Positions 1 to 64,000 of a stretch of DNA of 64,000 bases are shown here, piece by piece. The translations under genes were made by a program, and so were the position numbers. Source of the stretch: an uncultured Alphaproteobacteria bacterium. GTDB taxonomy: Bacteria > Pseudomonadota > Alphaproteobacteria > UBA8366 > JADFVY01. How positions within the stretch are numbered: the first letter of the stretch is position 1; every line of letters starts with the position of its first letter. The stretch is taken from positions 2,130 to 66,129 of the forward strand of contig CAMYNJ010000104.1 of NCBI GenBank assembly GCA_947259795.1. Direction: 5' to 3'. Below the pieces are notes generated by a model that saw only the letters and a program-made list of their open reading frames with translations, made no database searches and was not told the DNA's origin.

Positions 1-88
1 CGGCCAGCGCCCCGATCAACAGGATCGCCAGCGCGGCCAGCACGCTGCGAAACGGCCGCCGCCGAATGGCGCTAAAAAGCCTGGCCAA
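1..88 (-). CDS. Possible 5' end of a TamB-like translocation/assembly protein (partial, runs off the window)
   Basis: The minus-strand frame from TTG at 88 reads (M)ARLFSAIRRRPFRSVLAALAILLIGALA, a basic stretch followed by a hydrophobic anchor. It overlaps the tamA-like stop and only ~29 codons are visible. tamA-tamB adjacency is the usual arrangement. Confidence 0.3.
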   Translation of the reverse strand, partial: MARLFSAIRRRPFRSVLAALAILLIGALA

Positions 89-1892
89 GGCTGACATAGA
101 TCTGGAACTCGTCATCGATTCCTTCGCGCCGGTTCAGGGGGAAGGCGACATCGAACCGGATCGGACCGGCGACGGTGAAATAGCGGAACCCCAGTCCCGC
201 CGCCCAGAACAGATCCTCTCCGAAATCGGGCGTCAGCTCATCATACACGTTTCCACCCTCCGCGAAGGGGACGATGCCGATTTTGTCGGTGACGCGCCAG
301 CGCAGCTCGAACCCGGTTTCCAGCAAGGAACGCCCGCCGACCGGATCGCCCTCGGCATCCAGCGGGCCCGCCTTTTGATACTCGTAGCCGCGAACCGATC
401 CGCCGCCACCGGCGAAGAAGCGCTTGGTGATCGGGATGTCCAACGTGTCCGCGCCGACTATCGACCCCGTCCGAACCCTGAAGGCGGGCACAACCCGGCG
501 CTCCTTGCCCAACCCAAGATAGGCCGATGCCTCCGCTTCGAAAACGGTGAAGTTGATATCCCGCTCGATCGTGGCGAAATAGGGCGTTGCCGACAATTTT
601 ACCCGCGTGCCTTCGGTCGGATCCAGCAAATCGTCGGTGCCGTCGCGCCCGCCGTGGATGGGGATGCCGACGATGGCGTAGGTGGATTCGACGCCATCGT
701 CGTCGATCAACGAATATTCGCCGGACACGCCGGCGCCAAGCGTCCAGACTTCCGCAAGCCGTTTTTCCAGGCCGGTGAAGCCGGCTGCCGTCCGCTCGTC
801 ATAGGCGTCCGTTTCCTGGGCACGTGCCGTGACATTCGCCAGGAACGTCAGGTCGCGCGACAGAAAATGCGGCTTGCGGAAGTCGGCGGTTGCCTGTTGG
901 CGAATTCCCGAACCTTCGATCGACAACCGTAGCCGTTCCTGGCGGCCGAACAAATTGCGGTGCTCCCATGACAGTTCGCCGCCGAACTGTTCATCGGTGG
1001 AGTAATTGATGCCCGCGGCCAGCGTTCGATGCTTCGATTCCTCGACGGCCGCCGTCACCGGCAGCCGGCCCTGCCCGTCGACCGCGTCGGCCGGCTTCAC
1101 GTAGATGGTTCGGAACAAGTTGGTATTGGCGAGCCTGCGGCGCACCCTGTCGAGTTCCCGCTCGTCCCACTGTTTACCTTCGGGCCACTGCAGGACGTAC
1201 CTGACATATTCTTCCTCGACCTTCTTCAAGCCATCCAGCGCGAGCGGGCCGAACACCGCTTGCGGCCCCGGATCGATCTGCACAGTCACGGTCATCGCGG
1301 CCGCATCGTGGTTGACGACGGCCTTGCGGTCCGCGACGACGGCCTTGGGTCGTCCGTTCCGGCGGAAATGACCCAGCAGTGCCTGTTCGATCGCAACGAT
1401 ATCCTCGCCACGCGCCGGCATGGCCTCGACATAGCCCAAACCGCGCCCTTCGGGCAGTTGCGGATCAACGCCGGCATGGTCGCCCACGATAACGATATCG
1501 TATTTCGTTATTCCGTAGCGGGCGCCCGGCGCTATCTTCAAGACGATCCTGATCGGATCGGACTCCGTATCGGTTTCGGGCACAATGCGCCCGCCGTAAT
1601 AGCCTTCCGCGCGCAGCACGGACCCCAGGCTTTCGACATCGCCCGCCACCCGCCGGCGCAGGGCGGCACGGCTGGCCGGCGCCTGCTTGCTCAGCGCCAT
1701 CAATTGCGAGGCCACCTCCAGCTTGTCGCGCAGATCGGGCTCGATTTCGCCCTCGATCGAAAAATCGTAGGCGACGTCATCGCCACCGAAGCCGGGCAAG
1801 GGCAACAGCGGGCCCTCGCCGTTCTTGCCGCCGCATCCGGCAAGCAACGATACGGTCGCCACAAAAAGGAGAGATACGATAAGGCTACGCAT
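72..1892 (-). CDS. tamA: BamA/TamA-family outer-membrane protein (surface antigen D15 type, POTRA repeats plus C-terminal beta-barrel)
   Basis: The 619-aa ORF ends in ...GLGFRYFTVAGPIRFDVAFPLNRREGIDDEFQIYVSLGQAF, a typical Omp85 barrel terminus with terminal F. The likely start is M14 (1892), giving the signal MRSLIVSLLFVATVSLLAGC with a lipobox-like LLAGC. ATG at 1931 is an alternative. Confidence 0.85.
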   Translation of the reverse strand: MRSLIVSLLFVATVSLLAGCGGKNGEGPLLPLPGFGGDDVAYDFSIEGEIEPDLRDKLEVASQLMALSKQAPASRAALRRRVAGDVESLGSVLRAEGYYGGRIVPETDTESDPIRIVLKIAPGARYGITKYDIVIVGDHAGVDPQLPEGRGLGYVEAMPARGEDIVAIEQALLGHFRRNGRPKAVVADRKAVVNHDAAAMTVTVQIDPGPQAVFGPLALDGLKKVEEEYVRYVLQWPEGKQWDERELDRVRRRLANTNLFRTIYVKPADAVDGQGRLPVTAAVEESKHRTLAAGINYSTDEQFGGELSWEHRNLFGRQERLRLSIEGSGIRQQATADFRKPHFLSRDLTFLANVTARAQETDAYDERTAAGFTGLEKRLAEVWTLGAGVSGEYSLIDDDGVESTYAIVGIPIHGGRDGTDDLLDPTEGTRVKLSATPYFATIERDINFTVFEAEASAYLGLGKERRVVPAFRVRTGSIVGADTLDIPITKRFFAGGGGSVRGYEYQKAGPLDAEGDPVGGRSLLETGFELRWRVTDKIGIVPFAEGGNVYDELTPDFGEDLFWAAGLGFRYFTVAGPIRFDVAFPLNRREGIDDEFQIYVSLGQAF

Positions 1893-1996
1893 AATGATAC
1901 GGCATCTTGGCGCAATAGTGCGGCGATACAAGGGCTGATTCGCGGTGCGGCCGCGACTTGCAGATTAACGACCTCGACGTCGATTGCGCGGCCGGG

Positions 1997-2674
1997 TTAC
2001 GGATAGGGCTGAACGCCGATGATCCAATCATGGGCCAGCAACCCGGACGCATATAGCGCCAGCCCCAGCAGCACCGGTTTCCAGCCGATGCCCTTCCAGT
2101 CGATCGGCCCCGGTCCGGCAAAGGGCAAGTTCGGGCTGGCCGCCGCGAAGCGCTTCCATGCGTCGTCGCCGCAAAGCCGCCGCCGGCGCATGTCGACGAG
2201 AGGGACCCCCAGTGCGCCGAACACCAGGAAAATCCCGAAGAGCAACACTCCCGCGAGATCGCCGTTGGCGATGACATGCGCGGCGCCCCACAGGACAAGC
2301 GCCCAGGGAGCGGGGTGGCGCGTGACACTGAGAATCGCCGGCGCCGGGTTGTCGCCCTCGGGCAGGCAGTCGCCGCCGAGCCCGGCGCAGGGGGTGGTGA
2401 CGCTGGCCACCGCCAGGATACAAGCCAGCGGCATGATCAGCGCCGGGATCGCCCGGAACGCCGTCAGGGGCGGCCACAGCTCCAGGTAAGGCGCCGTATA
2501 ATAGGCCCAGAACACGGCTGCCATTCCGACCACCGAGACGATGCCGTGGAAGGCCCCGTACCAGCGCCGCCCCAGCCACGCGACAAGAGGGTCGCGGATG
2601 CGGGGCCGGGAGATCGCCGTATGCACAGCCACGAAGGCAGCCAGCAGAACGATCAGCGGCAGGAACGCCTTCAT
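1997..2674 (-). CDS. NnrU family membrane protein (paralog 2)
   Basis: An internal start MKAFLPLIVLLAAFVAVHTAISR lies within the 502-aa ORF. The protein is polytopic and hydrophobic and is similar to the upstream NnrU copy (RHPAPWALVLWGAAHVIANGDLAGVLLFG versus RHPFLWAVTLWSGGHIATNGDLASVVFFG). Its ATG overlaps the upstream stop as ATGA at 2671-2674. Confidence 0.8.
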   Translation of the reverse strand: MKAFLPLIVLLAAFVAVHTAISRPRIRDPLVAWLGRRWYGAFHGIVSVVGMAAVFWAYYTAPYLELWPPLTAFRAIPALIMPLACILAVASVTTPCAGLGGDCLPEGDNPAPAILSVTRHPAPWALVLWGAAHVIANGDLAGVLLFGIFLVFGALGVPLVDMRRRRLCGDDAWKRFAAASPNLPFAGPGPIDWKGIGWKPVLLGLALYASGLLAHDWIIGVQPYP

Positions 2675-3387
2675 CGGATCATGGTCAGCAGAAAATCGGG
2701 AATGATCGATATGCCGGCGATCCAGGGATGGGCGACCGGCAGAGCGAGGTACAACGCGACACCGCCTGCGAACCGGACCCAGCCGATCCCGCGCCAGTCG
2801 ATGGAACGCCGCCCCTGGATGGCGGCAAGGAACGGGATCACCGAAGTCGTCATGGCGATCGGCCCCCAATCGGCGCCCATCGCATTCTTGCGCCGGTGGT
2901 CGATATGCGCCATGCCGCCCAGCGCCAGCAGTCCGAAACCACCGAAGAAGACAACACTGGCCAGATCGCCATTGGTCGCGATATGGCCCCCCGACCACAA
3001 GGTTACCGCCCACAGGAAGGGATGGCGCGTGATCGTCACGATGCCACTGACGGCATGAGGTTCGCCGGCCATGCTTTCGCCGCCGACCATCGTCACATTG
3101 CGCGTCGTCATGCCCGCTACCGCCAGCATGCAGGCAAAGACCATCAATATGACCGGTATCTGGATCAAACCGATGCCTGCGGTCCATAACGGATTTTCCG
3201 GGGCCGCCCGGTAGGCCATGATCGCCCAGATCAGTGTGCCGAGAGCCGCCATGGAGTAAATCGCCCGAAACGGCCCTTCGCCCAGTGCGCGGATCAAAGG
3301 GCGCCGCACCCGCAGGCTGGACAGCACGAAGTGGCCGCCCACGAAGCAGGCGACCGCGAATGACAGGCCTTCGATGGTTCCCAGCAT
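2671..3387 (-). CDS. NnrU family membrane protein (paralog 1)
   Basis: 238-aa polytopic membrane protein with the RHP..W......H...NGD motif typical of NnrU-like proteins. Confidence 0.8.
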   Translation of the reverse strand: MLGTIEGLSFAVACFVGGHFVLSSLRVRRPLIRALGEGPFRAIYSMAALGTLIWAIMAYRAAPENPLWTAGIGLIQIPVILMVFACMLAVAGMTTRNVTMVGGESMAGEPHAVSGIVTITRHPFLWAVTLWSGGHIATNGDLASVVFFGGFGLLALGGMAHIDHRRKNAMGADWGPIAMTTSVIPFLAAIQGRRSIDWRGIGWVRFAGGVALYLALPVAHPWIAGISIIPDFLLTMIR

Positions 3388-3440
3388 GGGCGCGATTATC
3401 GCGCCGGCGATGCGGCGCGTCCAGCCCTTCCGCCCGGCCG

Positions 3441-3665
3441 TTACTCGGTCGCGTCTTTTTCCCGGTGCACCATCCGAATCCGGGGCCGGGGCTCCCGCTC
3501 GGCAAGGCTCTCGAGCTCGACGATGGCGGCGCCGATCAGATGCATGGCGATTTCCAGATTGCCGCGATCGGCATTGATATAGCCAGCAGCGATGTACAGC
3601 CGCTCGAGTTCTTCCTTGATGCTTTCTTCCGTGTAATCGTTTTCGCTTACAATAAACATTTTCAT
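3441..3665 (-). CDS. Small acidic hypothetical protein
   Basis: The ORF translation from MKMFIVSENDYTEESIKEELERLYIAAGYINADRGNLEIAMHLIGAAIVELESLA has coding-like composition. No family was recognised, and the longer start at 3779 is less likely. Confidence 0.4.
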   Translation of the reverse strand: MKMFIVSENDYTEESIKEELERLYIAAGYINADRGNLEIAMHLIGAAIVELESLAEREPRPRIRMVHREKDATE

Positions 3666-3941
3666 ATCCGCCCGCTTCCCGAACGCACCGTCATGTTCGG
3701 CTTCCTCCGGGTTTGGCGGTCCAATCAGTTCCAACCAATTCAGGAAATGATACAATACATGAGAAGGCGATGCACCCATTTTCTACTCAATTATGGGTGG
3801 TTGGTCCGGAACGGGCCTGCGAATGCATCGGAGTTCAGGCACCGGCTGAACGCAAACGCGTCCCCCATGCAGTCCGGCGCTGGCGGGGCAGTCAACGTCG
3901 GAATTCAGACCGCGCGCCGACTGCCCTGGATCACCCTAAAT

Positions 3942-4124
3942 TCACTGGGGACTCTCATCACCCCTGCCTGGCCGGTCCCTGCCCGGCGGCGAGTTTCTTT
4001 CATTGTCGCTATCGGCGCCGGCATTGCCGCTATCATGGGCGAACTGGTCGTCGATAACCGGCACGCCGAGCGTGCAACCCGCCGTGAACAGTGACACCAG
4101 TAAAATCGCGATAATTTGTTTCAT
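3942..4124 (-). CDS. Small lipoprotein (copy 1 of a tandem pair)
   Basis: MKQIIAILLVSLFTAGCTLGVPVIDDQFAHDSGNAGADSDNERNSPP carries a signal peptide plus the lipobox LFTAGC. It is a paralog of the 4496-4723 gene. Confidence 0.6.
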   Translation of the reverse strand: MKQIIAILLVSLFTAGCTLGVPVIDDQFAHDSGNAGADSDNERNSPPGRDRPGRGDESPQ

Positions 4125-4174
4125 AATTCGACTTCCCCATATTTCAGTGACGGTCGGCTGACCGACTGTCTGGG

Positions 4175-4180
4175 ATTATA
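4175..4180 (-). promoter_or_regulatory. Candidate -10 box (TATAAT) of lipoprotein copy 1
   Basis: The minus strand reads ...GAATTTTATGCAATTTAGCGTATAATCCC about 50 nt upstream of ATG 4124. The block is conserved in the second repeat copy. No good -35 element was seen. Confidence 0.35.
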
Positions 4181-4264
4181 CGCTAAATTGCATAAAATTC
4201 GCTGTGTATTTTCGCACATGTGCATGGATTTTTTCCGCCCCGTGACTTGAACGGATCGGGAGCG

Positions 4265-4372
4265 TCAGAGAGCGGGCTCCGCGACGCCGGCTTGCCGGCA
4301 AGCGGCGACTACGGTATTGCGCAACAATACGGCTATGGTCATCGGGCCGACGCCGTCGCGCACCGGCGGCCG
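4265..4372 (-). pseudogene. Displaced 3' fragment of folD (last ~35 codons, no 5' part)
   Basis: The minus-strand translation ...[34 protein letters not shown] aligns with the C-terminus of the intact FolD (..[33 protein letters not shown]), which lies 598 bp away. Confidence 0.75.
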
Positions 4373-4495
4373 TGTTTTTTCTGGCGCCGGCCGGACGTAA
4401 AAGCAGCCGCGGCGCAGTCGGGCGCCGCGGCTGCCGGAAGAGCTTGCGGCGCGCGGTTCAGACCGCTGCGCCGACTTCCCTGGACCGCTGTAAAA

Positions 4496-4723
4496 TCATT
4501 GAGCGACAGTTTCCCGCCCAAATCCCCCAGTGTCGCCTTCGCCTTCCTCCTGCTGCGGGCTCCTTTCTGGCCGCTCCCTTTCCGGCGGCGAGTTTCTGTC
4601 ATTGTCGCTATCGGCGCCGGCATTGCCGTTGTCTTGGGCGAACTGGTCGTCGATGATCGGCACGCCGAGCGTGCAACCCGCCACGAAAAATGACATCAAT
4701 AGAATCGCGATAACATGTTTCAT
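4496..4723 (-). CDS. Small lipoprotein (copy 2 of a tandem pair)
   Basis: MKHVIAILLMSFFVAGCTLGVPIIDDQFAQDNGNAGADSDNDRNSPP has a lipobox FVAGC and a longer acidic tail than copy 1. Confidence 0.6.
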   Translation of the reverse strand: MKHVIAILLMSFFVAGCTLGVPIIDDQFAQDNGNAGADSDNDRNSPPERERPERSPQQEEGEGDTGGFGRETVAQ

Positions 4724-4773
4724 AATTCAACTTCCCCGTAATTCAGTGACAGCCGTTTGTCCGGCTGCCCGGA

Positions 4774-4779
4774 ATTATA
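4774..4779 (-). promoter_or_regulatory. Candidate -10 box (TATAAT) of lipoprotein copy 2
   Basis: The minus strand reads GAATTTTATGCAATTTCGTGTATAATTCC, the conserved counterpart of the 4175-4180 element. Confidence 0.35.
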
Positions 4780-4862
4780 CACGAAATTGCATAAAATTCG
4801 TTGTGTATTTTCCCACATTTGCATGGATTTTCCCGCTCCGTGATCCCGACGGCGCGGCATCG

Positions 4863-5762
4863 TCAGAGATCGGGCTCCGCGATCCCCGCCTGGCGGCATG
4901 CGGCGACGACGGTGTTGCGCAGCAGCACCGCGATGGTCATCGGGCCGACGCCGCCGGGCACCGGCGTGATGGCGGCCGCGTTTTCGTGCGCGCCGGCGAA
5001 ATCCACGTCGCCCACCAGCTTCGGCTTGTCGCCGCCGGCGTCGATGCGGTTGATGCCGACGTCGATGACCGCGGCACCCGGTTTCACCCAGTCGCCCTTG
5101 ATCATTTCCGGGCGGCCGACGGCGGCGACCAGGATGTCGGCGCGGCGGCAGACATCGGCCAGGTCGCGGGTGCGCGAATGGGCGATCGTCACCGTGCAGT
5201 TGGCGCCCAGCAGAAGCTGCGCCATCGGCTTGCCGACGATGTTTGAGCGCCCCACGATCACCGCCGCCATGCCGGAAAGGTCGCCGAGCCGGTCCTGCAG
5301 CAGCATCAGGCAGCCCAGCGGCGTGCAGGGCACCATGGCCGCGCCGCCGGTGGCCAGCCGGCCCGCATTGATGACGTGGAAGCCGTCGACATCCTTGGCC
5401 GGGTCGATGGCGTCGATCACCGACTGTTCGTCGATCTGCTTCGGTAGGGGCAGCTGCACCAGGATGCCGTGGACCGCCGGGTCGTTGTTGAGCTTGTCGA
5501 TCAGGGCCAGGAGGTCGGCCTGCGCGGTTTCGGCCGGCAGCTTGTGCTCGAAGCTGTTCATGCCGGTCTCTTGTGTCTGCTTACCCTTGGAGCGCACATA
5601 GACCTGGCTGGCGGGATCCTCGCCGACCAGCACCACCGCCAGCCCCGGCGTCAGATCATGTTGCTGTTTCAGCCCGGCGACGATCTCGGCGATGCGGGCC
5701 CGCAAACCCGCCGCGAAGGCCTTGCCGTCAATGATTTTCGGATCGTTCGCCGTCCCGTTCAT
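4863..5762 (-). CDS. folD: Bifunctional methylenetetrahydrofolate dehydrogenase / methenyltetrahydrofolate cyclohydrolase
   Basis: The full-length FolD-like translation includes [55 protein letters not shown] and [11 protein letters not shown]. The start chosen is MNGTAND at 5762, which overlaps the DUF167 stop as ATGA. ATG at 5780 is an alternative. Confidence 0.95.
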
Positions 5763-6082
5763 TCGAAGCTCCTTCCCCATTCCTTCAGCATCCCGTGCAG
5801 CGCCGCGGGGTCGCCCGCGACATGCACGACCTTACGGCGCGACGTGGCGCCGGAGGCAACCGTAAGCGACGTTTTCGGCAGTTTCCACGTCTTCGCCAGC
5901 AGCTTCAGCAAGGCCGCGTTCGCCTTGCCGCCTTCCGGCGCGGCCGTCACGACCGCCTTGAGATGGACAGCCCCGCCGGCATCCCGCGAGGCGCCGCGAA
6001 TCGCGTTGGCCGATGATTTGGGCGTCAGGCGTACCGCCACCACCACGCCATCGGCGGTTTCGCTGAAGGGGGTCCCCGCCAT
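5759..6082 (-). CDS. DUF167 (YggU-like) family protein
   Basis: 107-aa protein with [10 protein letters not shown]....I.......[46 protein letters not shown], the typical DUF167 pattern. It sits downstream of yggT as in many genomes. Confidence 0.85.
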
Positions 6083-6092
6083 CGGGCCGGAT

Positions 6093-6386
6093 TTACGCGG
6101 CGAGCCTGACGTAAACCCAGATCACGGAATAACGGACGAAATAGAGCCCCACGATCAGAATGATCGGCGAAAAATCGATCTGCATTCTGGGCATGAACCG
6201 CCGAATGGGCTTGAGCGCGGGCTCGGTGATGCGGAACAGCACGTCATAGACCATATAGACGAACCGATTACGCAGGTTGATGACATCGAAGGTTACCAGC
6301 CAACTGAGGATTACCCCGGCGATGACGAACCAGACATAGATGTCGATGACCGTTATGATCAGCCAGATAATCGGATTTACGCCCAT
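6093..6386 (-). CDS. yggT: YggT family membrane protein
   Basis: 97 aa with two hydrophobic segments and FRITEPALKPIRRFMP, the conserved YggT core. Confidence 0.85.
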   Translation of the reverse strand: MGVNPIIWLIITVIDIYVWFVIAGVILSWLVTFDVINLRNRFVYMVYDVLFRITEPALKPIRRFMPRMQIDFSPIILIVGLYFVRYSVIWVYVRLAA

Positions 6387-6569
6387 GACGTTCCCTTGCC
6401 CCTTGCTGCAACCGGCGATGCGCCCGCGACAGTACAGTTATGGACCCATGGCGGCAAGTGCAAGGAAGCGGGAAAAATACCGGCCCGGGGCGCAGCCAGA
6501 GCTTGACAGAGGGCGCCGCCCAACACATATTCCGCCTCGTTCGGCACAGCCCGGACAGAATGCTTTTGT

Positions 6570-6645
<76 letters not shown>

Positions 6646-6646
6646 T

Positions 6647-6656
6647 CCCCCCCCCC
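6647..6656 (+). repeat. Homopolymeric C10 tract immediately 3' of the tRNA (a second C7 tract lies at 6673-6679)
   Basis: Read directly as CCA-T-CCCCCCCCCC-GACG. It lies in the non-coding region between the tRNA and the monooxygenase gene. Confidence 0.9.
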
Positions 6657-6805
6657 GACGAAACGACATCCACCCCCCCGCCGCTGCGCCTGCGTCTTTT
6701 CGTCGATATCGCCGCCCATTCTCCGTCCTCGCGAAATACCCCCGCGTTTATTTCCGAAAGCTCCCAGCGAGAGAAGCTGGCGGGTTGACAAGGGACGATC
6801 ATGGT

Positions 6806-8509
6806 TTGATTCTCAACGACTTGGAGGAGACGCTGGATAACGGCGCAGAAATTTCGCGGGAGGGAGAACTGGATAGCCAGGTCCTTGTGGTCGGCGCGGG
6901 GCCGGTCGGGCTGACGCTGGCCAACGATCTCGGGCGGCGCGGTGTGCGCTGCACCATCGTCGAGCAAAAGGAAGCGCCGCAGTTCCTTCCCAAGATGGAG
7001 CGCTGCAACGCCCGTTCGATGGAGATTTTCCGCCGAATGGGCCTGGCGGACAGGATCCGTGCTGCCGGCCTGCGCGCCGAGGTTCCCATGGACGTCTTCG
7101 TCATCCTGGCCATGGACCGGCCGCCGCTTTTGCATCTGCCCTACCCGTCGGTGGAACAGGCCCGGGCGGAAATCCGCGCCTGCGAGGACGGCTCCATGCC
7201 GCTGGAGCCCTACCAGCTGATTTCGCAATACACGCTGGAGCCCTTGCTGAAGGCGGCGGCGGAAAAGCTGCCAAGCGTCTCCGTGCGCTATGGCTGCGAG
7301 TTCGTCTCCTTCGACGAGGACGAGGGCGGCGTGACCGCGACCGTCCGCAACCTCGACGGCGAAACGGAAAACATCCGCGCCGCCTATATGGTCGGCTGCG
7401 ACGGCGGCGCCAGCCCGGTGCGCAAGCAGCTTGGCATAAAGCTGCGCGGCGAGGGCAACCTGATGCACCTGCAACAGGCCCTGTTCCGCTGCGACGATCT
7501 GTTCGACCGTATCCCGATCGGCGCGGGGCCGGGCAAGGGGCGCCATTATCATGTGGCGGACGATCACGCGACCTTCCTGATCATGCAGGACAGCACGAAA
7601 CATTTTACCCTGCATTCGGTGGTCGACAGCGACGAGGAGATGAAGCGCCAGTTCGAGAAGACCGTCGCGGTCCCGCTGGACTACGCGATGTTGTCCTGCG
7701 CCGAATGGCGGCAAAACCTGCTGCTGGCCGACAACTACCGGCGCGGCCGGGTATTCCTGGCCGGCGACGCGGTGCATCTGGTGATCCCGACCGGGGGGCT
7801 GGGCATGAATACCGGCGTCGGCGATGCGGTCGATCTGTCCTGGAAACTGGCGGCGGTGCTGCAGGGCTGGGGCGGGCCGCATCTGCTGGACTCATACGAG
7901 GTGGAGCGCCGCCAGATCGGCGACCGCAATGTCGGGGCCTCGCGCTACGCCTCGGCCGGGCGGCGCAAATGGCGCTCGCAATACCGCCCGGAAATCGCCA
8001 AAGAGTCGTCCGCGGGCGAGGCGGCGCGCGCGAACCTCGCAACGGTCGCCGATGTCGAACAGCGCAAGACCAACGAGATGATCGGGGCGGAGCTGGGCTA
8101 CCGCTATGTCGGCTCGCCGGTGATCTGGGAGGAAACGGGCGGGCCGGAGCATCTGTTCCGGATTTATGAGCCGACCACATGGTCCGGCGCCCGGCTGCCC
8201 CATGTCTGGCTGGAGGACGGCCGCGCCGTGCAGGATATCCTGCCGGACGGCTACACGCTGCTCAGGCTTGGCGGATGCTTGGCCGATGCAGGGCCGCTGG
8301 CTGACGGCTTCGCACGGTTGGGCGCGCCCTTCACGGTGCTGGACATCCCCGGCGAGCGCGCGCGCGACGTCTATGGCCGCAACCTTCTGCTGCTGCGCCC
8401 GGACATGCATGTGGTCTGGCGCGGCATGGAAATGCACGAAAACCCGGCGCATCTGGCCGCGCTCGCCGCCGGCCATCGCCTGATAACCGAACGAGGGAAT
8501 AAGACATGA
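6806..8509 (+). CDS. FAD-dependent aromatic-ring monooxygenase (PheA/TfdB/MhpA-like, with a C-terminal thioredoxin-like domain)
   Basis: It has a Rossmann motif VLVVGAGPVGLTLANDLGRRG, the flavoprotein hydroxylase signature GRVFLAGDAVHLVIPTGGLGMNTGVGDAVDLSWKL, and about 560 aa. The ORF-track start at 6440 overlaps the tRNA and is rejected. TTG at 6806 is a guess, so the start is uncertain. Confidence 0.85.
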   Translation: MILNDLEETLDNGAEISREGELDSQVLVVGAGPVGLTLANDLGRRGVRCTIVEQKEAPQFLPKMERCNARSMEIFRRMGLADRIRAAGLRAEVPMDVFVILAMDRPPLLHLPYPSVEQARAEIRACEDGSMPLEPYQLISQYTLEPLLKAAAEKLPSVSVRYGCEFVSFDEDEGGVTATVRNLDGETENIRAAYMVGCDGGASPVRKQLGIKLRGEGNLMHLQQALFRCDDLFDRIPIGAGPGKGRHYHVADDHATFLIMQDSTKHFTLHSVVDSDEEMKRQFEKTVAVPLDYAMLSCAEWRQNLLLADNYRRGRVFLAGDAVHLVIPTGGLGMNTGVGDAVDLSWKLAAVLQGWGGPHLLDSYEVERRQIGDRNVGASRYASAGRRKWRSQYRPEIAKESSAGEAARANLATVADVEQRKTNEMIGAELGYRYVGSPVIWEETGGPEHLFRIYEPTTWSGARLPHVWLEDGRAVQDILPDGYTLLRLGGCLADAGPLADGFARLGAPFTVLDIPGERARDVYGRNLLLLRPDMHVVWRGMEMHENPAHLAALAAGHRLITERGNKT

Positions 8510-9267
8510 CCGATATCGCCAGCGTCAGGGAAGAGCTTGTCACCGCCAACCGCATCCTCGCCAACGAGAATGTGCTGGATTCCTTCGGCCATGTCAGCAT
8601 GCGCCACCCCCACGATCCCGGCCATTTCCTGCTGTCGCGCGCCCGCGCGCCGGAAGTGATCGAGCTTGGCGACATCATGGAATTCGAACTGACGGGCGAT
8701 ATCGTCGGGGCCGAGCCCGGCAAGCCCTATTCCGAGCGCTTCATCCACGGCGCGATCTACGAGGCGCGGCCGGAGGTCATGTCGGTGGTCCACAACCACA
8801 GCCCCAGCGTCATCCCCTTCTCCGTCACGGGACGGCAAATGCGTCCGCTGATGCATATGTGCGCACCGATCGGCGGCGACATCCCGAACTGGGACATCCG
8901 CACCAAATTCGGCGACTGCACAAACCTTCTGGTGACCAATATGGCGATGGGCCGCGACCTGGCGGCGCATCTGGGCGGGCGCAATGTCTCCTTGATGCGC
9001 GGCCATGGCAGCGTGGTGGTCGGCCGCTCGCTACGCGAGGCCGTGTTCACGTCGGTCTATATGGAACTCAACGCCGACATGCAGATCAAGGCGCAGACCA
9101 TGGGCAAGATCAACTTCCTGTCGGATGGCGAGATCGAGGCGATCACCGCCGGCCGCAAGGGCTTCACCTTCGAACGCGGCTGGGAAAACTGGTGCAACCG
9201 CGTCGGCCGACCTTACCTGCCGGGCGAATGGGACATCGGCGAGGGGTACTCACAAACCGATCGCTGA
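8506..9267 (+). CDS. Class II aldolase/adducin-domain protein (decarboxylase/aldolase type)
   Basis: ILANENVLDSFGHVSMRHP, ERFIHGAIYEARPEVMSVVHNHSP and LMRGHGSVVVG give the metal-binding His pattern of the Aldolase_II fold. There is an ATGA overlap with the monooxygenase stop. Confidence 0.85.
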   Translation: MTDIASVREELVTANRILANENVLDSFGHVSMRHPHDPGHFLLSRARAPEVIELGDIMEFELTGDIVGAEPGKPYSERFIHGAIYEARPEVMSVVHNHSPSVIPFSVTGRQMRPLMHMCAPIGGDIPNWDIRTKFGDCTNLLVTNMAMGRDLAAHLGGRNVSLMRGHGSVVVGRSLREAVFTSVYMELNADMQIKAQTMGKINFLSDGEIEAITAGRKGFTFERGWENWCNRVGRPYLPGEWDIGEGYSQTDR

Positions 9268-9290
9268 ACGCTTCCGGGTCCTTCAGGTCT

Positions 9291-10304
9291 TTACATCTTC
9301 AGGCCGAGGAGTCTCACGGCGTTGTCCTGATATATTTTCTGACGGTCTTCCTCGCTGATTTCCAGCGCATCGAGAATCTTGACCGTCTCGCGGATATAGA
9401 ACGGCCCGCCTTCCGGGTCGAACGGCGCATCCGAGGCAAACAGTACGTTGTCGGCCCCGAAAAAGTCGAGCGCCGAAAGAATTGCCATGCGCGAGCCAAA
9501 GGTGGCGGTATCCGCATGGAAAAGCTTGAAATAGTCCAGAGGCCGCTTCTTCAACTCCTTCAGCAGGACCTTGTAGTCTGCGTCGGACGTGCGCGCGCCC
9601 AGCTGGTCCCAGCCCGGTCCGACGCGGCCTTCGAAGAAGGGGCTCATGCCGCCCGCATGGTGGGTGATGATCTTCAGGTTCGGCAGCCGGTCGAAGGTCT
9701 TGGAGAATACAAGCCGCGCCATCGCCGCCGAGGTTTCGTAGGGCCAGCCGAAAGTCCACCAGATCTCGTAAAGCGATTTTTCTTCAGTCGCATAATCCGA
9801 AAAGCGGGCGTTTCGCGCCGGATGGAGCCAGATCGGCTTGTCCACCGACGCCATATAATCGAAGAAGGGTTCGAATTCCGGCAGGTCGAGCGGCTTGCCG
9901 GCGACGTTGCTGTATATCTGCATGCCGCAGGCGCCCAGATCCTCGATCGCCCGGCGACTTTCCTCGACCAGCGCATCGGCGTTGTTCATCGGCGCGGTTC
10001 CGACGAAACCGGGGAAGCGGTCGGGATACTTGTTGCACAGTTCGGCCAGAGAGTCGGAGCCGATCCGGCTCAGCTCCAGCGCCTTTTCCGGGCTGGCCAC
10101 GACCTCCAGCGGCGGCGAGGCCAGCGTCAGCACCTGGCAATAATCCTCGAACATGTCCATCACCTGGAAGCGGCGGTCGAGGTCGGTGATCATCGGCACC
10201 TTCTCGCTGCGCATGGTGATGTTGGTCATCTCGCCGGTTTCGGTCCGAAGTGCGTCGTAGAAAGGCCGGGTCCAGATATGGGTGAAAACATCGATTTTCT
10301 TCAT
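9291..10304 (-). CDS. Amidohydrolase_2 family protein (ACMSD / non-oxidative aromatic-acid decarboxylase type)
   Basis: The start MKKIDVFTHIW is preceded by GGAGAGG. Motifs DVFTHIW, LHPARN, ITHHAGGMSPFFEGR and FASDAPF match the ACMSD/LigW-type metal ligand layout. Confidence 0.85.
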   Translation of the reverse strand: MKKIDVFTHIWTRPFYDALRTETGEMTNITMRSEKVPMITDLDRRFQVMDMFEDYCQVLTLASPPLEVVASPEKALELSRIGSDSLAELCNKYPDRFPGFVGTAPMNNADALVEESRRAIEDLGACGMQIYSNVAGKPLDLPEFEPFFDYMASVDKPIWLHPARNARFSDYATEEKSLYEIWWTFGWPYETSAAMARLVFSKTFDRLPNLKIITHHAGGMSPFFEGRVGPGWDQLGARTSDADYKVLLKELKKRPLDYFKLFHADTATFGSRMAILSALDFFGADNVLFASDAPFDPEGGPFYIRETVKILDALEISEEDRQKIYQDNAVRLLGLKM

Positions 10305-10492
10305 TTTTTCCTCTCCCGATAATCCCGCGCACGCCTGTGCCGGCGCACTGTTAACATAGCGGTGACTGTAGCCAGCGCCGGCCACAGCGTCACGCGTGTA
10401 TTCCGCGTTAGCGAACGCCATTCCGCACAACACTTGCCGCGCTGGACGCCATGGCCAATATCCGGCCAGGATTGCACAGCGGGAATGCGGCC

Positions 10493-10666
10493 ATGACCAA
10501 CGGAAACGGAAACGGGAACAAAATCGCCATTGTTGGCGGCGGGTTCGCGGGGCTGATGCCGGTCCTGACGGCGCGCGCCTTGCTGACGAAGGAGGAGAGT
10601 GGCGTCTACTTGCGGCCTGAAACATACCGGCTACGGGGTTGTGCAGACCGGTTCGAGCTTGTCTGA
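10493..10666 (+). pseudogene. Probable remnant of a flavoprotein gene (N-terminal Rossmann motif only)
   Basis: MTNGNGNGNKIAIVGGGFAGLMPVLTARALL has a clear GxGxxG dinucleotide-binding start, but the frame stops after ~57 codons. It lies in an otherwise gene-poor 500-bp stretch and contains an AACGGA-type hexanucleotide repeat coding NGNGNGN. Confidence 0.35.
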
Positions 10667-10722
10667 CAGTACCAGGCAGCGCGATGCCTTGAAGGTCAAG
10701 ACATGGAATTGATCTATATCAA

Positions 10723-10747
10723 GGAACGACGTTCCGCTATATGGCAC
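10723..10747 (+). promoter_or_regulatory. Tripartite operator site 1 (GGAAC-N3-GTTCC-N7-GGAAC family)
   Basis: GGAAC GAC GTTCC GCTATAT GGCAC, in the intergenic region between the amidohydrolase gene and the DUF6455-like ORF. Confidence 0.6.
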
Positions 10748-10913
10748 ATTTTGTTTCTGGCGTTGACGACCAGTCAGTCAATACGAAGGAGCGGGTTTCA
10801 TGGAGATTTTTTCACTGCTGTTTTTGGCGGCTTACGCAATTCTTATCCTCTGGGGTCTTGGAACCGTTTTACGGTCCTACAAGCCGAGCGGGCGGGCGCT
10901 TCAATTTCCGCGC

Positions 10914-11111
10914 ATGGCCAAGAGCCTGGGTGTCTCCGTCGCCGATATCGCCGATTCCAGCCTTGCCCCTCACCTGCAGACGGCTGACCTCTTTTGCGCG
11001 AACTGCACAGACAAGAAAGCCTGCGAAGCATGGCTGGCGACCCACGAATCCGCGGCCGAACCCCCGGAATTCTGCGTTAACGCCAGCTATCTGCGCCTCG
11101 CCAAGAGCTGA
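10914..11111 (+). CDS. Small Cys-motif protein, DUF6455-like
   Basis: MAKSLGVSVADIADSSLAPHLQTADLFCANCTDKKACEAWLATHESAAEPPEFCVNASYLRL fits the CxxC-x6-CxxWL...FCxN layout I recall for DUF6455. The ORF-track start at 10800 adds a hydrophobic, low-GC3 N-terminus and is an alternative. Confidence 0.5.
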   Translation: MAKSLGVSVADIADSSLAPHLQTADLFCANCTDKKACEAWLATHESAAEPPEFCVNASYLRLAKS

Positions 11112-11303
11112 ATAACCGTCGCAAAGGAAGTTCCCGCGCACATCGCCTTGAAAGCGGTGGTGTACGGCACCGGCGACAGGCGCTTCGACAATATCGGCGA
11201 CTTCATCCCCCGCACCAAACCGGCCGCCATACTGCAACGTTGCAAGGAAGTCGCCGGATACGACCTTGCTTGCCTGAACGAGATGGCTGCGGTTCCTCCC
11301 CGC

Positions 11304-11328
11304 GGAACAGCGTTCGTGACATAGGAAT
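11304..11328 (+). promoter_or_regulatory. Tripartite operator site 2
   Basis: GGAAC AGC GTTCG TGACATA GGAAT, 110 nt upstream of the tctC-like start. A fourth half-site (GTTCC at 11292-11296) lies N7 further upstream. Confidence 0.6.
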
Positions 11329-11437
11329 GAAACGGCGTATATTCGAATAATCATACGCTCGAGCGCCCGGTCGGCATGTTACTCCGTAACAATACGCCGG
11401 AGAAAAGCGCCGGGTGACCGAACGGGAGGAACCAAAA

Positions 11438-12460
11438 ATGTCTATCCGAATCTTGAAAATTGCCTTGGCGGCGGTGGCGGCGCTGGCAGTATCGACCGCG
11501 GCGCGAGCGGATTCCGTCGCGGATTTTTATAAGGGCAAAACGGTTGAATTCTATATCGGCTACAGCGTGGGTGGCGGTTACGACACCTATGCGCGCCTGA
11601 TTGCCCGCCATATTGGCAAACACATCCCTGGCAACCCGACGGTGGTGCCGAAGAATATGCCGGGCGCCGGCAGCCTGAAGCTCACCAACTGGCTTTACGA
11701 GGCAGCACCCCAGGACGGCACCGTGTTGGGCTCGGTCGCCCGTGCGGCGCCTTTCGATCCGCTGTTCGGGAACAAGAAGGCCATGTTCACGGCCGACAAG
11801 TTCAACTATATCGGCAGCGCCAATAACGAGGTCAGCATCTGTGCGGCGATGGCCGATACCGGCATCAAGACCGTCGACGATCTCAAGAGCAAGGAACTGA
11901 TTGTCGGCGGTACCGGCGACACTGCCGATACTGTGCAGTTTCCGAAAATCCTGAACGCGGTGCTGGGTACGAAGTTCAAGATCATCAACGGCTATCCGGG
12001 CGGCAAGGACGTGGTGCTGGCCATGGAGCGCGGCGAGGTTCATGGCCGTTGCGGCTGGTCCTGGTCCAGCGTGAAAGCCAAGAACAGGGACTGGCTCGAT
12101 GAAGGCAAGATGACCGTCATCATGCAGCTCTCAACCAGCAAGCATTCCGAACTGCCGGATATCCCGCTGGTCATGGATCTTGCGAAATCGGACGCCGACA
12201 AGGCTCTGTTGACGCTGATTTTCGCGCGTCAGGAACTGGGTCGGCCCTATGTGGCGCCGCCGAACATCCCGGCCGAGAGAGTTGCCGCCCTGCGCGCGGC
12301 CTTTGACGCCACCATGAAGGATCCGGAATTCCTTGCCGAGGCGAAGAGCGCCGATCTGGAACTGGCCCCGGTTTCGGGCGCCAGGGTTCAGGAACTGGTA
12401 AAGGAATCTTATACGACCGACCCGGCAGTCGTGGCGCGAATTAATAAAATCCTCAATTAA
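11438..12460 (+). CDS. tctC: Tripartite tricarboxylate transporter substrate-binding protein (TctC/Bug family)
   Basis: It has the signal peptide MSIRILKIALAAVAALAVSTAARA, then DFYKGKTVEFYIGYSVGGGYDTYARLIARHIGKHIPGNPTVVPKNMPGAGS, the Bug-family N-terminal signature. An RBS GGGAGGA precedes ATG 11438. Confidence 0.9.
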   Translation: MSIRILKIALAAVAALAVSTAARADSVADFYKGKTVEFYIGYSVGGGYDTYARLIARHIGKHIPGNPTVVPKNMPGAGSLKLTNWLYEAAPQDGTVLGSVARAAPFDPLFGNKKAMFTADKFNYIGSANNEVSICAAMADTGIKTVDDLKSKELIVGGTGDTADTVQFPKILNAVLGTKFKIINGYPGGKDVVLAMERGEVHGRCGWSWSSVKAKNRDWLDEGKMTVIMQLSTSKHSELPDIPLVMDLAKSDADKALLTLIFARQELGRPYVAPPNIPAERVAALRAAFDATMKDPEFLAEAKSADLELAPVSGARVQELVKESYTTDPAVVARINKILN

Positions 12461-12478
12461 GAGAGGGTGATGGCGGGG

Positions 12479-12515
12479 GCGGCGTCGCCGGCAACGGCGG
12501 CGCCGCTTCTTATTT
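12479..12515 (+). terminator. Rho-independent terminator-like hairpin after tctC
   Basis: GCGGCG-T-CGCCG GCAA CGGCG-G-CGCCGC followed by TTCTTATTT. Confidence 0.6.
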
Positions 12516-12564
12516 CAGCGGACCGCTAAAGGAATACAGGCATGCATCCGCGCGGAGGCTTCGA

Positions 12565-13386
12565 TTGAATAAGACAGGCATTGTCGGCGTGGGGCGCATG
12601 GGGCGTGCCATGGCCCGGCATCTGATAAAGGGCGGGTTTCCGGTTACCGCCGTCGATGGCAGCCGCGAGGCGGCGGATGCCGCGGCGGCACTGGGCGCGG
12701 AAGTGGTTGCCACGCCGGGGGCGCTGGCCGCCGCCTGCCATACGGTTTTCATAGCGGTGGGTTTCGACGAAGAGGTCGAGGCGGTCTGCCGGGGCGACGA
12801 CGGCATTTTCCAGGGCGCCCGGCCTGGGACAATCGTCGTCGTCAACAGCACGGTATCCGTCGAACTGGTGCGGCGTCTGGCCGATGAGGCCGCGGCGCGG
12901 GGACTGCGTTTTCTCGATATACCCATTGCCCGTGGCCGGCCCGCGGCCGAGGCGGGCACATTGCTGGCGCTGGCCGGTGGCGATGTGGCGGTGCTGGATG
13001 AAGTGCGGCCAATGTTGGAGACGTTCTGTTCCGACATTTCCCATCTCGGTGAGATCGGCCATGGTCAGGTCGCCAAGGCGATAAACAATCTGCTTTTGTG
13101 GATCAACGGCGTCGGGCTGATGGAGGCCGGGCGGCTGGCCGAGGGAACCGGCATCGATTTGGCCGCACTGCGGGACGCCATGCTGATGAGCAGCGGCCGC
13201 TCCTGGGCTCTGGAAAACTGGAACAGCGTCACCTTCACCTGGGCGCTGAAGGACATGCAGCTGTTGCTGGATATGTGCGACCGGACAGGAGGAGCTTTCC
13301 CGCTGACGGGGCTGGTCAAGGAACTGGTAAAGGACGGCCGCGAATCCAAACTGCGCGGCGACGCACCGGGCTGGACAAAGGATTAA
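12565..13386 (+). CDS. NAD(P)-dependent beta-hydroxyacid dehydrogenase (3-hydroxyisobutyrate dehydrogenase family), paralog 1 of 3
   Basis: GIVGVGRMGRAMARHL (Rossmann fold) and GHGQVAKAINNLLL (catalytic Lys motif). It has a TTG start. Paralogs lie at 15699-16529 and 25539-26399. Confidence 0.85.
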   Translation: MNKTGIVGVGRMGRAMARHLIKGGFPVTAVDGSREAADAAAALGAEVVATPGALAAACHTVFIAVGFDEEVEAVCRGDDGIFQGARPGTIVVVNSTVSVELVRRLADEAAARGLRFLDIPIARGRPAAEAGTLLALAGGDVAVLDEVRPMLETFCSDISHLGEIGHGQVAKAINNLLLWINGVGLMEAGRLAEGTGIDLAALRDAMLMSSGRSWALENWNSVTFTWALKDMQLLLDMCDRTGGAFPLTGLVKELVKDGRESKLRGDAPGWTKD

Positions 13387-14357
13387 GGCCAGCGCCAGTG
13401 CGCGATATTGATGACGGTTTCAGGTAGCGCCACCAGTCCCAGAATAAATTCGGTGCTGATTGTCAGCGCCATTGCGCCCAGGAATGACAGCCCGATCCCC
13501 GCGATGACCGAGAAGGTGATGACCTCGTGCTCCCGGTTCAGCATCCAGCTGAAGATGACCCGGAAGACCACCGACAGGCGCTGCACCGGCACGACCACGG
13601 AAACCGGTGCGATGGCCAGCGCCATATAGCGGAATGCCTGGGCCAGGAAGACGAAAACACCCGACGCGGTGAACCATTTCGCGTTGGTCCGGCTCAGCCC
13701 CTTCACATGGGCCAGATTGCCGGGCTGGATCAATAGTCCCACGATGATAACACTGGCTGCGGCATAGGAAATCAGGCCGCCGGCGATGCTGTCGACCATG
13801 CCGCCGCCTGCCAGGGCAATCTGCACCAGCAACGGAGAAACCCCATAGCCGACGGCGCAGACGAGGCCCCAGAAAATTCCCTCGGCATATTTCGGCGTGA
13901 AGTCTACGCTCGATTTCTTCTTCGGCGCCCTGCGCATGCCACGCAGCATGACCGCGGGACCCAGGAAGACGAGGATAATGCCGAAGATCTTCAGCGGCGT
14001 CAGGATGTCGTCGAGAAAAATCAGCGCCAGCACCAGGGCGACCAGCAGGCTCAACTGCTGAAACGGGCTGGAAAGCGCCGCCCCCATACATTTGTTGGCC
14101 CGATAGTTGCCGTAACGCCCAACGATGAAATGAACGATGCCGGCGGTAGAAAACCAAAGCCAGGATTCATCCGTGAAACCGGTCAGCGCGGCGAACCCGC
14201 CCGTGAACAGGCACAGCAGCGCAAATAGCGGCACGCCGATCGGCACCGTAATGGCCAGCCCCTGCAACACCGACCCGGTAATGACCCCGCGCCGCGCCGC
14301 GGCGTTGTTCATGCCGAATGTGACCGCCGAAAGAAGGGCGAGGGCCGCGCCTAGCAT
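13383..14357 (-). CDS. EamA/DMT-superfamily transporter
   Basis: 324 aa with about ten hydrophobic segments and two EamA-like halves. Its stop overlaps the convergent dehydrogenase stop in a TTAA. Confidence 0.85.
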   Translation of the reverse strand: MLGAALALLSAVTFGMNNAAARRGVITGSVLQGLAITVPIGVPLFALLCLFTGGFAALTGFTDESWLWFSTAGIVHFIVGRYGNYRANKCMGAALSSPFQQLSLLVALVLALIFLDDILTPLKIFGIILVFLGPAVMLRGMRRAPKKKSSVDFTPKYAEGIFWGLVCAVGYGVSPLLVQIALAGGGMVDSIAGGLISYAAASVIIVGLLIQPGNLAHVKGLSRTNAKWFTASGVFVFLAQAFRYMALAIAPVSVVVPVQRLSVVFRVIFSWMLNREHEVITFSVIAGIGLSFLGAMALTISTEFILGLVALPETVINIAHWRWP

Positions 14358-14385
14358 GGACGGCGCCCCATCCCGGCCTGGTGGT

Positions 14386-14991
14386 TCAAGAACCCTTGCC
14401 GCGCAGCAGTTTTCGCACCTGTTCCGGCGTCAGTTCCATTCCCGGCTTGTACTCCGGCGCGTTTTCATACTGTTGCAGGTCGTTGAGGCCGCACTGCTTG
14501 AAAATGCGGTTGGTGGAGGATATCAGGCGGGCCGGCCGGTCGGGGTCCGCATTGAAATGCTGGTGGATGGTGTTCGGCGGCACATAGACTATGTCGCCAG
14601 CCTCCCATTCGAAACGCTTGATCTCTTCCTGCGGCTTCCAGTGATAGTCGTCGGTGATCTCGACATCGCAATCCTGGTGCAGGTCGTAGCCACGCCCCTC
14701 CAGCACATAGAGGCATTCCTCGGCCAGATGCCGGTGCTTGCCGGAACGGCTGCCCGGCGGGATGATCTGCATATAGGCGTCCACCGTTTCCATTCGGGTG
14801 TTCATCGCCTCGTTGATCAGATGTTTCAGCAAACCCTGCCGCGACATCTCCCACGGCATCTCGTCCGGCGTGACGACCTTCTTGCGGCGCGCGTTGCGGG
14901 CCGGCGCCTCGGCCGCGTCGTCCAGCATCTGCTGGTACAGATTTTCGTTCAGCGCCCCGTCGATCCAGGCCTTCGTTTCACCCCACGCCAT
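14386..14991 (-). CDS. Monocupin, type B (gentisate-1,2-dioxygenase-like half), pair 1
   Basis: The internal start is MAWGETKAW. The cupin motifs are PPGSRSGKHRHLAEECLYVLEGRG and GDIVYVPPNTIHQHFN. It starts 2 nt after the preceding cupin's stop. Confidence 0.8.
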   Translation of the reverse strand: MAWGETKAWIDGALNENLYQQMLDDAAEAPARNARRKKVVTPDEMPWEMSRQGLLKHLINEAMNTRMETVDAYMQIIPPGSRSGKHRHLAEECLYVLEGRGYDLHQDCDVEITDDYHWKPQEEIKRFEWEAGDIVYVPPNTIHQHFNADPDRPARLISSTNRIFKQCGLNDLQQYENAPEYKPGMELTPEQVRKLLRGKGS

Positions 14992-14993
14992 GA

Positions 14994-15602
14994 TCAGTAA
15001 CCTTCCTCGGGGTGATTCAAGTCTTCTTCCTCCTCGCGCACGACGAAATCCTCGCCGCCGGGTGCGGGTTCGGTCTGGCGCGGTTCCACCGTTTTCTGGA
15101 ACAGCATGTTCATGAACAGGAACATCGGCTTGGTCTTGATGACCAGCGCGCGGGCCGGTTTGTCGGGCGAGGCGTTGAAATGCTGGTGGACACAATTGTT
15201 GTGGACGATGGCCACGTCGCCGGCCTTCCAGTCATAGCGGACGCCGTCATGGATCTCGTAACCGATGCCGTCGAGGATATAGAAGGCCGCCTCGTTGACA
15301 TGGCCGTGTTTCTGCGACTTGCCGCCAGGCCCGTATTCCTCCAGATGCAAATGGAAGGTCTGGGTGATACCATCCTTCGGTTCCACGTAATGGCGGCTGT
15401 AGGCTTGCGGGCCGTCGACGAACTTGATGTCCTTCGCCTTGCGCACGCGGGGCATGGCACGCAGGCGCTCCAGCTCCTCGGTCAGGTTGTAGGCACCCTG
15501 GATGGAGCGAACGAATATCCGGTCCTTGTTGCTGTGGTAATAGCCTGCCGGGCCTATGGCCGCGCCGTCGTCGGGGCTCTTGCCGTCATCGTCTTTTTTC
15601 AT
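14994..15602 (-). CDS. Monocupin, type A (gentisate-1,2-dioxygenase-like half), pair 1
   Basis: The start is MKKDDDGKSP. The cupin motifs are GPGGKSQKHGHVNEAAFYILDGIG and GDVAIVHNNCVHQHFN. It is a paralog of 18803-19390. Confidence 0.8.
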   Translation of the reverse strand: MKKDDDGKSPDDGAAIGPAGYYHSNKDRIFVRSIQGAYNLTEELERLRAMPRVRKAKDIKFVDGPQAYSRHYVEPKDGITQTFHLHLEEYGPGGKSQKHGHVNEAAFYILDGIGYEIHDGVRYDWKAGDVAIVHNNCVHQHFNASPDKPARALVIKTKPMFLFMNMLFQKTVEPRQTEPAPGGEDFVVREEEEDLNHPEEGY

Positions 15603-15667
15603 TTGCCTCTCTCGCCGGCCGGGTTTTGCTTTCGTGGAATCGATAGCAGAAAGCCCGTCCGCTCTCA

Positions 15668-15692
15668 AGAACAGCGTTCCCCATATGGGAAC
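15668..15692 (+). promoter_or_regulatory. Tripartite operator site 3
   Basis: AGAAC AGC GTTCC CCATATG GGAAC, between the dehydrogenase stop (15699) and the cupin A1 start (15602). Confidence 0.65.
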
Positions 15693-15698
15693 GGGTAA

Positions 15699-16529
15699 TC
15701 AGTCCACCTCCGGTACCGGCAGGCCGCGGGCCTTCTTGAAGGCCGCGATCGCTTGACGGACCGTCTGGCTCAAGGGCATGGCGACTCCCGACGTGGCAGC
15801 CTCGTCCAGCAGCAAATCCATGTCCTTCTCGGCCCACAGGGCGGGGCGTTCGTCGGCCCGCGTCTCCAGCGCCCAGTTGGCGCCGCTGCTGTGGCACAGC
15901 GCTTCACGCAGGGCTTCGCGGTCGACGCCGAGCGCCTCGCCCAGGTCCAGTCCCTCCACATTGGCGACGAGGCAGGTCCATAGCAGCATGTTGTTGATCG
16001 CCTTGGCGGTCTGCCCTGTTCCGGCCGGACCCAGATAATCGACGCGCGTGGAGAATGTGTTCAGCAGGGGATGGCAGCTTTCGACGGTATCCTTGTCGCC
16101 ACCGGCGAAAACCCGCAATTCGCCGGATCCGGCGGCCATTTCCCCGCCGGCAACAGGCGTGTCGATGGCCGTCAGGCCGTGACCGGTAACCCGTTCCGCC
16201 AGCGCCTTCATATAGCCGGGGGCCACGGTCGAGGCGATCAACAGGATCGTCCCGGGCCGGGCACCCGCCACAACGCCACCCTCTCCGAAAATAGCCTGCT
16301 CCACCTGGCTGTCGAAACCGACGATCAGGATGACAGCGTCACATTGTTCCGCCAGCCGAGCGCAGGAATCGGCGGTTTCCAGCCCAATAGCTCTGGCAGC
16401 CTCGATTGCCGCCGGATCCGGGTCAAATCCGCATACGACATAGCCATCGGCCAGGAGATGCCGCGCCATGGGCCGTCCCATCCGCCCGAGGCCGACGATT
16501 CCAAGCTTGGCGATCGTTCTTTCGGGCAT
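15699..16529 (-). CDS. NAD(P)-dependent beta-hydroxyacid dehydrogenase (HIBADH family), paralog 2 of 3
   Basis: LGIVGLGRMGRPMARHL and GTGQTAKAINNMLL. Confidence 0.85.
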   Translation of the reverse strand: MPERTIAKLGIVGLGRMGRPMARHLLADGYVVCGFDPDPAAIEAARAIGLETADSCARLAEQCDAVILIVGFDSQVEQAIFGEGGVVAGARPGTILLIASTVAPGYMKALAERVTGHGLTAIDTPVAGGEMAAGSGELRVFAGGDKDTVESCHPLLNTFSTRVDYLGPAGTGQTAKAINNMLLWTCLVANVEGLDLGEALGVDREALREALCHSSGANWALETRADERPALWAEKDMDLLLDEAATSGVAMPLSQTVRQAIAAFKKARGLPVPEVD

Positions 16530-16586
16530 CTCGATCCCTTATTATTTGCGTTCTGATGAGTATGGCACGCGAAATCGCCGATTTCC

Positions 16587-16611
16587 GGAATGCCGTTCCG
16601 CCAACCGGAAC
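16587..16611 (+). promoter_or_regulatory. Tripartite operator site 4
   Basis: GGAAT GCC GTTCC GCCAACC GGAAC, in the divergent region between the dehydrogenase (start 16529) and the tctA-tctB fusion (start 16694). Confidence 0.65.
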
Positions 16612-16693
16612 ATGACTATCGCACCGCTGGCCAATCTGGACCATATTGTCGAATATACCAAGTCCGGCAAGGGCGGGAAGACAGGGAGGAATA

Positions 16694-18751
16694 ATGGACG
16701 GCGGCATGCTCGACGCGGCGCTTCAGGCGCTGTCCGCGATGATGGAATTCGAGCGCCTGGGCTATCTGTTCGCCGGTGTCATCGTTGGATTGCTGTTTGG
16801 TATTCTGCCCGGTGTGGGCGGGATCGCCGGCATGGCACTGCTGTTGCCCTTCACATTCGGCATGGATGCCTATTCGGCTTTCGCGTTCCTGCTGGGGCTG
16901 GGCGCCGTGACCTCGACCGGCGATACCATCCCGGCCGTGCTGTTCGGCGTGCCAGGCACATCGGCTTCCCAAGCGACCGTAATCGACGGTCATGCCATGG
17001 CCAAGAAGGGCGAAGCGGGCAGGGCGCTAAGCGCCGCCTATACGGCGTCGCTGCTGGGTGGACTGTTCGGCGCGCTGCTGCTGGCGCTGACGATCCCGGT
17101 GCTGCGGCCAATCATGCTCTATATCGGTTCGCCTGAGCTGCTGGCCTGCGCCGTGTTCGGCATATCGATGGTCGCGGTGCTGTCGGGCAACGCGCCCCTG
17201 CGCGGGCTGTCGATTGCCGGGTTCGGCATCACGCTGTCGATGATCGGCGGCGATCCACAGACCGGGACCCAGCGCTGGTCGCTCGACACGCTCTATCTCT
17301 ATGACGGATTGCCGTTATTGCCGCTGGCTCTTGGCATTTTCGCGCTTCCCGAACTCTGTGACCTTGCGATCAAGCGCACGTCGATCGCCAGCGAAGCGAA
17401 ATACGACGTGAAGAGCGGCATGCTGAAGGGCGCGCAAGATACCCTTCAAAACTGGTGGCTGGTGATGCGATGTGGCGGCCTTGGCGCGGCCATCGGCGCG
17501 ATTCCGGGGCTCGGTTCGGCGGTGGTCGACTGGTTCGCCTACGGCCATGCGATCCGTACCGAAAAGGGCGCGACATCGACTTTCGGCAGCGGTGACGTGC
17601 GCGGCGTAATCGCGCCGGAAAGCGCCAACAACGCGAAAGAGGGTGGGGCGCTGGTTCCCACCGTGGCCTTCGGCGTGCCGGGCAGCGCCAGCATGGCAAT
17701 CCTGCTGGGCGCCTTCATGATCCACGGGCTGCAGCCCGGTCCGCGCATGCTGATCGAGAACCTGAATGTTACCTATGCGATGGTCTGGTCCATTGCGCTG
17801 GCCAATATTCTTGGCGCGGGACTCTGCTTCCTGTTCAGCGGCCAATTCGCCAAGATCGCGACTCTGCGCTATACGCTGATCCTGCCGGCGGTCATGACCG
17901 TACTCTATGTTGGCGCCTTCCAGGGCACCCGCGACTGGGGCGATCTGTACGCCCTGCTGTTCTTCGGCGTGCTGGGCTGGACCATGAAGCGGCTGCGCTG
18001 GCCGCGGCCGCCGCTGATCCTGGGCTTCGTACTGGGCGCCATCATCGAGCGCTACATGTTCATTTCCGTGGCGCGTTACGACTGGGAATGGCTTTACCGG
18101 CCCGCCGTCGCGATTTTGCTGGCCATGGCGGTACTGGGCGTGATTCGCCCGCTGGTCGGCGAATATCTGGCCAATCGCAGGGCCGGCCGCGTCACGACCC
18201 TGATCGGCCGCCCGGCCTTCCATCCGTCCGGTCTGTTCCATGTCGCCCTGATTGCGTTGATCCTGGCCATGATCGCCGAGACCGGAAGCTGGGAAGACGA
18301 GGCGAAAATCGCGCCGCTGATCGTCGCCTGGTTCGCCGTGGGCTGTGCCATCGTCAGCCTGTTCAACCAGGTATTCCGGGTTCCCGCTATCGCTCGGGCC
18401 GCGCAGGAGGCGGCCGGATCGGACCAACCGCGCTCGATCCATATGGATCTGGTGGCCGACGACACATGGCTGACGCCTGGATTGATCGTCCGCCGCGCGG
18501 CGCTCTTTTTCAGCTGGCTGGTCGCCTTCATGGCATCAATGGCGGTCATAGGCATATTGCCGACTGCGTTCCTGTTCGTGGCTGCCTACATGCGGCTGGA
18601 AAACAGGGAACCCTGGCGGCTGGTGCTGGTGATGGCCGGCGGTATCGCCCTGTTCGTCTATGTGGTTTTCGACCGCTTCCTGACGATCCCGTGGCCTGCC
18701 ACCTTGCTGGGCAAGGTGATCCCGGCCTTGAAGTTCATACCAACGATATGA
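16694..18751 (+). CDS. tctA: TTT large permease TctA fused to a C-terminal TctB-like small-subunit domain
   Basis: The N-terminal ~500 aa align with the two other TctA proteins in the window (GILPGVGGIAGMALLLPFTFGMD, PESANNAKEGGALVPTVAFGVPGSA). The C-terminal ~190 aa align with the stand-alone TctB genes (SWEDEAKIAPLIVAW..., RRAALFFSWLVAFMASMAVIGILPTAFLFVAAYMRLENREPWRLVL). RBS GGGAGGA precedes ATG 16694. Confidence 0.85.
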   Translation: MDGGMLDAALQALSAMMEFERLGYLFAGVIVGLLFGILPGVGGIAGMALLLPFTFGMDAYSAFAFLLGLGAVTSTGDTIPAVLFGVPGTSASQATVIDGHAMAKKGEAGRALSAAYTASLLGGLFGALLLALTIPVLRPIMLYIGSPELLACAVFGISMVAVLSGNAPLRGLSIAGFGITLSMIGGDPQTGTQRWSLDTLYLYDGLPLLPLALGIFALPELCDLAIKRTSIASEAKYDVKSGMLKGAQDTLQNWWLVMRCGGLGAAIGAIPGLGSAVVDWFAYGHAIRTEKGATSTFGSGDVRGVIAPESANNAKEGGALVPTVAFGVPGSASMAILLGAFMIHGLQPGPRMLIENLNVTYAMVWSIALANILGAGLCFLFSGQFAKIATLRYTLILPAVMTVLYVGAFQGTRDWGDLYALLFFGVLGWTMKRLRWPRPPLILGFVLGAIIERYMFISVARYDWEWLYRPAVAILLAMAVLGVIRPLVGEYLANRRAGRVTTLIGRPAFHPSGLFHVALIALILAMIAETGSWEDEAKIAPLIVAWFAVGCAIVSLFNQVFRVPAIARAAQEAAGSDQPRSIHMDLVADDTWLTPGLIVRRAALFFSWLVAFMASMAVIGILPTAFLFVAAYMRLENREPWRLVLVMAGGIALFVYVVFDRFLTIPWPATLLGKVIPALKFIPTI

Positions 18752-18802
18752 CAGACGAATTTGTGGCTGGCCCACGACAACAAAGGAGAATGGAGATTTC
18801 AT

Positions 18803-19390
18803 ATGTCGAATAAACCCGATAATCCCGAAGGCATAGGCCACAACAGTGAGACTGGCCAGAAGGAGGAAGTTGTCTGGGAACGCTGGACCAAAAAGCGGAC
18901 CTTCGTCCGTGGGCTGGAAGGCACATATGGCGAGCTATACAACGAGCTTTACTCGCAGCCGCGCGTCTACCATACCAGCGATCTGAATTGGAAAGGCGGG
19001 CCACAGAACTTCGGCAAGAAGGTCATCAATCCGCAGGCCTGCCGCGTCGCCCAGTCCATCGAAACCCATATCGACGCCTTTGCGCCCGGTGGCTATGGCC
19101 AGAAGCACGGCCATATGAACAGCGCTGTGTTCTTCGTCCTGAAAGGCAAGGGGCACGACATCCATGACGGTCGGCGGCTCGACTGGGAGGCCGGCGACGC
19201 GCTGATCGTGGAAAATGCCTGCGTCCATCAGCATCTGTCCGACGACACGGATGACGAGACGATCGTTCTGGTGATGAAAGCCAAGCCGCTCTTCCTGTTC
19301 ATGCACATGATCTTCCAGAAGGTGGTCGAATATCCGCCCACGGAACCAGCGCCAGGCCAGGACGGCTATGAGCCGCCGGCTTCCCTGTAA
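18803..19390 (+). CDS. Monocupin, type A, pair 2
   Basis: The start is MSNKPDNPEG. The cupin motifs are APGGYGQKHGHMNSAVFFVLKGKG and GDALIVENACVHQHLS. The tail KPLFLFMHMIFQKVVEYPPTEPAPG matches cupin A1. Confidence 0.8.
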   Translation: MSNKPDNPEGIGHNSETGQKEEVVWERWTKKRTFVRGLEGTYGELYNELYSQPRVYHTSDLNWKGGPQNFGKKVINPQACRVAQSIETHIDAFAPGGYGQKHGHMNSAVFFVLKGKGHDIHDGRRLDWEAGDALIVENACVHQHLSDDTDDETIVLVMKAKPLFLFMHMIFQKVVEYPPTEPAPGQDGYEPPASL

Positions 19391-19424
19391 CGCGCCAGAA
19401 CCAAGATCCGGAGGAATGAGAGAA

Positions 19425-20015
19425 ATGAACGATCTGAAACCCTTTGTCGACGCGACCGAGCGTGAACGCGCGCGCTCCGGCGACACTTACGTCAATTTCT
19501 ACAACGAGGCGCTGGAAGCCTCGAAGATGTTCCGCAAGGAATATCAGGACCGCATGAATGTCGTGAAATGGCATGAGATGCCCATGGAACGTTCCGCGGA
19601 TGGGCTGATAAAGCACATCATCAACGAGCGCATGGACACCAAGGAATGCTGCATCGACATCTACATGCAATTCATCCAGCAGAACGGCGCGACCGGGACC
19701 AGCCGGCATCTGTCGGAAGAGGTCGCCTTCGTTATCGAAGGAACCGGCCACGACCTGCATTACGATGTGCGGTTCGATTGCGGCGACGAATTTGTCTGGG
19801 AATGGGAAACCACGCCTAAAAAATACGAATGGGGCCCGGGCGACTTTGTCTATATCCCGCCCTATTGCGCCCACAAGCGCTTCAACACCGGCAGTGAGGA
19901 AGCGCGTGTCGTGGTCGTCAACAGCCGCATTATGAAGTCGATTGGCCTCGACTGGTTCGACCAGCTGGAGCCGGCCGAAGGGTATGAAGACCTGTGGGTC
20001 CCGCCCGCAGACTGA
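19425..20015 (+). CDS. Monocupin, type B, pair 2
   Basis: The start is MNDLKPF, with GGAGGA 10 nt upstream and ATG 19416 as an alternative. The cupin motifs are GTSRHLSEEVAFVIEGTG and GDFVYIPPYCAHKRFN. The HxH is reduced to a single His (SRH). Confidence 0.8.
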   Translation: MNDLKPFVDATERERARSGDTYVNFYNEALEASKMFRKEYQDRMNVVKWHEMPMERSADGLIKHIINERMDTKECCIDIYMQFIQQNGATGTSRHLSEEVAFVIEGTGHDLHYDVRFDCGDEFVWEWETTPKKYEWGPGDFVYIPPYCAHKRFNTGSEEARVVVVNSRIMKSIGLDWFDQLEPAEGYEDLWVPPAD

Positions 20016-20026
20016 AATTGTAGCGA

Positions 20027-20066
20027 GGCGGCGCGCAAAAAAAAGAAACTGGGCGCGCCGCCTTTT
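20027..20066 (+). terminator. Rho-independent terminator-like hairpin
   Basis: GGCGGCGCGC - 16-nt A-rich loop - GCGCGCCGCC followed by TTTT. It lies between the cupin pair and tctC. Confidence 0.6.
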
Positions 20067-20093
20067 GGAAGATGACAAACCGGGAGAAACGTC

Positions 20094-21308
20094 ATGAGAG
20101 TGTTAGTGAAAACTTTGTTGCTCGGCATCGCGCTGACGCTGGCGGGCACGGCGAACGCAAGCGAATTCTATAAGGGCAAGACGATCACCTATATCGTATC
20201 GACCAGCCCAGGCGGCGGATATGATACCTATGCCAGGTTGATCGCCAAATATCTTGGGAAACACCTGGAAGCCAAGGTTCTGGTGAAAAACCTGCCCGGC
20301 GCCGGCCATATTGTCGGCACCAATACGCTGGCCGCCTCCAAGCCCGACGGGCTGACCATCGGCACCTTCAATACCGGACTGATCTACGCGCAGATCCTGA
20401 AGCGCGAAGGGGTGCAGTTCGACTTGCGTGCCTTCGAATGGATCGGGAAGGCCGCGGCCGACCCTCGCGCCCTGGTGCTGGGCGCAGAGAGCGGCATGAA
20501 AACCTATGAGGACCTGGCAGCGGCCGACAAGCCGGTTAAATTCGCGACCTCCGGCGTGGGGTCGGCATCCTATACCGATACCCAGCTCATCCGTTCGGCG
20601 CTGGACCTGAAGATTGAGGTTGTGCCCGGCTTCAACGGCAACGAGGGCGAGCTTGCCATGCTGCGCGGCGAGATTGGCGCACAGGTCGGTTCCATGAGTT
20701 CCCTGCAGTCCTTCGTTGATAACGGTTATGGCGTCTTTGCGGTGGCGATCGGCGGCGATGCGAACGGTGTTCCGCAGGCCGCCGGCAAGGCGACCACAGA
20801 AAAAGGCAAATCCATCATTGCGCTGGTGCAGGCCATGTCAGAGCTTGGCCGGCTGACCGCGGCGCCCCCGGGCACCCCGGCGGAGCGGGTCGCCGACCTG
20901 CGCGCGGCCTACGAAAAGGTGCTGACCGATCCGCAATTGCTGGCCGAGGCCGAGAAACTGGGCATTCCGATCCAGCCTTCCTACGGCGAGGCTGTCGCGG
21001 GCCTGGTCGGCGATGCCCTGAATCAGAGCCCGGCGACGGTGGAAATCATCGCAGCCGCGGTCAATGTGGAAATCAAGCTGGTGACGGTAAAGACCGCACT
21101 GCTGGACCTTTCCCCGGACTTCAAGAAGATCAAGTTCGCCTCAGGCGACGCCACCATCAAGGCGAAGATCTCGGGCTCGCGCACGGCGATCACGGTCAAT
21201 GGCGAGGAGGCCAAGCGTAAAAATCTGAAGGTCGGCATGGTCTGCGAGATTTCCTACGATCCGGAACATGAAGACAACGAACCGAAGGAAATGGCCTGCG
21301 AAGGCTGA
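20094..21308 (+). CDS. tctC: TctC/Bug-family substrate-binding protein with an extra ~80-aa C-terminal domain
   Basis: It has a signal peptide and EFYKGKTITYIVSTSPGGGYDTYARLIAKYLGKHL...NLPGAGH. At 404 aa it is longer than the other TctC copies here (317 and 340 aa). The extension is VTVKTALLDLSPDFKKIKFASGDATIKAKISGSRTAITVNGEEAKRKNLKVGMVCEISYDPEHEDNEPKEMACEG. Confidence 0.85.
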   Translation: MRVLVKTLLLGIALTLAGTANASEFYKGKTITYIVSTSPGGGYDTYARLIAKYLGKHLEAKVLVKNLPGAGHIVGTNTLAASKPDGLTIGTFNTGLIYAQILKREGVQFDLRAFEWIGKAAADPRALVLGAESGMKTYEDLAAADKPVKFATSGVGSASYTDTQLIRSALDLKIEVVPGFNGNEGELAMLRGEIGAQVGSMSSLQSFVDNGYGVFAVAIGGDANGVPQAAGKATTEKGKSIIALVQAMSELGRLTAAPPGTPAERVADLRAAYEKVLTDPQLLAEAEKLGIPIQPSYGEAVAGLVGDALNQSPATVEIIAAAVNVEIKLVTVKTALLDLSPDFKKIKFASGDATIKAKISGSRTAITVNGEEAKRKNLKVGMVCEISYDPEHEDNEPKEMACEG

Positions 21309-21314
21309 CCAAAT

Positions 21315-21349
21315 GGCCGCCCGGGTGAAGTAACTCCGCCCGGGCGGCC
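21315..21349 (+). promoter_or_regulatory. Intercistronic GC-rich hairpin between tctC and tctA
   Basis: GGCCGCCCGGG - 13-nt loop - CCCGGGCGGCC. No clean U-tract follows (CTGTAATATTTT). Confidence 0.5.
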
Positions 21350-21381
21350 CTGTAATATTTTCAAACGGATCGGTTGTAATC

Positions 21382-22890
21382 ATGCAGATCGAACAGGTTC
21401 TGTCGTCCCTGCTGTCCGTCGTCGGGTCGCCCACATTAATGGGTCTGATCATCCTGGCGGTGCCCATCGGGATGTTTTTCGGGGCGATCCCCGGGCTGGG
21501 CGGCAAATTGGGCATCGTATTGCTTATTCCCTTCGTCTTCGGGATGGACCCGCTGGCAGGCGCCGTGTTTCTGATGGCGATGCATGCCGTGGTCCATACC
21601 GGCGGCTCGATCCCCAGCATCCTCTTCGGCGTGCCGGGAACCGGCCCGGACGCCGCCACGATCGTCGATGGCTTCCCCATGACCAAGCGGGGCGAGGCGG
21701 GGCGCGCGCTGGGCGCCAGTTTGGGCGCGTCGGGATTCGGCGGCGTCGTCGGCGGGGTCTTCCTGGCCCTCATGCTGCCGCTGCTGCGGCCGGTGGTGCT
21801 CGCTTTCAGCCCGGCGGAATTCTTCCTGCTGGCGATCTTCGGCATCACTTTCATCGCCACTCTGTCGGGCAAGAGCCTGCGTAAGGGCCTGTTGGTCGGC
21901 ATGCTCGGCCTGATGCTTTCCTTCATCGCCCTGGACCCGCATACCGGCGCCCAGCGCTATACCTTCGACATGCTGTTCCTGTGGGACGGCGTGGATGTAA
22001 TCACCGCCGTCCTCGGCATTTTCGCGATCCCCGAGATGATCGCGCTGGGCGCCAAGGGAGGTTCGATCGCCCAGGTAACTGGCAAGGCAGCGCGCTATAA
22101 CCTGCGCGAGGTGATCGACGGGATCCTCGATGTCTTCCGGCATCTCGGCCTGTCGATTCGAACCTCGCTTATCGGGGCCGGCATCGGCATGGTGCCGGGC
22201 CTGGGCGGCGACGCCGCAAGTTGGATCTGCTATGGCCATGCGGTGCAATCCTCGAAGACCCCCGAGCGTTTCGGCAAGGGTGCGGTGGAAGGCGTGATCG
22301 CGCCGGAGACCGCCAACAATTCCAAGGAGGGTGGCGCACTGCTGCCCACGCTGTTCTTCGGCGTGCCGGGATCTTCGGGCATGGCGATCATGCTGGGTGC
22401 CTTCGTCATGCTGGGGGTGAAGCCCGGCCCGATGATGGCGCTGACCGGCATGGATTTCGTCTGGACGTTGATCTGGACGCTCTGTATCGCCAATATTCTG
22501 GCGGTGGCGATGTTCCTGGCCTGCGCCCCGGCCTTCGGCATGCTGACCTTCGTGCGCGGGTCGCTGATCATTCCGTTCGTGCTGACACTTGCGTTCCTGG
22601 GTTCGTTCCTCAGCCATTCGGCCTGGGAGAATATCGTCCTGCTGTGCCTGCTCGGCACGCTGGGCTATTTCCTGAAGAAATATGGCTGGCCCCGTCCACC
22701 CTTCGTAATCGGCCTCGTGCTGGGGCCGATCGCCGAAGATTCGCTGCACAAGGCGCTGGCGATATGGGGCCCGACCTTCTTCCTGCGGCCGCAGTCGCTG
22801 ATCATGGTCGCGCTGATCGTCGCCAGCCTGGCCGTCTATTTCTGGCGTCGCCGCAAACGTTCGTCGGTGGAGGTCAACTATGATATTTAG
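21382..22890 (+). CDS. tctA: TTT large permease TctA
   Basis: 502 aa, polytopic, with GAIPGLGGKLGIVLLIPFVFGMDP and PETANNSKEGGALLPTLFFGVPGSS. Confidence 0.9.
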   Translation: MQIEQVLSSLLSVVGSPTLMGLIILAVPIGMFFGAIPGLGGKLGIVLLIPFVFGMDPLAGAVFLMAMHAVVHTGGSIPSILFGVPGTGPDAATIVDGFPMTKRGEAGRALGASLGASGFGGVVGGVFLALMLPLLRPVVLAFSPAEFFLLAIFGITFIATLSGKSLRKGLLVGMLGLMLSFIALDPHTGAQRYTFDMLFLWDGVDVITAVLGIFAIPEMIALGAKGGSIAQVTGKAARYNLREVIDGILDVFRHLGLSIRTSLIGAGIGMVPGLGGDAASWICYGHAVQSSKTPERFGKGAVEGVIAPETANNSKEGGALLPTLFFGVPGSSGMAIMLGAFVMLGVKPGPMMALTGMDFVWTLIWTLCIANILAVAMFLACAPAFGMLTFVRGSLIIPFVLTLAFLGSFLSHSAWENIVLLCLLGTLGYFLKKYGWPRPPFVIGLVLGPIAEDSLHKALAIWGPTFFLRPQSLIMVALIVASLAVYFWRRRKRSSVEVNYDI

Positions 22891-23329
22891 CGGACGCGCC
22901 ATCACGTCGCTGGTCATGCTGGCGATATTCGCCGCCATGACGGTCATCGGCATGAGCTATCCCGAAAAGGCCCGGATGATGCCGTTGCTGGTCGGCATCC
23001 CGGGCGCGATCATGGCGCTGGCCCAACTGATCCGGGATATCCGTTTCCCCGAGGTCGAAACCCCGACCGAAGAGACCGCGAGCGAGTTTCGCCGCGAGAT
23101 CAAAATGTTCTCCTGGCTGGCGCTGTTTTTCGTCGGTGTTATCGGGTTCGGTTTTGTCTACGCGGCGCCGCCGCTGGTTTTCGCATTCATGCGTTTCGGG
23201 CAAAAGGAAAGCTGGGTCGTCGCGCTGATCGGCGGCGTCGGCACCTGGGCAATCCTTTATGGCATGTTCACCAGGATGCTGGAGCTGTTCCTCTTCGAGG
23301 GACTGCTGCTGCCGCTCCTGATCGGCTAG
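22880..23329 (+). CDS. tctB: TTT small permease TctB
   Basis: 149 aa with four hydrophobic segments. It overlaps the tctA stop by 11 nt. Gene order here is C-A-B. Confidence 0.75.
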   Translation: MIFSGRAITSLVMLAIFAAMTVIGMSYPEKARMMPLLVGIPGAIMALAQLIRDIRFPEVETPTEETASEFRREIKMFSWLALFFVGVIGFGFVYAAPPLVFAFMRFGQKESWVVALIGGVGTWAILYGMFTRMLELFLFEGLLLPLLIG

Positions 23330-23377
23330 CGCTTTTCAAGTCAGGCCGGCTCCGATTCCACGTAAGTGGGAAGAGCT

Positions 23378-23731
23378 CTAATCGATTGCGGCGGTGGCGG
23401 CGATTTTTACCGCATGGCCGGCCTGGGTCGGCCGGCCCTCGATGGTCGCGCGGGCCGGCGCGCAGCCGTCCGGGATCCATTCGTCCCACACTTCGTTCAT
23501 CTCTTCCGCTGTGCGGATGTCGGCCAGCCAGATCGTGGCGGTCAGCAAGCGGGTCTTGTCGGTCCCCGCCTCGGCCAGCAGCCGGTCGATCATGGCCAGG
23601 ATGTCCCGAGTCTGTTCGGCGACGGGGGCGCCGCGTTTCTGCAGCGCCAGGATGCCGGCGAGATAAGCGATCCCGTTATGGATCACGACGCGGCTTATGC
23701 GCTTGCCGCTGTGGATACGCTTGATGGTCAT
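23378..23731 (-). CDS. RidA/YjgF/L-PSP family protein
   Basis: 117 aa with NGIAYLAGI......AEQTRDILAMIDRLLAEAGTDKTRLLTATIWLADI....MNEVWDEW, the RidA-fold pattern. Confidence 0.85.
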   Translation of the reverse strand: MTIKRIHSGKRISRVVIHNGIAYLAGILALQKRGAPVAEQTRDILAMIDRLLAEAGTDKTRLLTATIWLADIRTAEEMNEVWDEWIPDGCAPARATIEGRPTQAGHAVKIAATAAID

Positions 23732-23753
23732 GGGCTGCTCCTCATCGGGCTGT

Positions 23754-25511
23754 TCAACGATGCTGCGTAATCACATCCACTAGTGCCGGGCGGCCCTTTT
23801 TGACCTCTTCCAGCGCGCGGCGCACGGCCGGGCCGATTTCCGCCGGGTCGGTGATCGGGCCTTCGCCATGGCAGCCCATGGCGCGCGCGGCCGAGGCGAA
23901 ATCGGGCGCCGGATCGAAGATGTCCATGCCGATATGGGCCTTGTCCAGGTCGGTGCCGCGCTGCCGGGCCACACGAATCTGGTGTTCCCAGTCGTTGAAG
24001 TAAGCGCGGTTGTTGAACATCACGATCAGAATCGGGATGCGGTGCTTGGCCGCCGTCCATAGCGCGCCGAGATCGTACATCAGGTCACCGTCGGGCTGCA
24101 GTGCCACCACGACCTTGTCCGTCCCCTTGTAGGCCAGCGCGACCCCAAGCGACATGCCGATCTGGGTCGACGTGCCCAACGACTTACCGGCATGGCGGTA
24201 GGGTTTGTCGAAGTCCCACAGCTTGCGTGTCCACTGGCGCAGCGTACCGGTGGAAACCACCCAGTCCTCGTCCTTGACGACTTCCCAGACTTCCTCGGCC
24301 AGACGCGGCAGCGCAACGGGCGAAGAATCGCGGTCTTTCTGCGCATCCGCCTTCCAGCCGGCGAACAGCTCGTCATGGCGGGCGGCGACGGCCTGCTTGC
24401 GGGCCTCGACCTGTTTTGCCAGCGCGTCGTCGGCGGCCAACCGTTCGGCCGCCATGCGGGTCATTTCCGGCATCGCCAGCGCCGGGTCGCCCAGCGCGCT
24501 GAGCACCTTCGGTTGATAGCGACCGTAATCCATCGACCAGGACGACATGCCGATTTCGGCAAAGCCGACCTCCAGCCATTCGCAAGTCTCGGGCACCAGT
24601 GGGGTAACCACACGGCTCATGCTGTCCAGGCTGGCGGTGGATTTCTCCCAGTCCCTAACGTCCAGCCCCAGGATCACGTCGGCCTTGCGCATGGCCTCCT
24701 TGTCCATCGACAGGCAGAGCGGATGGCGGTTGGGGAAGCAGAGCGCGTTGTTGATGTCCCAGACCGGCACACCCACGGTCTCCGCCAGCTTCACCAGATT
24801 GTCGAACCCGTCCGGCTGCCGGCCGATGAAATCAACCAGGATCAGGGGATTTTTCGCCGCCAGCAGCTTATCGACGATCTGCGCCAGCACCGCCGGGTCG
24901 GCGGCCATGCGCGCCGGCGCCTTGACCATGTTCGCCGGCGGCATTTCCACCGCGGTGGTCAGCGGCGCTTCCTGTAGCCAGGCATCGTAGCACATGTAGA
25001 TCGGTCCTTGGGGTTCGGTCACCATGGTCGAGTAGGCGCGCATGAAGCTTTCCGGCACGCCCTCGATGGAGGTCGGCTGGTAATCCCATTTGGTATAGTT
25101 GCGCACCGCCTCGCCCTGGACCAGAGCGGTGTGGCTCCAGTCGATATGCGGGCGGCGCTTGCCCTCGTCCATCGGTCCCGTGGCACCCATGATGAAGATC
25201 GGCGCGCGGTCGATATAGGCATAATAGACCGCCATCTGCGCATGCAGCAGCCCGACCAGGTTGTGCAGGATCACCGCCATCGGCTTGCCGGTGGCCCGCG
25301 CATAGCCATGGGCGATCTGGACCGCCGTCTCCTCATGCTGGCAAAGCAGCATTTCCGGCTTGTTGCCGCCGTAATTGATCAACGAATCGTGCAACCCGCG
25401 AAAGCTGGCGCCCGGGTTCAGCGCCACGAACGGAAGTTCATATTCATGCAGCAGGTCGACGATAACGTCCGACTGGTATTGCGGTTTGTCCTTGCCGTAG
25501 ACGTTGGCCAT
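23754..25511 (-). CDS. Thiamine-diphosphate-dependent enzyme (acetolactate synthase / benzoylformate decarboxylase superfamily), paralog 1
   Basis: 585 aa with the N-terminal Pyr domain FVALNPGASFRGLHDSL...HEETAVQIAHGYARATGKP and the C-terminal PP domain LQPDGDLMYDLGALWTAAKHRIPILIVMFNNRAY (GD..-NN TPP motif). Confidence 0.85.
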   Translation of the reverse strand: MANVYGKDKPQYQSDVIVDLLHEYELPFVALNPGASFRGLHDSLINYGGNKPEMLLCQHEETAVQIAHGYARATGKPMAVILHNLVGLLHAQMAVYYAYIDRAPIFIMGATGPMDEGKRRPHIDWSHTALVQGEAVRNYTKWDYQPTSIEGVPESFMRAYSTMVTEPQGPIYMCYDAWLQEAPLTTAVEMPPANMVKAPARMAADPAVLAQIVDKLLAAKNPLILVDFIGRQPDGFDNLVKLAETVGVPVWDINNALCFPNRHPLCLSMDKEAMRKADVILGLDVRDWEKSTASLDSMSRVVTPLVPETCEWLEVGFAEIGMSSWSMDYGRYQPKVLSALGDPALAMPEMTRMAAERLAADDALAKQVEARKQAVAARHDELFAGWKADAQKDRDSSPVALPRLAEEVWEVVKDEDWVVSTGTLRQWTRKLWDFDKPYRHAGKSLGTSTQIGMSLGVALAYKGTDKVVVALQPDGDLMYDLGALWTAAKHRIPILIVMFNNRAYFNDWEHQIRVARQRGTDLDKAHIGMDIFDPAPDFASAARAMGCHGEGPITDPAEIGPAVRRALEEVKKGRPALVDVITQHR

Positions 25512-25538
25512 TTTCTCTCTCCCTTATGTTCTTTTCGT

Positions 25539-26399
25539 TCAGCCCAGTCCGCCTTTTTCGGGCGGCAGCGGCGCCACCGGCATGCCCAGATATTCGGCCT
25601 GCGGCCCGTAAAGCAGTTCCTTCACCCTGTCCGGCCCCAGCTGTTTGACCAGTTGGTCCACCTGCCCGTACAGGGGCAGCGACAGGCCGCCCGCCTGGGC
25701 CAGTTCCAGCGCGATATCCATGTCCTTTTCGTGCCAGGTAAAGCGTGTCGTGTCCCAGCGTTTCAGGGTCGTATTATGGGCCGGGCAGTCGAGCAGGATC
25801 TCGCGCATGCGCTGGGCATCCACACCATAGCGCTTGGCCAGCAGCAGGGTCTCGTAATTGGCCACGCAGGCCGCCCAATGCATCATGTTGTTGCAGGTCT
25901 TGGCCAATTGCCCGGCGCCTACGGGCCCCACATGATGGACCGCACGGCTGTAGCATTTCAGGACCGGCTCGATCCGCGCTATATCCTCCGCCGCGCCGCC
26001 GCAGAGGCTGACCAGGTTGCCTTCCTTCGCGCCCAGCCGCCCGAACACCACCGGCGCGTCGACGAAGCGAATCCCCTTGGCAACGCACTCGGCGCCCAGC
26101 GCGCGCATCACATCCATATGGTTGGTCGCCAGGATGGCGATCGTCAGGTCGCTGTTGCCGCTCGCCAGGATTTCGTGGATGACCGCCTCCGACTGCGCAT
26201 CGGTGGCGACCACGACGAGCGCCAGTTCGGCCCCCGCGATCGCTTCGGCGACGCTGCCGACGGTGGGGATGCCGGCCTTGGCGGCCAGTTTCATCTGTTC
26301 GGCGCTGACGTCGAAGCCGGTCACCTCATGCCCGCCGCGCATTACATGCCCGGCGATGTCTATGCCCATGGCGCCGACGCCGATGATCGCGGTTTTCAT
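25539..26399 (-). CDS. NAD(P)-dependent beta-hydroxyacid dehydrogenase (HIBADH family), paralog 3 of 3
   Basis: The internal start MKTAIIGVGAMGIDIAGHV is preceded by GGGAGAAGAG. It carries GAGQLAKTCNNMMH. Confidence 0.8.
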   Translation of the reverse strand: MKTAIIGVGAMGIDIAGHVMRGGHEVTGFDVSAEQMKLAAKAGIPTVGSVAEAIAGAELALVVVATDAQSEAVIHEILASGNSDLTIAILATNHMDVMRALGAECVAKGIRFVDAPVVFGRLGAKEGNLVSLCGGAAEDIARIEPVLKCYSRAVHHVGPVGAGQLAKTCNNMMHWAACVANYETLLLAKRYGVDAQRMREILLDCPAHNTTLKRWDTTRFTWHEKDMDIALELAQAGGLSLPLYGQVDQLVKQLGPDRVKELLYGPQAEYLGMPVAPLPPEKGGLG

Positions 26400-26440
26400 T
26401 CTCTTCTCCCTGTCTTCTTTCTTTATTGCTGTTGCCCTGC

Positions 26441-26959
26441 CTAAGGCCCCGTCCCCAGCGGCAAGGTGAAGAACCATCCCAGCGCAATGCCAAACAACCC
26501 GGCGAGAAGCGGCATCGCACCGACGGCGGCCAGCCGCATTCGCAGAAACGACAGGCCAAGTAGCGGAATTTCATAAATAAAAATCCGATGGGCCGCGAAA
26601 ATGCTCCATGAGGTGACGAAGGCGATGAGGGCGGGGGTCGAGGCGCCGGCTTGGGCGAACACGGCGGCGATCGAGAAGGCGATCGCCGGTCCCGCCGGCA
26701 CCGCAATGCCGGTGGCCGAGGCGATCACCACAGCGGTCATCCCGGCATCGCTGCCCAGATAGCGGGCGATGAATTCGCTGGGGATCAGCTTGGCGATAAA
26801 GCCGGCCGCGATCAATGCACAGAACATGCGCGGGGCCAAAATCAGAAACTGCTCCAGGGCACGCCGCAGCCCCTGGCGGAAAGTATCGTCGCGGCGGGCC
26901 AGCGCCAGCGCCATCAGGACACCGGCCATGCCGTAGAGGACGACGATGCCGACGCTCAA
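26441..26959 (-). CDS. Half-size permease subunit B (paralog of subunit A)
   Basis: A TTG start at 26959 overlaps the subunit A stop as TTGA. The protein is hydrophobic, with TGIAVPAGPAIAFSIAAVFAQAGASTPALIAFVTSWSIFAAHRIFIYEIPLLG paralleling subunit A. It may belong to the predicted-permease (COG0701-like) type. Confidence 0.55.
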   Translation of the reverse strand: MSVGIVVLYGMAGVLMALALARRDDTFRQGLRRALEQFLILAPRMFCALIAAGFIAKLIPSEFIARYLGSDAGMTAVVIASATGIAVPAGPAIAFSIAAVFAQAGASTPALIAFVTSWSIFAAHRIFIYEIPLLGLSFLRMRLAAVGAMPLLAGLFGIALGWFFTLPLGTGP

Positions 26960-27564
26960 TGCTTGCTCCCCTTGCCGGCGACGAGGTCCACCAGCACCAG
27001 ATCCATTGGCAGCATGCGGGCGATCAGCCCGGCGAGGATCGGCAGCGGCAGGCTGACCAGCAGGCGGGTCAGCGAAAATTCCGCGCCCATCATCGGCACG
27101 TCCCACACGATGATGCGCTGGAAACCCAACATCGACCAGCTGGCGATATAGGCGACCAGGGCGCCACGGTCGGCCCCTGCCCCGCCCAGCACCGCCAGCA
27201 GCGAGAATGCGGCCGACGGCCCGCCCGGCGTCACTATGCCGGCGGCCGCGGCAATGACCAGGCCCTTGATGCCGCTCTCACTGCCGATCATATTCGTCAG
27301 CCTGTCGCGCGGCAGCATTACCCAGATCATACCGGCCACCAGCATCGCCGCGACAATGCGGGGGATGGTCTTCAGCACCATGCCAAGATCGTTCTCGACC
27401 GCCTCATCGAAGGCCTCCGGCCCGATGACCACATAGCAAGCCGTCGCCGAGACGATGGCGAAGATCACGAATCCCCAGAAACTGCGGCCGAAACTACGGC
27501 GCAGCACGGCGCGCAGCCAAGGCTCCTCTTTTTCTTCTGCCTCGCCAGGCCCGTCAATGGTCAT
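26956..27564 (-). CDS. Half-size permease subunit A
   Basis: The start is MTIDGPGEAEEKEE (an alternative lies at 27582). The protein is hydrophobic, with AGIVTPGGPSAAFSLLAVLGGAGADRGALVAYIASWSMLGFQRIIVWDVPMMG. It overlaps the upstream gene's stop. Confidence 0.55.
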   Translation of the reverse strand: MTIDGPGEAEEKEEPWLRAVLRRSFGRSFWGFVIFAIVSATACYVVIGPEAFDEAVENDLGMVLKTIPRIVAAMLVAGMIWVMLPRDRLTNMIGSESGIKGLVIAAAAGIVTPGGPSAAFSLLAVLGGAGADRGALVAYIASWSMLGFQRIIVWDVPMMGAEFSLTRLLVSLPLPILAGLIARMLPMDLVLVDLVAGKGSKH

Positions 27565-27973
27565 GGTCACGCCCTTGGTCATGGTCGTGGTCGTGATGAT
27601 GACGCTTCGCCTCGCGGCGCGCCGGTTCTCCATGCCCGTCCATGAAGGCCTCCATGGCGGCGCGAAAAATATCGGATTCGGGTGGAAGCTGGGCAGCGAG
27701 CATGCCGGCCAGCCGTGCGAATACGACAGCCTGGCCCGCGATGGCATCGGCCCTCGTTCCCTCTGCCGCGGACGCCGTATCCTTCATTGCCCGTACCATC
27801 GTGTCGCGAAACAGGGCGGACATATAGGTGCCGCGACCCTCCGGTTCGGTCAGATCGTGGGGGACTGGCTGGATTTCCTGCGGTGGGACGACCCCATAGC
27901 TCAAGGCAAACCCGGCGAATCGCCGGAAAATCAAATCGTCGAACGCCGTATCTTCTTCTAAATCACCACACAT
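27554..27973 (-). CDS. Hypothetical protein with a His/Asp-rich C-terminal tail
   Basis: The likely start is MCGDLEEDTAFDD at 27973, but the start is uncertain. The protein ends ...FMDGHGEPARREAKRHHHDHDHDQGRDHDH*. No family was recognised. Confidence 0.45.
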   Translation of the reverse strand: MCGDLEEDTAFDDLIFRRFAGFALSYGVVPPQEIQPVPHDLTEPEGRGTYMSALFRDTMVRAMKDTASAAEGTRADAIAGQAVVFARLAGMLAAQLPPESDIFRAAMEAFMDGHGEPARREAKRHHHDHDHDQGRDHDH

Positions 27974-28172
27974 CTCTCTTTTTCCCGCCTTTTGTCCGTC
28001 TATCAGGCCGAATTTTGCCCGGTAATAGTTCCAGCATTTCTCGAACAGCCCGCGCCTGAACAGATTGTTCCGGCAGGCTTCGAATTCCTTGCCTGGAAAA
28101 TAATCAGGGCTCGCCGGTCTGCATGGTCCTCGCTTCCCGCAGGACGGCAACCCCGCCGCCCGTAAATGTTCT

Positions 28173-28688
28173 TCAGGCCCTTAGCGCGGTCAGCATCTCC
28201 GCGACATAGTCCGCGTCCGATGCCACCACCAACATTCTTGCGTTTGGCCTGAGCGTCTCCAGCGTCAACTCGACTTCTTCCGCGGAGGCGCCCGCCTCGA
28301 CGATGATGCCCGTGGTCATGATGCCCCGGGCCGCACAGGACCTGCCGACGATGCCAGCATCGGCAGGGGACTCGCCCGCGCTGGCGATCATCACCACGAC
28401 GTCGGCGCCCGGAAGTTCCTTGCTGAGGCGCGCCACAGCGCCCGACCGATCCCGCAAGTCCAGGTCCAGGGGGATCGAATCCAGTCCCTGCACGCCCTTC
28501 GTCCTGCCAATCAGGGACAGGAAACGTGCGCCGTTCCATGACGCGGTTTCCAGGTCCCTTGTTATTGCCGCGGCCCTGTCGTCCATTGCGACGATCTTCG
28601 AGGTGCGCGGTTTCGAGTTCGGATAGTCTACCCTGTAACGCGCCTCTTCGGCCGTCGCCGCCCTGGCGCAATCACTTGGTGAACTCAT
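28173..28688 (-). CDS. Hypothetical protein (distant resemblance to an FtsZ/tubulin N-terminal domain without GTP-binding loops)
   Basis: 171 aa with coding-like composition. KIVAMDDRAAAITRDL...GARFLSL, LPGADVVVMIASAGESPADAGIVGRSCAARGIMTTGIIV and ARMLVVASDADYV parallel the FtsZ strand/loop order, but the G-box is absent. Confidence 0.45.
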   Translation of the reverse strand: MSSPSDCARAATAEEARYRVDYPNSKPRTSKIVAMDDRAAAITRDLETASWNGARFLSLIGRTKGVQGLDSIPLDLDLRDRSGAVARLSKELPGADVVVMIASAGESPADAGIVGRSCAARGIMTTGIIVEAGASAEEVELTLETLRPNARMLVVASDADYVAEMLTALRA

Positions 28689-28727
28689 CCCGACTCGACC
28701 CTCTCTAGCTCTTTTTGCCCGTGGCGC

Positions 28728-30014
28728 TCAGACCGAAGACTGGCGAACGCCGGGGCGGGCCATAAGATCTTCCTTACACGCGTCCTTGTAGGCCTTGTCC
28801 GGCGGCAGGATCACCGCCGCCGAGCGCACCTTCTGGTGAACCGGATCGACACCCGGCGGCCGGACGCCCTTATCCTTGAGCTCCATCGCCGCCTTACGCA
28901 GACGGTTGCGCGCCATGATGATGCCGTTGTCGGTAGAGACCAGATTTTCCTTGGTGCGGTCGACGATCGGCCCCATGCTTTCCTGTATGGATGCGTCCTG
29001 CATGCCGATTCCCGTGATCCCGGAAAAGGTTTCGCCACGGCGCTGGGCCTCACGGTCCATCAGGTAGTCGTTGTCCTTGTTGGCAGCGGGCCGATATGTG
29101 CCGGGCACATATTTCACATGCACTCCCTTGCCGTCCTGCATGGCCTGGCGTTCCTCGCCCGTCAGCGCGCGGACCGGATGATAGTCGTAGCTCCAGGCCC
29201 AGCAATTATGGTCGTCGATCGGGATCCAGAAATGACCGTGCATGGGATGGTCGCCGCGCGGCGGCACCATGGTGAAGCTGGGCATGACCCAGGGCGTTAT
29301 GCGCCAGTAGTATTTTCCATCTTCGGCGTTGCGGCGGGCGCCGATATAAAGCCCGCCGTCGCTCTCGGTGACCTCGAAGACCGGCATCTTGTCCTGCTGG
29401 TTATACTTGTTGCCGGCGGCGCCCTTGAACAGCGGGTCGCGCTGCAGGTCGCCGCTATGCAGCCAGGAGACGTGACTGGAGTCGATACCGCCTTCCATGG
29501 CCTGCAGCCAGTTGCATTCCTGCAGGCGCTTGGAGGTAAAGGACTGTTCCGCCGGCACCGTCGCGAATTCCCATTCCGGCAGGGGCGGCTGCTGTTCTGC
29601 GGCGCCCATATAGGTCCACAGGACGTCGCCGATCTTAACCAGCGGATAGCCGGCCAGTTTGATTTTCTCGCAAAACCCGCTTTCCGTGGGCTCGGAGGGC
29701 ACCTCGATACATTGGCCGGTCACATCGAATTTCCAGCCGTGATAGGGGCAGCGCAGCCCGTGTTCCTCGTTGCGCCCAAACCATAGAGAGGCGCCGCGAT
29801 GGGGGCAGAATTCGTCGATCAGCCCGTACTTCCCATCGGTGTCGCGGAAGGCAATCAGACGTTCACCAAGCAGCTTGACCCGCACCGGCGGGCAGTCGTT
29901 CTCGGGCAGTTCCTCGGCCAGAAGCGCCGGGATCCAGTACTGCCGGTACATCTCGCCCATGGGCGTGCCGGCATCCGTCTGGGTCAGAAGATCGTTTATT
30001 TCCTTGCGCAGCAT
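28728..30014 (-). CDS. Rieske [2Fe-2S] non-heme-iron oxygenase, phthalate-dioxygenase family (alpha subunit only)
   Basis: The start MLRKEINDLL is preceded by GGGAGGA. The Rieske motif is CPHRGASLWFGRNEEHGLRCPYHGWKF and the iron site is NWLQAMEGGIDSSHVSWLH. Overall it is collinear with phthalate 4,5-dioxygenase-type proteins. No beta-subunit gene is present. Confidence 0.9.
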   Translation of the reverse strand: MLRKEINDLLTQTDAGTPMGEMYRQYWIPALLAEELPENDCPPVRVKLLGERLIAFRDTDGKYGLIDEFCPHRGASLWFGRNEEHGLRCPYHGWKFDVTGQCIEVPSEPTESGFCEKIKLAGYPLVKIGDVLWTYMGAAEQQPPLPEWEFATVPAEQSFTSKRLQECNWLQAMEGGIDSSHVSWLHSGDLQRDPLFKGAAGNKYNQQDKMPVFEVTESDGGLYIGARRNAEDGKYYWRITPWVMPSFTMVPPRGDHPMHGHFWIPIDDHNCWAWSYDYHPVRALTGEERQAMQDGKGVHVKYVPGTYRPAANKDNDYLMDREAQRRGETFSGITGIGMQDASIQESMGPIVDRTKENLVSTDNGIIMARNRLRKAAMELKDKGVRPPGVDPVHQKVRSAAVILPPDKAYKDACKEDLMARPGVRQSSV

Positions 30015-30126
30015 TGCGGTCCTCCCTGTGCGGCTCTTGATCTCGTTTTGCGGTCTGCCTCTGCCAACTGCCTTGTCACGCTTCGCCATATCAGGCGCGG
30101 TGCGAAATTCGGGATTGTTGAAGACT

Positions 30127-30151
30127 GTTCTTGCATGCGGAACGCTGTTCC
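30127..30151 (-). promoter_or_regulatory. Tripartite operator site 5
   Basis: The minus strand reads GGAAC AGC GTTCC GCATGCA AGAAC, between the divergent oxygenase and ferredoxin genes. Confidence 0.65.
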
Positions 30152-30208
30152 CTTATTGAGTTCAGGCTACATCGTATGCTGGATTACGTCAACATGGAGG
30201 CGAGGGGA

Positions 30209-30526
30209 ATGGCGGCTGATGACGCGCGAATGGATCTGTGCGCAACCGGAGACGTGGAGCCCGGAACGGCCATCAAGGTCGAAACCGGGGACCTGTCGCT
30301 GGCGGTCTACAATGTCGAGGGCGAGTTCTTCGTTACCGACGATCTCTGCACACACGGGCCGGGTTCACTGTCGGAAGGCTATCTCGACGGCCATATTGTG
30401 GAATGCGACTTCCACAACGGCGCCTTCGACATCCGCACCGGCGAGGTCGCGGCCCCGCCCTGCATGATTCCCCTGAAAACCTATAAGGTCACGGTAGAGA
30501 ACGGCCGGGTTTATATCGGAACCTGA
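30209..30526 (+). CDS. Rieske-type [2Fe-2S] ferredoxin component of an oxygenase system
   Basis: CTHGPGSLSEGYLDGHIVECDFHNGAFD carries the CxH...CxxH pattern. The protein is about 105 aa. The chosen start is ATG 30209, after GAGGGGA, with earlier ATGs at 30131 and 30194 also possible. Confidence 0.85.
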   Translation: MAADDARMDLCATGDVEPGTAIKVETGDLSLAVYNVEGEFFVTDDLCTHGPGSLSEGYLDGHIVECDFHNGAFDIRTGEVAAPPCMIPLKTYKVTVENGRVYIGT

Positions 30527-30549
30527 CAGCCGGACGCCTCGCCGCGCGG

Positions 30550-31671
30550 TCACGCCGCCGATCTGGGCGGCAGGTCGGGCAATTCCGCCTCATAGGCCGC
30601 TTCCATCCTCGGCTCCAGCCCGTGTTTGGCAAGCGAGTCGGCAAACATGGTACGGATCAGCGGCTTTTCGTCGGCATAGTCGATCTGGTCGCCGCCGATT
30701 CGCATGCTGATCCAGGCCTTGGGTACGCCCTGTGCGTTGCGGACCGACACAGTCTCGTGCTTGAAGGCCAGATAGCGCGCCGGCGTTGTGCCGGTGTTGA
30801 AATGCTGGTGGAACCACATGTTCGGCGGCACGATCATGCTGCCGACCTTCCATTCGTATCGCTTCGGTTCCTCGCCCTCCGGCCACATCAGGCTGTAGCC
30901 CTCGCCACCGAGAATGATGACATGGGCGCCGGGGCCGTGCCGGTGGCATTTCTTGTAGGTGCCCACGGGGAACTGCGAGATGTGGCTGTTCATTGAACCC
31001 TTGGCCATGGCGAAACGGATATGGCCGCCGCCGGCCCCGCGTTCCTTGGCATCGATCAGCGGCAGGTTTACCGCGTCGGCGACGAAATTGGTTTCCAGTA
31101 ACAGGCCCTTCTGTTCGCCCTTGTTGGCGAAATAGTCGGCTTCGCCGTTGAACCGGTTCTTGAAATCGAAGGACGAGTTGAAAATGAAGTCGGTGTCTTC
31201 GTACAAATTCATCACAGGCGGGCAGTTGGTGACCGCGACATAGCGCACCGGCTCCTGTCCGGACCCGTTGAAATGCTGGTGCCAGGCATTCAGCGGAATG
31301 GCGAAGATCGCGCCGGGTCCCCATTCGAACGTGATTTTTGCGCCGGCGTCGTTCCAGACCGCGGTGGAGCCGCGGCCCGAGAGGACCATGATCATTTCCT
31401 CGAAAATCTGCCTTTGCGGCGCCAGTTTGCCGCCCTTAGGGATTTCGCAGACATAGCAATCGTTTGAGGTGCGCGAAGCATCGTGATTGATGAACACCGC
31501 GCTGCCGCCGCGCCTCGCCCAGGGCTTCAATTCGACCGTATTGAGGTCGGGGACGTAATGGGCGCTGATGATGTCCAGGCCTTCGCTCGCCACCCAGCGC
31601 GTATAGGGCGTTTCCTTTTCGGTCGCGAATTTGCTGGCCATCTTGTCTGAAACGATCGCGTCTTTAGCCAT
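30550..31671 (-). CDS. Bicupin protein 1 (HQHFN cupin family; type sometimes labelled ethanolamine ammonia-lyase-activating protein)
   Basis: The start MAKDAIVSDK is preceded by GGAGAA, and the 501-aa ORF-track extension is rejected. The N-terminal barrel lacks HxH (APQRQIFEEMIMVLSGRG ... AWHQHFN). The C-terminal barrel has KKCHRHGPGAHVIILGGEG ... MWFHQHFN. Confidence 0.8.
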   Translation of the reverse strand: MAKDAIVSDKMASKFATEKETPYTRWVASEGLDIISAHYVPDLNTVELKPWARRGGSAVFINHDASRTSNDCYVCEIPKGGKLAPQRQIFEEMIMVLSGRGSTAVWNDAGAKITFEWGPGAIFAIPLNAWHQHFNGSGQEPVRYVAVTNCPPVMNLYEDTDFIFNSSFDFKNRFNGEADYFANKGEQKGLLLETNFVADAVNLPLIDAKERGAGGGHIRFAMAKGSMNSHISQFPVGTYKKCHRHGPGAHVIILGGEGYSLMWPEGEEPKRYEWKVGSMIVPPNMWFHQHFNTGTTPARYLAFKHETVSVRNAQGVPKAWISMRIGGDQIDYADEKPLIRTMFADSLAKHGLEPRMEAAYEAELPDLPPRSAA

Positions 31672-31761
31672 ATGGTTTCTCCATTCTTTACCCATCCGCC
31701 GGGCACCCGCGGCCCGATCAACAGTTGACGCAGAGTATTGCCACACTAAACTCTCGTCAAT

Positions 31762-31786
31762 GGACCGCCGGTCCGTATAGCGGAAC
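31762..31786 (+). promoter_or_regulatory. Tripartite operator site 6
   Basis: GGACC GCC GGTCC GTATAGC GGAAC, in the 138-bp divergent region between bicupin 1 and EutA-like 1. The 18-mer CGGTCCGTATAGCGGAAC is identical to site 7. Confidence 0.65.
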
Positions 31787-31809
31787 ATCAATATTTTTCT
31801 GGAGACCCC

Positions 31810-33552
31810 ATGCCCGATTCCGACGACATGAAGAAATCGCCCGGCCATAAGCTGGAAGACCATTTCTATGGCGATTTCGGTTATCACGAGCACGGGCCTG
31901 ACGCCGACCACGACCATGACGATTTCGAAACGTCGGGATCGATCGAGGACAATCCGATCTGGGTGCAGGACAATGTGACGCTGAAAAGCGTCGGAATCGA
32001 CATCGGGTCGGCGGGTACTCAGGTGGTCTTCTCGCGCATCCATCTGCGCCGCCATGGCGAGGATCTGACCAGCCGCTACATCGTCGTTGAGCGCGAGACC
32101 TTTTTCCAGTCGCCGGTAAGCCTGACGCCTTATTCAAGCGATGTGCGCATCGACGACCGCGCGCTGGGGGAGGTCATCGACGAGGCCTACCGGATGGCAG
32201 GCATGCATCCCGACGACATCGATTCGGGCGTGGTCATCCTGACCGGCGAGGCGCTGCGCCGGGAAAATGCGGAAGGCATCGCGGGTATTCTGGCCGAACA
32301 GGGCGGCGAGTTCGTCTGCGCCACCGCCGGCAACCATATGGAGGCCATGCTGGCGGCCTACGGGTCCGGTGCCGCGCTGGCCAGCCATGAAGAGGGCAAG
32401 CGTATCCTAAATATCGATATCGGCGGCGGCACGACAAAATTGGGCCTTGTCGAGGACGGGCGCGTGCTGGCCACGGCGGCGATCCATATCGGCGGACGCC
32501 TGATCGTCACCGACGAAGAGGGCCGCATCACCCGGCTGGACCCGGCCGGCCGGCATCACGCCAGGCGCGCCGGTTTCGACTGGTCGGTCGGCGATGTCGT
32601 GGCTCCCGGCGATCTCGCCGGCGTTGTCGAGGGCATGACGGACCTGCTGGTCGCCGCAGTAACGCAAGACCCGCCGCCCGAGGAAGTCCTGCGGCTCTAC
32701 CTGACAGATCCTATCGAGGAGTTTGGACCAATCGAAGGAGTAATGTTCTCCGGCGGAGTCGCCGAATATATCTACCAGCGCGAATCGCAATCCTTCGGCG
32801 ATCTCGGTCCCCTGCTCGGCGCGGCGTTGAGGAAGCGGGCCGCTGCCGGCCTGTTGCCCGGCCCGATGATGCCGGCCGGCGAATGCATCCGCGCCACCGC
32901 CCTGGGCGCGTCGGAATACAGCATCCAGCTCAGTGGCAACACCAGCTATATCTCAAACCCGGGCAAGCTGCTGCCCCGGCGGAATGTCCAGGTGCTCAAG
33001 CCCGATCTCGAATTTGCCGAAGAGGTTTCGACGGATGCGGTGGCGAACGCCATTCGCGGCCATTTCACCGCTTTCGACCTGGATGATTCGGATACGGAAG
33101 TGGCGCTGGCGTTCGAATGGACGGGCCACCCGGAATACGGCCGCATAAGGGCTTTCGCCGACGGCATCGCCGAAGGGGTGGCGGAACGGCTGGCGCGGGG
33201 CCTGCAGCTTTACGTCATGCTGGACGGCGATATCGCGCTGACGCTGGGCAATATCCTGCGCGACGAGGTGGGGATCGAAAATGATATCCTGGTGATCGAC
33301 GGAGTGCTCTTGCGCGACTTCGATTATATCGACCTGGGGCGCATTCGGCTGCCGTCGATGACCGTGCCGGTGACCATCAAGTCACTGGTGTTCAGCGACG
33401 ACCCGCGCGGCGCCCACCGGCACGAACGCATCCATCATCACGAGGATGAGCGCCATCACCGCCACGATCACGGTGACGGACACCATCATCACCATCATGG
33501 CGATGGCGACCACCAACATCATCATCACGGCGACAGCGAGAAGAAGGGGTAA
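31810..33552 (+). CDS. EutA-like ASKHA-fold ATPase with His-rich N- and C-terminal extensions
   Basis: It is collinear with EutA: SVGIDIGSAGTQVVFSRI, DSGVVILTGEA, LNIDIGGGTTKLGL, IRATALGASEYSIQLSGNT and VPVTIKSLVF. The N-terminus is HKLEDHFYGDFGYHEHGPDADHDHDD. The C-terminus is HRHERIHHHEDERHHRHDHGDGHHHHHHGDGDHQHHHHGD. Confidence 0.8.
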   Translation: MPDSDDMKKSPGHKLEDHFYGDFGYHEHGPDADHDHDDFETSGSIEDNPIWVQDNVTLKSVGIDIGSAGTQVVFSRIHLRRHGEDLTSRYIVVERETFFQSPVSLTPYSSDVRIDDRALGEVIDEAYRMAGMHPDDIDSGVVILTGEALRRENAEGIAGILAEQGGEFVCATAGNHMEAMLAAYGSGAALASHEEGKRILNIDIGGGTTKLGLVEDGRVLATAAIHIGGRLIVTDEEGRITRLDPAGRHHARRAGFDWSVGDVVAPGDLAGVVEGMTDLLVAAVTQDPPPEEVLRLYLTDPIEEFGPIEGVMFSGGVAEYIYQRESQSFGDLGPLLGAALRKRAAAGLLPGPMMPAGECIRATALGASEYSIQLSGNTSYISNPGKLLPRRNVQVLKPDLEFAEEVSTDAVANAIRGHFTAFDLDDSDTEVALAFEWTGHPEYGRIRAFADGIAEGVAERLARGLQLYVMLDGDIALTLGNILRDEVGIENDILVIDGVLLRDFDYIDLGRIRLPSMTVPVTIKSLVFSDDPRGAHRHERIHHHEDERHHRHDHGDGHHHHHHGDGDHQHHHHGDSEKKG

Positions 33553-33564
33553 GGGCGGGGGAGG

Positions 33565-34173
33565 CTACTTCCGCGCGACGAGGTCTATGAGGGCCGACAT
33601 GCCGACATGGCCTGCGCCTTCGTCGACCTCCTCGTCATATTCCTCGATGGAAAGTTCGGAGAACTCGCCGAAGAATTCCATCAGCAGGTCCCTGGTATAG
33701 AGCTGGTCCAGCTTCTTCGGTCCACCGGTACCGTATTCCAGTTGCTTCGGGCCGTAACCCTCGATCAGCAGCAGGCCGCCTTGCTTCAATGCCTGCTTCA
33801 TGCCGTTGAAGATCGCGGCGCGTTCCGCCGGCGGGGCGAACTGCATGAAGATGCCCACCAGCACGTCATAGGCGTCGACGGGCCAGTCCCAGCCCTGCAG
33901 CAGATCGGCCTGCTCGGTGCGGATCGTTACGCCGCGTTCTTTGGCCAGCGCCTCGGCCTTGGCCAGCGCGGTGGGCGAAAAATCCACCGAATGAACATCC
34001 AGCCCGTGCTCGGCCAGCCAGACGCCGTTACGCCCGTCCCCGTCGGCCACGGACAGGGCTTTCATGCCGGGCCGCAGCCTGTCGGCCTGGCGCGCCAGGA
34101 AGGTGTTAGGCCGGTTGCCGAACAGATAGCCGGGGGCAGAGAATCGCGTTTCCCAGCGTTCCAGTTCGCTCAT
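33565..34173 (-). CDS. Class I SAM-dependent methyltransferase
   Basis: ALSVADGDGRNGVWLAEHGLDVHSVDFS is SAM motif I. The protein is about 200 aa. It starts 1 nt after the tctA stop. Confidence 0.85.
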   Translation of the reverse strand: MSELERWETRFSAPGYLFGNRPNTFLARQADRLRPGMKALSVADGDGRNGVWLAEHGLDVHSVDFSPTALAKAEALAKERGVTIRTEQADLLQGWDWPVDAYDVLVGIFMQFAPPAERAAIFNGMKQALKQGGLLLIEGYGPKQLEYGTGGPKKLDQLYTRDLLMEFFGEFSELSIEEYDEEVDEGAGHVGMSALIDLVARK

Positions 34174-34174
34174 G

Positions 34175-35686
34175 TCAGGCTCCTTGCCGGGCGCGCCGGG
34201 ATATCAGCTTGCGTGCGAACGGCAGGAAGAAGGTCAACAGGGTCGCGACAATCAGGATGACCGATGCCGGTCGGCCAAGCATGAAGCTCCACATTTGATT
34301 GTCGGAAATCATCTGCGTCATGTGGAAAGAGCGTTCGGCCGTGTCACCCAGCACCAGGGCGATGACCAGCGTCAGGCGCGGGTAGTCGAAGCGGATCATG
34401 ATATATCCCAGAATTCCCATGATCAGCGTCAGGATCACGTCGCCCGGCTTGCCTTCCAGCACATAGACGCCGGTCAGCGAAACCGCGATGACCACGGGCA
34501 CCAGGATATGGACATTCACGAAGGTAATCAGCACCAGCCAGCGCGCCAGCAGCAGCCCGATGATCGAGGCGCCGACCGCCGACAGGGTCAGCGCCACGAT
34601 CAGGCCGTAGATTTCGCGCTCGTTGTCCAGCAGGATCGTCGGGCCGGGATCGATGCCGTGCAGCACCAAAATTCCCAGGAACAGGGCGGTCTCGGCGCTG
34701 CCGGGAATGCCGAAGGCGACCGTGGGCACCAGCGATCCGCCATCCTTGGCGTTGTTGGCCGATTCCGGCGCGATCACCCCGACGATATTGCCCTTGCCGA
34801 AGCTTTCCGGTTCGCGCGAAGCCTGTACCGTGGAAGTATAGGCGATGAAGGAGGCGACGGTGCCGCCCAGCCCGGGAATCGCCCCGATGATGGTGCCGAT
34901 GACGGAGCCTCGGAGCAGTACCGTCCAATGCCGGAACACGGCGGCGACCCCGCTCCACAGGTCGGTAATGCGGCGGGTTATGCCATCATCGCCACCGCTG
35001 GCCACTGATCCGCCCTTCAGCGCCAGTTCGATCATCTGGCTGATCGCAAACATGCCGGTCAAGGTGGGGACCAACGGGATGCCATCCCACAGATAATTGA
35101 AATCCATGGTGTAGCGTTCCTCGCCGGTGATCATGTCGGTGCCGACGAACGCCAGAAACAGGCCCAATCCTCCGGCGATCAAGCCGCGCAACAGCTTGCC
35201 GCGCGCCGATATTGCAATGGCGGTGAGGCCGAGGAGGGTGAGCAGAAGAAACTCCGCCGGCCCGAACAGCAGAACGATCTCCTTGGCCAGCGGAATAAAC
35301 AGCAAAAGCGTGAACAGCCCGATCAGCCCGCCCATCGCCGAGGCGGTGGCCGAGGCCCCGATTGCCAGCCCCGCCTTGCCCTGCTGAGCCAGCGGGTAGC
35401 CGTCGAAAGTCGTGGCCGCGTTTGGCGCGGTGCCTGGCGTGTTGATCAGGATGGCGGTGATCGACCCGCCGAACGACGTGGCGCCCATCACGCCGCCGGC
35501 CAGATACATGGCGTCCAGCGGCTCCATCGAATAGGTCACCGGAATCAGCAGCGCCAGCGCCGTGGTGCCGCCCAGCCCCGGTATGACGCCGAAACATAGT
35601 CCCAGCGTTACGCCGATAAAAACATAGATCAGACTGCCGCTGCTCATTACTTCGGCAACGGCGCCGAAAAGAAGATCGAAACCCAT
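34175..35686 (-). CDS. tctA: TTT large permease TctA
   Basis: 503 aa with GVIPGLGGTTALALLIPVTYSMEP and PESANNAKDGGSLVPTVAFGIPGSA. Confidence 0.9.
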   Translation of the reverse strand: MGFDLLFGAVAEVMSSGSLIYVFIGVTLGLCFGVIPGLGGTTALALLIPVTYSMEPLDAMYLAGGVMGATSFGGSITAILINTPGTAPNAATTFDGYPLAQQGKAGLAIGASATASAMGGLIGLFTLLLFIPLAKEIVLLFGPAEFLLLTLLGLTAIAISARGKLLRGLIAGGLGLFLAFVGTDMITGEERYTMDFNYLWDGIPLVPTLTGMFAISQMIELALKGGSVASGGDDGITRRITDLWSGVAAVFRHWTVLLRGSVIGTIIGAIPGLGGTVASFIAYTSTVQASREPESFGKGNIVGVIAPESANNAKDGGSLVPTVAFGIPGSAETALFLGILVLHGIDPGPTILLDNEREIYGLIVALTLSAVGASIIGLLLARWLVLITFVNVHILVPVVIAVSLTGVYVLEGKPGDVILTLIMGILGYIMIRFDYPRLTLVIALVLGDTAERSFHMTQMISDNQMWSFMLGRPASVILIVATLLTFFLPFARKLISRRARQGA

Positions 35687-35716
35687 TACACCCGCGCCCG
35701 AACTTGAAAAAGGCGA

Positions 35717-35751
35717 ACGCGGCGCGCCGTCATCGAACGGGGGCGCGCCGC
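35717..35751 (-). promoter_or_regulatory. Intercistronic GC-rich hairpin between tctC and tctA
   Basis: CGCGGCGCGCC - 13-nt loop - GGCGCGCCGCG (11-bp stem), in the 81-bp tctC-tctA spacer. Confidence 0.5.
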
Positions 35752-35767
35752 GCCAGGTTACAAGACG

Positions 35768-36721
35768 TTACTTGGCGGCAACAAAGTCCTTGTATTGCCC
35801 GTAGAAGCCGTCGATCTCAGAAACCATTTTGGCGGCCCCGTCGGAATCGACCGGATCCAGCGTCACCCCGGCCTTGGCGGCCCATTCCTTGATCTCGGCC
35901 GAGTTCGCCGCCTCCAACAGCGCGTCGGACAGGCGCTTGCGGATATCGTCCGGCAGGCCCGGAGGTGCTGCGATCAGGCGGCGCAGGTTGAATTTCGACA
36001 ACTCGCCGTAGCCGATTTCACCGGTTGCCGCGGCGCCGTCGACCATCGCCTTGTCGGTATAGGTGGCGATAATGCGCAGATCGCCGGAATCAGCGTACTT
36101 ACCAAGCGAGCTGACGGGTTTCAGGGTGCCGTCGACCTCGCCACGCATGACCGCGATCATCGCGCCCTTGGAGCCCTTGTAGCCGGTCACGTTAACCAGC
36201 GGACAGTCGATCAACTGGAAGGAAATCTTCGCCACGATCGACGAAGTTGAGGATGCGCCCGTGTCCGATAGCTTGGCCGGCCGGCCCTGGCTGCATAGAT
36301 CCTTGAATGTCTTGATCGGCGAGTCACCCTTGACCGCGATACCGTAACTCTCCGTCGCCAGATTCGCCAGCCAGGTTACTTTGTCCAGCTCGAAGCCAAG
36401 GTCCTTGCCGGTCAGTGTGGAAACGGTGAACCCGGGCATGTTGTAAATGCCGATGGTGTAGCCGTCGGGCGCAGCCCGCGCCACGGTCGCCGCTCCCTTG
36501 GTGCCGCCGGCGCCGGGAATGTTTTCCGGCACCACTTCAGCCCCCAGTGCCTTTTCCAGCGCCGGCACGAACGCGCGCACGATGGTGTCGAACCCGCCGC
36601 CCGGGCTGTAGGGGATGATGAATTTGATCGGCTTGTCGTTCGGCCATTCCGCGGCGGCGGGATTTGCCGCGAACGCGACCATGACAGCCAGCAGGCTGCT
36701 TCCTATCCATTTGCACTTCAT
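35768..36721 (-). CDS. tctC: TctC/Bug-family substrate-binding protein
   Basis: It has the signal peptide MKCKWIGSSLLAVMVAFAANPAAA, then KPIKFIIPYSPGGGFDTIVRAFVPALEKALGAEVVPENIPGAGG. Confidence 0.9.
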   Translation of the reverse strand: MKCKWIGSSLLAVMVAFAANPAAAEWPNDKPIKFIIPYSPGGGFDTIVRAFVPALEKALGAEVVPENIPGAGGTKGAATVARAAPDGYTIGIYNMPGFTVSTLTGKDLGFELDKVTWLANLATESYGIAVKGDSPIKTFKDLCSQGRPAKLSDTGASSTSSIVAKISFQLIDCPLVNVTGYKGSKGAMIAVMRGEVDGTLKPVSSLGKYADSGDLRIIATYTDKAMVDGAAATGEIGYGELSKFNLRRLIAAPPGLPDDIRKRLSDALLEAANSAEIKEWAAKAGVTLDPVDSDGAAKMVSEIDGFYGQYKDFVAAK

Positions 36722-37055
36722 TGGTTGGTCTCCTTGTCCCTATCTGGTTTCGGCCCGGCTAGTTTCGGACCGGCCCCACCGAGTTGTTATATTTGCCCCC
36801 CAAAGCGGGGAGAGCGCACACTGTACCACGAGTTACCGAAGGCCGGGAGCGACCGTGACCGATAAAATCCGGCACAGATTCCTGACCGACCGCGACCGCC
36901 CGGCGATGGATGCCGCCGGTTGCGGCGCGCGCAGGGGTCCTGGCGAACGGCCCGTGGCGAGGCGGCCCGGAAAGCCGTTCCCCGCATCGCGGCGCCGATC
37001 GCGGCGGATTGCCACAAGATCGATTCTATCTGCCGGGCTGACATATCGTTTCCAC

Positions 37056-37571
37056 CTACCAGTTGGAAAAGCCGCGTTCGTCGAACAGCACGCCGCGATA
37101 GAGCTCGTAGTCGAGCAGAACTTCAAAGACTACGAATACGAAACCGAAAACGATGGCGCCGGCGGCGACGCATTCCAGCCAGCGCCGGCCGCCATGAAAC
37201 GCCATATACCCCATTACGAAAACGGGCACGCTCGGCAATATGCCAATCGTCAGCATGCCGGCGACGCAGCCGGTGACCCAGAGGACCTGGGCGATATCGG
37301 CCTTCCAGGCCGGATTATGCTTCATCTCGCGATTGCGAAAATCAGCGCCCCAGAAATCCTTCAGCATTTGCGAGAACGGCAAGTTCAGTCGGCTGAGAAT
37401 ATCGACGATGCAGAGCGCCAGCATGCCCCAGCCGACCAGCACCGGCACCAAACGCGCGGTTTCGCCATAGCTGTGCGACCAGAAAATCATCAGGGCCGAA
37501 AAACCGGCCAGCACGACAGCCGGCCAGATCGACCGCACAGCCTTCGGGGCCCTGTTGTCATCGCTGCTCAT
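37056..37571 (-). CDS. tctB: TctB-like small membrane subunit
   Basis: The start is MSSDDNRAPK at 37571. It has four hydrophobic segments, and SYGETARLVPVLVGWGMLALCIVD and GILPSVPVFVMGYMAFHGGRRW parallel the TctB at 22880 and the fused domain at 18.2-18.7 kb. Confidence 0.65.
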   Translation of the reverse strand: MSSDDNRAPKAVRSIWPAVVLAGFSALMIFWSHSYGETARLVPVLVGWGMLALCIVDILSRLNLPFSQMLKDFWGADFRNREMKHNPAWKADIAQVLWVTGCVAGMLTIGILPSVPVFVMGYMAFHGGRRWLECVAAGAIVFGFVFVVFEVLLDYELYRGVLFDERGFSNW

Positions 37572-37596
37572 TGCGCTCCCGCCCATCCCATCTTTT

Positions 37597-39093
37597 CTAT
37601 TCTCCGGGGAACAGCAGCGATTTGATGACCACGGGGACGGCGCCCGTCGCACGCAGCACTTCGCCGATGTCGATGAAATCGAACTCGCTCAGCTCGATCC
37701 CGTCGATGGAGATCAACGGGTTTTCCAGGCCTTCCTCCTGGCGGCAATGGATGCCGACCAGCCCGCCGATATCGCCGTCCACCACCAGGATCAGCGGGTG
37801 GCCACGGTCCAGTATCGGGCGCATGCCGGCGATCACGCCGCGGCTCAACCCTCTTAGCCGGTGGAACATGGCGGAGCCCTGCCAGGGGATAGTAACGGCC
37901 ACGGCTTCCTCGCCATGGGCCAGATCCATGCGGGTCAATGCCGTACCGACCTTGGCGGCGACGACGGTCTCGTCGATCTCGTCGCCGGAAAGATCGAGGT
38001 CCGGCGCGATAACCGGGACGTTCCGCACGGGTAAAACGTCCGGCGGATCCAGGAAGATCGTGCTGCCACTGACCTGGACCGTGTATTGCGACGCGCCGAC
38101 CACGGTGGCGCGGATGCCCTGATCGGCCATGGCGATCCGGACGCCCTTGCCTTCGACGAGCGCTCGCACGGCGTCGGCCAGGTCGGGGCCGAGATCGCGA
38201 AACCCGTCGGCTTCCCGCCCGTAAATGTATTCCGACACGCCGCCGGAAAAAGTTACGGAGGCAGGCTCGGCGGCGTTCAACGGCGGCAGGCGCAGCCAGT
38301 CGCCCAGTTCGGCGCCGCCGGCAGCTTCCATAATACGGCCGGCCATGCGCCCGGCAATGGCGCGCCTGGCCTCCGGCTCGCAGAGATCGCCGATATTCAA
38401 CGGCAGCCCCAACTCGTCCAGATAGCGCCGGCCGAAAGGTTCGATCCGCTCGATCCGGCTGTTGCCGTCGAACACCAGGAGGCGTGCGCCGGCCTCCACC
38501 GCCGTCAAGGATTCGGCCTCGCCGCCGCTGCACAACGCGATCTTCGTGGTGCCGCCGCCGATGTCGATATTCATGACCGACCCCCCGCCGTCCGCCGACA
38601 GGGCTAGCGCGCCGGACCCGTGGGCAGCCATCAGTGTTTCCAGCCCGTCGCCGGCGCTGACCGCGACGAATTTGCCCGTCTGCGCCGAGAACAGGTCGCC
38701 AATCGCCCGAGCATTGGCCCGCCGCACGGCGACCCCGGTCAGGATCAGGGCCCCTGTGTCGATATCGTTGGGACTCAATCCAGCGGCTTTATATTGCCGG
38801 TCGATGAAGTCGCCCAGCGCCTCGGCGTCGATATCCTCGCCGCCGCGATAGGGGGTCAACAGGATATCGGACTGATGCAGGATGCTGCGTTCCGCCACCA
38901 CATAGCGGGTGTCCAGGCGCTCCAGCAGGATTTTCGAGAACAACAGATGCGAGGTCGAAGAGCCGATATCGACGCCGACGCTGGTCAACTCGATCTCGTC
39001 TTCCTCGATGAGGCTCCGGCTGGCGTTACTGAAGAAGATCCGCCCGCCTTCGCTCGCCTCGTCGGTCACGCTTATGGGCTTGGCCGCGGTCAT
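37597..39093 (-). CDS. EutA-like ASKHA-fold ATPase (paralog 2, no His-rich tails)
   Basis: The start MTAAKPISV has its ATG overlapping the bicupin 2 stop as ATGA (39090-39093). Motifs are SVGVDIGSSTSHLLFSKI, DTGALILTGVA, MNIDIGGGTTKIAL, IRATVVGASQYTVQVSGST and VPVVIKSLLF. Confidence 0.8.
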   Translation of the reverse strand: MTAAKPISVTDEASEGGRIFFSNASRSLIEEDEIELTSVGVDIGSSTSHLLFSKILLERLDTRYVVAERSILHQSDILLTPYRGGEDIDAEALGDFIDRQYKAAGLSPNDIDTGALILTGVAVRRANARAIGDLFSAQTGKFVAVSAGDGLETLMAAHGSGALALSADGGGSVMNIDIGGGTTKIALCSGGEAESLTAVEAGARLLVFDGNSRIERIEPFGRRYLDELGLPLNIGDLCEPEARRAIAGRMAGRIMEAAGGAELGDWLRLPPLNAAEPASVTFSGGVSEYIYGREADGFRDLGPDLADAVRALVEGKGVRIAMADQGIRATVVGASQYTVQVSGSTIFLDPPDVLPVRNVPVIAPDLDLSGDEIDETVVAAKVGTALTRMDLAHGEEAVAVTIPWQGSAMFHRLRGLSRGVIAGMRPILDRGHPLILVVDGDIGGLVGIHCRQEEGLENPLISIDGIELSEFDFIDIGEVLRATGAVPVVIKSLLFPGE

Positions 39094-40298
39094 TCGCCGT
39101 CGGGTTTTTCGTACAGCGACGGGTCCATGCGGCTTTTGCCCTGGTTCAGCGCGATGCAGCCTTCGAACTCCTCGCGCAGATACGGGTCCTCCATCCAATA
39201 GGGAATCGAGGTGCCGCCCTCCGTGACGTCCATCGCGGTATAGTCGATCTGCTTTTCGCCGGGCCGCAGGCCGGTGACCAGGCTGGGATGGTTGGGCCCG
39301 AACCAGGCGGTCAGCCGGAACGGCTCGCCCGACGTGTTGAAATGTTGGTGATACCAGCGCGCGCCGCCCGGCGCCGCGCTGACCATGCCGACGGGTTCAT
39401 AGTCGACGCGCTGCACCTTGTCGCCGTGGCCGTCCTGCCACGGGGTGACGCCACATTCTTCCGGCCAGGTATAAGTATAACCCTTGCCCTTTACACAGAT
39501 CAGGATGGCGGCCGAGGTATGCGCATGCGCCTTGGAATAGCGTCCCGTCTCGTGCTGGCCGATCCACAGATAGAACTTGTTGCCGGTCATGAAGGGTTCC
39601 ACCCGGCGGTAGCCCGGCGAGCGGCGGTTATCCAGCGGCAGTTCGCAATTCATCACGTCGGGCACCAAATTGGTGCGCCGCATGGCCAGGCCGCGGATCG
39701 GATCAGGCTCCAGATCCTCGACCGGCTTGTAGAAGTCCTCCGACGAGGAATAGCGGTCGGTGAAATTGTAGGGGCAGTCAAAGATGAAATTGGTGTTGCC
39801 GACCAGGTTCATCAGGTTCGGCGCCGTCGTGCCGGCCAGTAGCAGGGCCGGGCTGGAGGTCGCATTGACGATGCGGTGGTAGGCATTGACGGGAATCGAA
39901 AACAGCGATCCCTGCTGCCACTCGAAAACATGTTTCCTGCCGCCTTCTTCAAGCCAGACTTCGGTAGAGCCGCGGCCTTCGACGACCAGGAAGATTTCCT
40001 CATAGATGTGTTTTTCGACGTTCAGCGCGCCGGCGCCCGGCACCTCCACGACGTAAGAGCCCCATTTACCCTCGGTGCCGTACAGCTGGATGTAGTGGCC
40101 GCGTCCGCCCATGCGGGGCCAGTCGTGAAGCGGCAAATTCTGCACCTTGCTGATGCCTATATCGCGATAGACCGGGATGCCTTCGGCTTCCATGAAACGG
40201 TCGTAATCCATCTGCGGTTGGCCAAACTTGCCGAACCCGGCGCGTTCGCCCGCCGTCGGTTCATGCCAATGGACCGTGCCTTCCAGGTCATGCGGCAT
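39090..40298 (-). CDS. Bicupin protein 2 (HQHFN cupin family)
   Basis: 402 aa. The N-terminal barrel is NVEKHIYEEIFLVVEGRG ... AYHRIVN. The C-terminal barrel is SKAHAHTSAAILICVKGKG ... RWYHQHFN. It is a paralog of 30550-31671. Confidence 0.8.
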   Translation of the reverse strand: MPHDLEGTVHWHEPTAGERAGFGKFGQPQMDYDRFMEAEGIPVYRDIGISKVQNLPLHDWPRMGGRGHYIQLYGTEGKWGSYVVEVPGAGALNVEKHIYEEIFLVVEGRGSTEVWLEEGGRKHVFEWQQGSLFSIPVNAYHRIVNATSSPALLLAGTTAPNLMNLVGNTNFIFDCPYNFTDRYSSSEDFYKPVEDLEPDPIRGLAMRRTNLVPDVMNCELPLDNRRSPGYRRVEPFMTGNKFYLWIGQHETGRYSKAHAHTSAAILICVKGKGYTYTWPEECGVTPWQDGHGDKVQRVDYEPVGMVSAAPGGARWYHQHFNTSGEPFRLTAWFGPNHPSLVTGLRPGEKQIDYTAMDVTEGGTSIPYWMEDPYLREEFEGCIALNQGKSRMDPSLYEKPDGE

Positions 40299-40360
40299 CG
40301 TCTCCAGCCTCCCGTTTCCTGCCCAGGCTGACAGTATGACGCAAAACCGGTTTCGTCAAC

Positions 40361-40385
40361 GGGACGACGGTCCGTATAGCGGAAC
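40361..40385 (+). promoter_or_regulatory. Tripartite operator site 7
   Basis: GGGAC GAC GGTCC GTATAGC GGAAC, 63 nt upstream of the bicupin 2 start. Confidence 0.65.
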
Positions 40386-40427
40386 AATCGTGAGGAGATT
40401 TTCAATGGCGAGGCACGTCCTGAATTC

Positions 40428-41345
40428 TCAGCCCGCCGCCACCGCCACGACGCCCAGTGTCGCGAACAGCGCCGCCAGCAAAACCACGGCATCCGGCCGC
40501 TTCTCGGTGCGGAAGACGACGATTGACAGGAAGGCGGCGACAAACACTTCCAGCGACGAGACCATAACGACTGTCGAAATCCGTTCCACTGCCAGCGCGG
40601 CGAAGAACAATATCTGGCCGAAGGAAATCAATATTCCGGCCCCCACCATCCAGCGGTCGACGCCGGTGAAGACGGCGCGAAAATCGTGCCGCCGGCGCGG
40701 AATGAAAAGGGCGATCAGGATGAAGAAGGCCAGGGCGGTCAGGGCGCTGATCATGGTGCCGAAAGCCGGCGCGGCGACCGCATCGAGCCCCTGTTTGCGG
40801 AAAATATACGAAGTCGCGTAGGACAGCGCTGACGCTACCCCCCAGATGTATTGGTAGGGCGGGGGTTCGGCGCTGTCGGCGTCGGCCTGATGTTTCATGA
40901 AGGACTGACGGATCAGGATGCCGAATGCCAGCGCCACCAGAACCATGCCGATGCCGTCGAATCCGCTGATCGCCTCATGCAGGAAGACGAAGGCCAGCAG
41001 GACCGAAAAGAAGGGGTTCAGGCGCTTGACGGCCGAAGCGCGGGTGACACCGAGCTGTTGAATCGACACATAGAGGAACTTGCGCCCCAGCGCCACGGAG
41101 AAGACGCCCGACAGCGCAAACATCGCAAGGCTGAAGAGCGTAACCGGGCTGTCCACGCTCGTCGAGCGTCCTGCTTCCAGCAGCAGCCAGACCAGGCAGG
41201 AAATGGCGACCGTGAAGAGAACCGACAGGATCACGCCTCGGTCGTCGCCTGCCCTGACGGCGCTTTTCGATACGAAGACCTGCCCACAGGCGAAACAGGA
41301 AGCCGAAAGCAGCGCCAGCCCGGTGCCGAGCAACGTGCCGCTCAT
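40428..41345 (-). CDS. EamA/DMT-superfamily transporter
   Basis: 305 aa with about ten hydrophobic segments and a two-EamA-repeat layout. Confidence 0.85.
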   Translation of the reverse strand: MSGTLLGTGLALLSASCFACGQVFVSKSAVRAGDDRGVILSVLFTVAISCLVWLLLEAGRSTSVDSPVTLFSLAMFALSGVFSVALGRKFLYVSIQQLGVTRASAVKRLNPFFSVLLAFVFLHEAISGFDGIGMVLVALAFGILIRQSFMKHQADADSAEPPPYQYIWGVASALSYATSYIFRKQGLDAVAAPAFGTMISALTALAFFILIALFIPRRRHDFRAVFTGVDRWMVGAGILISFGQILFFAALAVERISTVVMVSSLEVFVAAFLSIVVFRTEKRPDAVVLLAALFATLGVVAVAAG

Positions 41346-41384
41346 TCTTGATCCACCGGGCCCGGCCTATAGAGCGCCACCACC

Positions 41385-43646
41385 CTAACTTCCCGCATCG
41401 CGAATCGCCTGCCAGACTCGCTGGGGGCTTGCCGGCATGTCGAGATGGGTCACGCCCAGCGGGGACAACGCATTGCAGACCGCGTTCATGGTGGCCGCCA
41501 GCGAGCCCACCGTGCCCGCCTCGCCGACGCCCTTCGCGCCCAACGGATTAACCGCCGTCGGCACTACGACATTGTCCAGCAGGATTTCCGGCATCACCCC
41601 AGCCACCGGCATGGTGTAATCCAGAAAGGAACCGGTGAGTATCTGTCCCGATTCGCGATCGTAGACGATCGCCTCGCCCAACGCCTGGCCGACGCCCTGC
41701 GCAATGCCACCATGCATCTGGCCTTCCACAAGTACCGGATTGACGACGGTTCCCACATCCTCGACACCGACATAGCGGATCAGTTCAACCACCCCGGTCT
41801 CCGGATCGACCTCGACCTCGCAGATATGGCAGCCGTTGGGATAGGTGACGGCGGGCGGCAGAAATTCGGCGCCTGCCTCGAACCTCCCGCCATCCCCGGT
41901 CGCGTGGGCGGCGACCTTCGCCAGCGTCATCGCCAGGTCCGTACCCGCCACATGGTAGCGTCCGTCCTCGAACACGACATCGGCGGCAGCCGCTTCCAGG
42001 GCCTCGGCGGCAATGGCGCGCCCCTTCTCAATCAGAGCCTCGGCGGCTCGCTGTATAGCCGAGCCGCCGACAACCAGCCCGCTGGACCCGCCGCTGCCCC
42101 GGCCCGACGGCAGGATGTCGGTGTCGCCCTGGCGAAAGGTTATGGAATCCGCATCGATGCCCAGAAGCTGGGCGGTCAACTCCACAAGCCCCGTCTCATG
42201 CCCCTGGCCCACGGACATGCAGCCGGGCCTGAGCTCCACCGTCCCGTCCGGCGCAACGCCGATCCAGGCATCGTCCTTGCGTGGTTGGCTGGCCGGGCCG
42301 CCGGCGACCTCGATGGGGTTGGCGATACCGATGCCACGCAGGCGGCCACGCGCCGCGGCCTTATTCCGTCTCGCCTCGAAACCACCAAGATCCGCCAGTT
42401 TCCGCGCCCGCGACATGGTCTCGGCGAAATCCCCACAATCGTATTTGAAGGTCAATCCCGTCTGCCAGGGCATGGCGTCCGCCGGGATCAGGTTGCGTCG
42501 GCGCAGTTCGAACGGATCGATGCCCAACTCGCCTGCCGCGCGGTCGATGATGCGCTCGATGATGAAGGTCGCTTCCGGCCGGCCGGCCCCGCGATAGGGC
42601 GTGATGGGCACGGTATTGGTGAAAACTCCCGTGACTTCCGCCGCGATAACCGGTGTCCGGTAGGTGCCGGCCACGCCGCCCATATTGCCGAATATCCCCA
42701 TGGCGCGGCGCGAGAAATAGGCACCGGCATTGCTGCGCGCCCGCACCCGCAGGCAGGTGAACCCGCCATCGGCGTCCAGGCCCAGTTCCACCCGGCCTTC
42801 GACATCGCGCGCATGGTCGTCGCTGCCCGATTCCCACAGCACCGGCCGCCCGCAGCGCCGCGCTGCCCACAGTACCAGCGCGTCCTCGCTGAACATGCCG
42901 CCTTTCATGCCGAAGGACCCACCCACGTCATGCGCCAGCACGCGAACCATCGAAGGGTCGACGCCGAATACATCCTTCGCCAGCCTGCCGCGCACCGCGA
43001 AAGGGCTCTGCGTAGCGGTGTGCAGCGTATAGCGTCCGTCGCCACATTCGCCCAGCGATACCCTGGGTTCCATCGGCGCCGCAGTGACGCGAGAAATGGT
43101 GAAATCAAGGCTGGCCACATGCGTGGCAGCTTTCAGTTCACTGTCGATCCTGTCCCAGCCGCCGACGCGGCGCGCGAAGGCGATATTGTCGTCCGCTTCC
43201 TCCCACAGGCGCGGCGCATCCGCGCCCAGCGCATCGGCGATATTCACCGCAAAAGGCAAATCTTCGATCTCGGCTGTGATCAGTTCGGCGGCGTCCGCCG
43301 CCTGTTGCGCTGTTTCCGCCACAACCATCGCATAGGGTTCACCCTGAAACCGGAAGATATCGCGAATCAGAAGCGGACGCGGTGTATGGGCCGGTTTGCC
43401 GCCATCGTCGCGCGGCGGCTCGGCGTCCAGCGGCAGGTCCGGGATATTGTTGGCGTCCAAGTCGGCGGCGGTCAGGACCGCCAGCACACCGGGTGCCGTG
43501 CGCGCCGATTCGATATCGATCGCGGTGATCCGCCCGGCCGGCATCTGCGTGCGGGCGAAGCAGGCATGCACCAAGCCTTCCGGGCGCAGGTCGCCTGTAT
43601 AGCGGCCCCTGCCGGTCAGAAATCTCTCGTCCTCCCTGCGCCGCAT
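41385..43646 (-). CDS. Xanthine dehydrogenase / aldehyde oxidase / CoxL-family molybdopterin-binding subunit
   Basis: 753 aa. RRREDERFLTGRGRYTGDL is the N-terminal signature, and the rest is large-subunit-like throughout. RBS AGGGGGA is present. No adjacent 2Fe-2S or FAD subunit genes were seen. Confidence 0.9.
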   Translation of the reverse strand: MRRREDERFLTGRGRYTGDLRPEGLVHACFARTQMPAGRITAIDIESARTAPGVLAVLTAADLDANNIPDLPLDAEPPRDDGGKPAHTPRPLLIRDIFRFQGEPYAMVVAETAQQAADAAELITAEIEDLPFAVNIADALGADAPRLWEEADDNIAFARRVGGWDRIDSELKAATHVASLDFTISRVTAAPMEPRVSLGECGDGRYTLHTATQSPFAVRGRLAKDVFGVDPSMVRVLAHDVGGSFGMKGGMFSEDALVLWAARRCGRPVLWESGSDDHARDVEGRVELGLDADGGFTCLRVRARSNAGAYFSRRAMGIFGNMGGVAGTYRTPVIAAEVTGVFTNTVPITPYRGAGRPEATFIIERIIDRAAGELGIDPFELRRRNLIPADAMPWQTGLTFKYDCGDFAETMSRARKLADLGGFEARRNKAAARGRLRGIGIANPIEVAGGPASQPRKDDAWIGVAPDGTVELRPGCMSVGQGHETGLVELTAQLLGIDADSITFRQGDTDILPSGRGSGGSSGLVVGGSAIQRAAEALIEKGRAIAAEALEAAAADVVFEDGRYHVAGTDLAMTLAKVAAHATGDGGRFEAGAEFLPPAVTYPNGCHICEVEVDPETGVVELIRYVGVEDVGTVVNPVLVEGQMHGGIAQGVGQALGEAIVYDRESGQILTGSFLDYTMPVAGVMPEILLDNVVVPTAVNPLGAKGVGEAGTVGSLAATMNAVCNALSPLGVTHLDMPASPQRVWQAIRDAGS

Positions 43647-43709
43647 CGGGCGATCCCCCTTTTTTCTTCGCTTGTGTTTGACAATTAGTCGCAGCCCCTC
43701 CTAGAGTCG

Positions 43710-43734
43710 AGAACGGCGTTCCGCATAAAGGAAC
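43710..43734 (+). promoter_or_regulatory. Tripartite operator site 8
   Basis: AGAAC GGC GTTCC GCATAAA GGAAC, in the divergent region between the Mo-subunit gene and the TPP-enzyme gene. Confidence 0.65.
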
Positions 43735-43765
43735 TCGGGTTCGGCGACAGGAGGAGACCATCAAA

Positions 43766-45562
43766 ATGAACGATTCCCCGGACCATGCCAATCCTTCCCA
43801 TGCAGACCGGCCGGCGGGGCCGGTCGACGCAAATGTCGCCTGGGGCAGCGATGTGGCGGCCCAGATGCTGCGGCGGATGGATATCCCCTGGATCGCGCTG
43901 AACCCGGGGGCCAGCTATCGCGGGCTGCATGACAGCCTGGTCAATCATCTGGGGAACGAGCGCCCCGGCATATTGATGTGCCTGCATGAGGAACATGCGG
44001 TCGCCATCGCGCATGGTTACGCCAAGGCGACCGGCAAGCCGCTGGCGGTGGCGGTGCACAGCAATGTCGGATTGATGCACGCCAGCATGGCGATCTTCAA
44101 CGCCTGGTGCGACCGCCAGCCGATGCTGATTCTCGGCGCGACCGGGCCGGTGGACGCGGCCGCGCGCCGCCCCTGGATCGACTGGGTCCATACCGCGCAG
44201 GACCAGGGCGCGCTGGTCCGCAATTTCATAAAGTGGGACGATCAGCCGGCCTCGATCGCGGCGCTGCCGGAAACTTTCCTGCGCGCCCGCCAGCAGATGG
44301 AAACCGGACCGAAGGGGCCGGTCTATATCTGCCTGGACGCGACGATCCAGGAAGAGAAGATCGAGGGCGTGTTCGAATTTCCCGATACGGCGCGCTACGC
44401 GCCGCCACCACCGCCGCGTCCGGACGCCGAAGCGCTGACCCGGGCGGCCGCGTTGTTGGCCGGAGCCAAGCGCCCCATTATCCTGTTCGGGCGGGGGCGG
44501 CGCGACCGGATGGCCTGGGACATCCGCGTGAAACTGGCCGTACGTCTGGGGGCGGGCATGATGTCCGACCTCAAGACCGGGTCGATGGTGCCCAGCGATC
44601 ATCCGCTGCATGTCGGCGCGCCCTTCAACAAGCTGCATAAGACGGGCCGCCAGGCACTGCAAGAGGCCGATCTGATTCTCAGCATCGGCTGGATCGATCC
44701 TGGCGGCCTGCTGCGCCAGGCGTTCGGCGGCGAGACGCCGGAGACGACGATCATCCACGCTGGTCAGGACCTGCATCTGCATAACGGTTGGGGCAAGGAA
44801 CATGCAGCCCTGTCGCCAATGGATGTCCATATGATCTGTGATCCGGACGCCGCGGTAGCCGATTTGCTGGCGGCACTGCCCGAGAACTTGACGCCACGCT
44901 TCCCTGATAGAGCGCGGCAGAAAGAATGCACCGCGCAGCCATCCGGTGCTATCACCCAGCGCGATCTGGCGGCGGCGCTGAAGGTAGCGGTGGGCGACAG
45001 GCCCGTAACATTCCCCTGTCTGCCCAGGGGCTGGCCCGCCGCCACGATGCCTCACCGCGATCCGTTGTCCTATTTGGGCAAGGATGGGGGCGGGGGCGTT
45101 GGTTCGGGCCCAGGCATTACCATCGGCGCGGCGTTGGCCCTGAAAGACAGTGGGCGGCTGACCATCGGCGTCACCGGCGACGGCGATTGCCTGATGAGCA
45201 TCAATGCCCTGTGGACGGCGGCGCGCTATGGAATTCCGGCGATGATCATCGTCGCCAACAACCGTTCCTACTTCAACGATGAAATGCACCAGGAAACCGT
45301 CGCGCTGGAACGTGGCCGCAACCCCGACAATCGCGCCGTCGGCCAGGCCATCGCCGACCCCGTCCCCGACATCGCCAAGATGGCCGAGGCACAGGGCGTG
45401 GAGGCACGCGGTCCCATCACACGCATAGAAGACCTGGAACCGGCCCTGCGCGAAGGCGTGGCGGCGATTGCCGCCGGCCGCCCCTTCCTGGTGGACGTAC
45501 TGGTCGATCCCATGCATGGGCGCGAAGTCCCGCTGGGCGCGGCCGGGCGAGGGCCGGGATGA
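43766..45562 (+). CDS. Thiamine-diphosphate-dependent enzyme, paralog 2
   Basis: 598 aa with WIALNPGASYRGLHDSL...HEEHAVAIAHGYAKATGKP and GVTGDGDCLMSINALWTAARYGIPAMIIVANNRSY. Confidence 0.85.
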   Translation: MNDSPDHANPSHADRPAGPVDANVAWGSDVAAQMLRRMDIPWIALNPGASYRGLHDSLVNHLGNERPGILMCLHEEHAVAIAHGYAKATGKPLAVAVHSNVGLMHASMAIFNAWCDRQPMLILGATGPVDAAARRPWIDWVHTAQDQGALVRNFIKWDDQPASIAALPETFLRARQQMETGPKGPVYICLDATIQEEKIEGVFEFPDTARYAPPPPPRPDAEALTRAAALLAGAKRPIILFGRGRRDRMAWDIRVKLAVRLGAGMMSDLKTGSMVPSDHPLHVGAPFNKLHKTGRQALQEADLILSIGWIDPGGLLRQAFGGETPETTIIHAGQDLHLHNGWGKEHAALSPMDVHMICDPDAAVADLLAALPENLTPRFPDRARQKECTAQPSGAITQRDLAAALKVAVGDRPVTFPCLPRGWPAATMPHRDPLSYLGKDGGGGVGSGPGITIGAALALKDSGRLTIGVTGDGDCLMSINALWTAARYGIPAMIIVANNRSYFNDEMHQETVALERGRNPDNRAVGQAIADPVPDIAKMAEAQGVEARGPITRIEDLEPALREGVAAIAAGRPFLVDVLVDPMHGREVPLGAAGRGPG

Positions 45563-45601
45563 TGGTCCGGCTTGACGGCAGGGGCAGTGACCAATACATT
45601 C

Positions 45602-45626
45602 AGAACAGCGTTCCGCAATGAGGAAC
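45602..45626 (+). promoter_or_regulatory. Tripartite operator site 9 (in front of / overlapping the IclR gene start)
   Basis: AGAAC AGC GTTCC GCAATGA GGAAC. It contains the first in-frame ATG (45618) and lies 25 nt upstream of the alternative ATG at 45651. Confidence 0.65.
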
Positions 45627-46475
45627 GACAAGCAGATTGCAGGGAATGTCATGACACGGTCAGACCACACGGTAACCGGCGCGGCCGGTGGCGACGAGCC
45701 CAAGTCCCGGCTGTCTTCTGTCACCACGGCCATCCGGCTGTTGAAAGCCTTTACGGAAAGCGACCGCGAGATCGGCATCAGCGCGCTGTCCAAGAAGCTC
45801 GGCGTATCCAAGAGCACGGTGCATCGCGTCGCGACGACGCTGGTCGCCGAGGGGTTGCTGGAACAGAATCCGGAAACCGACCGTTACCGGTTGGGCCTGG
45901 CGCTGTTTTCGCTGGGCACCCTGGTGCGCCGGCGCATGGATATCCCCAACGAGGCGAAGCCCTTCCTGTCGAAGCTGCGCGATTCGTCGAAGGAAAACAT
46001 CCATCTGGCCGTGCTGCAGGGTACCGAGGTCGTCTATGTCTATGACATGGAAAGTTCCCAGGCGGTGCGCGTGCGGCCGCATCTCGGCGCATCCAAGCCA
46101 TTGAATTGTTCGGCCGAGGGCCTGACGATCCTGGCGTGGCAGTCCGAATCCTTTATCGACAAGGCCTTGTCCGTTTCGTTGTTGCCGCGCACCGACAACA
46201 CCATGACGGACCCCGCAAAAATCAAGGCACGGCTGGAGAAGGTTCGCAGCGACGGTTATGCGCTGGAGGACGAAGAGAGCGAAATCGGCATGCGCTGCGT
46301 GGCCGCACCGATCCGCGATGCCGAGGGAAATGTGGTCGCGGCCGTAGGTGTCGCGGGACCCAGTCAGCGGCTGTCCACCCACGCCATCAAGAACTTCGCC
46401 CCCCAGGTTCGGGAAGCGGCGGAATCCATATCAATGCGGCTCGGCTATCGGGCGGGCGCCAAGCGATACGCCTGA
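45618..46475 (+). CDS. IclR-family transcriptional regulator
   Basis: It has an N-terminal wHTH (SSVTTAIRLLKAFTESDREIGISALSKKLGVSKSTVHRVATTLVAEGLLEQ) and a C-terminal IclR effector domain (GYALEDEESEIGMRCVAAPIRDAEGNVVAAVGVAGP). The true start may be ATG 45651. Confidence 0.85.
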   Translation: MRNDKQIAGNVMTRSDHTVTGAAGGDEPKSRLSSVTTAIRLLKAFTESDREIGISALSKKLGVSKSTVHRVATTLVAEGLLEQNPETDRYRLGLALFSLGTLVRRRMDIPNEAKPFLSKLRDSSKENIHLAVLQGTEVVYVYDMESSQAVRVRPHLGASKPLNCSAEGLTILAWQSESFIDKALSVSLLPRTDNTMTDPAKIKARLEKVRSDGYALEDEESEIGMRCVAAPIRDAEGNVVAAVGVAGPSQRLSTHAIKNFAPQVREAAESISMRLGYRAGAKRYA

Positions 46476-46500
46476 AGCCGGCGAGAGGGTTACGAAGACA

Positions 46501-47505
46501 ATGCCAACAATCCGTATCGAGGGAACGGAGATCGAGTTCGAATCCGCGCCGGACGACGTTGTGCTGCGCGCCGCGCTGCGCAGCGGGCTGGGATTTCCAT
46601 ATGAATGCAATGTGGGCGCCTGCGGCAATTGCCGGTTCGAGCTGCTGGAAGGCAAGGTCGAACATGAATGGGACAGCCCGCCGGCCTGGGGCGATCGCGA
46701 CCTGAAGCGCAACCGGTATCTGGGCTGCCAGGCCCGCGCCCTGACCGATTGCCGGATCAAGCTGCGGCAAGATGAAAGCTGCGTCAGCAAACACCGGCCG
46801 TTACGGACCCGCGCCCGCCTGACGGAAACCCGCCCCATCACCCACGATATCAGCGAATTCGCCTTCATGCCGGACGAGGCGGTTTCTTTCCTGCCCGGTC
46901 AATATGCGTTGCTGGATTTGCCGGGTGTCGAGGGCAGGCGGGCCTATTCGATGTGCAACCTGCCGTCCGACGGCGGCGCGTGGCGGTTTCAGATCAAGCG
47001 CGTGCCCGGCGGCGCGGGAACGGCAAAGCTGTTCGACGGGCTGAATGAAGGCGACGAGGTCGGTATCGACGGCCCCTTCGGCATGGCCTGGCTGCGCGAG
47101 GACGCGCCGCGCGACATCGTCTGCATCGCCGGCGGGTCCGGCCTGTCGCCGATGATCTCCATCGTGCGGGCCGCCGCCGCCAGCGAATCGCTCGCCGGCC
47201 GGCAGATCCACTTCTTCTACGGCGGGCGTGCGCCACGGGATATCTGCGGCGAGGCGTTGCTGGGCGAACTACCGGGCTGGGGCGAGCACATCCATTATTG
47301 CGCCGCCATTTCCGAGGAAGGCCACGGCGACTGGCCCGGGCCCGTCGGCTTCGTGCATGATCTGGCGCGCAAGGAACTGGGCGAGAGCCTCGCGGGGCAT
47401 GAAATTTATTTTGGCGGCCCGCCAGCCATGTCGCAGGCGGTGCAGAAAATGCTGTTCGATCTGAAAGTGCCCTTCGGGCAGGTCCATTTCGATCAGTTCT
47501 TTTGA
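46501..47505 (+). CDS. Oxygenase reductase: plant-type [2Fe-2S] ferredoxin domain fused to an FNR-like FAD/NAD(P)-binding domain
   Basis: The start is MPTIRIEG. CNVGACGNCRFEL belongs to the Cx4CxxC...C cluster, RAYSM is the flavin-binding motif, and IAGGSGLSPM is the NAD(P)-binding motif. Confidence 0.85.
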   Translation: MPTIRIEGTEIEFESAPDDVVLRAALRSGLGFPYECNVGACGNCRFELLEGKVEHEWDSPPAWGDRDLKRNRYLGCQARALTDCRIKLRQDESCVSKHRPLRTRARLTETRPITHDISEFAFMPDEAVSFLPGQYALLDLPGVEGRRAYSMCNLPSDGGAWRFQIKRVPGGAGTAKLFDGLNEGDEVGIDGPFGMAWLREDAPRDIVCIAGGSGLSPMISIVRAAAASESLAGRQIHFFYGGRAPRDICGEALLGELPGWGEHIHYCAAISEEGHGDWPGPVGFVHDLARKELGESLAGHEIYFGGPPAMSQAVQKMLFDLKVPFGQVHFDQFF

Positions 47506-47532
47506 ACGCCCGAGCGTTACCGGGAGGGAAGA

Positions 47533-48525
47533 TTGAGTAAACTCAGACTGTCATTCGGCTGCTGGAATTACGACCGCACCCGGGCCCTGATGGACGGGTC
47601 CGTCCAGCCGGACGGGATCGACCTGAATTATCTGAATATGTCGGTGGAGGAGACTTTCTTCCGCATGGTACGGTTCCGCGAGTTCGATGTCGCGGAAATG
47701 TCGCTGTCCTCCTACGCGGTCTCGCTGTTCAAGCCGGACAGCCCGTTCATCGCGATCCCGGTGTTCCCGTCGCGCTTCTTCCGCCATTCCTGTATCTATA
47801 CCAACGCCGCCGCCGGTATCCGCGAGCCCAAGGACCTGATCGGCAAGCGCATCGGCACACCGGAATACCAGATGACCGCGCCGGTCTGGATTCGTGGCAT
47901 CCTGTCGGAACATTACGGCGTGCCCGTCGATTCGGTGACCTATGTGACCGGCGGCGAGGAATCGCCGAACCGCGTGGAAAAGCAGTCGCTGGACCTCCCC
48001 GATAACATCAGGATCGAGCGCATCGGCCCGACCCAGACGCTGGCGCAAATGCTGCTCGACGGCGAGATCGACGCGCTGCATACCGCACGCAAGCCGTCGA
48101 CTTTTAATGCCGGCGGCGGCAAGGTGGGGCGCCTGTTTCCCGATTATGTCGAGGTCGAACAGCAATATTACCGCGACACCGGCCTGTTCCCGATCATGCA
48201 TACGGTGGCGATCCGCCGCGAGCTGTACGAGGAAAACCGCTGGATCGCGCAGGCGCTGTTCAAGGCCTTCCATGAGTCCCAGCAGAAGACTTACGAAGAT
48301 CTGCAGGAAACCGCCGCACTGAAGGGCATGCTGCCCTGGTTCAACGCCCATGTGGAAGAGGCGGTGGCGATGATGGGCGAGGATTTCTGGCCTTATGGCT
48401 TCGAGAAGAACCGGGAATGCCTGGCCACCTTCCTGCGCTATCACCATGAATCGGGCCTATCGCCCCGCGTTCTGGAACCGGCAGAACTGTTCGCACCGGA
48501 AACGCTGGAACGCTTCGTGATCTGA
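47533..48525 (+). CDS. 4,5-dihydroxyphthalate decarboxylase-like protein (periplasmic-binding-protein fold, cytoplasmic), paralog 1
   Basis: It has a TTG start after GGGAGGGA and no signal peptide. LSFGCWNYDRTRALMDGSVQPDGIDLNYL...EFDVAEMSLSSY...IAIPVFPSRFFRHSCIY is the pattern I recognise from PhtD/OphC-type decarboxylases. Confidence 0.7.
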   Translation: MSKLRLSFGCWNYDRTRALMDGSVQPDGIDLNYLNMSVEETFFRMVRFREFDVAEMSLSSYAVSLFKPDSPFIAIPVFPSRFFRHSCIYTNAAAGIREPKDLIGKRIGTPEYQMTAPVWIRGILSEHYGVPVDSVTYVTGGEESPNRVEKQSLDLPDNIRIERIGPTQTLAQMLLDGEIDALHTARKPSTFNAGGGKVGRLFPDYVEVEQQYYRDTGLFPIMHTVAIRRELYEENRWIAQALFKAFHESQQKTYEDLQETAALKGMLPWFNAHVEEAVAMMGEDFWPYGFEKNRECLATFLRYHHESGLSPRVLEPAELFAPETLERFVI

Positions 48526-48553
48526 ACCGGGCAATAGGGACAAGGGAGACGAC

Positions 48554-49381
48554 ATGACCGACAAAGTCACCATACCGGCACTTCACCAGATGAAGCGCGA
48601 CGGCGGGAAAATCGTTGGGGTCGTCGCCTGGGATTACCAGATCGCGCAGATCGTCGATCGCGCCGGGGTCGAAATCGTCTCGGTGGGCGATACGGTCGGC
48701 ATCAATCTGTGGGGGCAGCCGAACCCGCTGGAAGTGACCATGGACCAGATGGTCGTGGTCACCCAGGCGGTGCGCCGGGGGGTTAGCCGCGCGCTGGTCA
48801 GCGTCGATTTCCCCTTCGGCCCGCTGCAGGAAGGCGTCGATAGCGCGGTCAGCGCCGCCATCCGCATGGTCAAGGAGGCCGGCGTCGATATGGTCAAGCT
48901 GGACGGCGCGGCCGACTTCCCCGAGGCCGTCACCGCCATCGCGCGGGCCGGCATCCCGGTCTTCGCCCAGTTCGGCCTGACGCCGCAAACCGCCCTGCAA
49001 TTCGGCATGGAATACGGCGCGATGAACCAGCCCGGTGCGCAGGCGCCCGCGGGCCTCAAGGACAAGCTGGTGGCCGAAGCCAAAATGCTGGAGGACGCCG
49101 GCGCCTCGCTGCTCGACTTCACCAATTCCGGGCCGGTGGTCGGGCCGGAGGTCGTGGCGTCCGTGTCAATCCCGGTAATCGGCGGATTTGGCGGCGGGCC
49201 CTGGCTGGACGGGCGCGTACGCATGGCCCATGCCGCCATCGGCTACGGCGCCAAAGCCTTGGACTCCGATGTCGAGAACTACGCCAATGTCGCGCGTATC
49301 ACGCTGGACGCCATCACGGCCTATGCCGGGGATGTGCGCGCTGCCCGCCAGATCAAGGGCGCCCCGCCGGCGAAAAAATAA
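48554..49381 (+). CDS. PanB-like (3-methyl-2-oxobutanoate hydroxymethyltransferase family, PEP-mutase/ICL superfamily) protein
   Basis: It is collinear with PanB: VAWDYQIAQIVDRAGVEIVSVGDTVG, VDFPFG, MVKLDG, FAQFGLTPQ and IPVIGGFGGG. It lies in a catabolic rather than a pantothenate context. Confidence 0.7.
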   Translation: MTDKVTIPALHQMKRDGGKIVGVVAWDYQIAQIVDRAGVEIVSVGDTVGINLWGQPNPLEVTMDQMVVVTQAVRRGVSRALVSVDFPFGPLQEGVDSAVSAAIRMVKEAGVDMVKLDGAADFPEAVTAIARAGIPVFAQFGLTPQTALQFGMEYGAMNQPGAQAPAGLKDKLVAEAKMLEDAGASLLDFTNSGPVVGPEVVASVSIPVIGGFGGGPWLDGRVRMAHAAIGYGAKALDSDVENYANVARITLDAITAYAGDVRAARQIKGAPPAKK

Positions 49382-49392
49382 GGCGATATCCC

Positions 49393-50241
49393 ATGCCCTT
49401 AATCGACATTGACGGTATTGCCACAAATTACGAAGTCATCGGCGACGGGCCGCCGATTCTGATGTTCTCGCCCGGCGGCTTCGACGCGACGATCGAGAAG
49501 TGGTCGACGCTGGGCGTCTATGCCCGCATAAAACTGCTCGATCACCTGCCGGCAAAATACAAATGCATTGTCTTCGACCGGCGCGAAACCGGCCGGTCCG
49601 GCGGGCGCGTGGAACGCGTCACCTGGAGTCATTTCGTCACCCAGGGCAAGGGGCTGCTGGACCATCTGGGCATCGACCGGGCCCACCTGATGGGCGGTTG
49701 CATGGGCTGCTGCCCGGTCGCGGCCTTCGCCGTCGACGCGCCGGAACGGGTGCTCAGCATGATCCATTACTGGCCCGTCGGCGGCGCCAGATACCGCATT
49801 AACGGCCATCTGCGCTTCGCCCGCCATCTGGCCTATGTCGAGGAACAGGGACTGGCGGCGGTGGTTGCCTTGGTCAACAGCCACGACAAGGGCTTCGGCC
49901 AGGACCCGCGCGGCGGGCCGTGGTCGTCGATCATCCGCAACGACCCGAATTTCGCGCAGGCCTACGCCGGCCAGGACGTGGAGCATTACAAGTTGATCGT
50001 CGGCAGCATGGTGCGCACTCTGCTGGACCGCGACACCGCCCCGGGCGCCGAGCCCGAGGATATGCTGCGCCTGAACACTCCGACCCTGATTATCCCCGGC
50101 CGGGACGCCGCCCACGCAACCTCTGCCGCGCGCTATCTGGAGGAATGCATACCGGGGGCCGAGTACTGGGATATGCCGGTGGACAGCCAGACGGAGGAGA
50201 CAGCGCCGGCAAGGATCCTGGATTTCCTGGACGGGATTTGA
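49393..50241 (+). CDS. Alpha/beta-fold hydrolase with Cys in the nucleophile-elbow position
   Basis: ILMFSPGG (oxyanion region) and AHLMGGCMGCC, where G-G-C-M-G replaces the usual G-x-S-x-G (Cys103, nt 49699-49701). Confidence 0.8.
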   Translation: MPLIDIDGIATNYEVIGDGPPILMFSPGGFDATIEKWSTLGVYARIKLLDHLPAKYKCIVFDRRETGRSGGRVERVTWSHFVTQGKGLLDHLGIDRAHLMGGCMGCCPVAAFAVDAPERVLSMIHYWPVGGARYRINGHLRFARHLAYVEEQGLAAVVALVNSHDKGFGQDPRGGPWSSIIRNDPNFAQAYAGQDVEHYKLIVGSMVRTLLDRDTAPGAEPEDMLRLNTPTLIIPGRDAAHATSAARYLEECIPGAEYWDMPVDSQTEETAPARILDFLDGI

Positions 50242-50258
50242 TGCGGGGCCGGCTGCCC

Positions 50259-51200
50259 CTACCCCACCAGCCCCAGCGTGCCCGGCGCGAAGAGTGAATC
50301 CACCTCCACCGGGCGGGTAATTATCCCCTGTGTCAGGGCATGGCCGATCAGCTGTTCCAGCGTCTGGCGGTTGGATTCCACGCCGTAGGGAAGCGGGTCG
50401 TCCATGACCTCCATGACTCGTTCATGCAGCTTGTCGATCGCCGTGGGCTCCGCGATAGCGCCGGCCTTCAACTTTTCCACATAGAGCCGCTTCGATTCGG
50501 CGAAGGCCTCGAAGACGTCCGCGGCCAGGCCCGGATTGGCCTCCAGCACGTCATCGCGCACCACCACCAGATGGTTGATGGGATAGACGCCGCGCGCCTT
50601 CAATGCCGCAAGCCCAGCCTCGATGGCGTCCGGGATCATCGGCTCCAGCGCCGGGTGGTCCAGCGCGCCGACCGCGCCGGCCAGTTCGCCGCTTTCCAGC
50701 ATTTCTTCCAGCGTCCGGCCTTCCTCAACCGGCACCACATTGGCCGGCGGGCAGTAGTCGGCCACATGCTCGTCGCCCGACAGCACCCAGGTGATCTTGC
50801 TGAGGTCCACGCCATATTCGTCCTGCAGGATGCCGCGCGCCCAGACCCCGGTGGTCACCGTATAGCCGCGGTTGACGCCGACCTTTTTGCCTTCCAGTTG
50901 CTTCGGATCGGCAATCCCGGCCTTGATATTGCGGAAGATGGCGGCGTGGTGGAAGCCGCGCACCAGGAAGATCGGCAGCGCGGTGAACTTCACCCCATGT
51001 TCGCGGGCGCAGATATAAGTGGTCAGCGCCATCTCGCTGATGTCGAATTCCAGCCCGCGCACCATGCGCCGGAAGGCCTTGACCAGCACCGGCACTTCCT
51101 CGAAATCGAAATCGAAGCTGCGGGGCTTCACGGTTCCGTTCTTGACGGCCTGGTTGTTGCCCTGGCTGCGGCTCACCGCCTTGAATCTCGGCCTCGTCAT
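50259..51200 (-). CDS. Periplasmic-binding-protein-fold protein related to the 4,5-dihydroxyphthalate decarboxylase-like genes (divergent paralog)
   Basis: The start is MTRPRFKAV at 51200 and there is no signal peptide. EFDISEMALTTY...FTALPIFLVRGFHHAAIF...GKKVGVNRGYTVTTGVWARGIL parallels the 47533 and 51927 proteins. Confidence 0.6.
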   Translation of the reverse strand: MTRPRFKAVSRSQGNNQAVKNGTVKPRSFDFDFEEVPVLVKAFRRMVRGLEFDISEMALTTYICAREHGVKFTALPIFLVRGFHHAAIFRNIKAGIADPKQLEGKKVGVNRGYTVTTGVWARGILQDEYGVDLSKITWVLSGDEHVADYCPPANVVPVEEGRTLEEMLESGELAGAVGALDHPALEPMIPDAIEAGLAALKARGVYPINHLVVVRDDVLEANPGLAADVFEAFAESKRLYVEKLKAGAIAEPTAIDKLHERVMEVMDDPLPYGVESNRQTLEQLIGHALTQGIITRPVEVDSLFAPGTLGLVG

Positions 51201-51275
51201 CGGGCGTCCCTCTCCAATATTGTTGTTATGACCGGCGCGCAAATTACGCGATGCCGCGCCGCGCTGTCGAGCAAT

Positions 51276-51578
51276 CTAACAGCAGTCGCAGCCCAGCTCA
51301 CCGTAATCGACCAGCGAGGGCAACAGCCAGGAGACCGGCAGGTCGTCGGCCGCGACCGCCGCCACCGGCGTGAAGAGCTTGAAGCGGTAGCGCGTGCCCT
51401 CGTCGCCGGTCCAAAAGGCGACAACGGTTTCGACCGGTGGACAGCCGGGCACCTGGCACTGGATCTCGGCGACCATGATCACGGCCTCGCCCGACAGCCC
51501 GAACCGCGCGCGCGTCCATTCGCGCACGCGCGCCAGCGCCGCCAAATGCTCCGGGTTCCTGCGAAAACTGCCCAGCAT
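51276..51578 (-). CDS. Small conserved-looking hypothetical protein (PGCPP motif, C-terminal CDCC)
   Basis: MLGSFRRNPEHLAALARVREWTRARFGLSGEAVIMVAEIQCQVPGCPPVETVVAFW...GELGCDCC*. The internal start is at 51578. No family name could be assigned with confidence. Confidence 0.5.
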   Translation of the reverse strand: MLGSFRRNPEHLAALARVREWTRARFGLSGEAVIMVAEIQCQVPGCPPVETVVAFWTGDEGTRYRFKLFTPVAAVAADDLPVSWLLPSLVDYGELGCDCC

Positions 51579-51926
51579 GCAAGCGGTTATAGGATATTGG
51601 AGAGGCGGGCGGAATCGCAAACGAGAGGTTCGAGCCCATGCGCCGGGATTTTTTGCGGGTTTCAGGGGTGATGTTATGGAAAATGGTGCAGGGGAATTGG
51701 TGTCCTGCGGGAGTGCCAACGGTTTATCGAGTGCAATTTCTTAAGTCGGTATTGTCCCGGAAACTCCCAAAGCGGGCCGTGGGCCGGGAACAGTCGCTAC
51801 TCGCCATATTGCGTCGCCAAATCAGCGCACGCGGCTGCTAGCATGATGACTTGCCGGGAAATTTCGGTATCATCCGGTCGGCGGGTTAAAAGCACGTTAT
51901 AAGAACGATAACTTGAAGGGGGGAAC

Positions 51927-52916
51927 ATGTCGAAGCTGGCACTGTCCATCGCGACCAACGATTACGATCATTTCCGCGACTTCCGGCTCGGGGACGTCAA
52001 GGCCGAGGGCATCGACCACAACTGGTTCGTCTTCACCCATCACGAATGCTTCGCGCGCTTCACGGCGAACCGCGAATTCGACCTGGCGGAACTTTCCTTC
52101 GCGAAATTCGCGACGCAAGTGACGCGCGAGGACAGCGACATCATCGGTCTGCCGGTGATCTGCTCCCGCCTGTTCCGCTTCAGCTCGTTCTACGTCAACC
52201 GCAACAGCGGCATCAAAACCGTCGGGGACCTGAAAGGCAAGCGGATCGGCTCGCCGGAATGGGCGCATTCGGCGGCCGTCTATATGCGCGGCTGGATGCA
52301 CAACGAGATGGGCGTGAAGCTGAACGACGTGCATTGGTTCCAGGCCGGGGCGAATGCGCCGGGGCGCGAGGAGAAGGTGGAGTTGAACCTGCCGGAGGGC
52401 GTGAAGCTGACCCGTGTCCGCGACAAGTCGCTGAGCGAATTGCTGGCCGCGGGCGAGATCGACTGCGCCATCATCGCCCGCCCGCCGACCTGTTTCCTGG
52501 AGGGTCACCCCGATGTGGTCCGCCTCTATCCGGACTATCTGGAGATGGAGGAGCAGTCTTACGAGCAGACCGGCGTCTGGCCGATCATGCATATCATCGC
52601 GATGAAGAAACGAATCCTCGACGAGCATCCCTGGGTCGCACGCAATCTCTTGAACGCCTTCGAGGAATCGAAACGCCGCAGCCTCGAGCGCCTGTTCGAT
52701 CCAGCGATCTCGCGCTACCCACTGGCTTGGCTTCCAACCTATGCCCGCCGGATGCGCGATATGTTCGGCGACGACCCCTTCCCCTACGGCATCGAGGAAA
52801 ACCGTCCGACATGGGAGCAGATGGCGCTCTATACCTATCAGCAGGGCATCGCGCATCGCCAGTTCGCGCCGGAGGAGATCTTCCCCAAGGGCATCATGAC
52901 CAAGGTCATCATCTGA
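51927..52916 (+). CDS. 4,5-dihydroxyphthalate decarboxylase-like protein, paralog 2
   Basis: MSKLALSIATNDYDHFRDFRLGDVKAEGID...EFDLAELSFAKF...IIGLPVICSRLFRFSSFY, collinear with 47533-48525. Confidence 0.7.
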   Translation: MSKLALSIATNDYDHFRDFRLGDVKAEGIDHNWFVFTHHECFARFTANREFDLAELSFAKFATQVTREDSDIIGLPVICSRLFRFSSFYVNRNSGIKTVGDLKGKRIGSPEWAHSAAVYMRGWMHNEMGVKLNDVHWFQAGANAPGREEKVELNLPEGVKLTRVRDKSLSELLAAGEIDCAIIARPPTCFLEGHPDVVRLYPDYLEMEEQSYEQTGVWPIMHIIAMKKRILDEHPWVARNLLNAFEESKRRSLERLFDPAISRYPLAWLPTYARRMRDMFGDDPFPYGIEENRPTWEQMALYTYQQGIAHRQFAPEEIFPKGIMTKVII

Positions 52917-52938
52917 CATTGCAGGCGAGCAAAAAGAA

Positions 52939-53685
52939 ATGAGCGAAACACCGACTTCCGGCGGACCCGTTGCCGCCGATCTGATCGCTGATCTGGCGGC
53001 GTCGAGCCGGGTGCTTGCCGCGCGCGGCGTCGTCGATGCCGCCGGACATGTATCCTTGCGTCATCCGCAGGCGCCCGACCGCTACCTGATGTCCTGCGCG
53101 AAGGCGCCGGCGCTGGTGACTCCCGACGACATCGTCGAATACGACCTGGACAGTAACCCCTGCAACGCCGGCGGGCGCGGGGTGTTTCTCGAGCGTTTCA
53201 TTCATGGCGAAATCTACAAGGCCCGGCCGGACATCAACTCGATCGTGCACAGCCACTCTCCGTCGGTTATCCCGTTCGGTCTGGTCGGCGTGGATGTGAA
53301 GGCGATGTTCCACAACGCGGCCTTTCTCGCGGCCGGCGCGCCTGTGTTCGATATCAGCGAGAAATTCGGCGCGACGGATATGGTCGTCGGCGATAGCGCC
53401 CGGGGCGAGGCACTGGCCAAATCGCTGGGCGACAAGGATATTGGATTGATGCGCGCGCATGGTTCCGTCGCCTGCGGCCCAACGCTGCAAATCGCCGTAT
53501 TTCGCGGGGTCTACACAGAGGTCAATGCCCGTATCCAGCACTGGACGACGGCGCTGGCCGCGGGCGGCCCGGTAGCCGCGCTGACCGAAGAGGAAGGCCG
53601 GCTGGCGGACGTGCTGAACCAGGGCGCCTGCAAGCGCGCATGGGAGCTCTGGCGCAGCGAAGTGCGGGCCGAGGCCGGCTGGTGA
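52939..53685 (+). CDS. Class II aldolase/adducin-domain protein (tandem copy 1)
   Basis: VVDAAGHVSLRHP, ERFIHGEIYKARPDINSIVHSHSP and LMRAHGSVACG. Confidence 0.85.
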   Translation: MSETPTSGGPVAADLIADLAASSRVLAARGVVDAAGHVSLRHPQAPDRYLMSCAKAPALVTPDDIVEYDLDSNPCNAGGRGVFLERFIHGEIYKARPDINSIVHSHSPSVIPFGLVGVDVKAMFHNAAFLAAGAPVFDISEKFGATDMVVGDSARGEALAKSLGDKDIGLMRAHGSVACGPTLQIAVFRGVYTEVNARIQHWTTALAAGGPVAALTEEEGRLADVLNQGACKRAWELWRSEVRAEAGW

Positions 53686-53707
53686 CGATCATACAAGGGA
53701 GCATGAA

Positions 53708-54397
53708 ATGAGCGAGACCGAACAGGCAAAGCAGCAACTCGTGGACTGCATCCGGATGCTGGAGCGGTCGGATATCATCGACTACAACGGGCATGCCAGC
53801 ATCCGCACCGGCGAGGACCGCATGCTCATCAATATCGGCTCCTGCCAGCGCAGCCTGCTCACGACCGACGACATTTGCACCATCGACTTCGACGGTAATC
53901 TGGTCAAAGGGAACGGCAAGCCGCCACTGGAATTCCACCTTCACGCCGGCATCTACAAGGCGCGCCCCGACGTGCAGGCGGTGGTGCATGCGCACCCCAA
54001 ATGGTCGACCTTCCTCACCATCGCCGGGGTTGGCTATCAGCCGGTGTTCGCCCAGGGCTCGCTGGTCTACCCGCTGCCGGTGCTCGATTCGCCGAATTCG
54101 ATCAACAATCCGGTGATGGCGAAGCGGCTGTCGGACACGCTGGGCGACCAGCCGGCGGCGCTGATGAAGGCGCATGGCGCGGTCAGCGTCGGCAAGGACA
54201 TCGTGGAAGCCTTCGTGCTGATCAACTACCTGGAAGAGAATGCCTACCGTCAGTATATGGCGATGCAGATCGGCAAGCCCTATGCGTTCACCGACGAGGA
54301 AATGCGGCTGTGCCGCGAGAAGCTGTGGAACCCTAATCTGTTCAAGCGAGCCTGGGATCACTTCCGGGCCAAGCTCGGCGCGGGCCTTCCGGCGTAA
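53708..54397 (+). CDS. Class II aldolase/adducin-domain protein (tandem copy 2)
   Basis: IIDYNGHASIR, EFHLHAGIYKARPDVQAVVHAHP and LMKAHGAVSVG. Confidence 0.85.
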   Translation: MSETEQAKQQLVDCIRMLERSDIIDYNGHASIRTGEDRMLINIGSCQRSLLTTDDICTIDFDGNLVKGNGKPPLEFHLHAGIYKARPDVQAVVHAHPKWSTFLTIAGVGYQPVFAQGSLVYPLPVLDSPNSINNPVMAKRLSDTLGDQPAALMKAHGAVSVGKDIVEAFVLINYLEENAYRQYMAMQIGKPYAFTDEEMRLCREKLWNPNLFKRAWDHFRAKLGAGLPA

Positions 54398-54412
54398 CCA
54401 GGGATAGTCGCG

Positions 54413-55264
54413 ATGTCACATCCGGAAAAATTCCTGCTGGCCGGTGTCATGGGCTGGCCGGTAATGCATTCGCGCTCGCCGCAGATGCATAATTACTGGT
54501 TCGAACAGCAGGGGCTGACCGGGACCTACGTTCCGCTGGCGATCGAACCTGGCACGCTAGGCCCGGCGCTGCGCGCGCTGCATCCGCTCGGCTTTGCTGG
54601 CTGCAACCTCACGATCCCGCACAAGCAGGACGCGATGGCCATCGTGGACGAGGTGGACGAGGTCGCGCGGCGCATCGGCGCGATCAGCTGCGTGGTGGTG
54701 CGGCCCGACGGTTCGCTGTTCGGCACCAACAACGACTGGCTGGGTTTCATCGGCAATCTGAAGCAGCAGCAGCCGGACTGGCGCGCCGACAAGGGGCCGG
54801 CGGCGGTCATCGGCGCCGGCGGCGGCGCCCGCGCGATCTGCTACGGCCTCATGCGTGAGGGCGCGCCGGAAATCCGGCTGATCAACCGCACCGTCGAGCG
54901 GGCCGAGGCCATCGCCGACGAATTCCGCGGCCCGATCCGCGCGCTGTCATGGGACGAGCGCCACGATGCACTCGACGGCACGGCCACGGTCGTCAACACG
55001 ACCAGCCTGGGGATGGAGGGTCAGCCGGATCTGGACCTGCGGCTCGACCGGTTGCCGAAGGCCGCGCTCGCCACCGACATCATCTACACGCCGCTGGAGA
55101 CGCCTTTCCTCGCCGCCGCGCGTGAACGCGGCAATTCCACCGTCAACGGCCTCGGCATGCTGCTGCACCAGGGGATCCCGGCGTGGAAGATGTGGTTCGG
55201 AATCGAACCCACCGTCACCGACGAATTGCGGGAGTTGATGGAGCGCAGCATCACCGGGAATTAA
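54413..55264 (+). CDS. Shikimate (or quinate/shikimate) dehydrogenase, AroE/YdiB family
   Basis: GWPVMHSRSPQMHN, GCNLTIPHKQ, NNDWLGF, VIGAGGGARAI and GLGMLLHQG are canonical AroE motifs. Confidence 0.85.
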   Translation: MSHPEKFLLAGVMGWPVMHSRSPQMHNYWFEQQGLTGTYVPLAIEPGTLGPALRALHPLGFAGCNLTIPHKQDAMAIVDEVDEVARRIGAISCVVVRPDGSLFGTNNDWLGFIGNLKQQQPDWRADKGPAAVIGAGGGARAICYGLMREGAPEIRLINRTVERAEAIADEFRGPIRALSWDERHDALDGTATVVNTTSLGMEGQPDLDLRLDRLPKAALATDIIYTPLETPFLAAARERGNSTVNGLGMLLHQGIPAWKMWFGIEPTVTDELRELMERSITGN

Positions 55265-55340
55265 AGCGGCGGCGCAAACAGTCCTTATTCTGAAAGGCTG
55301 CACCCCGTCCCCCATTTTCGCCCGCTCCGTTCTCCCAGGC

Positions 55341-55365
55341 GGAACGTCGTTCTTGCATGAGGGCC
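55341..55365 (+). promoter_or_regulatory. Tripartite operator site 10 (weaker third half-site)
   Basis: GGAAC GTC GTTCT TGCATGA GGGCC, with an additional GTTCT at 55329-55333 N7 upstream. It lies 61 nt upstream of the ADH start. Confidence 0.5.
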
Positions 55366-55425
55366 GGAGGGTTGCTATCGCTCTTGCGTCGAGAGACGGC
55401 GGACAGAGAACGGAGGACCTCACCA

Positions 55426-56535
55426 TTGGCTGAACAAGTGCTCGCAGCCGTGCGCACCGGCGCCCACAAGACGGAATTTCGCGAATACCCGATGCCCGAT
55501 GTGCCCGACGACGGCGCCTTGATGAAGATCGAGGTCGCCGGTATCTGCGGCACCGACGTCAAGCTCTACGCCAAGCCGCAATCGCCCGACCCGGTCATCA
55601 TGGGGCATGAAAATATCGGCATCATTGCCAAGGCGGGCCGCAACTTCATGGAGCGCAAGGGCGTCAAGGAAGGCGACCGGATCTTCGTCGAGCATTACCT
55701 GCCCTGCATGAAATGCGAATGGTGCCATATGGGCGAATATCGCCATTGCGAGGCGACAGACTGGCGCTTCAACCCCGACGCCATCCGCTATGGCTATACC
55801 TCGGCCGATCGCGCGCCTCATCTGTGGGGCGGCTTCGCGCAGTATATGTATCTTCCCTGGAACGCGATCATCCACAAGGTACCGGATGGGGTTTCCGCCG
55901 AGCTGGCCGGGGTCGTCACCCCGATGGCGAACGGCATCGAATGGGCATTGTTCGACTGCGACGTGGGGTATAACTCGACGGTGCTGGTGCAGGGGCCGGG
56001 ACAGCAGGGGCTGTCGCAGACGGTGGCCTGCAAGCAGGCCGGCGCGTCGCTGATCATCGTCACCGGCACGTCCAAGGACAAGGCGCGGCTGGCGGTGGCG
56101 AAGAAACTGGGCGCCGATTACACCATCGTGGTGGACGAGGAAGACCCGCTGGCGCGCATCATGGAAATCACCGCCGGCCGGGGCGTCGATGTGGCGCTGG
56201 ACTGCACGGCGGGCGCCGGGACCATTCCGATCCTGCTGGGCGTCGAGGCGCTAAAGCGCAAGGCCGGGACGCTGCTGATTCAGGGCGAGATGGCGGAATT
56301 CCCGAATTTCCCCGTCGGCAAGGTCACCGTGAAATACATCACCATCAAGAGCGCGCGCGGCCATGGCTACCGGTCCTGCGAACTGGCCCTGCAACAGCTC
56401 GCCTCCGACCGGTTCCCGCTGGATCTGATCACTACCCACCGATTCGGGCTGAAGGATACCGACCTTGCGATCAAGTCGGTCGGCGGCCTGGGCGAGGAAG
56501 GCGTTATTCACGTATCCCTTCTGCCCTGGGAGTAA
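55426..56535 (+). CDS. Zinc-type medium-chain alcohol dehydrogenase/reductase
   Basis: A TTG start follows GGAGGA. GICGTDVKLY...GHENIG is the catalytic Zn site, CMKCEWCHMGEYRHC is the structural Zn Cys cluster, and VLVQGPGQQGL is the Rossmann motif. Confidence 0.85.
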   Translation: MAEQVLAAVRTGAHKTEFREYPMPDVPDDGALMKIEVAGICGTDVKLYAKPQSPDPVIMGHENIGIIAKAGRNFMERKGVKEGDRIFVEHYLPCMKCEWCHMGEYRHCEATDWRFNPDAIRYGYTSADRAPHLWGGFAQYMYLPWNAIIHKVPDGVSAELAGVVTPMANGIEWALFDCDVGYNSTVLVQGPGQQGLSQTVACKQAGASLIIVTGTSKDKARLAVAKKLGADYTIVVDEEDPLARIMEITAGRGVDVALDCTAGAGTIPILLGVEALKRKAGTLLIQGEMAEFPNFPVGKVTVKYITIKSARGHGYRSCELALQQLASDRFPLDLITTHRFGLKDTDLAIKSVGGLGEEGVIHVSLLPWE

Positions 56536-56539
56536 TGCA

Positions 56540-57577
56540 TTGTCGGATGCGGAGCGCATTCCCGTTACCGTGTTGACCGGCTATCTTGGCGCCGGCAAGA
56601 CGACGCTCCTCAACCGCATCCTGTCGGAGGATCACGGCCGCCGCTATGCCGTCATCGTCAACGAGTTCGGCGAAATCGGTATCGACGGCGACCTGGTGCT
56701 CAACAGCAGCGAAGAGCTGTTCGAGATGAACAATGGCTGCATCTGCTGCACGGTGCGGGGCGATCTGGTCCGCACCCTGCACGGGTTGCTGGCCAAGCAG
56801 GATGATTTCGACGCCATCATCATCGAGACCACAGGGCTGGCCGATCCCGGCCCGGTGGCGCAGACCTTCTTTATGGACCGGAGCCTGCAGGCAAAGGCCG
56901 TTCTAGACTCGGTGACCACCCTGGTCGATGCCCGCCATATCGCCCCGCGCCTGGCCGACAGCCGCGAGGCGGCGGAACAGATCGCCTTCGCCGATGTGAT
57001 CATCCTCAACAAAACCGACCTTGCGGACGAGGATAGCTTGCGGGAGACCGAGGCACGGCTGCGTGGCCTGAACCCCTATGCGGCGATCCACCGCGCAGAG
57101 CGCGCCGATGTGGCGCTGGAAAAAGTTCTGGGGCAGGGCGGCTTCGACCTGGACCGCATCACCGCGCCGGAACCCGCCTGCGACACGCCGGACCATGTCC
57201 ATGACGAACATTGCGGCCATGATCACGGCCACCAACATGACAGCGATATCGTCAGCGTCTCCCTGACCTCGGAAAAGCCGATGGTCGCCGCGCGGATCGG
57301 CGAATGGCTGGAGGAAATACTGACCGAACAGGGGCAGGATATCTTGCGCGCCAAGGGCATCATCGATGTCGCGGGTGATAACCGCCGGCTCGTGTTCCAG
57401 GCGGTGCATATGATGCTGGAAGGGGATTTTCAGCGGCCATGGGGTGCCGGCGAGCGGCGGCGAAGCCAGCTCGTCTTCATCGGCCGCAATCTGGATGAGG
57501 CTGCGCTGCAGGCGGGCTTCGATTCCTGCGCCGCCGACAACAACGAAATGAAACGAGTCATGACAGGAGGAAACTGA
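56540..57577 (+). CDS. COG0523-family G3E GTPase (CobW/ZigA/YjiA-like putative metallochaperone)
   Basis: The probable TTG start is at 56540, giving (M)[24 protein letters not shown] (P-loop). It carries the GCICCT CxCC metal motif, an NKTD-type segment (ILNKTDL), the His-rich linker [22 protein letters not shown], and a C-terminal CobW_C-like domain. Confidence 0.85.
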
Positions 57578-58266
57578 TGGGAGTCGTCGTCCAGAACATT
57601 CCGCGCGCCGACAAGGCCGTGGTCGAGGGTCTCGCCAAATACGGCGTCGCCACGATTCACGAGGCGCAGGGGCGCAAGGGGCTGCTGGCCCCGGAAATCA
57701 GCCCGGTATGGCGTGGCGCGCATATCGCCGGCCCGGCGGTGACCGTCAGCCTGCCGCCCTGCGACAACTGGATGATCCATGTGGCGGTCGAGCAGTGCCA
57801 GCCCGGCGACGTCATGGTGGTCGCCCCGACCTCATATTCCGATGCCGGCTATTTCGGTGATCTGATCGCGACCTCGTTGAAGGCGCGTGGGGTCGCCGGG
57901 ATCATCCTGGACTGCGGCTGCCGCGACGTTCGCGACATCACCGAGATGGGCTTCCCGGTCTGGTCGAAATGCATCTTCGCCCAGGGCACGGTCAAGGAGA
58001 CGCTGGGCAGCGTAAACATCCCGGTGGTCTGCGCCGGGCAGGCCGTCAATCCTGGCGATGTGATCGTCGCCGACGACGACGGCGTGGTGGTCGTGGCGCG
58101 AAAGGAGGCGGCCGACGTGCTGGCGGCCTCGAAGGCCCGCGAAGAGAAGGAGGCGGCGTCCCGCAAGCGCTATGTGGGGGGCGAACTGGGCCTCGACGTC
58201 AACAACATGCGCGGGCCGCTGGCCGAAAAGGGCTTGAAATATATCGACTGGCAGGGGGAGGACTGA
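57577..58266 (+). CDS. ligK: 4-carboxy-4-hydroxy-2-oxoadipate (CHA) / HMG aldolase, RraA-like fold (LigK/GalC/ProA type)
   Basis: It is near-collinear with the LigK sequence as I recall it: [85 protein letters not shown] and [11 protein letters not shown]. Its ATG overlaps the upstream TGA. Confidence 0.9.
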
Positions 58267-58270
58267 GGCC

Positions 58271-59293
58271 ATGATCATCGATTGCCACGGCCACTACACG
58301 ACCGCGCCGGCGCAGCTTCAGGCCTTCCGCGACGCCCAGATCGCCCATTTCGAGGATTCGGGCAAACCCGCGCCCGGCCCGCTGGAGATCAGCGACGACG
58401 AGATTCGCGAAAGCATCGAGATCAACCAGCTCGGCGCGATGCGCGAGCGCGGCGCCGACATGACGATCTTCTCGCCCAGGGCCGTGGGCATGGGCCATCA
58501 TATCGGTGACGAGGCCATGTCGAAGGACTGGGCGCGGATCTGCAACGACATGATCCACCGCGTGGTGCGGCTGTTCCCCGACAATTTCGTCGGCGTCTGT
58601 CAGCTACCGCAATCGCCCGGCGTGCCGGTTGCAAATTGCATCGAGGAACTGGAGCGCTGTGTCAACGAACTGGGTTTCGTCGGCTGCAACCTCAACCCCG
58701 ATCCCTCGGGCGGTCTGTGGCAGACAAAACCGCTGACCGACCCGGAATGGTATCCGTTCTACAAGAAGCTGGTGGAGCTGGACGTGCCCGCCATGATCCA
58801 TGTGTCGGGCTCCTGCAACCCGAACTTCCACCATACCGGCGCCCATTACATCAACGCTGACACCACCGCCTTCATGCAGTTCATCCAGGGCGATCTGTTC
58901 AAGGACTTCCCGGACCTGCGGCTGATCATCCCCCATGGTGGCGGGGCGGTGCCCTATCACTGGGGCCGTTACCGCGGGCTGGCCGATATGCTGAACAAGC
59001 CTTTGCTGAGCGAGCATGTGATGAAGAACGTCTATTTCGACACCTGCGTCTATCACCAGCCGGGCATCGAGCTACTGTTCAAGGTTATCGATACCGACAA
59101 TATCCTGTTCGCGTCGGAAATGTTCGGCGCGGTGAAGGGTATCGACCCGGAGACCGGCTTTCATTTCGACCACACCAAGCGCTATGTCGACAGCCTGGAT
59201 ATTTCCGCCGAGGACAAGCGCAAGGTCTTCGAATTGAACGCCAGGCGTGTCTATCCGCGGCTCGACGCAGCCCTGAAAGCGCGAGGGAAGTAG
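58271..59293 (+). CDS. ligJ: 4-oxalomesaconate hydratase (Amidohydrolase_2 family, LigJ type)
   Basis: MIIDCHGHYT..., GFVGCNLNPDP, WYPFYKKLVELDVPAMIHV, PHGGGAVPYHWGRY and YFDTCVYH are collinear with LigJ as I recall it. Confidence 0.9.
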   Translation: MIIDCHGHYTTAPAQLQAFRDAQIAHFEDSGKPAPGPLEISDDEIRESIEINQLGAMRERGADMTIFSPRAVGMGHHIGDEAMSKDWARICNDMIHRVVRLFPDNFVGVCQLPQSPGVPVANCIEELERCVNELGFVGCNLNPDPSGGLWQTKPLTDPEWYPFYKKLVELDVPAMIHVSGSCNPNFHHTGAHYINADTTAFMQFIQGDLFKDFPDLRLIIPHGGGAVPYHWGRYRGLADMLNKPLLSEHVMKNVYFDTCVYHQPGIELLFKVIDTDNILFASEMFGAVKGIDPETGFHFDHTKRYVDSLDISAEDKRKVFELNARRVYPRLDAALKARGK

Positions 59294-59298
59294 AGCCA

Positions 59299-59318
59299 GA
59301 AGGCCAGATCCGGCCTTC
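59299..59318. terminator. Short hairpin between convergent genes (possible bidirectional terminator)
   Basis: GAAGGCC AGATCC GGCCTTC, between the ligJ-like stop (59293) and the amidase stop (59320). There is no clear U-tract. Confidence 0.35.
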
Positions 59319-59319
59319 A

Positions 59320-60723
59320 TCACGGCAAGGGCAGGCCGGTGGCGCCCATCGGCAGGCCCGCCGCCCGGTGCGCCGCATCCCCGATCGCCAGCAGTTGCGG
59401 TTCGCCATAGGCCGGGGCGGCGAATGTTACGCCGAACGGCAGCCCGTTCGACAGCAAGCCTGCCGGCACGGCGACGGCCGCCAGGTCCAGCAGGTTCATA
59501 TAGTTCGTGTAGGCGCCGAGATTGGCGTTCAGCCGGATCGGGTCGGCCTCCACTTCCGCGATGCTGTATATGGTCCCCGCGGTCGGCGTGACCAGGACGT
59601 CGATATCGTCCCAGACCGGTTCGGTCTGCCGTTTCAGCTCCTTCAGCCGGTAGTAGGCCCGGTAGGCGTCCACCGCGGTATAGCTCTTGCCTTCCAGGAT
59701 AATCTTGCGCGTCACCGGATGGGTCGCGGCCTCGTTGGCGGCGATGAAATCGCCGACGGCGGCCCTGCGCTCGTCGACCCAGGGTCCGTCATAAAGCAGC
59801 CGGGCGGTGTCCTGGAAGGGTTTGAAATCGATGACCGTCTTGCGGCCGCCCAACCGCGCCAGCCGCTCGACCGCCTTATCGAAGAGCGCGGCGGCATCGC
59901 GATTGCCGAAGAATTCCAGCTGTTCCGGCTTCGGCACGCCGAACTGGAAACCGGTGGGGACGCCAATGGGCGTGAGGGAATATCCCGCGGGCGCGGCGCG
60001 CGAAAACGCATCGCCGGGATCGTAGGCGCCGGCGACGCCCAGCACCGCCGCCGCGTCCGCGCCGGTCAGTGCGAAGATGGATACGCAATCCAGCGAGCGG
60101 CAGGCCGGCACCACACCGCGGCAGCTCAACAGGCCGCGCGTCGGTTTCAGCCCGACGACATTGTTGAAGGCGGCCGGAACGCGGCCCGACCCTGCGGTGT
60201 CGGTGCCCAGCGAAAAGGAAACCAGCCCCGCCGCCACCGCCACGGCCGACCCGGCGCTGGACCCGCCCGGAATATATGAGGGATCAAAGGAATTGCCGGG
60301 GACGCCGTAGGGCGTGCGCACCCCGACCAGGCCGGTGGCGAACTGGTCCAGGTTGGTCTTGCCGACCAGGATCGCCCCGGCATCGAGCAGGCGGGCGACC
60401 ACCGGCGCCGTTTCGTCAGGGACATAGGCATAGGCCGGGCAGCCGGCCGTGGTCGGCAGGCCGGCGACATCCATATTGTCCTTGATGGCGAAAGGGACGC
60501 CATACAGGGGCAGGCCCTCGGGGCCAACCTTCTCCAACTCCTTCGCGCGGGCCATGAGGTCGGCGTCGGGCCGGCGATGTATCCAGACGTGATCGTCGCC
60601 GCGCGCCCCGATCCGTTCGATCAGGCCCGCGACCAGCGCAGCGGGGGTCAGGTCGCCGCTGCGGTAGCGCCCGGTCAGGCCGGTCAGATCCAGCGCCGTG
60701 CTCCTGCCGAACGTGATACTCAT
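59320..60723 (-). CDS. Amidase-signature enzyme, allophanate-hydrolase-like
   Basis: GVPFAIKDNMDVAGLPTTAGCPAYAY, GKTNLDQFATGLVG and GGSSAGSAVAVAAGLVSFSLGTDTAGSGRVPAAFNNVVGLKPTRG form the amidase signature with the Ser-cisSer-Lys context. At 467 aa it lacks the extra C-terminal domain of full-length AtzF-type proteins. Confidence 0.8.
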   Translation of the reverse strand: MSITFGRSTALDLTGLTGRYRSGDLTPAALVAGLIERIGARGDDHVWIHRRPDADLMARAKELEKVGPEGLPLYGVPFAIKDNMDVAGLPTTAGCPAYAYVPDETAPVVARLLDAGAILVGKTNLDQFATGLVGVRTPYGVPGNSFDPSYIPGGSSAGSAVAVAAGLVSFSLGTDTAGSGRVPAAFNNVVGLKPTRGLLSCRGVVPACRSLDCVSIFALTGADAAAVLGVAGAYDPGDAFSRAAPAGYSLTPIGVPTGFQFGVPKPEQLEFFGNRDAAALFDKAVERLARLGGRKTVIDFKPFQDTARLLYDGPWVDERRAAVGDFIAANEAATHPVTRKIILEGKSYTAVDAYRAYYRLKELKRQTEPVWDDIDVLVTPTAGTIYSIAEVEADPIRLNANLGAYTNYMNLLDLAAVAVPAGLLSNGLPFGVTFAAPAYGEPQLLAIGDAAHRAAGLPMGATGLPLP

Positions 60724-60746
60724 CCGTTCTCTCCAGCCTCAACTTG

Positions 60747-60776
60747 TTGACAAAAAAATTTATCATATGGTAAAAA
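60747..60776 (+). promoter_or_regulatory. Sigma70-like promoter (TTGACA -35, TAAAAA -10 candidate) with an embedded RutR-type box
   Basis: An AT-rich island reads TTGACA-AAAAAA-TTTATCATATGGTAAA-AA. The 16-mer at 60759-60774 is a near palindrome and resembles the reported RutR consensus TTGACCAnnTGGTCAA. Confidence 0.45.
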
Positions 60777-60833
60777 ATTTAGGATGTGAATAATGAACAT
60801 ACACGCGATCCGGACAGGGAGGTCGTCGAGGAT

Positions 60834-62180
60834 ATGGACAAGCATCGGGTTTCAGGCGTGGTGGCAGGCCGACTGACGGCCAGAGAATACCAGGACAACT
60901 TCGCCGATATCCATCCGCCGCTCAGCGCGCACGAGGCACTGGTCGAGGCGCAGCGCTGCTATTTCTGCCATGACGCGCCCTGCATGAACGCCTGCCCGAC
61001 GAAGATCGACGTGCCCTTGTTCATCCGCCAGATCGCGACCGCGAACCCCAAAGGGGCGGCGCTTACCATCTTCAAGCAGAACATCGTCGGCGGCATGTGC
61101 GCCCGGGTCTGCCCGACTGAAACGCTGTGCGAGGAGGTCTGCGTGCGCAACGAGGCCGAGGAGAAGCCGGTCCGGATCGGTCTGCTGCAGCGATACGCCA
61201 CCGATGCCTTGATAGAAAGCGGCGAACAGAAGTTTGCCCGCGCGGCGGCAACGGGCAGACAAGTCGCGGTGGTCGGTGCCGGCCCGGCGGGGCTCGCCTG
61301 CGCGCATCGGCTGTCGATGTACGGCCATGACGTCACACTCTTCGAGGCGAAAGACAAGCTCGGTGGGCTCAACGAATATGGCTTGGCCGCCTACAAGACG
61401 CCGGACGACTTCGCCCAGCGGGAGATTGAGTACATCCTGGGTATTGGCGGCATCGAGGTGCGTTCCGGCGCGCGGCTGGGCGAGAATGTGAGCCTCGACG
61501 ATCTGGCGAAGGGCCACGACGCGGTGTTCCTGGGCCTTGGCATGGGCGGCGTCAATGCGCTGGGTATTGAAGGCGAAGACCTGGACGGGGTGGTCGACGC
61601 GATCGACTATATCGCCGAACTGCGCCAGACCCCGGACAAATCGAGGCTGCCGGTGGGCCGCCGGATCGTCGTGATCGGCGGTGGCATGACGGCGGTGGAT
61701 ATTGCGGTCCAGACCAAACGGTTGGGCGCGGAAGAGGTCGCCATGGTCTATCGCCGCGGGGCTGAGCAGTTGAAGGCCAGCGGCTACGAGCAGGAGCTGG
61801 CCCAGACCAGCGGCGTGCAAATCCGCCTGTGGTCCGCGCCGGTCCGCATCCTGGGCGAGGGCGGCAAGGTCGCCGGCGTCGAGTTTGAATATCAGAGCGC
61901 CGGCAATGGCGGTGGGACCGGCGGCACGGGCGAAAGCTTCGTCCTGCCGGCCGACCAGGTCTTCAAGGCCATCGGCCAGAAATTCCTGCCCGCCTGCGTC
62001 GGGGAGTCGGGCGTCGCCCTGAAGGGCAGCCGGATCGCGGTTGACGAGGAACGCCGCACCAGTGTCGCGAAGATATGGGCCGGCGGCGATTGCGTGGCCG
62101 GTGGCGAGGATCTGACCGTCGCCTCGGTCGAGGACGGCAAGCTGGCCGCGGAATCGATCCACCGCAGCCTGACCGCATGA
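60834..62180 (+). CDS. preT: NAD-dependent dihydropyrimidine dehydrogenase subunit PreT-like (glutamate synthase small-subunit family)
   Basis: Fe-S Cys motifs are CYFCHDAPCMNACPT and CARVCPTETLCEEVC, and the Rossmann motifs are VAVVGAGPAGLACA and IVVIGGGMTAVD. The chosen start is ATG 60834, after GGGAGG, and GTG 60786 is an alternative. Confidence 0.85.
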   Translation: MDKHRVSGVVAGRLTAREYQDNFADIHPPLSAHEALVEAQRCYFCHDAPCMNACPTKIDVPLFIRQIATANPKGAALTIFKQNIVGGMCARVCPTETLCEEVCVRNEAEEKPVRIGLLQRYATDALIESGEQKFARAAATGRQVAVVGAGPAGLACAHRLSMYGHDVTLFEAKDKLGGLNEYGLAAYKTPDDFAQREIEYILGIGGIEVRSGARLGENVSLDDLAKGHDAVFLGLGMGGVNALGIEGEDLDGVVDAIDYIAELRQTPDKSRLPVGRRIVVIGGGMTAVDIAVQTKRLGAEEVAMVYRRGAEQLKASGYEQELAQTSGVQIRLWSAPVRILGEGGKVAGVEFEYQSAGNGGGTGGTGESFVLPADQVFKAIGQKFLPACVGESGVALKGSRIAVDEERRTSVAKIWAGGDCVAGGEDLTVASVEDGKLAAESIHRSLTA

Positions 62181-62216
62181 GCGTGCCCGGGAATTTTTCG
62201 AAGAGGAGAAAGAGCC

Positions 62217-63524
62217 ATGGCTGATCTGCGCAGCGAATTTCTGGGGATCAAATCGCCGAACCCCTTCTGGCTGGCCTCGGCCCCGCCCACCGACCGCGAG
62301 GTCAATGTCACCCGCGCTTTCAAGGCGGGCTGGGGTGGCGTGGTCTGGAAGACGCTCGGCGAGGACCCGCATATCGTCAATGTCAATGGCCCCCGTTACG
62401 GCGCGATCCACGGACCCGACCGGCAGTTGATCGGGTTCAACAATATCGAACTGATCACCGACCGCCCGCTGGACGTCAATCTTCGCGAGATCAAGGCGGT
62501 CAAGAAGGCCTGGCCCGACCGGGCGATCGTGGTCTCGCTGATGGTCCCCTGCGAGGAGAAATCCTGGAAGGCGATCCTGCCGCTGGTCGAGGAGACCGGG
62601 GCCGACGGGATCGAGCTGAATTTCGGCTGCCCGCACGGCATGTCCGAGCGCGGCATGGGTTCGGCGGTCGGCCAGGTGCCGGAATATGTCGAGATGGTCG
62701 CACGCTGGTGCAAGCAGCATACGCGCATGCCGGTGATCGTGAAGCTGACCCCGAACATTTCGGATATTCGCCAGCCGGCGCGCGCGGCGAAGGCCGGGGG
62801 CGCGGACGCGGTATCGTTGATCAACACCATCAACTCCATCATGGGGGTTGATCTAGACACCATGGCGCCCAATCCGCCGACCGACGGGAAGGGCACCCAT
62901 GGCGGCTATTGCGGCCCGGCGGTCAAGCCGATCGCGCTCAACATGGTGGCGGAGATCGCCCGCGACCCGGAAACAGCGGGCCTGCCCATATCCGCGATCG
63001 GCGGCATCACCACCTGGCGCGACGCGGTGGATTTCATGGCGCTCGGCGCATCCAACGTCCAGGTCTGCACCGCGGCCATGACATACGGTTTCAAGATCGT
63101 CGAGGACATGATCGAGGGGCTTTCGGCCTTTATGGACGAAAAAGGTTACAGCGGTATCGGCGATTTCGTCGGGGCGGCGGTGCCCAACGTCACCGACTGG
63201 CAGTATCTGAACCTGAATTACGTGGTGAAGGCGCGGATCGACCAGGAACTCTGCATCAAATGCGGGCGCTGCCATATCGTCTGCGAGGACACCTCGCACC
63301 AGGCCATTACCGAGGTGAAAAACGGCGTGCGGTATTTCGACGTAAAGGACGAGGAATGCGTCGGCTGCAACCTGTGCGCCAGCGTCTGCCCGGTGGAAGG
63401 CTGCATAGAGATGGTGCAGCAGACATCCGGAACCGACGCGCGGACCGGCAAGCCGATCGACAACAGCTACGCCAACTGGACGACGCATCCCAACAATCCG
63501 CAGGCGGCTTCGGCCGCGGAGTAA
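62217..63524 (+). CDS. preA: NAD-dependent dihydropyrimidine dehydrogenase subunit PreA-like (DHOD-like TIM barrel plus 2x[4Fe-4S] domain)
   Basis: GIKSPNPFWLASAP, ELNFGCPHGM, VIVKLTPN and two ferredoxin motifs, CIKCGRCHIVCED and CVGCNLCASVCPVEGC. Confidence 0.9.
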   Translation: MADLRSEFLGIKSPNPFWLASAPPTDREVNVTRAFKAGWGGVVWKTLGEDPHIVNVNGPRYGAIHGPDRQLIGFNNIELITDRPLDVNLREIKAVKKAWPDRAIVVSLMVPCEEKSWKAILPLVEETGADGIELNFGCPHGMSERGMGSAVGQVPEYVEMVARWCKQHTRMPVIVKLTPNISDIRQPARAAKAGGADAVSLINTINSIMGVDLDTMAPNPPTDGKGTHGGYCGPAVKPIALNMVAEIARDPETAGLPISAIGGITTWRDAVDFMALGASNVQVCTAAMTYGFKIVEDMIEGLSAFMDEKGYSGIGDFVGAAVPNVTDWQYLNLNYVVKARIDQELCIKCGRCHIVCEDTSHQAITEVKNGVRYFDVKDEECVGCNLCASVCPVEGCIEMVQQTSGTDARTGKPIDNSYANWTTHPNNPQAASAAE

Positions 63525-63575
63525 TACCGATGCTCGTTGGTATAAGTTTCCTCCCCCCGGATCGGGGTAACCTCG

Positions 63576-63605
63576 ACGGGGCGGCCTTGCCGCCCCGTTT
63601 TTTTT
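63576..63605 (+). terminator. Rho-independent terminator after preA
   Basis: ACGGGGCGG CCTTG CCGCCCCGT followed by a run of about 8 T. Confidence 0.7.
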
Positions 63606-63611
63606 CGACCG

Positions 63612-64000
63612 TCAGCGGGGCAGGATGCCGCGCAGCAATATCGAGGTCAGCGGTCCATAGGCCTCGTCGATGATCTCGTCGCGGCCGCGGTCCGGCATGA
63701 CGGCTTCGATCTGGGATTCGAAGTCCGCATAATGCTGTGTGGTCGCCCAGATCATGAAGATCAGGTGGCTGGGGTCGACGTCGATGATTTTGCCTTGCCC
63801 AGCCCATGTCCCGAGCACCGCCGCCTTGCTCTCGACCAGGTCGCGGACCTGGCGCTCCAGAACCGGGCGCAGCTGCGGCGCACCATGTATGATTTCGCTG
63901 GCGAAAAGGCGCGATTCCTGTGGGTTGGTCCGCGAGAATTCCAGTTTCTTGGCGATATAGCGGGTGAGTTCCTCGGCCGGATCGCCGGACGCGCTGATTT
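63612..64000 (-). CDS. rutR: TetR-family regulator, RutR-like (C-terminal part; gene runs off the window)
   Basis: Hand translation of the minus strand gives ...TRYIAKKLEFSRTNPQESRLFASEIIHGAPQLRPVLERQVRDLVESKAAVLGTWAGQGKIIDVDPSHLIFMIWATTQHYADFESQIEAV...LRGILPR*. This closely parallels the RutR C-terminal domain (IDPQHLIFMIWASTQHYADF). Confidence 0.8.
   Translation of the reverse strand, partial: ISASGDPAEELTRYIAKKLEFSRTNPQESRLFASEIIHGAPQLRPVLERQVRDLVESKAAVLGTWAGQGKIIDVDPSHLIFMIWATTQHYADFESQIEAVMPDRGRDEIIDEAYGPLTSILLRGILPR

Follow-up and report, generated by a model that had tools for sequence, protein, structure and literature searches.

Behind the working folD gene of an uncultured alphaproteobacterium lies a second, orphaned copy of the gene's 3′ end that differs from the first almost only at synonymous sites. 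The question raised by this locus is how such a fragment came to be there, and why it looks as though it had diverged while still part of a gene. We analysed a DNA stretch of 64,000 nucleotides (hereafter the window), together with related loci numbered L081 and onward, all of which are metagenome contigs, some of them shorter than 1 kb.

The repeated unit and its parts

The repeated unit consists of a folD 3′ end, a promoter/leader region and a small lipoprotein gene. Repeat alignment confirmed an earlier note on this DNA in that the unit occurs twice, 598-599 bp apart, at 81-86% identity. Positions 3963-4232 match 4562-4831 at 86% (spacing 599), and 4230-4368 match 4828-4966 at 81% (spacing 598). 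An extra repeat block, 3914-3947 against 4468-4501, is shifted by a 45-nt indel in the lipoprotein C-terminus. Units B and A and their surroundings comprise the following features.

4863-5762, minus strand: live folD, intact, 299 aa (Pfam THF_DHG_CYH, E 1e-43; THF_DHG_CYH_C, E 3e-66)
4863-4966, minus strand: 3′ end of live folD, the repeat copy that aligns with the orphan (repeat alignment)
4724-4862, minus strand: unit B promoter/leader (alignment of 12 units)
4496-4723, minus strand: lipoB, a predicted lipoprotein of 75 aa with a signal peptide ending ...FVAGC (ORF; lipobox by eye)
4444-4482, minus strand: conserved downstream motif CCAGGG.AGTCGGCGC.GCGGTCTGAAC, kept in all relatives and preceding the terminator-like hairpin of lipoB
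4403-4434, minus strand: hairpin after lipoB resembling an intrinsic terminator, a 14-bp stem followed by UUUUAC (-32.6 kcal/mol, z -4.6)
4367-4402, minus strand: 5′ part of the orphan, a decayed, ancient folD remnant with an 8-nt gap, out of register with live folD
4265-4366, minus strand: 3′ part of the orphan, 34 codons including the stop, with no indel (codon comparison)
4125-4264, minus strand: unit A promoter/leader, with a leader hairpin at 4151-4168 (unit alignment)
3942-4124, minus strand: lipoA, a paralogous lipoprotein of 60 aa with a shorter C-terminal tail owing to the 45-nt indel (ORF and alignment)
3800-3941, minus strand: unit A downstream region, the conserved motif followed by a second, badly decayed folD remnant (alignment)
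3441-3662, minus strand: g74, a flanking gene of 73 aa (ORF starting MFIVSENDY...; 74 aa in the relatives' calls) with no Pfam family

Live folD has a GC3 of 0.90 and shares 93-96% amino-acid identity with its metagenomic relatives. Its last 148 nt (window 4863-5010) are 95% identical to L083 and 89-93% identical to the other relatives. No second folD that might have acted as a conversion donor was found within the window. The head of the second decayed remnant, GCGTTTGCGTTCAGCCGGTG at 3840-3859, is of the type found in L092 and L085. In all relatives g74 forms the right border of the array, and its dS to L092 is 0.17. Judged by position and homology, each 0.6-kb unit contains a single credible gene, that of the lipoprotein, and the remaining ORFs on the list overlap either this gene or a remnant.

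Substitutions in the orphan folD tail

Two adjacent direct copies of one segment are what a simple in-situ tandem duplication would leave. In such an account, unequal crossing-over between sister chromosomes within one lineage would be followed by ordinary divergence. The excess of synonymous change would then reflect chance, AT-biased mutation acting on GC3-rich sequence and one clustered multi-nucleotide event.

With the TGA stop of each tail (4265-4267 and 4863-4865, minus strand) as the anchor, a codon-by-codon comparison of the orphan and live tails gave, over the last 30 codons, 12 synonymous differences and 2 that change the amino acid (I/V and D/A), exactly reproducing the earlier count. 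The next four codons upstream add two more non-synonymous changes, P>R and G>D, giving 12 synonymous to 4 non-synonymous over 34 codons; beyond them no frame can be aligned. By the Nei-Gojobori method, the 33 sense codons yield Sd 12/28, Nd 4/71, dS 0.62 and dN 0.059, and the last 29 sense codons yield dS 0.78 and dN 0.033.

A neutrally decaying fragment should change without regard to codon position (dN/dS about 1), and this fragment does not. When the same 16 changes, in the same mutation classes, were placed randomly on the live sequence, 5.0 were synonymous on average and 12 or more were synonymous with P = 2e-5. When the test was confined to the last 30 codons, not one of 100,000 trials gave as many as 12. 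Four close live relatives allowed us to polarise the changes: 13 are private to the orphan branch, of which 10 are synonymous (P = 3e-4). Omega is ~0.09. Plain neutral decay is thus rejected, as the earlier note had argued, and with it the simplest form of in-situ duplication loses ground. However, five synonymous changes fall in five consecutive codons (ATA GCC GTA TTG TTG), and if this cluster is taken as one event, 5 of the remaining 8 changes are synonymous and P rises to 0.03.

Other features of the tail are what in-situ duplication would lead one to expect. The amount of change on the orphan branch (13/102 sites) is about that predicted from non-coding divergence between the units. By a hand tally, G/C>A/T changes at third positions (~4/31) do not differ significantly from those at first and second positions (~3/43). 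The new codons of the orphan are unpreferred and AT-ending, as relaxed selection would give. Nonetheless, the last 30 codons encode a FolD C-terminus within natural variation: many working FolD relatives also have the remaining amino-acid variants, V and ...EPAL endings, which speaks against decay in place.

The dS of the orphan to every sampled live end is 0.54-0.76, versus 0.17 for the flanks to the closest relative. Therefore, a simple model in which the orphan is the native end of this lineage under-predicts its divergence (P about 0.01-0.07, a rough Poisson estimate by hand). Seven of the orphan's synonymous states are codons near-absent from live folD in eight relatives (ATA 0/97, GTA 2/165, TTG 6/122, CAA 4/44, GCT 2/198). 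These seven states are carried by none of the live folD sequences sampled, a sample that leaves out many relatives whose FolD ends in ...EPAL. The rare codons looked at first like disproof of a formerly live origin. In the right flank, synonymous changes specific to the window drift towards AT as those of the orphan do (9 GC>AT and 0 AT>GC, versus 2 in L092), which softens this objection but does not remove it. The left flank has no such drift.

Gene conversion between the copies was also considered as a cause of the skew and was rejected by reasoning: it would wipe out synonymous and non-synonymous differences alike.

Copy number and the older remnant in relatives

As the earlier note had proposed, we checked how many lipoprotein copies relatives have at this locus. 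One copy is present in six lineages (L081, L082, L083/L084, L091, L092 and L086) and two in three (the window, L085 and L087). Copy-number variation of this kind among close relatives is expected of duplication by unequal crossing-over. Moreover, all single-copy relatives with a sufficiently long contig, six lineages in all (L081, L083/L084, L086, L091, L092 and, weakly, L082), have an old folD 3′ remnant downstream of the lipoprotein gene. This displaced remnant is a copy of about the last 47 folD codons. In single-copy relatives the unit is therefore already bracketed by direct repeats, the live folD end and the old remnant, as unequal crossing-over needs before any duplication. The bracket is ancient and common to the whole clade. 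A one-off 600-bp tandem duplication, as previously suggested, does not account for this arrangement, since the older remnant already lies behind the lipoprotein gene in relatives and the copy number varies.

Simple in-situ duplication also predicts that the two copies are each other's closest relatives, and they are not. Among units A and B of the window, the unit of L083 and the second unit of L085, mutual identity is 84-89%, and the A-B pair is the lowest at 83.7%. Thus, the window's two units are no closer to one another than to units of other genomes. In the other two-copy loci, L085 and L087, the comparable inter-unit remnants have decayed through non-synonymous changes and indels. This contrast implies that the window's orphan is young, and is a further point against in-situ duplication with ordinary divergence, which we regard as unlikely, although it is the strongest of the alternatives.

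Among species-representative genomes the best folD match, a Kiloniellales metagenome-assembled genome (MAG) lacking the cassette, has just 80% amino-acid identity, so these genomes are uninformative on which end is native. A metagenome scan with the lipoprotein alignment found one distant locus.

The orphan is a hybrid

The orphan consists of an old-remnant head and a working-folD-end tail. Over the first 38 columns of the alignment, it shares 76% identity with the L091 remnant but 50% with live folD (hand count); over the following 102 nt, it matches live folD at 84% without a single indel. Homology was correctly noted earlier to decay upstream of the clean part, and it does so because the upstream ~38 nt belong to the older remnant. 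A joint repeat that is a hybrid of the two bracketing repeats is the expected product of duplication by unequal crossing-over. Heads of the orphan type also occur after lipoA and in L087 and L092. The damaging P>R and G>D changes, which affect the PGGVGPMT motif, lie at the junction and are either part of the decayed head or changes that followed orphaning. A 21-nt stretch, CGGCGTCGGCCCGATGACCAT, is identical in the orphan and the live copy, and likely marks the crossover zone.

Flanks and age of the cassette block

We probed the side of import using sliding identity and per-gene dS against L090, L091 and L092. Relative to L092, the window is 85% identical in the orphan, 57% in the promoter and 79-89% in the downstream region, versus 91-99% in g74 and nnrU. 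Relative to L090, dS is 0.22 for folD and 0.09 for yggT. By these comparisons, the cassette block is older than either flank. The live folD end has flank-level similarity to its closest relatives, while the orphan together with unit A forms a more diverged block. It may thus be the orphan that came in, as a passenger; displacement of the resident gene end by a foreign one is not supported.

Proposed origin

Most likely, the locus originated in recombination between related strains. In the explanation we favour, with a probability of roughly 50%, an old remnant paired with the end of a working folD, and the ensuing register-shifted homologous recombination placed two diverged cassette alleles in tandem; the tail of the orphan would be a former working gene end. 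The locus behind folD would be a small, recombination-prone cassette locus, in which one unit comprises a promoter, a leader hairpin, a lipoprotein gene of ~60-75 aa and a terminator, flanked on one side by the working folD 3′ end and on the other by the old displaced copy. These brackets form a pair of direct repeats, which would allow the old remnant on one DNA molecule to align with the working folD end on a second molecule. Crossing over within the paired repeats would stack a second unit behind the first and leave between them a hybrid remnant, whose head would come from the old remnant and whose tail from the working folD end.

The partners in the window would have been diverged alleles from related lineages, as suggested by the dN/dS pattern, the allele comparison and the natural variants. 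Diverged partners would explain why the orphan tail differs almost only synonymously and is still a natural FolD C-terminus. The skew and the natural variants also make divergence of both 3′ ends within functional folD genes the best reading. Recombination with DNA of a related lineage is likewise the best mechanism; the earlier note had suspected both. That note was right that no integrase is present; it had left the mechanism open, but an integrase is not needed given that the old remnant supplies the homology for unequal homologous recombination. It counts against the recombination reading that only 21 nt of identity were on offer for the crossover.

The locus is a clear but ordinary example of locus shuffling, a known kind of event, and it alters no general principle. 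On the preferred recombination reading, the fragment would be a dated fossil of a housekeeping gene end that travelled between lineages with a neighbouring surface-lipoprotein cassette. A leftover gene end could serve as a homology handle by which cassettes are stacked and lost, and gene-end remnants with low dN/dS would mark recent allele exchange and not hidden function. Such remnants also warn that the variation next to folD in these uncultured alphaproteobacteria is older than the surrounding genome.

Alternative origins

An assembly chimera would account perfectly for purely synonymous divergence. The contig would join co-occurring B-type and A-type strains through a short k-mer common to the old remnant of the first and the working folD end of the second, and the orphan would be the live end of the other strain. 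The window itself may be metagenome-assembled, the relatives are known only from metagenome contigs, the assembly of one sample breaks inside the lipoprotein gene (the end of L090 and the start of L085), and the left and right flanks differ in their drift patterns. On the other hand, 21 nt of common identical sequence is short for modern assembly k-mer sizes. L085 and L087 have independent two-copy arrays, whose decayed inter-unit remnants are unlike a chimera of live alleles, and in single-copy relatives decay of the old remnant has gone too far for a k-mer match with a live end. We consider a chimera unlikely too, and slightly less probable than in-situ duplication.

A mobile promoter-lipoprotein-terminator cassette might instead dock site-specifically in the folD 3′ end, bringing a replacement end and using a recombinase supplied in trans. 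Each unit is bracketed by direct repeats of the gene end, the alleles are older than the flanks and differ between very close relatives, and the promoter allele of L090 and L092 is just 55-60% identical to those of A and B. In addition, an unrelated MAG (L054) has an independent insertion, in which the gene of a 486-aa ATPase lies between the two copies of a duplicated folD end; the duplicated part starts at the same PGGVGP motif. However, a 600-bp unit has no room for an integrase or other ORF, its lipoproteins have no Pfam match, and no short exact att-like core is evident. When borders are compared, the window has its 21-nt identical stretch, and the bracket starts at codon about -47 in the old remnant, -34 in the clean part and -31 in L054; these brackets of ~47, 34 and 31 codons are unequal in length. 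A similar arrangement occurs in only 1 of 79 outgroup genomes, and homologous recombination suffices as a mechanism. Thus, site-specific docking is improbable here. We would give slightly more credit, though still little, to the general idea that the last ~30-47 folD codons are a dedicated docking site for tiny promoter-gene-terminator cassettes that move between lineages with their own replacement folD end, an exchange system anchored in a gene end and with no recombinase of its own. If that were true, the stacked lipoprotein cassettes and the ATPase insertion in L054, from the Hyphomicrobiales, would be two manifestations of it.

Translation of the orphan into a peptide under selection, through read-through of the lipoB TGA or from an internal GTG or ATG start, is very improbable: its frame lies exactly 231 nt downstream of lipoB with no intervening stop over 76 codons, and relaxed codon usage with conserved amino acids fits a weakly expressed coding sequence, but such an open frame has a ~4% chance occurrence at 65% GC (an estimate), a strong terminator hairpin (-32.6 kcal/mol, then UUUU) intervenes, the GTG and ATG codons have no preceding Shine-Dalgarno sequence (by eye), the otherwise invariant PGGVGPMT motif is broken, and in other loci the remnant is either out of frame (L086) or decayed (L085, L087). 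Since the frames match, read-through past the end of lipoB was considered as the main reading, but it was rejected in view of the terminator and an arrangement that is not conserved.

Comparison with known systems

Genomic islands and other integrative elements enter the 3′ ends of tRNA or protein genes, bring a replacement end and leave the displaced end as a direct repeat. The folD locus resembles them in that its insert is flanked by a working end and, at the opposite border, by a displaced, orphaned end present as a direct repeat. Unlike them, it encodes no integrase or recombinase and shows no evident exact att core, and its insert is a single gene of 60-75 aa. Homology-facilitated illegitimate recombination combines one homologous anchor with one illegitimate joint. 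It could have made the first, ancient bracket, with folD serving foreign DNA as an anchor and the other joint formed upstream of the resident end. By contrast, the stacking that came later in the window has homology on either side.

Like the Lpl lipoproteins of S. aureus, the cassettes are tandem lipoprotein genes of variable copy number, recombination falls in a conserved segment, and the 3′ end of a gene moves jointly with the intergenic region and the gene after it. However, the recombining segment in Lpl is the central region of the paralogs, whereas here folD, an unrelated housekeeping gene, supplies it in the form of its end and the remnant of that end. The lipoproteins themselves are unrelated to Lpl and have no Pfam family at E <= 0.01.

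In transformation, alternative pairing of repeats with unequal crossing-over produces tandem duplications and merodiploids (Johnston et al. 2013, PMC3784515). The folD locus shares with these merodiploids pre-existing direct repeats that bracket the segment, a hybrid repeat at the joint and no dedicated recombinase. The repeat here is a gene-end remnant of ~100-140 nt, while theirs is an IS copy; the unit is 0.6 kb, compared with 100-900 kb; and the partners here would be diverged alleles.

Lipoprotein genes, promoters and leader hairpins

The products of lipoA and lipoB are predicted to be lipoproteins on the basis of lipobox-type signal ends, MKHVIAILLMSFFVAGC and MKQIIAILLVSLFTAGC, read by eye; 9 homologs all share the cysteine. 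Neither protein matches a Pfam family at E <= 0.01, and only seven homologs of lipoB, all without a Pfam domain, occur among 5.8 billion proteins. The lipoA gene is on a long synonymous branch, with dS of 0.23-0.43 to other alleles versus 0.07-0.14 among those alleles.

The unit A promoter/leader is 79% identical to that of unit B and 87% identical to that of the second unit of L085. An Rfam search gave nothing at the gathering score. A scan with the sigma-70 consensus detected no promoter, yet a conserved TATAAT is visible by eye. In unit B, this box is followed by the leader hairpin (4750-4767) and a Shine-Dalgarno-like GGGGAAG, and the leader has a fold energy of -17.4 kcal/mol (z -4.3). 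By covariation, 88.6% of cells in the hairpin are paired, and both sides have changed in 6 of 7 pairs. Relative to unit B, pairing of the unit A hairpin is kept through compensatory changes, and for this reason both units look functional.

Organization of the folD locus

We put at about 0.5 the probability that recombination stacked two diverged lipoprotein cassettes at this locus, with the end of folD and an ancient folD remnant as anchors. Each cassette, or unit, consists of a promoter/leader and a small lipoprotein gene. The locus comprises the following features:

6386-6093, minus strand: yggT
6082-5759, minus strand: DUF167 gene
5762-4863, minus strand: folD (live copy)
Between folD and lipoB, minus strand: AT-rich promoter/leader of unit B
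4723-4496, minus strand: lipoB, predicted lipoprotein, 75 aa
4434-4403, minus strand: strong terminator-like hairpin
About 4402-4265, minus strand: orphan folD 3′ fragment
Between the orphan and lipoA, minus strand: second promoter/leader, of unit A
4124-3942, minus strand: lipoA, 60-aa paralog of lipoB
3662-3441, minus strand: g74, 73-aa gene
After g74, minus strand: two NnrU genes

No further folD-like sequence was found in the 64-kb window. A tRNA-Ala(CGC) gene lies just past yggT (6570-6645, plus strand), at a synteny break relative to L090, a metagenome contig of a relative that has an amidase gene instead.

Divergence of the orphan from the live folD end

The earlier note stated that the unit is present twice, 598-599 bp apart. 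This is borne out by two matching blocks: 3963-4232 versus 4562-4831 (86% identity, spacing 599 bp) and 4230-4368 versus 4828-4966 (81%, 598 bp). The lipoprotein tails of the two units differ by a 45-nt indel.

With the alignment anchored on both stops, the last 30 codons of the orphan and live end differ by 12 synonymous and 2 non-synonymous changes, exactly the count first reported. Immediately upstream of these, another four codons contain P>R and G>D, both non-synonymous and both within the invariant PGGVGPMT motif. Over 33 sense codons, Sd is 12/28 and Nd 4/71 (dS 0.62, dN 0.059); over the last 29, dS is 0.78 and dN 0.033. The neutrality test that the earlier note proposed placed all 16 changes randomly on the live sequence, keeping each in its mutation class. 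On average 5.0 were synonymous, and P(S>=12) = 2e-5. After polarisation with the live ends of the window, L083, L090 and L092, 10 of 13 orphan-private changes are synonymous (P = 3e-4). Five synonymous changes occupy five consecutive codons, and if this cluster is counted as one event, the remaining changes give P = 0.03.

The orphan is a hybrid of an old-remnant head and a folD-like tail. Over the first ~38 nt it is 76% identical to the decayed folD remnant of contig L091 and only 50% to live folD (hand count on the alignment). From CCG GTG on, 102 nt are 84% identical to the live end with no indel. The transition carries a 21-nt stretch identical in both, CGGCGTCGGCCCGATGACCAT. In the clean part, both amino-acid differences correspond to natural FolD variants: V is the majority state, and ...EPAL or ...AEPAI is the ending of many working FolD proteins in relatives (e.g. 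P0012, P0014, P0019, P0023, P0047 and P0049). The P>R and G>D codons at the orphan junction partly build a terminator-like hairpin with a T-run (4352-4370, plus strand). With 6 terminator-like sites found by the scan versus 2.2 expected, this one may be due to chance.

Comparison with related loci

Species representatives include no close genome (best folD match 80% aa). Metagenomes contain six lipoprotein homologs, not counting the window's own protein, and many folD relatives at 86-96% aa. Contigs L081-L092 share the neighbourhood of the window: folD, lipoprotein gene, g74, NnrU, NnrU. The earlier note asked how many lipoprotein copies relatives carry here; the number varies: six lineages have a single copy, and the window, L085 and L087 have two each. 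In sample ERZ23498799, L090 ends (6175) and L085 starts inside a lipoprotein gene, as assemblers do at tandem repeats. L092 comes from a sister sample and resembles either a one-copy recombinant or a collapsed version.

Identities among units A and B, L083 and the second unit of L085 range over 84-89%, the lowest being that of the A-B pair (83.7%). The window's two units are not sister copies. L090 and L092, nearest by flank (yggT dS 0.09), have a different promoter allele, sharing only 55-60% identity with units A and B. The divergent stretches (L090 5889-6031, L092 328-470) precede the lipoprotein gene, and the cassette promoter is hypervariable between near-identical backgrounds. In-situ duplication followed by chance, aided by AT-biased decay and a clustered event, would explain the amount of change, but is unlikely given the distribution of changes and this allele comparison.

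A 7-bp leader hairpin (minus strand, 4750-4767 in unit B and 4151-4168 in unit A) occurs at the same position in L081-L092, between a conserved TATAAT box and the Shine-Dalgarno-like GGGGAAG of the lipoprotein genes. It matches no Rfam family. Its covariation spans 10 units, with 88.6% of cells paired and changes on both sides in 6 of 7 pairs; pairing falls to 6-54% if the partner is slid by 1-3 columns. Both window units retain the hairpin via compensatory changes, which fits two functional alleles, not one decaying copy.

A decayed folD 3′ remnant follows the lipoprotein gene in the single-copy contigs L081, L083/L084, L086, L091 and L092, and weakly in L082. Behind lipoA the window carries a second such remnant, which is badly decayed. 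Because the remnant heads (common form GC.TTTGCGTTCGGCCGGCGCC...) all depart from live folD alike, the bracketing of the cassette by live end and remnant appears to go back to a single ancient event. In L085 and L087 the inter-unit remnants have decayed, with non-synonymous changes and indels, so the window's clean orphan is young, not a conserved feature.

An assembly chimera of two strains would mimic every observation. However, the shared stretch is merely 21 nt and two-copy loci exist independently, making a chimera quite improbable. The bracket might also reflect a site-specific mobile cassette docking at the folD end. In L054, which belongs to an unrelated Hyphomicrobiales MAG, the folD end was independently duplicated around a gene for a 486-aa ATPase, the only case among 79 outgroup loci. 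There, folD (27-905) and a remnant (about 2570-2663) bracket a single large ATPase-like ORF (1046-2506); the duplicate, the last ~31 folD codons, lies 1.67 kb downstream of folD and starts at the same PGGVGP motif. The cassette nevertheless has no recombinase and no evident fixed core, and such docking is very unlikely. That the orphan is still translated is hardly credible: it shares an open frame with the lipoB TGA (4265-4498, minus; stops 231 nt apart), and read-through would append 76 residues ending in the FolD tail, but a -32.6 kcal/mol hairpin and U-run separate the two and the arrangement is not conserved in relatives.

Proposed mechanism and direction of the event

In the recombination-built stack, the live folD end and old remnant are direct repeats flanking the cassette. 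The remnant of one DNA molecule would pair with the live end of another, and a crossover would stack a second unit, leaving a hybrid remnant with an old head and a formerly working tail. Since divergence is synonymous-only and A and B are no closer to one another than to alleles of other genomes, the partners would be diverged alleles, which would imply DNA from a related lineage. The event is of a known kind, and the case is instructive but ordinary. Tandem duplication via alternative pairing of a repeat during transformation (PMC3784515) is a precedent for the pairing proposed here. In the lpl lipoprotein cluster of S. aureus, a gene's 3′ end likewise evolves as one unit with the intergenic region and the gene that follows (PMC2568036).

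The earlier note suggested that both ends diverged while functional and that foreign DNA replaced the gene end. The synonymous skew stands, and recombination with a related lineage is the favoured mechanism, but the ancient remnant and variable copy number reshape this account. Displacement of the resident end by unit B becomes one of two options; we lean towards the other, arrival of unit A with a passenger end, because the live end matches relatives to the same degree as the flanks.

None of the sampled sequences is the source allele of the orphan. The orphan is about equally distant from all sampled live ends (dS 0.54-0.76), versus dS 0.17 for the flanks against L092. In seven of its synonymous states the orphan uses codons that live folD of eight relatives almost never has, and its GC3 is 0.79, versus 0.94 in the same codons of the live copy. 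Identity between the window and L092 is 85% in the orphan, 57% in the promoter, 79-89% in the downstream region and 91-99% in g74 and nnrU. The cassette block as a whole is thus deeper than its flanks, softening the tension over the orphan's distance. In addition, the synonymous branch leading to lipoA is long. In the window's right flank, but not the left, synonymous sites have drifted towards AT in a window-specific manner (9 GC>AT and 0 AT>GC, versus 2 in L092), which softens the objection from rare codons.

Even the live folD is deeper: against L090 its dS is 0.22, versus 0.09 for yggT. The folD synonymous distance is 0.22-0.25 to both the close L090 and the distant L091, for which yggT gives 0.09 and 0.53. 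These flat distances are due either to saturation, as codon bias is strong (GC3 0.90), or to gene flow affecting folD. In P0049, a 295-aa FolD relative, the first ~125 residues are strongly diverged and the rest is near-identical to the family; this mosaic FolD suggests recombination breakpoints within folD in this group.

Follow-up and report, generated by a model that had tools for sequence, protein, structure and literature searches.

A probable three-box operator motif at eleven promoter regions of a catabolic gene cluster is conserved with an IclR-family regulator gene

A 25-bp motif, GGAAC-N3-GTTCC-N7-GGAAC, recurs in eleven promoter regions across a 45-kb gene cluster in the window that we analysed, a stretch of 64,000 nucleotides from an uncultured Alphaproteobacteria bacterium (contig CAMYNJ010000104.1). 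We propose, with a probability of about 0.8, that the IclR-family regulator encoded at 45651-46475 uses this element as its operator, and that the eleven operators control ~15 transcription units, comprising ~40 genes, between 9.3 and 59.3 kb. The regulon would include genes for an isophthalate-dioxygenase-like three-component Rieske oxygenase, two TPP enzymes, a Mo-hydroxylase subunit and several 6PGDH-like dehydrogenases, together with six cupins, two EutA-like proteins, three TTT transporters, an ADH / LigK-like / LigJ-like operon, and the IclR gene. The motif is thus very probably bound by the cluster's own regulator, a switch of a known kind that would here govern an unusually large, uncharacterised pathway for aromatic acid breakdown.

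An earlier, sequence-only reading had listed ten sites and suspected more; all ten lie where they were reported, with the sequences given for them, and we found an eleventh (operator 1; Table 1). Allowing up to three mismatches, the pattern GGAACNNNGTTCCNNNNNNNGGAAC has 21 matches on the two strands of the window, against 1.85 +/- 1.53 expected from dinucleotide shuffles, and none of 100 shuffles reached 21. With a 25-bp weight matrix trained on the ten listed sites, leave-one-out scores were 17-34 bits for nine sites and 8 bits for the site at 55341, and the maximum in 50 Markov windows was 19.1 bits; the choice of orientation in this training set biases which outer box appears weak. The site at 55341 scores better on the minus strand (55329-55353, AGAAC-gac-GTTCC-gcctggg-AGAAC; 25.9 versus 20.7 bits), and its two readings combine into one four-box site, 55329-55365. 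The 5-3-5-7-5 spacing was described as strict, and it holds in all eleven sites. The two two-box sub-patterns have 37 and 45 matches in the window, against 30.7 expected for each; because neither is clearly enriched alone, we regard the three-box composite as the operator unit.

All eleven sites are non-coding, as had been claimed, in a window of which only 11.6% is non-coding (P ~5e-11). Every copy lies 5' of a gene and none lies between convergent genes; with refined start codons, the site edge is 24-137 nt upstream, rather than the 25-170 nt first given. Not every site fits the accompanying description of operon starts and divergent gaps, since those at 15668 and 40361 are between co-directional genes, and therefore mark internal promoters. 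The flanks of the copies are dissimilar, with the exception of operators 7 and 8, which are paralogs (88% identity over 34 nt).

Table 1. Operator sites, their candidate target genes and the regulator gene, in window coordinates.
Feature	Position	Strand	Description
Operator 1	10400-10424	-	GGAAT-ggc-GTTCG-ctaacgc-GGAAT; new, absent from the first list; 20.1 bits, outside the training set
Amidohydro_2 gene (operator 1)	9291-10304	-	site 96-120 nt 5' of likely start 10304
Operator 2	10711-10747	+	three boxes, 10723-10747, and partial fourth box GATCT at 10711
DUF6455 gene (operator 2)	10800-11111	+	site 53 nt upstream
Operator 3	11292-11328	+	four boxes, GTTCC-N7-GGAAC-N3-GTTCG-N7-GGAAT; fourth box (11292-11296) perfect
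TctC_1 / 6PGDH-like operon (operator 3)	11438-13386	+	predicted -35 GTGACA (11316) overlapped by site
Operator 4	15668-15692	+	66 nt upstream of Cupin_1 (start 15602, -)
Unit downstream of operator 4			Cupin_1, sixth cupin (14386 to ~14990), possibly EamA_1
Operator 5	16587-16611	+	divergent gap: 6PGDH-like gene (start 16529, -) / TctAB-cupin-cupin-TctC-TctA-TctB operon (16694-23329, +)
Operator 6	30127-30151	-	divergent gap: IphA-like Rieske oxygenase (28728-30014, -) / Rieske ferredoxin (30209-30526, +)
Rieske oxygenase alpha subunit	28728-30014	-	core candidate target; close homolog of isophthalate dioxygenase IPDO-KF1
Operator 7	31762-31786	+	gap: Cupin_4 (start 31695, -) / EutA-like 1 (start 31810, +)
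Operator 8	40361-40385	+	63 nt upstream of minus-strand operon; box 1 abuts predicted -35 (TTGACG, minus strand)
Operon (operator 8)	33565-40298	-	Cupin_5, EutA-like 2, TctB, TctC, TctA, methyltransferase
Operator 9	43710-43734	+	highest-scoring; gap: Mo-hydroxylase large subunit (start 43646, -) / TPP enzyme 2 (43766-45562, +)
EamA_2			next gene after Mo-hydroxylase large subunit
Operator 10	45602-45626	+	proposed autoregulatory site; ends 25 nt before IclR start 45651
IclR-family regulator	45651-46475	+	274 aa; HTH_IclR and IclR_C domains; recognition helix SKSTVHRV
Genes 3' of IclR			Fer2-FAD-NAD reductase (46501-47505), NMT1-like, PanB-like, alpha/beta hydrolase (to 50241)
Operator 11	55329-55365	-	four boxes; 61 nt upstream of operon
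Operon (operator 11)	55426-59293	+	Zn-ADH, CobW, RraA/LigK-like, Amidohydro_2/LigJ-like

The IclR gene is the sole transcription-factor gene that Pfam finds at 9.3-59.3 kb. A TetR/RutR-like gene is located at the far right edge of the window, beside pyrimidine-catabolism genes. The IclR protein has an N-terminal HTH_IclR domain (PF09339, 2.1e-14) and a C-terminal IclR_C effector domain (PF01614, 1.2e-49), its closest homologs are 274 aa long and 94% identical, and its homologs in the PDB include 1MKM, KdgR, AllR and PcaR. It scores 161 bits against NCBIfam TIGR02431 (PcaR/PcaU/PobR), below the cut-off of 284.75, and likewise reaches none of the equivalog cut-offs for BhcR (187/350), KdgR (178/275), IclR (116/380) or AllR (107/406). 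Operator 10 had been placed directly in front of, or over, the start of this gene; the former position is probably correct, with the likely start at 45651, 25 bp downstream of the site, rather than at 45618.

Conservation upstream of orthologous genes, a check that had been suggested, supports the association with the regulator. We scanned 59 further Alpha- and Betaproteobacterial species whose IclR ortholog shares at least 50% identity; there the three-box motif has 139 raw matches of at least 17 bits, against 1-3 expected from shuffles of the 975 kb. These merge to 105 sites, none of them within an annotated CDS; 52 are just 5' of the IclR ortholog and 31 are between an isophthalate-dioxygenase-related Rieske oxygenase gene and a ferredoxin gene. 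The pooled consensus of the 105 sites across boxes 2-3 is cGTTCCg.Ata..GGAAC. The motif is kept at orthologous promoters while the surrounding sequence has diverged: on a contig encoding a 94%-identical IclR protein, operator and promoter persist at three positions despite gene insertions, and a cultured Rhizobium plasmid carries the module with three sites. Alphaproteobacterial and Betaproteobacterial loci differ in how the site is oriented with respect to the IclR gene. Three non-orthologous IclR loci that we scanned contained no match to the motif.

Promoters were predicted from consensus, and four of them share a layout. At the IclR, TPP_2, EutA_1 and oxygenase promoters, TTGAC(A/G) is followed after 16-18 bp by a -10 hexamer and, within a further 1-12 bp, by box 1. 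Operator 10 begins 2 bp past its predicted -10 (TACATT, 45595; -35 TTGACG, 45572), operator 9 begins 3 bp past (TAGAGT, 43702; -35 TTGACA, 43678), and operator 7 begins 10 bp past (TAAACT, 31747). Boxes 1 to 3 of operator 6 are directed toward the oxygenase, 3' of a predicted TTGACG-17-TAGCCT promoter. The oxygenase unit is possibly a long operon that extends to RidA at 23378. Relatives keep the layout 5' of IclR in ~25 Alphaproteobacterial loci and 5' of the oxygenase in 29. For the sites 10400, 10723, 15668, 16587 and 55329 we could place no convincing promoter. The conserved position of the operator just after the -10 points to a repressor: transcription would be blocked by bound IclR protein lying over the -10, the start of transcription or the -35. 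The inducer would be a substrate or intermediate of the pathway, probably a meta-dicarboxylated aromatic acid, whose binding to the IclR_C domain would free the protein from the DNA.

The same protein could instead act on the same operator mainly as an activator, like PcaU, PobR, PcaR and TphR, by recruiting RNA polymerase beside the -35. The three strong boxes lie directly 5' of the predicted -35 of Cupin_5 (40361), Cupin_4 (31762) and the Mo-hydroxylase gene (43710, minus-strand promoter), an arrangement that fits activation too; many catabolic IclR regulators are activators (table in PMC8222616), and the NCBIfam score is nearer for the PcaR/PcaU/PobR subfamily than for IclR or AllR. However, the operator covers the predicted transcription start at the IclR, TPP_2, EutA_1 and oxygenase promoters, as it does in dozens of relatives, the weak fourth box described below would overlie the -35 of the divergent promoters, and IphR, the IclR-type regulator of the homologous oxygenase in Comamonas, is a repressor (PMC13040137). 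We therefore consider activation unlikely.

Many IclR orthologous groups share GGAAC/GTTCC boxes, such that the motif might be bound by an IclR paralog or an unrelated HTH protein encoded outside the window, with the IclR gene at 45651 merely one target. This seems very improbable, given that the motif accompanies this IclR orthologous group in both Alpha- and Betaproteobacteria and is at the IclR promoter in most loci, and that no other transcription-factor gene is conserved in the relative loci. A generic (REP/MITE-like) repeat or chance pattern with no regulatory role, to which the motif bears a likeness only in being short and repeated, is effectively refuted by the more than ten-fold enrichment over shuffles, the non-coding placement 5' of genes and never between convergent ones, the strict spacing, the dissimilar flanks outside the one paralogous pair, and the conservation at orthologous promoters in 59 species. 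The earlier proposal, that this IclR protein autoregulates and co-controls the span as a single catabolic regulon, is thus supported. It was too broad in one respect: the operon at 51927-55264 (NMT1-like, two class II aldolases, shikimate dehydrogenase) has no detectable site, and therefore some genes in the 45 kb are outside the regulon.

The sequence-only reading also described a fourth half-site, 7 nt further upstream, at 11304 and 55341. This box is perfect in operator 3 (GTTCC, 11292-11296) and partial in operator 2 (GATCT, 10711) and at 55361 (GGGCC, with the reverse complement GGCCC matching GTTCC at three of five positions). It is seen on the box-1 side only, with a mean match of 2.2/5, where most nearby offsets give 1.0-1.4/5 and offset -13, right beside it, gives 1.76; a search 3' of box 3 found no outer box. 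An optional, weak GTTCC-like fourth box 7 nt upstream of box 1 suggests that the IclR protein may bind as a tetramer (dimer of dimers) to two adjacent 17-bp GTTCC-N7-GGAAC palindromes with centres 20 bp apart. On this view the main promoter's -10 hexamer takes up the DNA where the outer left half-site would lie, which would explain why that half-site is degenerate. A structural model for such a four-box, 37-bp footprint is the TtgV-operator complex (PDB 2XRO; Lu et al. 2010, as summarised in PMC8222616), in which an IclR-family tetramer, arranged as two dimers, sits asymmetrically on ~40 bp of operator DNA overlapping the promoter. TtgV is only distantly similar in sequence (E = 5.7e-15), has a different operator sequence, and regulates an efflux pump.

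The architecture itself is already described for the IclR family; what is new is the regulator subfamily, the regulon size and the pathway. Suvorova and Gelfand (2021, Front Microbiol 12:675815; PMC8222616) predicted three-box sites for 32 orthologous groups (199 TFs). They also placed most site centres 20-80 nt 5' of a gene and read tandem sites 19-21 bp apart as tetramer binding. Their three-box type resembles ours in that a group-1 palindrome, GTTYC-RY-W3-RY-GRAAC, overlaps a group-2 palindrome, GRAAC-N3-GTTYC. Against the 17-bp group-1 consensus (GKTYCRYW3-4RYGRAMC), boxes 2-3 have 0-2 mismatches in six of the 11 sites and 3-7, mostly in the spacer, in the rest; against the group-2 consensus (TGRAACA-N1-2-TGTTYCA), boxes 1-2 match the core GRAAC-N3-GTTYC with 0-2 mismatches, the flanking T...A and inner A/T are not conserved, and the spacer is n-G/n-C. 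For a TF that shares the SKSTVHR recognition helix, they predicted GTTCCGCATA..GGAAC-like sites, and in part of the supplementary tables of that study no orthologous group matched the HTH region ...LSSVTTAIRLLKAF...SKSTVHRV...LLEQNPE... of our regulator. The proposed regulon is of unusual size for an IclR regulator that acts locally. The present analysis also adds two features to their description: the asymmetry, with a weak fourth box over the -10, and the constant orientation of the operator toward the main promoter.

Two characterised systems are also among the closest known. PcaU and PobR of Acinetobacter baylyi (Popp et al. 2002, as summarised in PMC8222616), with which the motif had originally been compared, are likewise IclR-family regulators of aromatic catabolism that control their own genes through a palindrome plus a third box needed for binding. 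That likeness holds in general terms and not in the arrangement: their third box is an external direct repeat of a half-site, whereas boxes here alternate (-> <- ->), with box 3 inverted relative to box 2. Their boxes are also of the GTTCG/CGNAC type rather than GTTCC/GGAAC, and the two proteins act mainly as activators. IphR of Comamonas sp. E6 (Kamimura et al. 2012, as summarised in PMC8222616 and PMC13040137) is a repressor released by its substrate, and its gene accompanies those for a reductase, a TctC-type binding protein and a Rieske oxygenase of the isophthalate-dioxygenase type. Similarly, an isophthalate-dioxygenase-type oxygenase is encoded with our IclR protein, with an operator in the oxygenase-ferredoxin gap here and in 31 relative loci. 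The IphR operator, as given in PMC8222616, is also a palindrome with an additional downstream half-site (GTCTCATCAGAC plus ATGGAC); we rejected identity of the two operators, as these sequences are unrelated to GGAAC-N3-GTTCC-N7-GGAAC. Comamonas is absent from the 62 relatives of at least 50% identity, and the regulon here is ~ten times larger than that of IphR.

The Rieske oxygenase aligns with IPDO-KF1 (PDB 9INA) at E = 1e-144 and retains the carboxylate-binding residues R234 and H257; it differs at two residues of the pocket (F249R, F333I) and uses a separate Rieske ferredoxin. We tentatively suggest, at somewhat less than even odds, that the regulon marks an undescribed catabolic pathway for a substituted meta-dicarboxylated aromatic or heteroaromatic acid, combining this altered-pocket oxygenase with highly conserved cupin / EutA-like pairs, TPP enzymes and TTT transporters, under a new IclR subfamily with an asymmetric 3+1-box operator that is set into the promoter always in one orientation. 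If so, the operator would be a ready handle, through regulon definition or as a biosensor, with which to discover the substrate and new enzymes.

The sequence-only reading had listed ten copies of a three-box operator, and all ten have the coordinates and sequences it assigned to them. Allowing up to three mismatches, the composite GGAAC-N3-GTTCC-N7-GGAAC matches 21 positions on the two strands of the window; dinucleotide-preserving shuffles give an expectation of 1.85 ± 1.53, and none of 100 shuffles reached 21. Two-box sub-patterns occur near chance level (37 against 30.7 expected for one pair; 45 against 30.7 for the other) and were rejected as real operators, since such weak enrichment indicates that the three-box composite is the meaningful unit. 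When a 25-bp weight matrix was trained on the ten sites, leave-one-out scores were 17-34 bits for nine of them, with a maximum of 19.1 bits in 50 Markov-simulated windows. The tenth, at 55341, scores only 8 bits when left out; read on the opposite strand, the same locus (AGAAC-gac-GTTCC-gcctggg-AGAAC) reaches 25.9 bits, and we therefore regard it as a four-box site. An eleventh site, outside the training set, scores 20.1 bits. Matrix matches in coding sequence at 18877, 30498, 35259 and 42241 (8-13 bits) fall inside the null range and were set aside as chance.

All 11 sites lie in non-coding sequence, which makes up 11.6% of the window (P ~5e-11), and on a gene map built from Pfam scans, start-codon and Shine-Dalgarno analysis, and full-length homolog matches each precedes a likely start codon by 24-137 nt. 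The earlier placement of every site before an operon or between divergent genes needs amending for 15668 and 40361, which are flanked by co-directional genes and therefore mark internal promoters. A small DUF6455 protein of 103 aa, with conserved cysteines and a hydrophobic helix at its N-terminus, is encoded by a gene that has a good Shine-Dalgarno sequence and a separate operator at 10723; the 1.1-kb gap around it holds three operators.

Features of the candidate regulon and its flanks (window positions; promoters are consensus predictions)
Feature	Position (strand)	Detail
tRNA-Ala(CGC)	6570-6645 (+)	within long ORF 6440-8509
Eleventh operator	10400-10424 (-)	
DUF6455 gene	10800-11111 (+)	
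Sixth cupin gene	14386 to ~14990 (-)	directly downstream of Cupin_1
Hypothetical, no Pfam family	28173-28688 (-)	after Rieske oxygenase gene
Rieske oxygenase	28728-30014 (-)	
Rieske ferredoxin	30209-30526	
Cupin + EutA-like module	30550-33552	Cupin_4 and EutA_1, divergent
Bicupin	30550-31695	
EutA_1 promoter	TTGACG(31725)-16-TAAACT(31747)	box 1 starts 10 bp later
Cupin + EutA-like module	37597-40298	Cupin_5 and EutA_2, co-directional and overlapping
TPP_2 promoter	TTGACA(43678)-18-TAGAGT(43702)	box 1 starts 3 bp later
IclR promoter	TTGACG(45572)-17-TACATT(45595)	box 1 starts 2 bp later
IclR	45651-46475 (+)	
Hypothetical, no Pfam family	51298-51639 (-)	
Operon lacking a site	51927-55264	
Four-box site	55329-55353	three-box reading of site 55341 on the opposite strand
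CobW/COG0523 GTPase	56465-57577 (+)	operon downstream of site 55341
Amidase, PydA-type genes, TetR/RutR-like regulator	59320-64000	last gene cut by window end

Between 9.3 and 59.3 kb, Pfam scans find no transcription-factor gene other than IclR. Its start is most likely ATG 45651, giving a product of 274 aa, and its closest database homologs are 94% identical and also 274 aa long; a longer, 285-aa reading had no exact database match. Public databases name the regulator in generic terms only, and an NCBIfam scan places IclR below the curated cut-off for every equivalog and for the PcaR/PcaU/PobR subfamily. In a search of one genome per GTDB species we recovered 62 loci, 59 of them with an IclR at least 50% identical, from Alphaproteobacteria (Xanthobacteraceae, other Hyphomicrobiales and Rhodospirillales) and Betaproteobacteria (Paraburkholderia, Rhodoferax, Ramlibacter, Ideonella and Pigmentiphaga). 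Conservation of the motif upstream of orthologs in relatives, proposed earlier as a check, is borne out: scored with the matrix from the window, the 975 kb of these loci contain 139 raw matches of at least 17 bits, compared with 1-3 in a second-order Markov background. The matches merge to 105 sites, none inside an annotated coding region; 52 are no more than 400 bp upstream of an IclR ortholog, and 31 lie in the divergent gap between Rieske oxygenase and ferredoxin genes. Three loci with distant IclR paralogs (25-33% identity) have no match of at least 17 bits, and the single match in L062, a distant-paralog locus, scores 14.6 bits, under the null maximum for the window. At three orthologous positions the metagenomic contig L063, whose IclR is 94% identical, retains the operator together with the -35 and -10, despite an extra gene inserted before IclR and another beside the Cupin_5 site. 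A plasmid (NZ_CP076855) of the cultured Rhizobium sp. WYJ-E13 carries a module in the order ferredoxin | Rieske oxygenase, hypothetical, IclR (54% identical), reductase, with three motif sites. Other cultured carriers are Paraburkholderia panacisoli DCY113, P. sediminicola, Sinorhizobium chiapasense and Caballeronia insecticola. Motif and IclR are thus conserved together across loci, as expected of a regulator and its own operator, and this strong comparative evidence supports the autoregulated IclR regulon predicted by the sequence-only reading. Within the span, one operon has no site (Table).

The closest relative in the genome collection, L001 (CAXMQC010000515.1), is a contig of 3 kb assigned by binning to Akkermansiaceae (Verrucomicrobiota), with two operators, an IclR 79% identical and a Mo-hydroxylase 83% identical. 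Every other relative is proteobacterial, so a binning error is more likely than transfer.

Across the 105 pooled sites, boxes 1, 2 and 3 have similar information content; in the first spacer the third base is C, and the second has the pattern g-A-t-a. Exactly 7 nt upstream of box 1 lies a weak box 0 (GTTCC-like, consensus "ttct"), with a mean match of 2.2/5 compared with 1.0-1.4 at most offsets nearby and 1.76 at offset -13 next to it; no fourth box is found downstream of box 3. The full element is therefore two 17-bp GTTCC-N7-GGAAC palindromes separated by 3 bp, with centres 20 bp (two helical turns) apart and one outer half-site degenerate. In betaproteobacterial loci box 0 is often good (e.g. 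ATTCT-N7-GGAAC-N3-GTTCC-N7-AGAAA).

The position of the operator within predicted promoters bears on the sign of regulation. Upstream of the IclR ortholog in ~25 alphaproteobacterial loci, aTTGACAc-N17-cTAGATt is followed within 1-4 bp by box 1. In the oxygenase-ferredoxin gap of 29 loci, sites are preceded by a predicted TTGACA-17-(-10) promoter, and boxes 1 to 3 run toward the oxygenase in all except L053, where they run toward the ferredoxin. Since the operator starts just after the -10, the -10 hexamer sits in the spacer between box 0 and box 1; its overlap with this end of the element is the suggested reason for one weak outer half-site, and bound protein would cover both the -10 and the transcription start, which is the layout of a repressor. 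At the divergent partners Cupin_4, Cupin_5 and Mo-hydroxylase, strong boxes 1-3 abut the predicted -35 and box 0 would cover it, a geometry that fits occlusion; activation of these three partners is also compatible with it. Given binding, we consider repression by IclR the probable outcome (roughly 0.65-0.7).

The architecture itself is already known. Suvorova & Gelfand (2021, PMC8222616) analysed 1340 IclR-family transcription factors and described two motif types, group 1 (GKTYCRYW3-4RYGRAMC) and group 2 (TGRAACAN1-2TGTTYCA), as well as three-box sites in 32 orthologous groups (199 factors) in which one box pair is of group 1 and the overlapping pair of group 2; tandem sites 19-21 bp apart were frequent and ascribed to tetramers. 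The element in the window is of this three-box type, in the GTT-11-AAC subgroup. In the part of the supplementary tables examined, neither the HTH peptide of the window IclR nor its operator sequences are found, and matches with related boxes belong to other groups only (Bphyt_2208 and Aaci_1624); Aaci_1624, which has the same SKSTVHR recognition helix, has the predicted target cGTTCCGCATAGAGaAACA. The analogy to PcaU/PobR drawn in the sequence-only reading is reasonable, but the extra box there is a direct repeat (PMC8222616), whereas the boxes here alternate in orientation. The Comamonas iph operon encodes a homologous oxygenase and a TctC-type receptor, and is repressed by the isophthalate-responsive, IclR-type IphR (PMC13040137), whose operator is listed as a palindrome with one additional half-site (PMC8222616) and is unrelated in sequence to the window motif. 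The kind of element has been described; three features are out of the ordinary: how large the regulon is for a local IclR regulator, the way its operators are embedded in promoters in a fixed orientation, and its uncharacterised gene content.

The partners most often conserved with the IclR ortholog are a Rieske oxygenase (32 of the 59 loci), its Rieske ferredoxin (33), a Fer2-FAD-NAD reductase (21), several cupins (14-18), EutA-like proteins (18), TctC-type binding proteins (13) and a Zn-dependent dehydrogenase (13). The window oxygenase matches isophthalate dioxygenase IPDO-KF1 (PDB 9INA) at E ~1e-144, but pairs with a separate Rieske ferredoxin, whereas IPDO is a two-component enzyme. Compared with the published active site, it keeps the carboxylate-binding R234 and H257 as well as G172 and V178, has conservative changes (T175S, I246V, I294V), and differs in the pocket by F249R and F333I. 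Retention of R234 and H257 together with the latter two changes points to a substrate bearing an additional polar or anionic group. We infer that the inducer and substrate is a meta-dicarboxylated aromatic or heteroaromatic acid rather than plain isophthalate. The downstream chemistry would involve cupins, EutA-like proteins, TPP enzymes, RidA, a Mo-hydroxylase subunit and LigK/LigJ-like enzymes. None of ten regulon proteins reaches a named-equivalog cut-off in an NCBIfam scan, no PDB homologs were found for the bicupin or EutA-like 1, and a literature search for IclR, Rieske, cupin and TTT together found no paper. Lumichrome/riboflavin catabolism was considered for the combination of TPP enzymes, Mo hydroxylase, Rieske oxygenase and amidases, and ruled out: that pathway (PMC12746152) uses an alpha/beta Rieske dioxygenase and a P450, without cupin/EutA/TTT content.

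On plasmid p2MP of Arthrobacter sp. 68b (L067, 7236-13004), a 58%-identical Rieske oxygenase is accompanied by a Zn-dehydrogenase, a hypothetical and a VanB-type reductase, and the neighbouring 531-aa protein has two IclR-like halves; the oxygenase/IclR association thus reaches Actinobacteria with a different regulator architecture. The hypothetical gene that follows the oxygenase gene in the window does so in Rhizobium sp. WYJ-E13 also (42% identity). The Arthrobacter hypothetical, of similar size and two genes downstream of the Rieske gene, did not match the window in tblastn at E <= 1e-5. The Rhizobium module also encodes a homolog of the second window hypothetical (45% identity).

The two cupin and EutA-like (PF06277, ASKHA) modules are paralogous, with 88% identity across operator and -35 region (repeat D16). 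Because no B12-dependent lyase is nearby, reactivation of ethanolamine ammonia-lyase is probably not the role of the EutA-like proteins. The cupins of Alpha- and Betaproteobacteria share 77-87% identity; the regulator, at 50-60%, is far less conserved. The sixth cupin gene and Cupin_1 are paralogs (80% identical over 41 nt; repeat D12). L063 carries two genes absent from the window: an SDR gene (2404-3162), 21 bp from the Cupin_5 operator on its right, the side toward which boxes 1 to 3 run, and a gene for a 355-aa protein without a Pfam match (8692-9759), between TPP_2 and IclR. The main-direction target of the Cupin_5 operator therefore appears to have been lost in the window. The CobW metallochaperone GTPase gene lies between those for the Zn-dependent dehydrogenase and an RraA/LigK-like protein; homologs adjoin the oxygenase in two Paraburkholderia loci (L016 and L019), and it may supply metal to the Zn-dehydrogenase or the cupins.

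To the left of the regulon, ~3.8 kb before the first operator, the tRNA-Ala gene lies inside a long ORF, so the start of the FAD-dependent aromatic hydroxylase must lie beyond it, at ~6850. A genomic-island origin was considered, but base composition is uniform across the window and lends this origin no support. To the right, an amidase gene, two dihydropyrimidine-dehydrogenase-like genes and a TetR/RutR-like regulator gene look like a separate reductive pyrimidine-catabolism unit outside the regulon, and no three-box site is present there.

With more than 100 sites in 60 species, the motif provides a well-populated case of the three-box IclR architecture, and a candidate repressor/operator pair from which biosensors for phthalate-like compounds might be built. 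It defines from sequence a regulon of ~40 genes conserved in many soil Alpha- and Betaproteobacteria, including Xanthobacteraceae, Rhizobiaceae megaplasmids, Paraburkholderia, Caballeronia and Rhodoferax. Through this regulon cupins, EutA-like ATPases and TPP enzymes, previously without a known connection, are linked with an isophthalate-dioxygenase-type oxygenase, which limits where the substrate and new enzyme chemistry need to be sought.

Follow-up and report, generated by a model that had tools for sequence, protein, structure and literature searches.

The window analyzed here, a 64,000-nucleotide stretch of DNA from an uncultured alphaproteobacterium, carries two adjacent pairs of small cupin genes (A1-B1 and A2-B2) in divergent operons, together with two further bicupin genes and a regulator gene. 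The features on which the following account relies are, in order along the window:

13383..14357, minus strand: EamA-family permease (Pfam EamA), last gene of the A1-B1 operon
14386..14991, minus strand: B1, B-type monocupin of 201 aa (Cupin_2 E 1e-12)
14994..15602, minus strand: A1, A-type monocupin of 202 aa (Cupin_2 E 6.5e-13)
15676..15692, no strand: operator palindrome GTTCCCCATATGGGAAC, in the 96-nt gap just upstream of A1
15699..16529, minus strand: HIBADH-like (beta-hydroxyacid) dehydrogenase upstream of A1 (Pfam NAD_binding_2 and NAD_binding_11)
16595..16611, no strand: operator palindrome GTTCCGCCAACCGGAAC, within the promoter region from which the HIBADH-A1-B1 and TctAB-A2-B2 operons diverge
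16646..18751, plus strand: TctA-TctB fusion permease of a TTT system, first gene of the A2-B2 operon (TctA E 3e-127, plus TctB)
18803..19390, plus strand: A2, A1 paralogue of 195 aa, 45% identical to A1
19425..20015, plus strand: B2, B1 paralogue of 196 aa, 38.6% identical to B1
20094..23329, plus strand: TctC, TctA and TctB (by Pfam), the rest of the TTT system, downstream of B2
30550..31689, minus strand: Bi1, bicupin of a separate lineage (N barrel QRQ without HxH; C barrel HRH...H)
39090..40298, minus strand: Bi2, second bicupin, 30% identical to Bi1
45618..46475, plus strand: IclR-family regulator (Pfam HTH_IclR and IclR_C)

The original prediction had placed four cupin reading frames at these positions and strands, correctly in every case: each contains both cupin motifs and exceeds the Pfam Cupin_2 cut-off (33.7-48.6 bits against 27.2). 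Its further claim that A1 resembles A2, and B1 resembles B2, is borne out by pairwise blastp (A1 and A2, 45% identity over 163 aa, E 5.6e-51; B1 and B2, 38.6% over 166 aa, E 2e-39), in which A1 and B1 are themselves recognizably related (33% over 114 aa, E 1.9e-19). Judged by these similarities, A1B1 and A2B2 are two paralogous enzymes within one window. A database look-up for the exact A1 sequence gave no record.

The two types of monocupin form a conserved unit. Among related loci with room for B next to A, B lies directly after A in 75 of 75, with the A stop and B start separated by -1 to +2 nt in 57 of these, and the pairwise identities of A and B co-vary between loci (r = 0.63). In the window, the TGA stop codon of A1 (14996-14994) is followed by the dinucleotide TC and then by the B1 ATG at 14991, a gap of 2 nt, and the B1 ribosome-binding site, GAGGAAGG, sits within the 3' end of A1; A2 and B2 are separated by 34 nt, which include a GGAGGA site. 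The two types also occur as single chains in metagenomes and genomes. Eight proteins (P0125, P0129, P0138, P0155, P0172, P0177, P0197 and P0211) join an A-like N half to a B-like C half, and a ninth, P0173, joins them in the reverse order; each half groups with the type expected for it at 99-100% bootstrap support (500 replicates). Across fusions such as P0125, P0129, P0138 and P0155, identity to A1 is 40-55% in the N half and identity to B1 is 44-52% in the C half (55 and 52% in P0125), and the ligand motifs are those of A and B. Unlike the pairs, these uncharacterized proteins are single chains, their halves joined by a disordered linker of some 60 residues, and they adjoin other kinds of carboxylate transporter (CitMHS, ABC). 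An AF2 model of P0125 has a pTM of 0.76, with both barrels mostly above pLDDT 85, and its best structural matches in Foldseek are bicupins throughout. The strict adjacency and translational coupling, the occurrence of fusions in either order and the confident bicupin model obtained for one of them give good support to the view that A and B would be the two subunits of one heteromeric split bicupin.

Within this putative heteromer, the metal sites of the two subunits have fared differently. A1 presents a candidate three-histidine site (H99, H101 and H139) accompanied by H141, N143 and E104, and all of these positions are invariant in 91 of 91 A-family members. B1 has a canonical HxHxxxE...H site (H86, H88, E92 and H143), with a long insert separating the two cupin motifs; this site is complete, such that a purely structural role for B fails for some pairs. 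In six Burkholderiales loci, however, H88 and H143 of the B subunit are substituted while the B sequence remains about 73% conserved, and the degenerate first motif of B2 recurs in the B2 orthologues of two other loci (L084 and L085), which suggests that B is maintained for something other than independent catalysis. The contrast between an invariant A site and a B site that is degenerate in B2 and missing from some lineages makes A the probable catalytic subunit. The motifs assigned to A2 (VHQHLS) and B2 (SRH and AHKRFN) in the original prediction can be read in the sequences, and a six-frame scan of the window for H[QK][HR][FL][NS] agrees with a second-motif signature common to the four monocupins and both bicupins, its one additional match lying in a non-coding frame. 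Of the HxH...E first motif ascribed to A1, B1 and A2, the HxH holds for all three, but the glutamate of A2 is replaced by serine (HGHMNS); A2 retains its three histidines (HGH...VHQH), and both HGHMNS and VHQH are conserved across the A2 family.

Profile searches point to gentisate 1,2-dioxygenase (GDO) and its kin, rather than to sugar isomerases, as the nearest solved family, in keeping with what had been proposed. No solved cupin matches the A-family profile better than GDO 3bu7 (4e-17) and salicylate dioxygenase (4e-8), and the gentisate, salicylate and 1-hydroxy-2-naphthoate 1,2-dioxygenases (class III bicupins; 3bu7, 2phd/3nst, 2d40) are the best profile match among solved structures. 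H99, H101, H139 and H141 of A align with GDO ligand positions, reproducing the three-histidine site (which binds Fe(II) in GDO) and the motif-2 H-x-H-x-N of these enzymes; the combination of A and B would restore their two-barrel architecture, and the aromatic-acid catabolic gene context is also shared. Unlike the GDO-type single chain of 350-390 aa, however, A and B are separate polypeptides (195-202 aa in the window), both barrels can bear metal sites, and B has its long inter-motif insert. Nor do A and B have the carboxylate-binding arginine, six residues past the second histidine of motif 1, corresponding to Arg127 of salicylate dioxygenase: HMMER alignments place Phe107 in this position in A1, invariant in the A family, and leucine in B1. 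The best NCBIfam matches of the monocupins are MabB and GDO, at scores far below the curated cut-offs (22-34 bits against 650 for MabB, NF049978; 13-21 bits against 442 for TIGR02272, gentisate 1,2-dioxygenase). Gentisate and salicylate 1,2-dioxygenases are thus the closest solved relatives by profile, and only distant ones. Of the original notion of a two-gene, GDO-like bicupin, the two-subunit, bicupin-like part is sustained by pairing and fusions, whereas membership of the GDO family is contradicted by the NCBIfam scores and the arginine position.

Other two-subunit or manganese enzymes offer looser parallels. Oxalate decarboxylase (OxdC) and other Mn bicupins (1j58, 2v09) head the Foldseek ranking for the fusion model (E 1e-16, TM about 0.57), followed closely by GDO, quercetinase and seed storage proteins; this ranking is nearly flat (TM 0.47-0.59) and says nothing on function, since all bicupins score alike. 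The HxHxxxE...H site of B1 resembles the Mn site of OxdC-type bicupins, from which A, with HxHxxE, differs in spacing, and OxdC was not matched in PDB sequence or profile searches with A or B, such that only the fold agrees. The hydroquinone 1,2-dioxygenases PnpCD and HapCD are two-subunit ring-cleaving enzymes with a cupin fold in one subunit, the small subunit not being known as a cupin paralogue of the large one. An identity of this type was dropped, as was that of a DMSP lyase (DddQ-like tandem cupins), since neither gave a sequence match to A or B in PDB searches.

The bicupins of the window itself are a separate matter. Their N barrels lack HxH, as anticipated (QRQ in Bi1, EKH in Bi2), but the expectation that the pairs mirror them barrel for barrel is not upheld. 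In a tree of barrels (Poisson distances, 500 bootstrap replicates), those of Bi1 and Bi2 form their own clade at 70%; the N barrels are closer to B in 88-99% of replicates, and the C barrels, closer to B in 17-74%, are ambiguous. HHalign in local mode (global mode was erratic for Bi2) scores B against the Bi1 N barrel at 122, and A against it at 83, with 75 and 60 for A and B, respectively, against the C barrel. The true fused counterparts of the pairs are the single-chain fusions described above, in which an A-type N barrel is joined to a B-type C barrel. Bi1 gave no match to PDB sequences at E < 0.01. Copies 71-81% identical to it lie directly 3' of A-B in about 25 Burkholderiales loci. In the window, the Bi1 gene is divergent from that for an EutA-like ATPase (31810-33552), and a second such gene (37597-39198) comes after Bi2.

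A shared operator, suggested in the original prediction to unite these related barrels, is real. The palindrome GTTCC-N7-GGAAC occurs in five exact copies (0.35 expected), and in 13 copies when up to one mismatch is allowed (2.07 expected); besides the two sites listed above, one and the same site sequence precedes both Bi1 (31770) and Bi2 (40369). A further palindrome site (45610-45626) overlaps the start region of the IclR gene, whose product is probably the protein that binds GTTCC-N7-GGAAC. Through this operator, both pairs and both bicupins are linked in one regulon to LigJ/LigK, aromatic-acid decarboxylases and hydroxylases. Pfam likewise confirms the HIBADH-like dehydrogenase and TTT permease between the pairs. 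The HIBADH position is kept in three related loci (L004, L005 and L007) and in Burkholderiales ThDP-HIBADH-A-B-Bi1 operons, the A2-B2-TctC order is preserved in L084-L086, the order of the Tct genes downstream of B2 recurs in L085, and an EamA permease gene lies directly 3' of B in 33 related loci.

The wider window supports the reading of the surrounding genes as an aromatic-carboxylate catabolic set. LigJ (1e-156 to PDB 6dxq) and LigK (above its curated cut-off) are accompanied by two 4,5-dihydroxyphthalate-decarboxylase-like genes, an FAD aromatic-ring hydroxylase gene, and a LigXa-like Rieske oxygenase with its ferredoxin and reductase. An Amidohydro_2 gene (9291-10304), considered as LigI, was found to be LigW/gamma-resorcylate-decarboxylase-like instead, and a Zn-ADH was rejected as a pathway marker, being a generic polyol-dehydrogenase relative. 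No LigAB, VOC or intradiol dioxygenase is present among the annotated genes of the window, and A/B is, by annotation, the sole candidate ring-opening enzyme in the operator-linked regulon that ends in LigJ/LigK. Ring cleavage by A/B is plausible. Some fused relatives lie beside carboxylate transporters of non-aromatic appearance (CitMHS, ABC), and in one genome the A-B pair occurs by itself; both observations count against this role.

Taking these lines together, we somewhat favor a reading of A/B as a heteromeric split bicupin, catalytic in its A subunit, that most likely uses O2 to cleave the ring of hydroxylated aromatic (poly)carboxylates. A and B would form alpha and beta subunits that pack as do the two barrels of a one-chain bicupin. 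H99, H101 and H139 of A, with the second-motif H141, would constitute the catalytic site, as in gentisate/salicylate-type dioxygenases, and B would be the obligatory partner barrel, whose own 3-His-1-Glu site is optional (complete in B1, but degenerate in B2 and absent from some lineages). Each pair's operon has its own carboxylate uptake genes, TTT or EamA. A1B1 also lies behind the HIBADH-like gene, which the common divergent promoter separates from the A2B2 operon. Both pair operons and the two bicupins would be governed through the common operator, probably bound by IclR. The hydroxylases and decarboxylases of the regulon would supply the substrates of A/B, the ring-fission products of which may pass to LigJ/LigK.

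A less likely alternative is that the heteromer is no oxygenase, but depends on its metal for the isomerization, tautomerization or decarboxylation of a (tri)carboxylate, either aliphatic or ring-opened, for example in the 4-oxalomesaconate tautomerase/isomerase step needed by LigJ (the role of LigU or GalD), or in an oxalate-decarboxylase-like reaction. LigJ and LigK are present in the window, in which no homologue of LigU or GalD was seen, and Rhodobacterales A-B-EamA clusters lie a few kb from LigJ-LigK, but in Burkholderiales A-B is associated with ThDP, HIBADH and Bi1 instead of LigJK. The rank of oxalate decarboxylases as top structural matches loses force in so flat a ranking, and the Mn-type site of B1 has to be set against the invariant A site, which follows the GDO/salicylate dioxygenase pattern, and against profile searches in which the nearest solved proteins are ring-cleaving dioxygenases. 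The flanking of family members by TTT, CitMHS and ABC carboxylate transporters also favors this alternative, as does a CobW gene in the window which, with a NicO-like neighbor in L084, hints at a metal other than iron.

It is improbable that A and B are independent homo-oligomeric monocupins, adjacent only through tandem duplication and acting on successive or alternative substrates. 5-Nitrosalicylate 1,2-dioxygenase (8ch4, 208 aa), a GDO-family relative with a single barrel of A/B size, demonstrates that ring fission is possible with only one cupin barrel; it assembles from copies of a single gene product, unlike an obligate two-gene pair, and its match to A1 is marginal (E 0.04). A and B are mutually closest relatives (HHalign score 138), the A1 and B1 sites are both complete, and a third A-like copy is present in some loci, all of which such independence would accommodate. 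It is difficult to reconcile, however, with adjacency this strict at a spacing of 1-2 nt, with fusions in either order and the confident two-barrel model that they yield, or with conservation of B after loss of its ligands. Similarly, we would give little weight to A/B serving as terminal oxygenase in a multicomponent system that needs electrons (from the small Rieske ferredoxin and Fer2-FAD-NAD reductase), as a cupin mono-oxygenase or demethylase, in place of a self-sufficient ring-cleaving dioxygenase. In some 20 alphaproteobacterial loci without an adjacent LigXa-like oxygenase, a Rieske protein of 109-131 aa is encoded divergently beside A-B, and in Burkholderiales A-B-Bi1 has the reductase and the IclR regulator a few kb upstream, but many loci have A-B without the Rieske protein, and in the window the ferredoxin adjoins the LigXa-like oxygenase, its expected partner. 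The ferredoxin could equally re-reduce an oxidized Fe(III) dioxygenase, as XylT-type ferredoxins do.

If A/B is indeed a split ring-cleaving bicupin, it departs from known ring-cleaving cupin dioxygenases, which are single-chain bicupins or homo-oligomeric monocupins, and searches of the full-text literature found no description of the A/B family, or of an obligate two-gene heteromer of paralogous cupin barrels. More speculatively, and with a rather low probability, A/B, joined in some lineages by the third A-like subunit and co-operonic Bi1, and serviced by the Rieske ferredoxin, EutA-like ATPases and CobW-type metallochaperone, might represent an unrecognized class of heteromeric cupin oxygenase, responsible for ring opening on a non-orthologous route by which hydroxylated aromatic polycarboxylates would reach 4-oxalomesaconate, LigJ and LigK. 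This route would then be common among marine and freshwater Alpha-, Beta- and Gammaproteobacteria and in the genus Pseudonocardia, and would bear on the turnover of carboxyl-rich aromatic dissolved organic matter; identification of the A/B substrate could reveal a new entry to the 4-oxalomesaconate pathway. With its split, fused and reverse-fused forms, the family is in addition a natural system in which to study the divergence of catalytic and vestigial barrels within bicupins.

The A-B pair was found in at least 591 species-level genomes, and its members are 75-93% identical from Alphaproteobacteria to Actinomycetota, with neighboring transporters at only 31-47%, a disparity which implies unusually strong constraint on an enzyme without prior study in the literature searched; the A2 family is conserved at 73-93%. 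The pair, as yet uncharacterized, is thus present in hundreds of bacterial species and very strongly conserved. The A family appears to be chromosomal, as none of 72,556 plasmids searched by tblastn with A1 gave a match at 1e-20.

The four single-barrel cupin (monocupin) genes lie where the original prediction placed them, and the product of every one scores over the Pfam Cupin_2 threshold.

Monocupin genes
14386-14991, minus strand: B1
14994-15602, minus strand: A1
18803-19390, plus strand: A2
19425-20015, plus strand: B2

The proposed likeness between pairs is borne out by pairwise blastp, in which A1 and A2 share 45% identity over 163 aa (E 5.6e-51) and B1 and B2 share 38.6% over 166 aa (E 2e-39); A1 and B1 are 33% identical over 114 aa (E 1.9e-19). 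The ATG of B1 lies two bases past the A1 stop codon, and its Shine-Dalgarno sequence sits within the A1 coding sequence; A2 and B2 are spaced by 34 nt, with a GGAGGA site ahead of B2. The second-motif signature H[QK][HR][FL][NS] is confined to the four monocupins and the two fused bicupins, Bi1 and Bi2 (one extra match falls in a non-coding frame). The remaining motif details were right but for a glutamate ascribed to A2 after HxH, as A2 reads HGHMNS, and the serine is kept across the A2 family. The pairs are separated by genes for an HIBADH-like dehydrogenase and a TctA-TctB fusion permease. The latter (16646-18751) is a single 701-aa protein, while TctA and TctB are separate genes in the window's two other tripartite tricarboxylate transporter (TTT) systems.

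A and B behave as one unit. Scanning one genome for each species with a degenerate pattern confirmed at least 591 A1-type relatives, with identities of 75-93% among Alpha-, Beta- and Gammaproteobacteria, four Pseudonocardia species, a Streptomyces and Terriglobia bins. Cultured carriers of A-B include Labrenzia sp. OB1, Roseivivax jejudonensis CECT 8625, Loktanella sp. 22II-4b and Pseudonocardia acidicola. A B1-type gene was found with A in 75 of 83 fetched loci, normally 3' of A on the same strand; in the other eight the sequence stops less than 470 nt past A, and with these left out B accompanies A in all 75 loci with room. Exceptions to the order are L075, where B is ahead of A, and L067, where B is 3' of a second A-like gene. 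In 57 of the 75, B starts -1, +1 or +2 nt from the A stop, and loci with more similar A proteins also tend to have more similar B proteins (r = 0.63 between pairwise identities). One genome carries the A-B bicistron alone, other regulon genes being absent nearby, and this is the minimal module. Relatives of A2 are 73-93% identical, and the order A2-B2-TctC(-TctA-TctB) is repeated in Labrenzia sp. OB1 and other assemblies. Other phyla match the window proteins at 80-87% identity for A and 73-81% for B, against just 31-47% for adjacent TctA/TctC (L031, L038, L044, L046 and L059, from Streptomyces and Pseudonocardia; L035 and L042, from Terriglobia). Constraint this strong is unusual for a small cupin. 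Two metagenome bins named Klebsiella pneumoniae (L016, L017) hold an A-B locus 83-84% identical; wrong binning or labelling of the contigs almost certainly explains this.

Among 1.84 billion cluster representatives, searched exhaustively with phmmer, were single-chain proteins of 325-390 aa that matched in two stretches. By blastp against the window proteins, eight of these (P0125, P0129, P0138, P0155, P0172, P0177, P0197, P0211) join an A-like N-terminal half to a B-like C-terminal half, with identities to A1 and B1 of 55% and 52% for P0125 and of 48% and 49% for P0129; P0173 has the reverse order. In a neighbour-joining tree (58 barrels, 162 columns, 500 bootstraps), all fusion halves were closer to the expected split-gene type in 99-100% of replicates, and support was 58% for the A clade with fused A halves and 71-80% for the B clade. 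An AlphaFold2 model of P0125 from the eight-fusion alignment (pTM 0.76; pLDDT 85-95 across most of both barrels; disordered linker at residues 136-197) matched bicupins exclusively in a Foldseek search of the PDB. Rosetta-stone fusions and operon arguments together point to a bicupin-like heteromer of A and B, and the predicted two-gene heteromeric bicupin is well supported, by pairing, tight spacing, fusions and the P0125 model, and is very probably correct. No description of heteromeric cupins of this kind was found in the searchable literature; A/B is a split form within the GDO-related cupin superfamily, uncharacterised and conserved to a very high degree, GDO being gentisate 1,2-dioxygenase.

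The pairs had also been read as mirroring the fused bicupins of the window, and as a statement of orthology this is not supported.

Bicupin genes
30550-31689, minus strand: Bi1
39090-40298, minus strand: Bi2

Profile-profile comparison of barrels in local mode scored 231 for the two N-terminal Bi barrels and 132 for the two C-terminal ones, against 138 for A with B, 122 for B with Bi1N, 83 for A with Bi1N, 75 for A with Bi1C and 60 for B with Bi1C. The tree groups the four Bi barrel types together (70% support), with their N barrels closer to B and their C barrels ambiguous. The monocupin pairs thus do not look like split copies of Bi1 and Bi2; all belong to one superfamily, and the fused equivalents of A/B are another bicupin family. 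Moreover, about 25 Burkholderiales loci have the operon (ThDP-HIBADH-)A-B-Bi1, with Bi1 71-81% identical to the window copy, so that pair and bicupin appear to serve one pathway rather than substitute for each other. Each bicupin is partnered by a gene for a EutA-like (ASKHA) ATPase of about 500-580 aa (30550-33552; 37597-40298); Bi1 is divergent from its partner, Bi2 is upstream of its own, and an identical GGTCCGTATAGCGGAAC precedes both pairs. The pairing is repeated in Loktanella and Labrenzia (L001 3354-6158; L084 17626-20579). EutA is the reactivase for ethanolamine ammonia-lyase, and the EutA-like ATPase may be a bicupin chaperone or reactivase; a literature search found no papers connecting EutA-like proteins with cupins.

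Single-sequence PDB searches gave remote matches alone, the best being Silicibacter pomeroyi gentisate dioxygenase 3bu7 (E ~1e-7). An A-family profile of 16 sequences ranked 3bu7 (4e-17) and salicylate 1,2-dioxygenase (SDO; 4e-8) ahead of generic Cupin_2 proteins and mannose-6-phosphate isomerase (1e-3), which favours dioxygenase over sugar-isomerase affinity. Membership of the GDO family itself was ruled out, as the top NCBIfam models, 5-aminosalicylate dioxygenase MabB and gentisate dioxygenase, scored 13-34 bits against cut-offs of 442-650. The original description as gentisate-1,2-dioxygenase-like thus holds for the fold and for the HxH...HxHxN ligand pattern, and not for the family cut-offs or the arginine that binds the substrate carboxylate in SDO (Arg127), whose aligned residue is Phe107 for A and Leu for B. 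A/B is GDO-type in fold and metal site, lies outside the GDO family, and must recognise its substrate differently.

All 91 A sequences compared keep H99, H101, E104, H139, H141 and N143. In B, H86, E91, E92 and H145 are invariant, and six Burkholderiales loci have H88 changed to Gln jointly with H143 to Ser, Thr or Cys; B2 and its orthologues read SRH where HxH is expected. Given invariant A ligands and B ligands lost in places, the A site would be indispensable and the B site optional, in agreement with the one catalytic and one vestigial barrel of bicupin dioxygenases. B1 keeps a full HxHxxxE...H site, and a second metal is possible there. A third A-like gene, 65-69% identical to A1, occurs in four of the six loci with B-ligand loss. 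Such a gene, of about 185 aa, is seen in some Burkholderiales loci (L043, L048, L055, L067, L068, L076, L082), in operon forms that include A-B-A'-Bi1, and subunit composition may vary.

The shared operator is real: GTTCC-N7-GGAAC has five exact occurrences against 0.35 expected, and 13 with at most one mismatch against 2.07 expected.

Operator sites
10731 and 11292: near genes for decarboxylase and TctC
15676: within the 96-nt gap upstream of A1
16595: divergent promoter for the HIBADH-A1-B1-EamA and TctAB-A2-B2-TctCAB operons
30127: beside Rieske genes
31770 and 40369: same GGTCCGTATAGCGGAAC ahead of both Bi1 and Bi2
43718: between genes for molybdenum hydroxylase and ThDP enzyme
45610: on the IclR gene itself
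55329: ahead of the ADH-CobW-LigK-LigJ operon

These sites lend computational support to the placing of six barrels in one regulon. At least 10 promoter regions over 45 kb carry the palindrome, one of them where the IclR gene begins, and this looks like a single large autoregulated regulon; the IclR regulator is the candidate binder.

Catabolic and regulatory genes
6440-8509: FAD aromatic-ring hydroxylase, operator-linked
28728-30089: LigXa-like Rieske oxygenase, operator-linked
30131-30526: Rieske ferredoxin, operator-linked
45618-46475: IclR gene
46348-47505: Fer2-FAD-NAD reductase, operator-linked
57577-59293: LigK and LigJ, operator-linked

The operator-linked set also includes several TTT uptake systems, a molybdenum hydroxylase, two ThDP enzymes and three HIBADH-like dehydrogenases. 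Six more of its genes (8506-10304, 47533-48525, 50259-51242, 52939-54397) resemble non-oxidative aromatic-acid decarboxylases of three unrelated families (LigW/gamma-resorcylate, class II aldolase and 4,5-dihydroxyphthalate-decarboxylase types), two of them matching 4,5-dihydroxyphthalate decarboxylase 9jp7 (E 2e-84 and 1.5e-33); alongside the TTT systems, of which there are at least four, they suggest substrates bearing several carboxyl groups. LigJ (E 1e-156 to 6dxq) and LigK (over its curated cut-off) are genuine, and LigAB, LigC, LigI and LigU were not found in the 64 kb, so the upstream half of the 4-oxalomesaconate route would come from non-orthologous enzymes. LigAB-type, VOC-type and intradiol dioxygenases are likewise absent among the window's annotated genes, which leaves the cupins as sole ring-opening candidates. 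In Rhodobacterales the kept order is Bi2-EutA-like-TTT, divergent Rieske ferredoxin, A-B-EamA and LigJ-LigK-CobW-ADH. This context is consistent with A/B performing O2-dependent cleavage of hydroxylated aromatic (poly)carboxylates to yield 4-oxalomesaconate. A cupin isomerase supplying LigJ would fit equally, because neither LigU nor GalD was seen in the window. Fused relatives adjoin CitMHS or ABC carboxylate transporters, compatible with more than one substrate class. A gentisate-dioxygenase-like ring-cleaving role for A/B is accordingly plausible, with the case for and against it evenly poised.

An acidic C-terminal tail, EEE(D/E)xNHP(E/K)(E/G)GY, is conserved in nearly all A orthologues (window 14994-15040), and some have His-rich N termini (MHDDHNHPP, MEPDPDHHHHHDD; L001 9995-10627, L028 2164-2811); both may be metal-capture or docking elements. 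Metal-supply genes of the regulon comprise a CobW/COG0523 GTPase between ADH and LigK (56465-57577) and an ArsP_1-like permease (26956-27747), and Labrenzia encodes a NicO-like Ni/Co permease close to the Rieske oxygenase, a single gene separating the two (L084 14993-15709), which hints that some cupins of the regulon use Ni or Co, not Fe.
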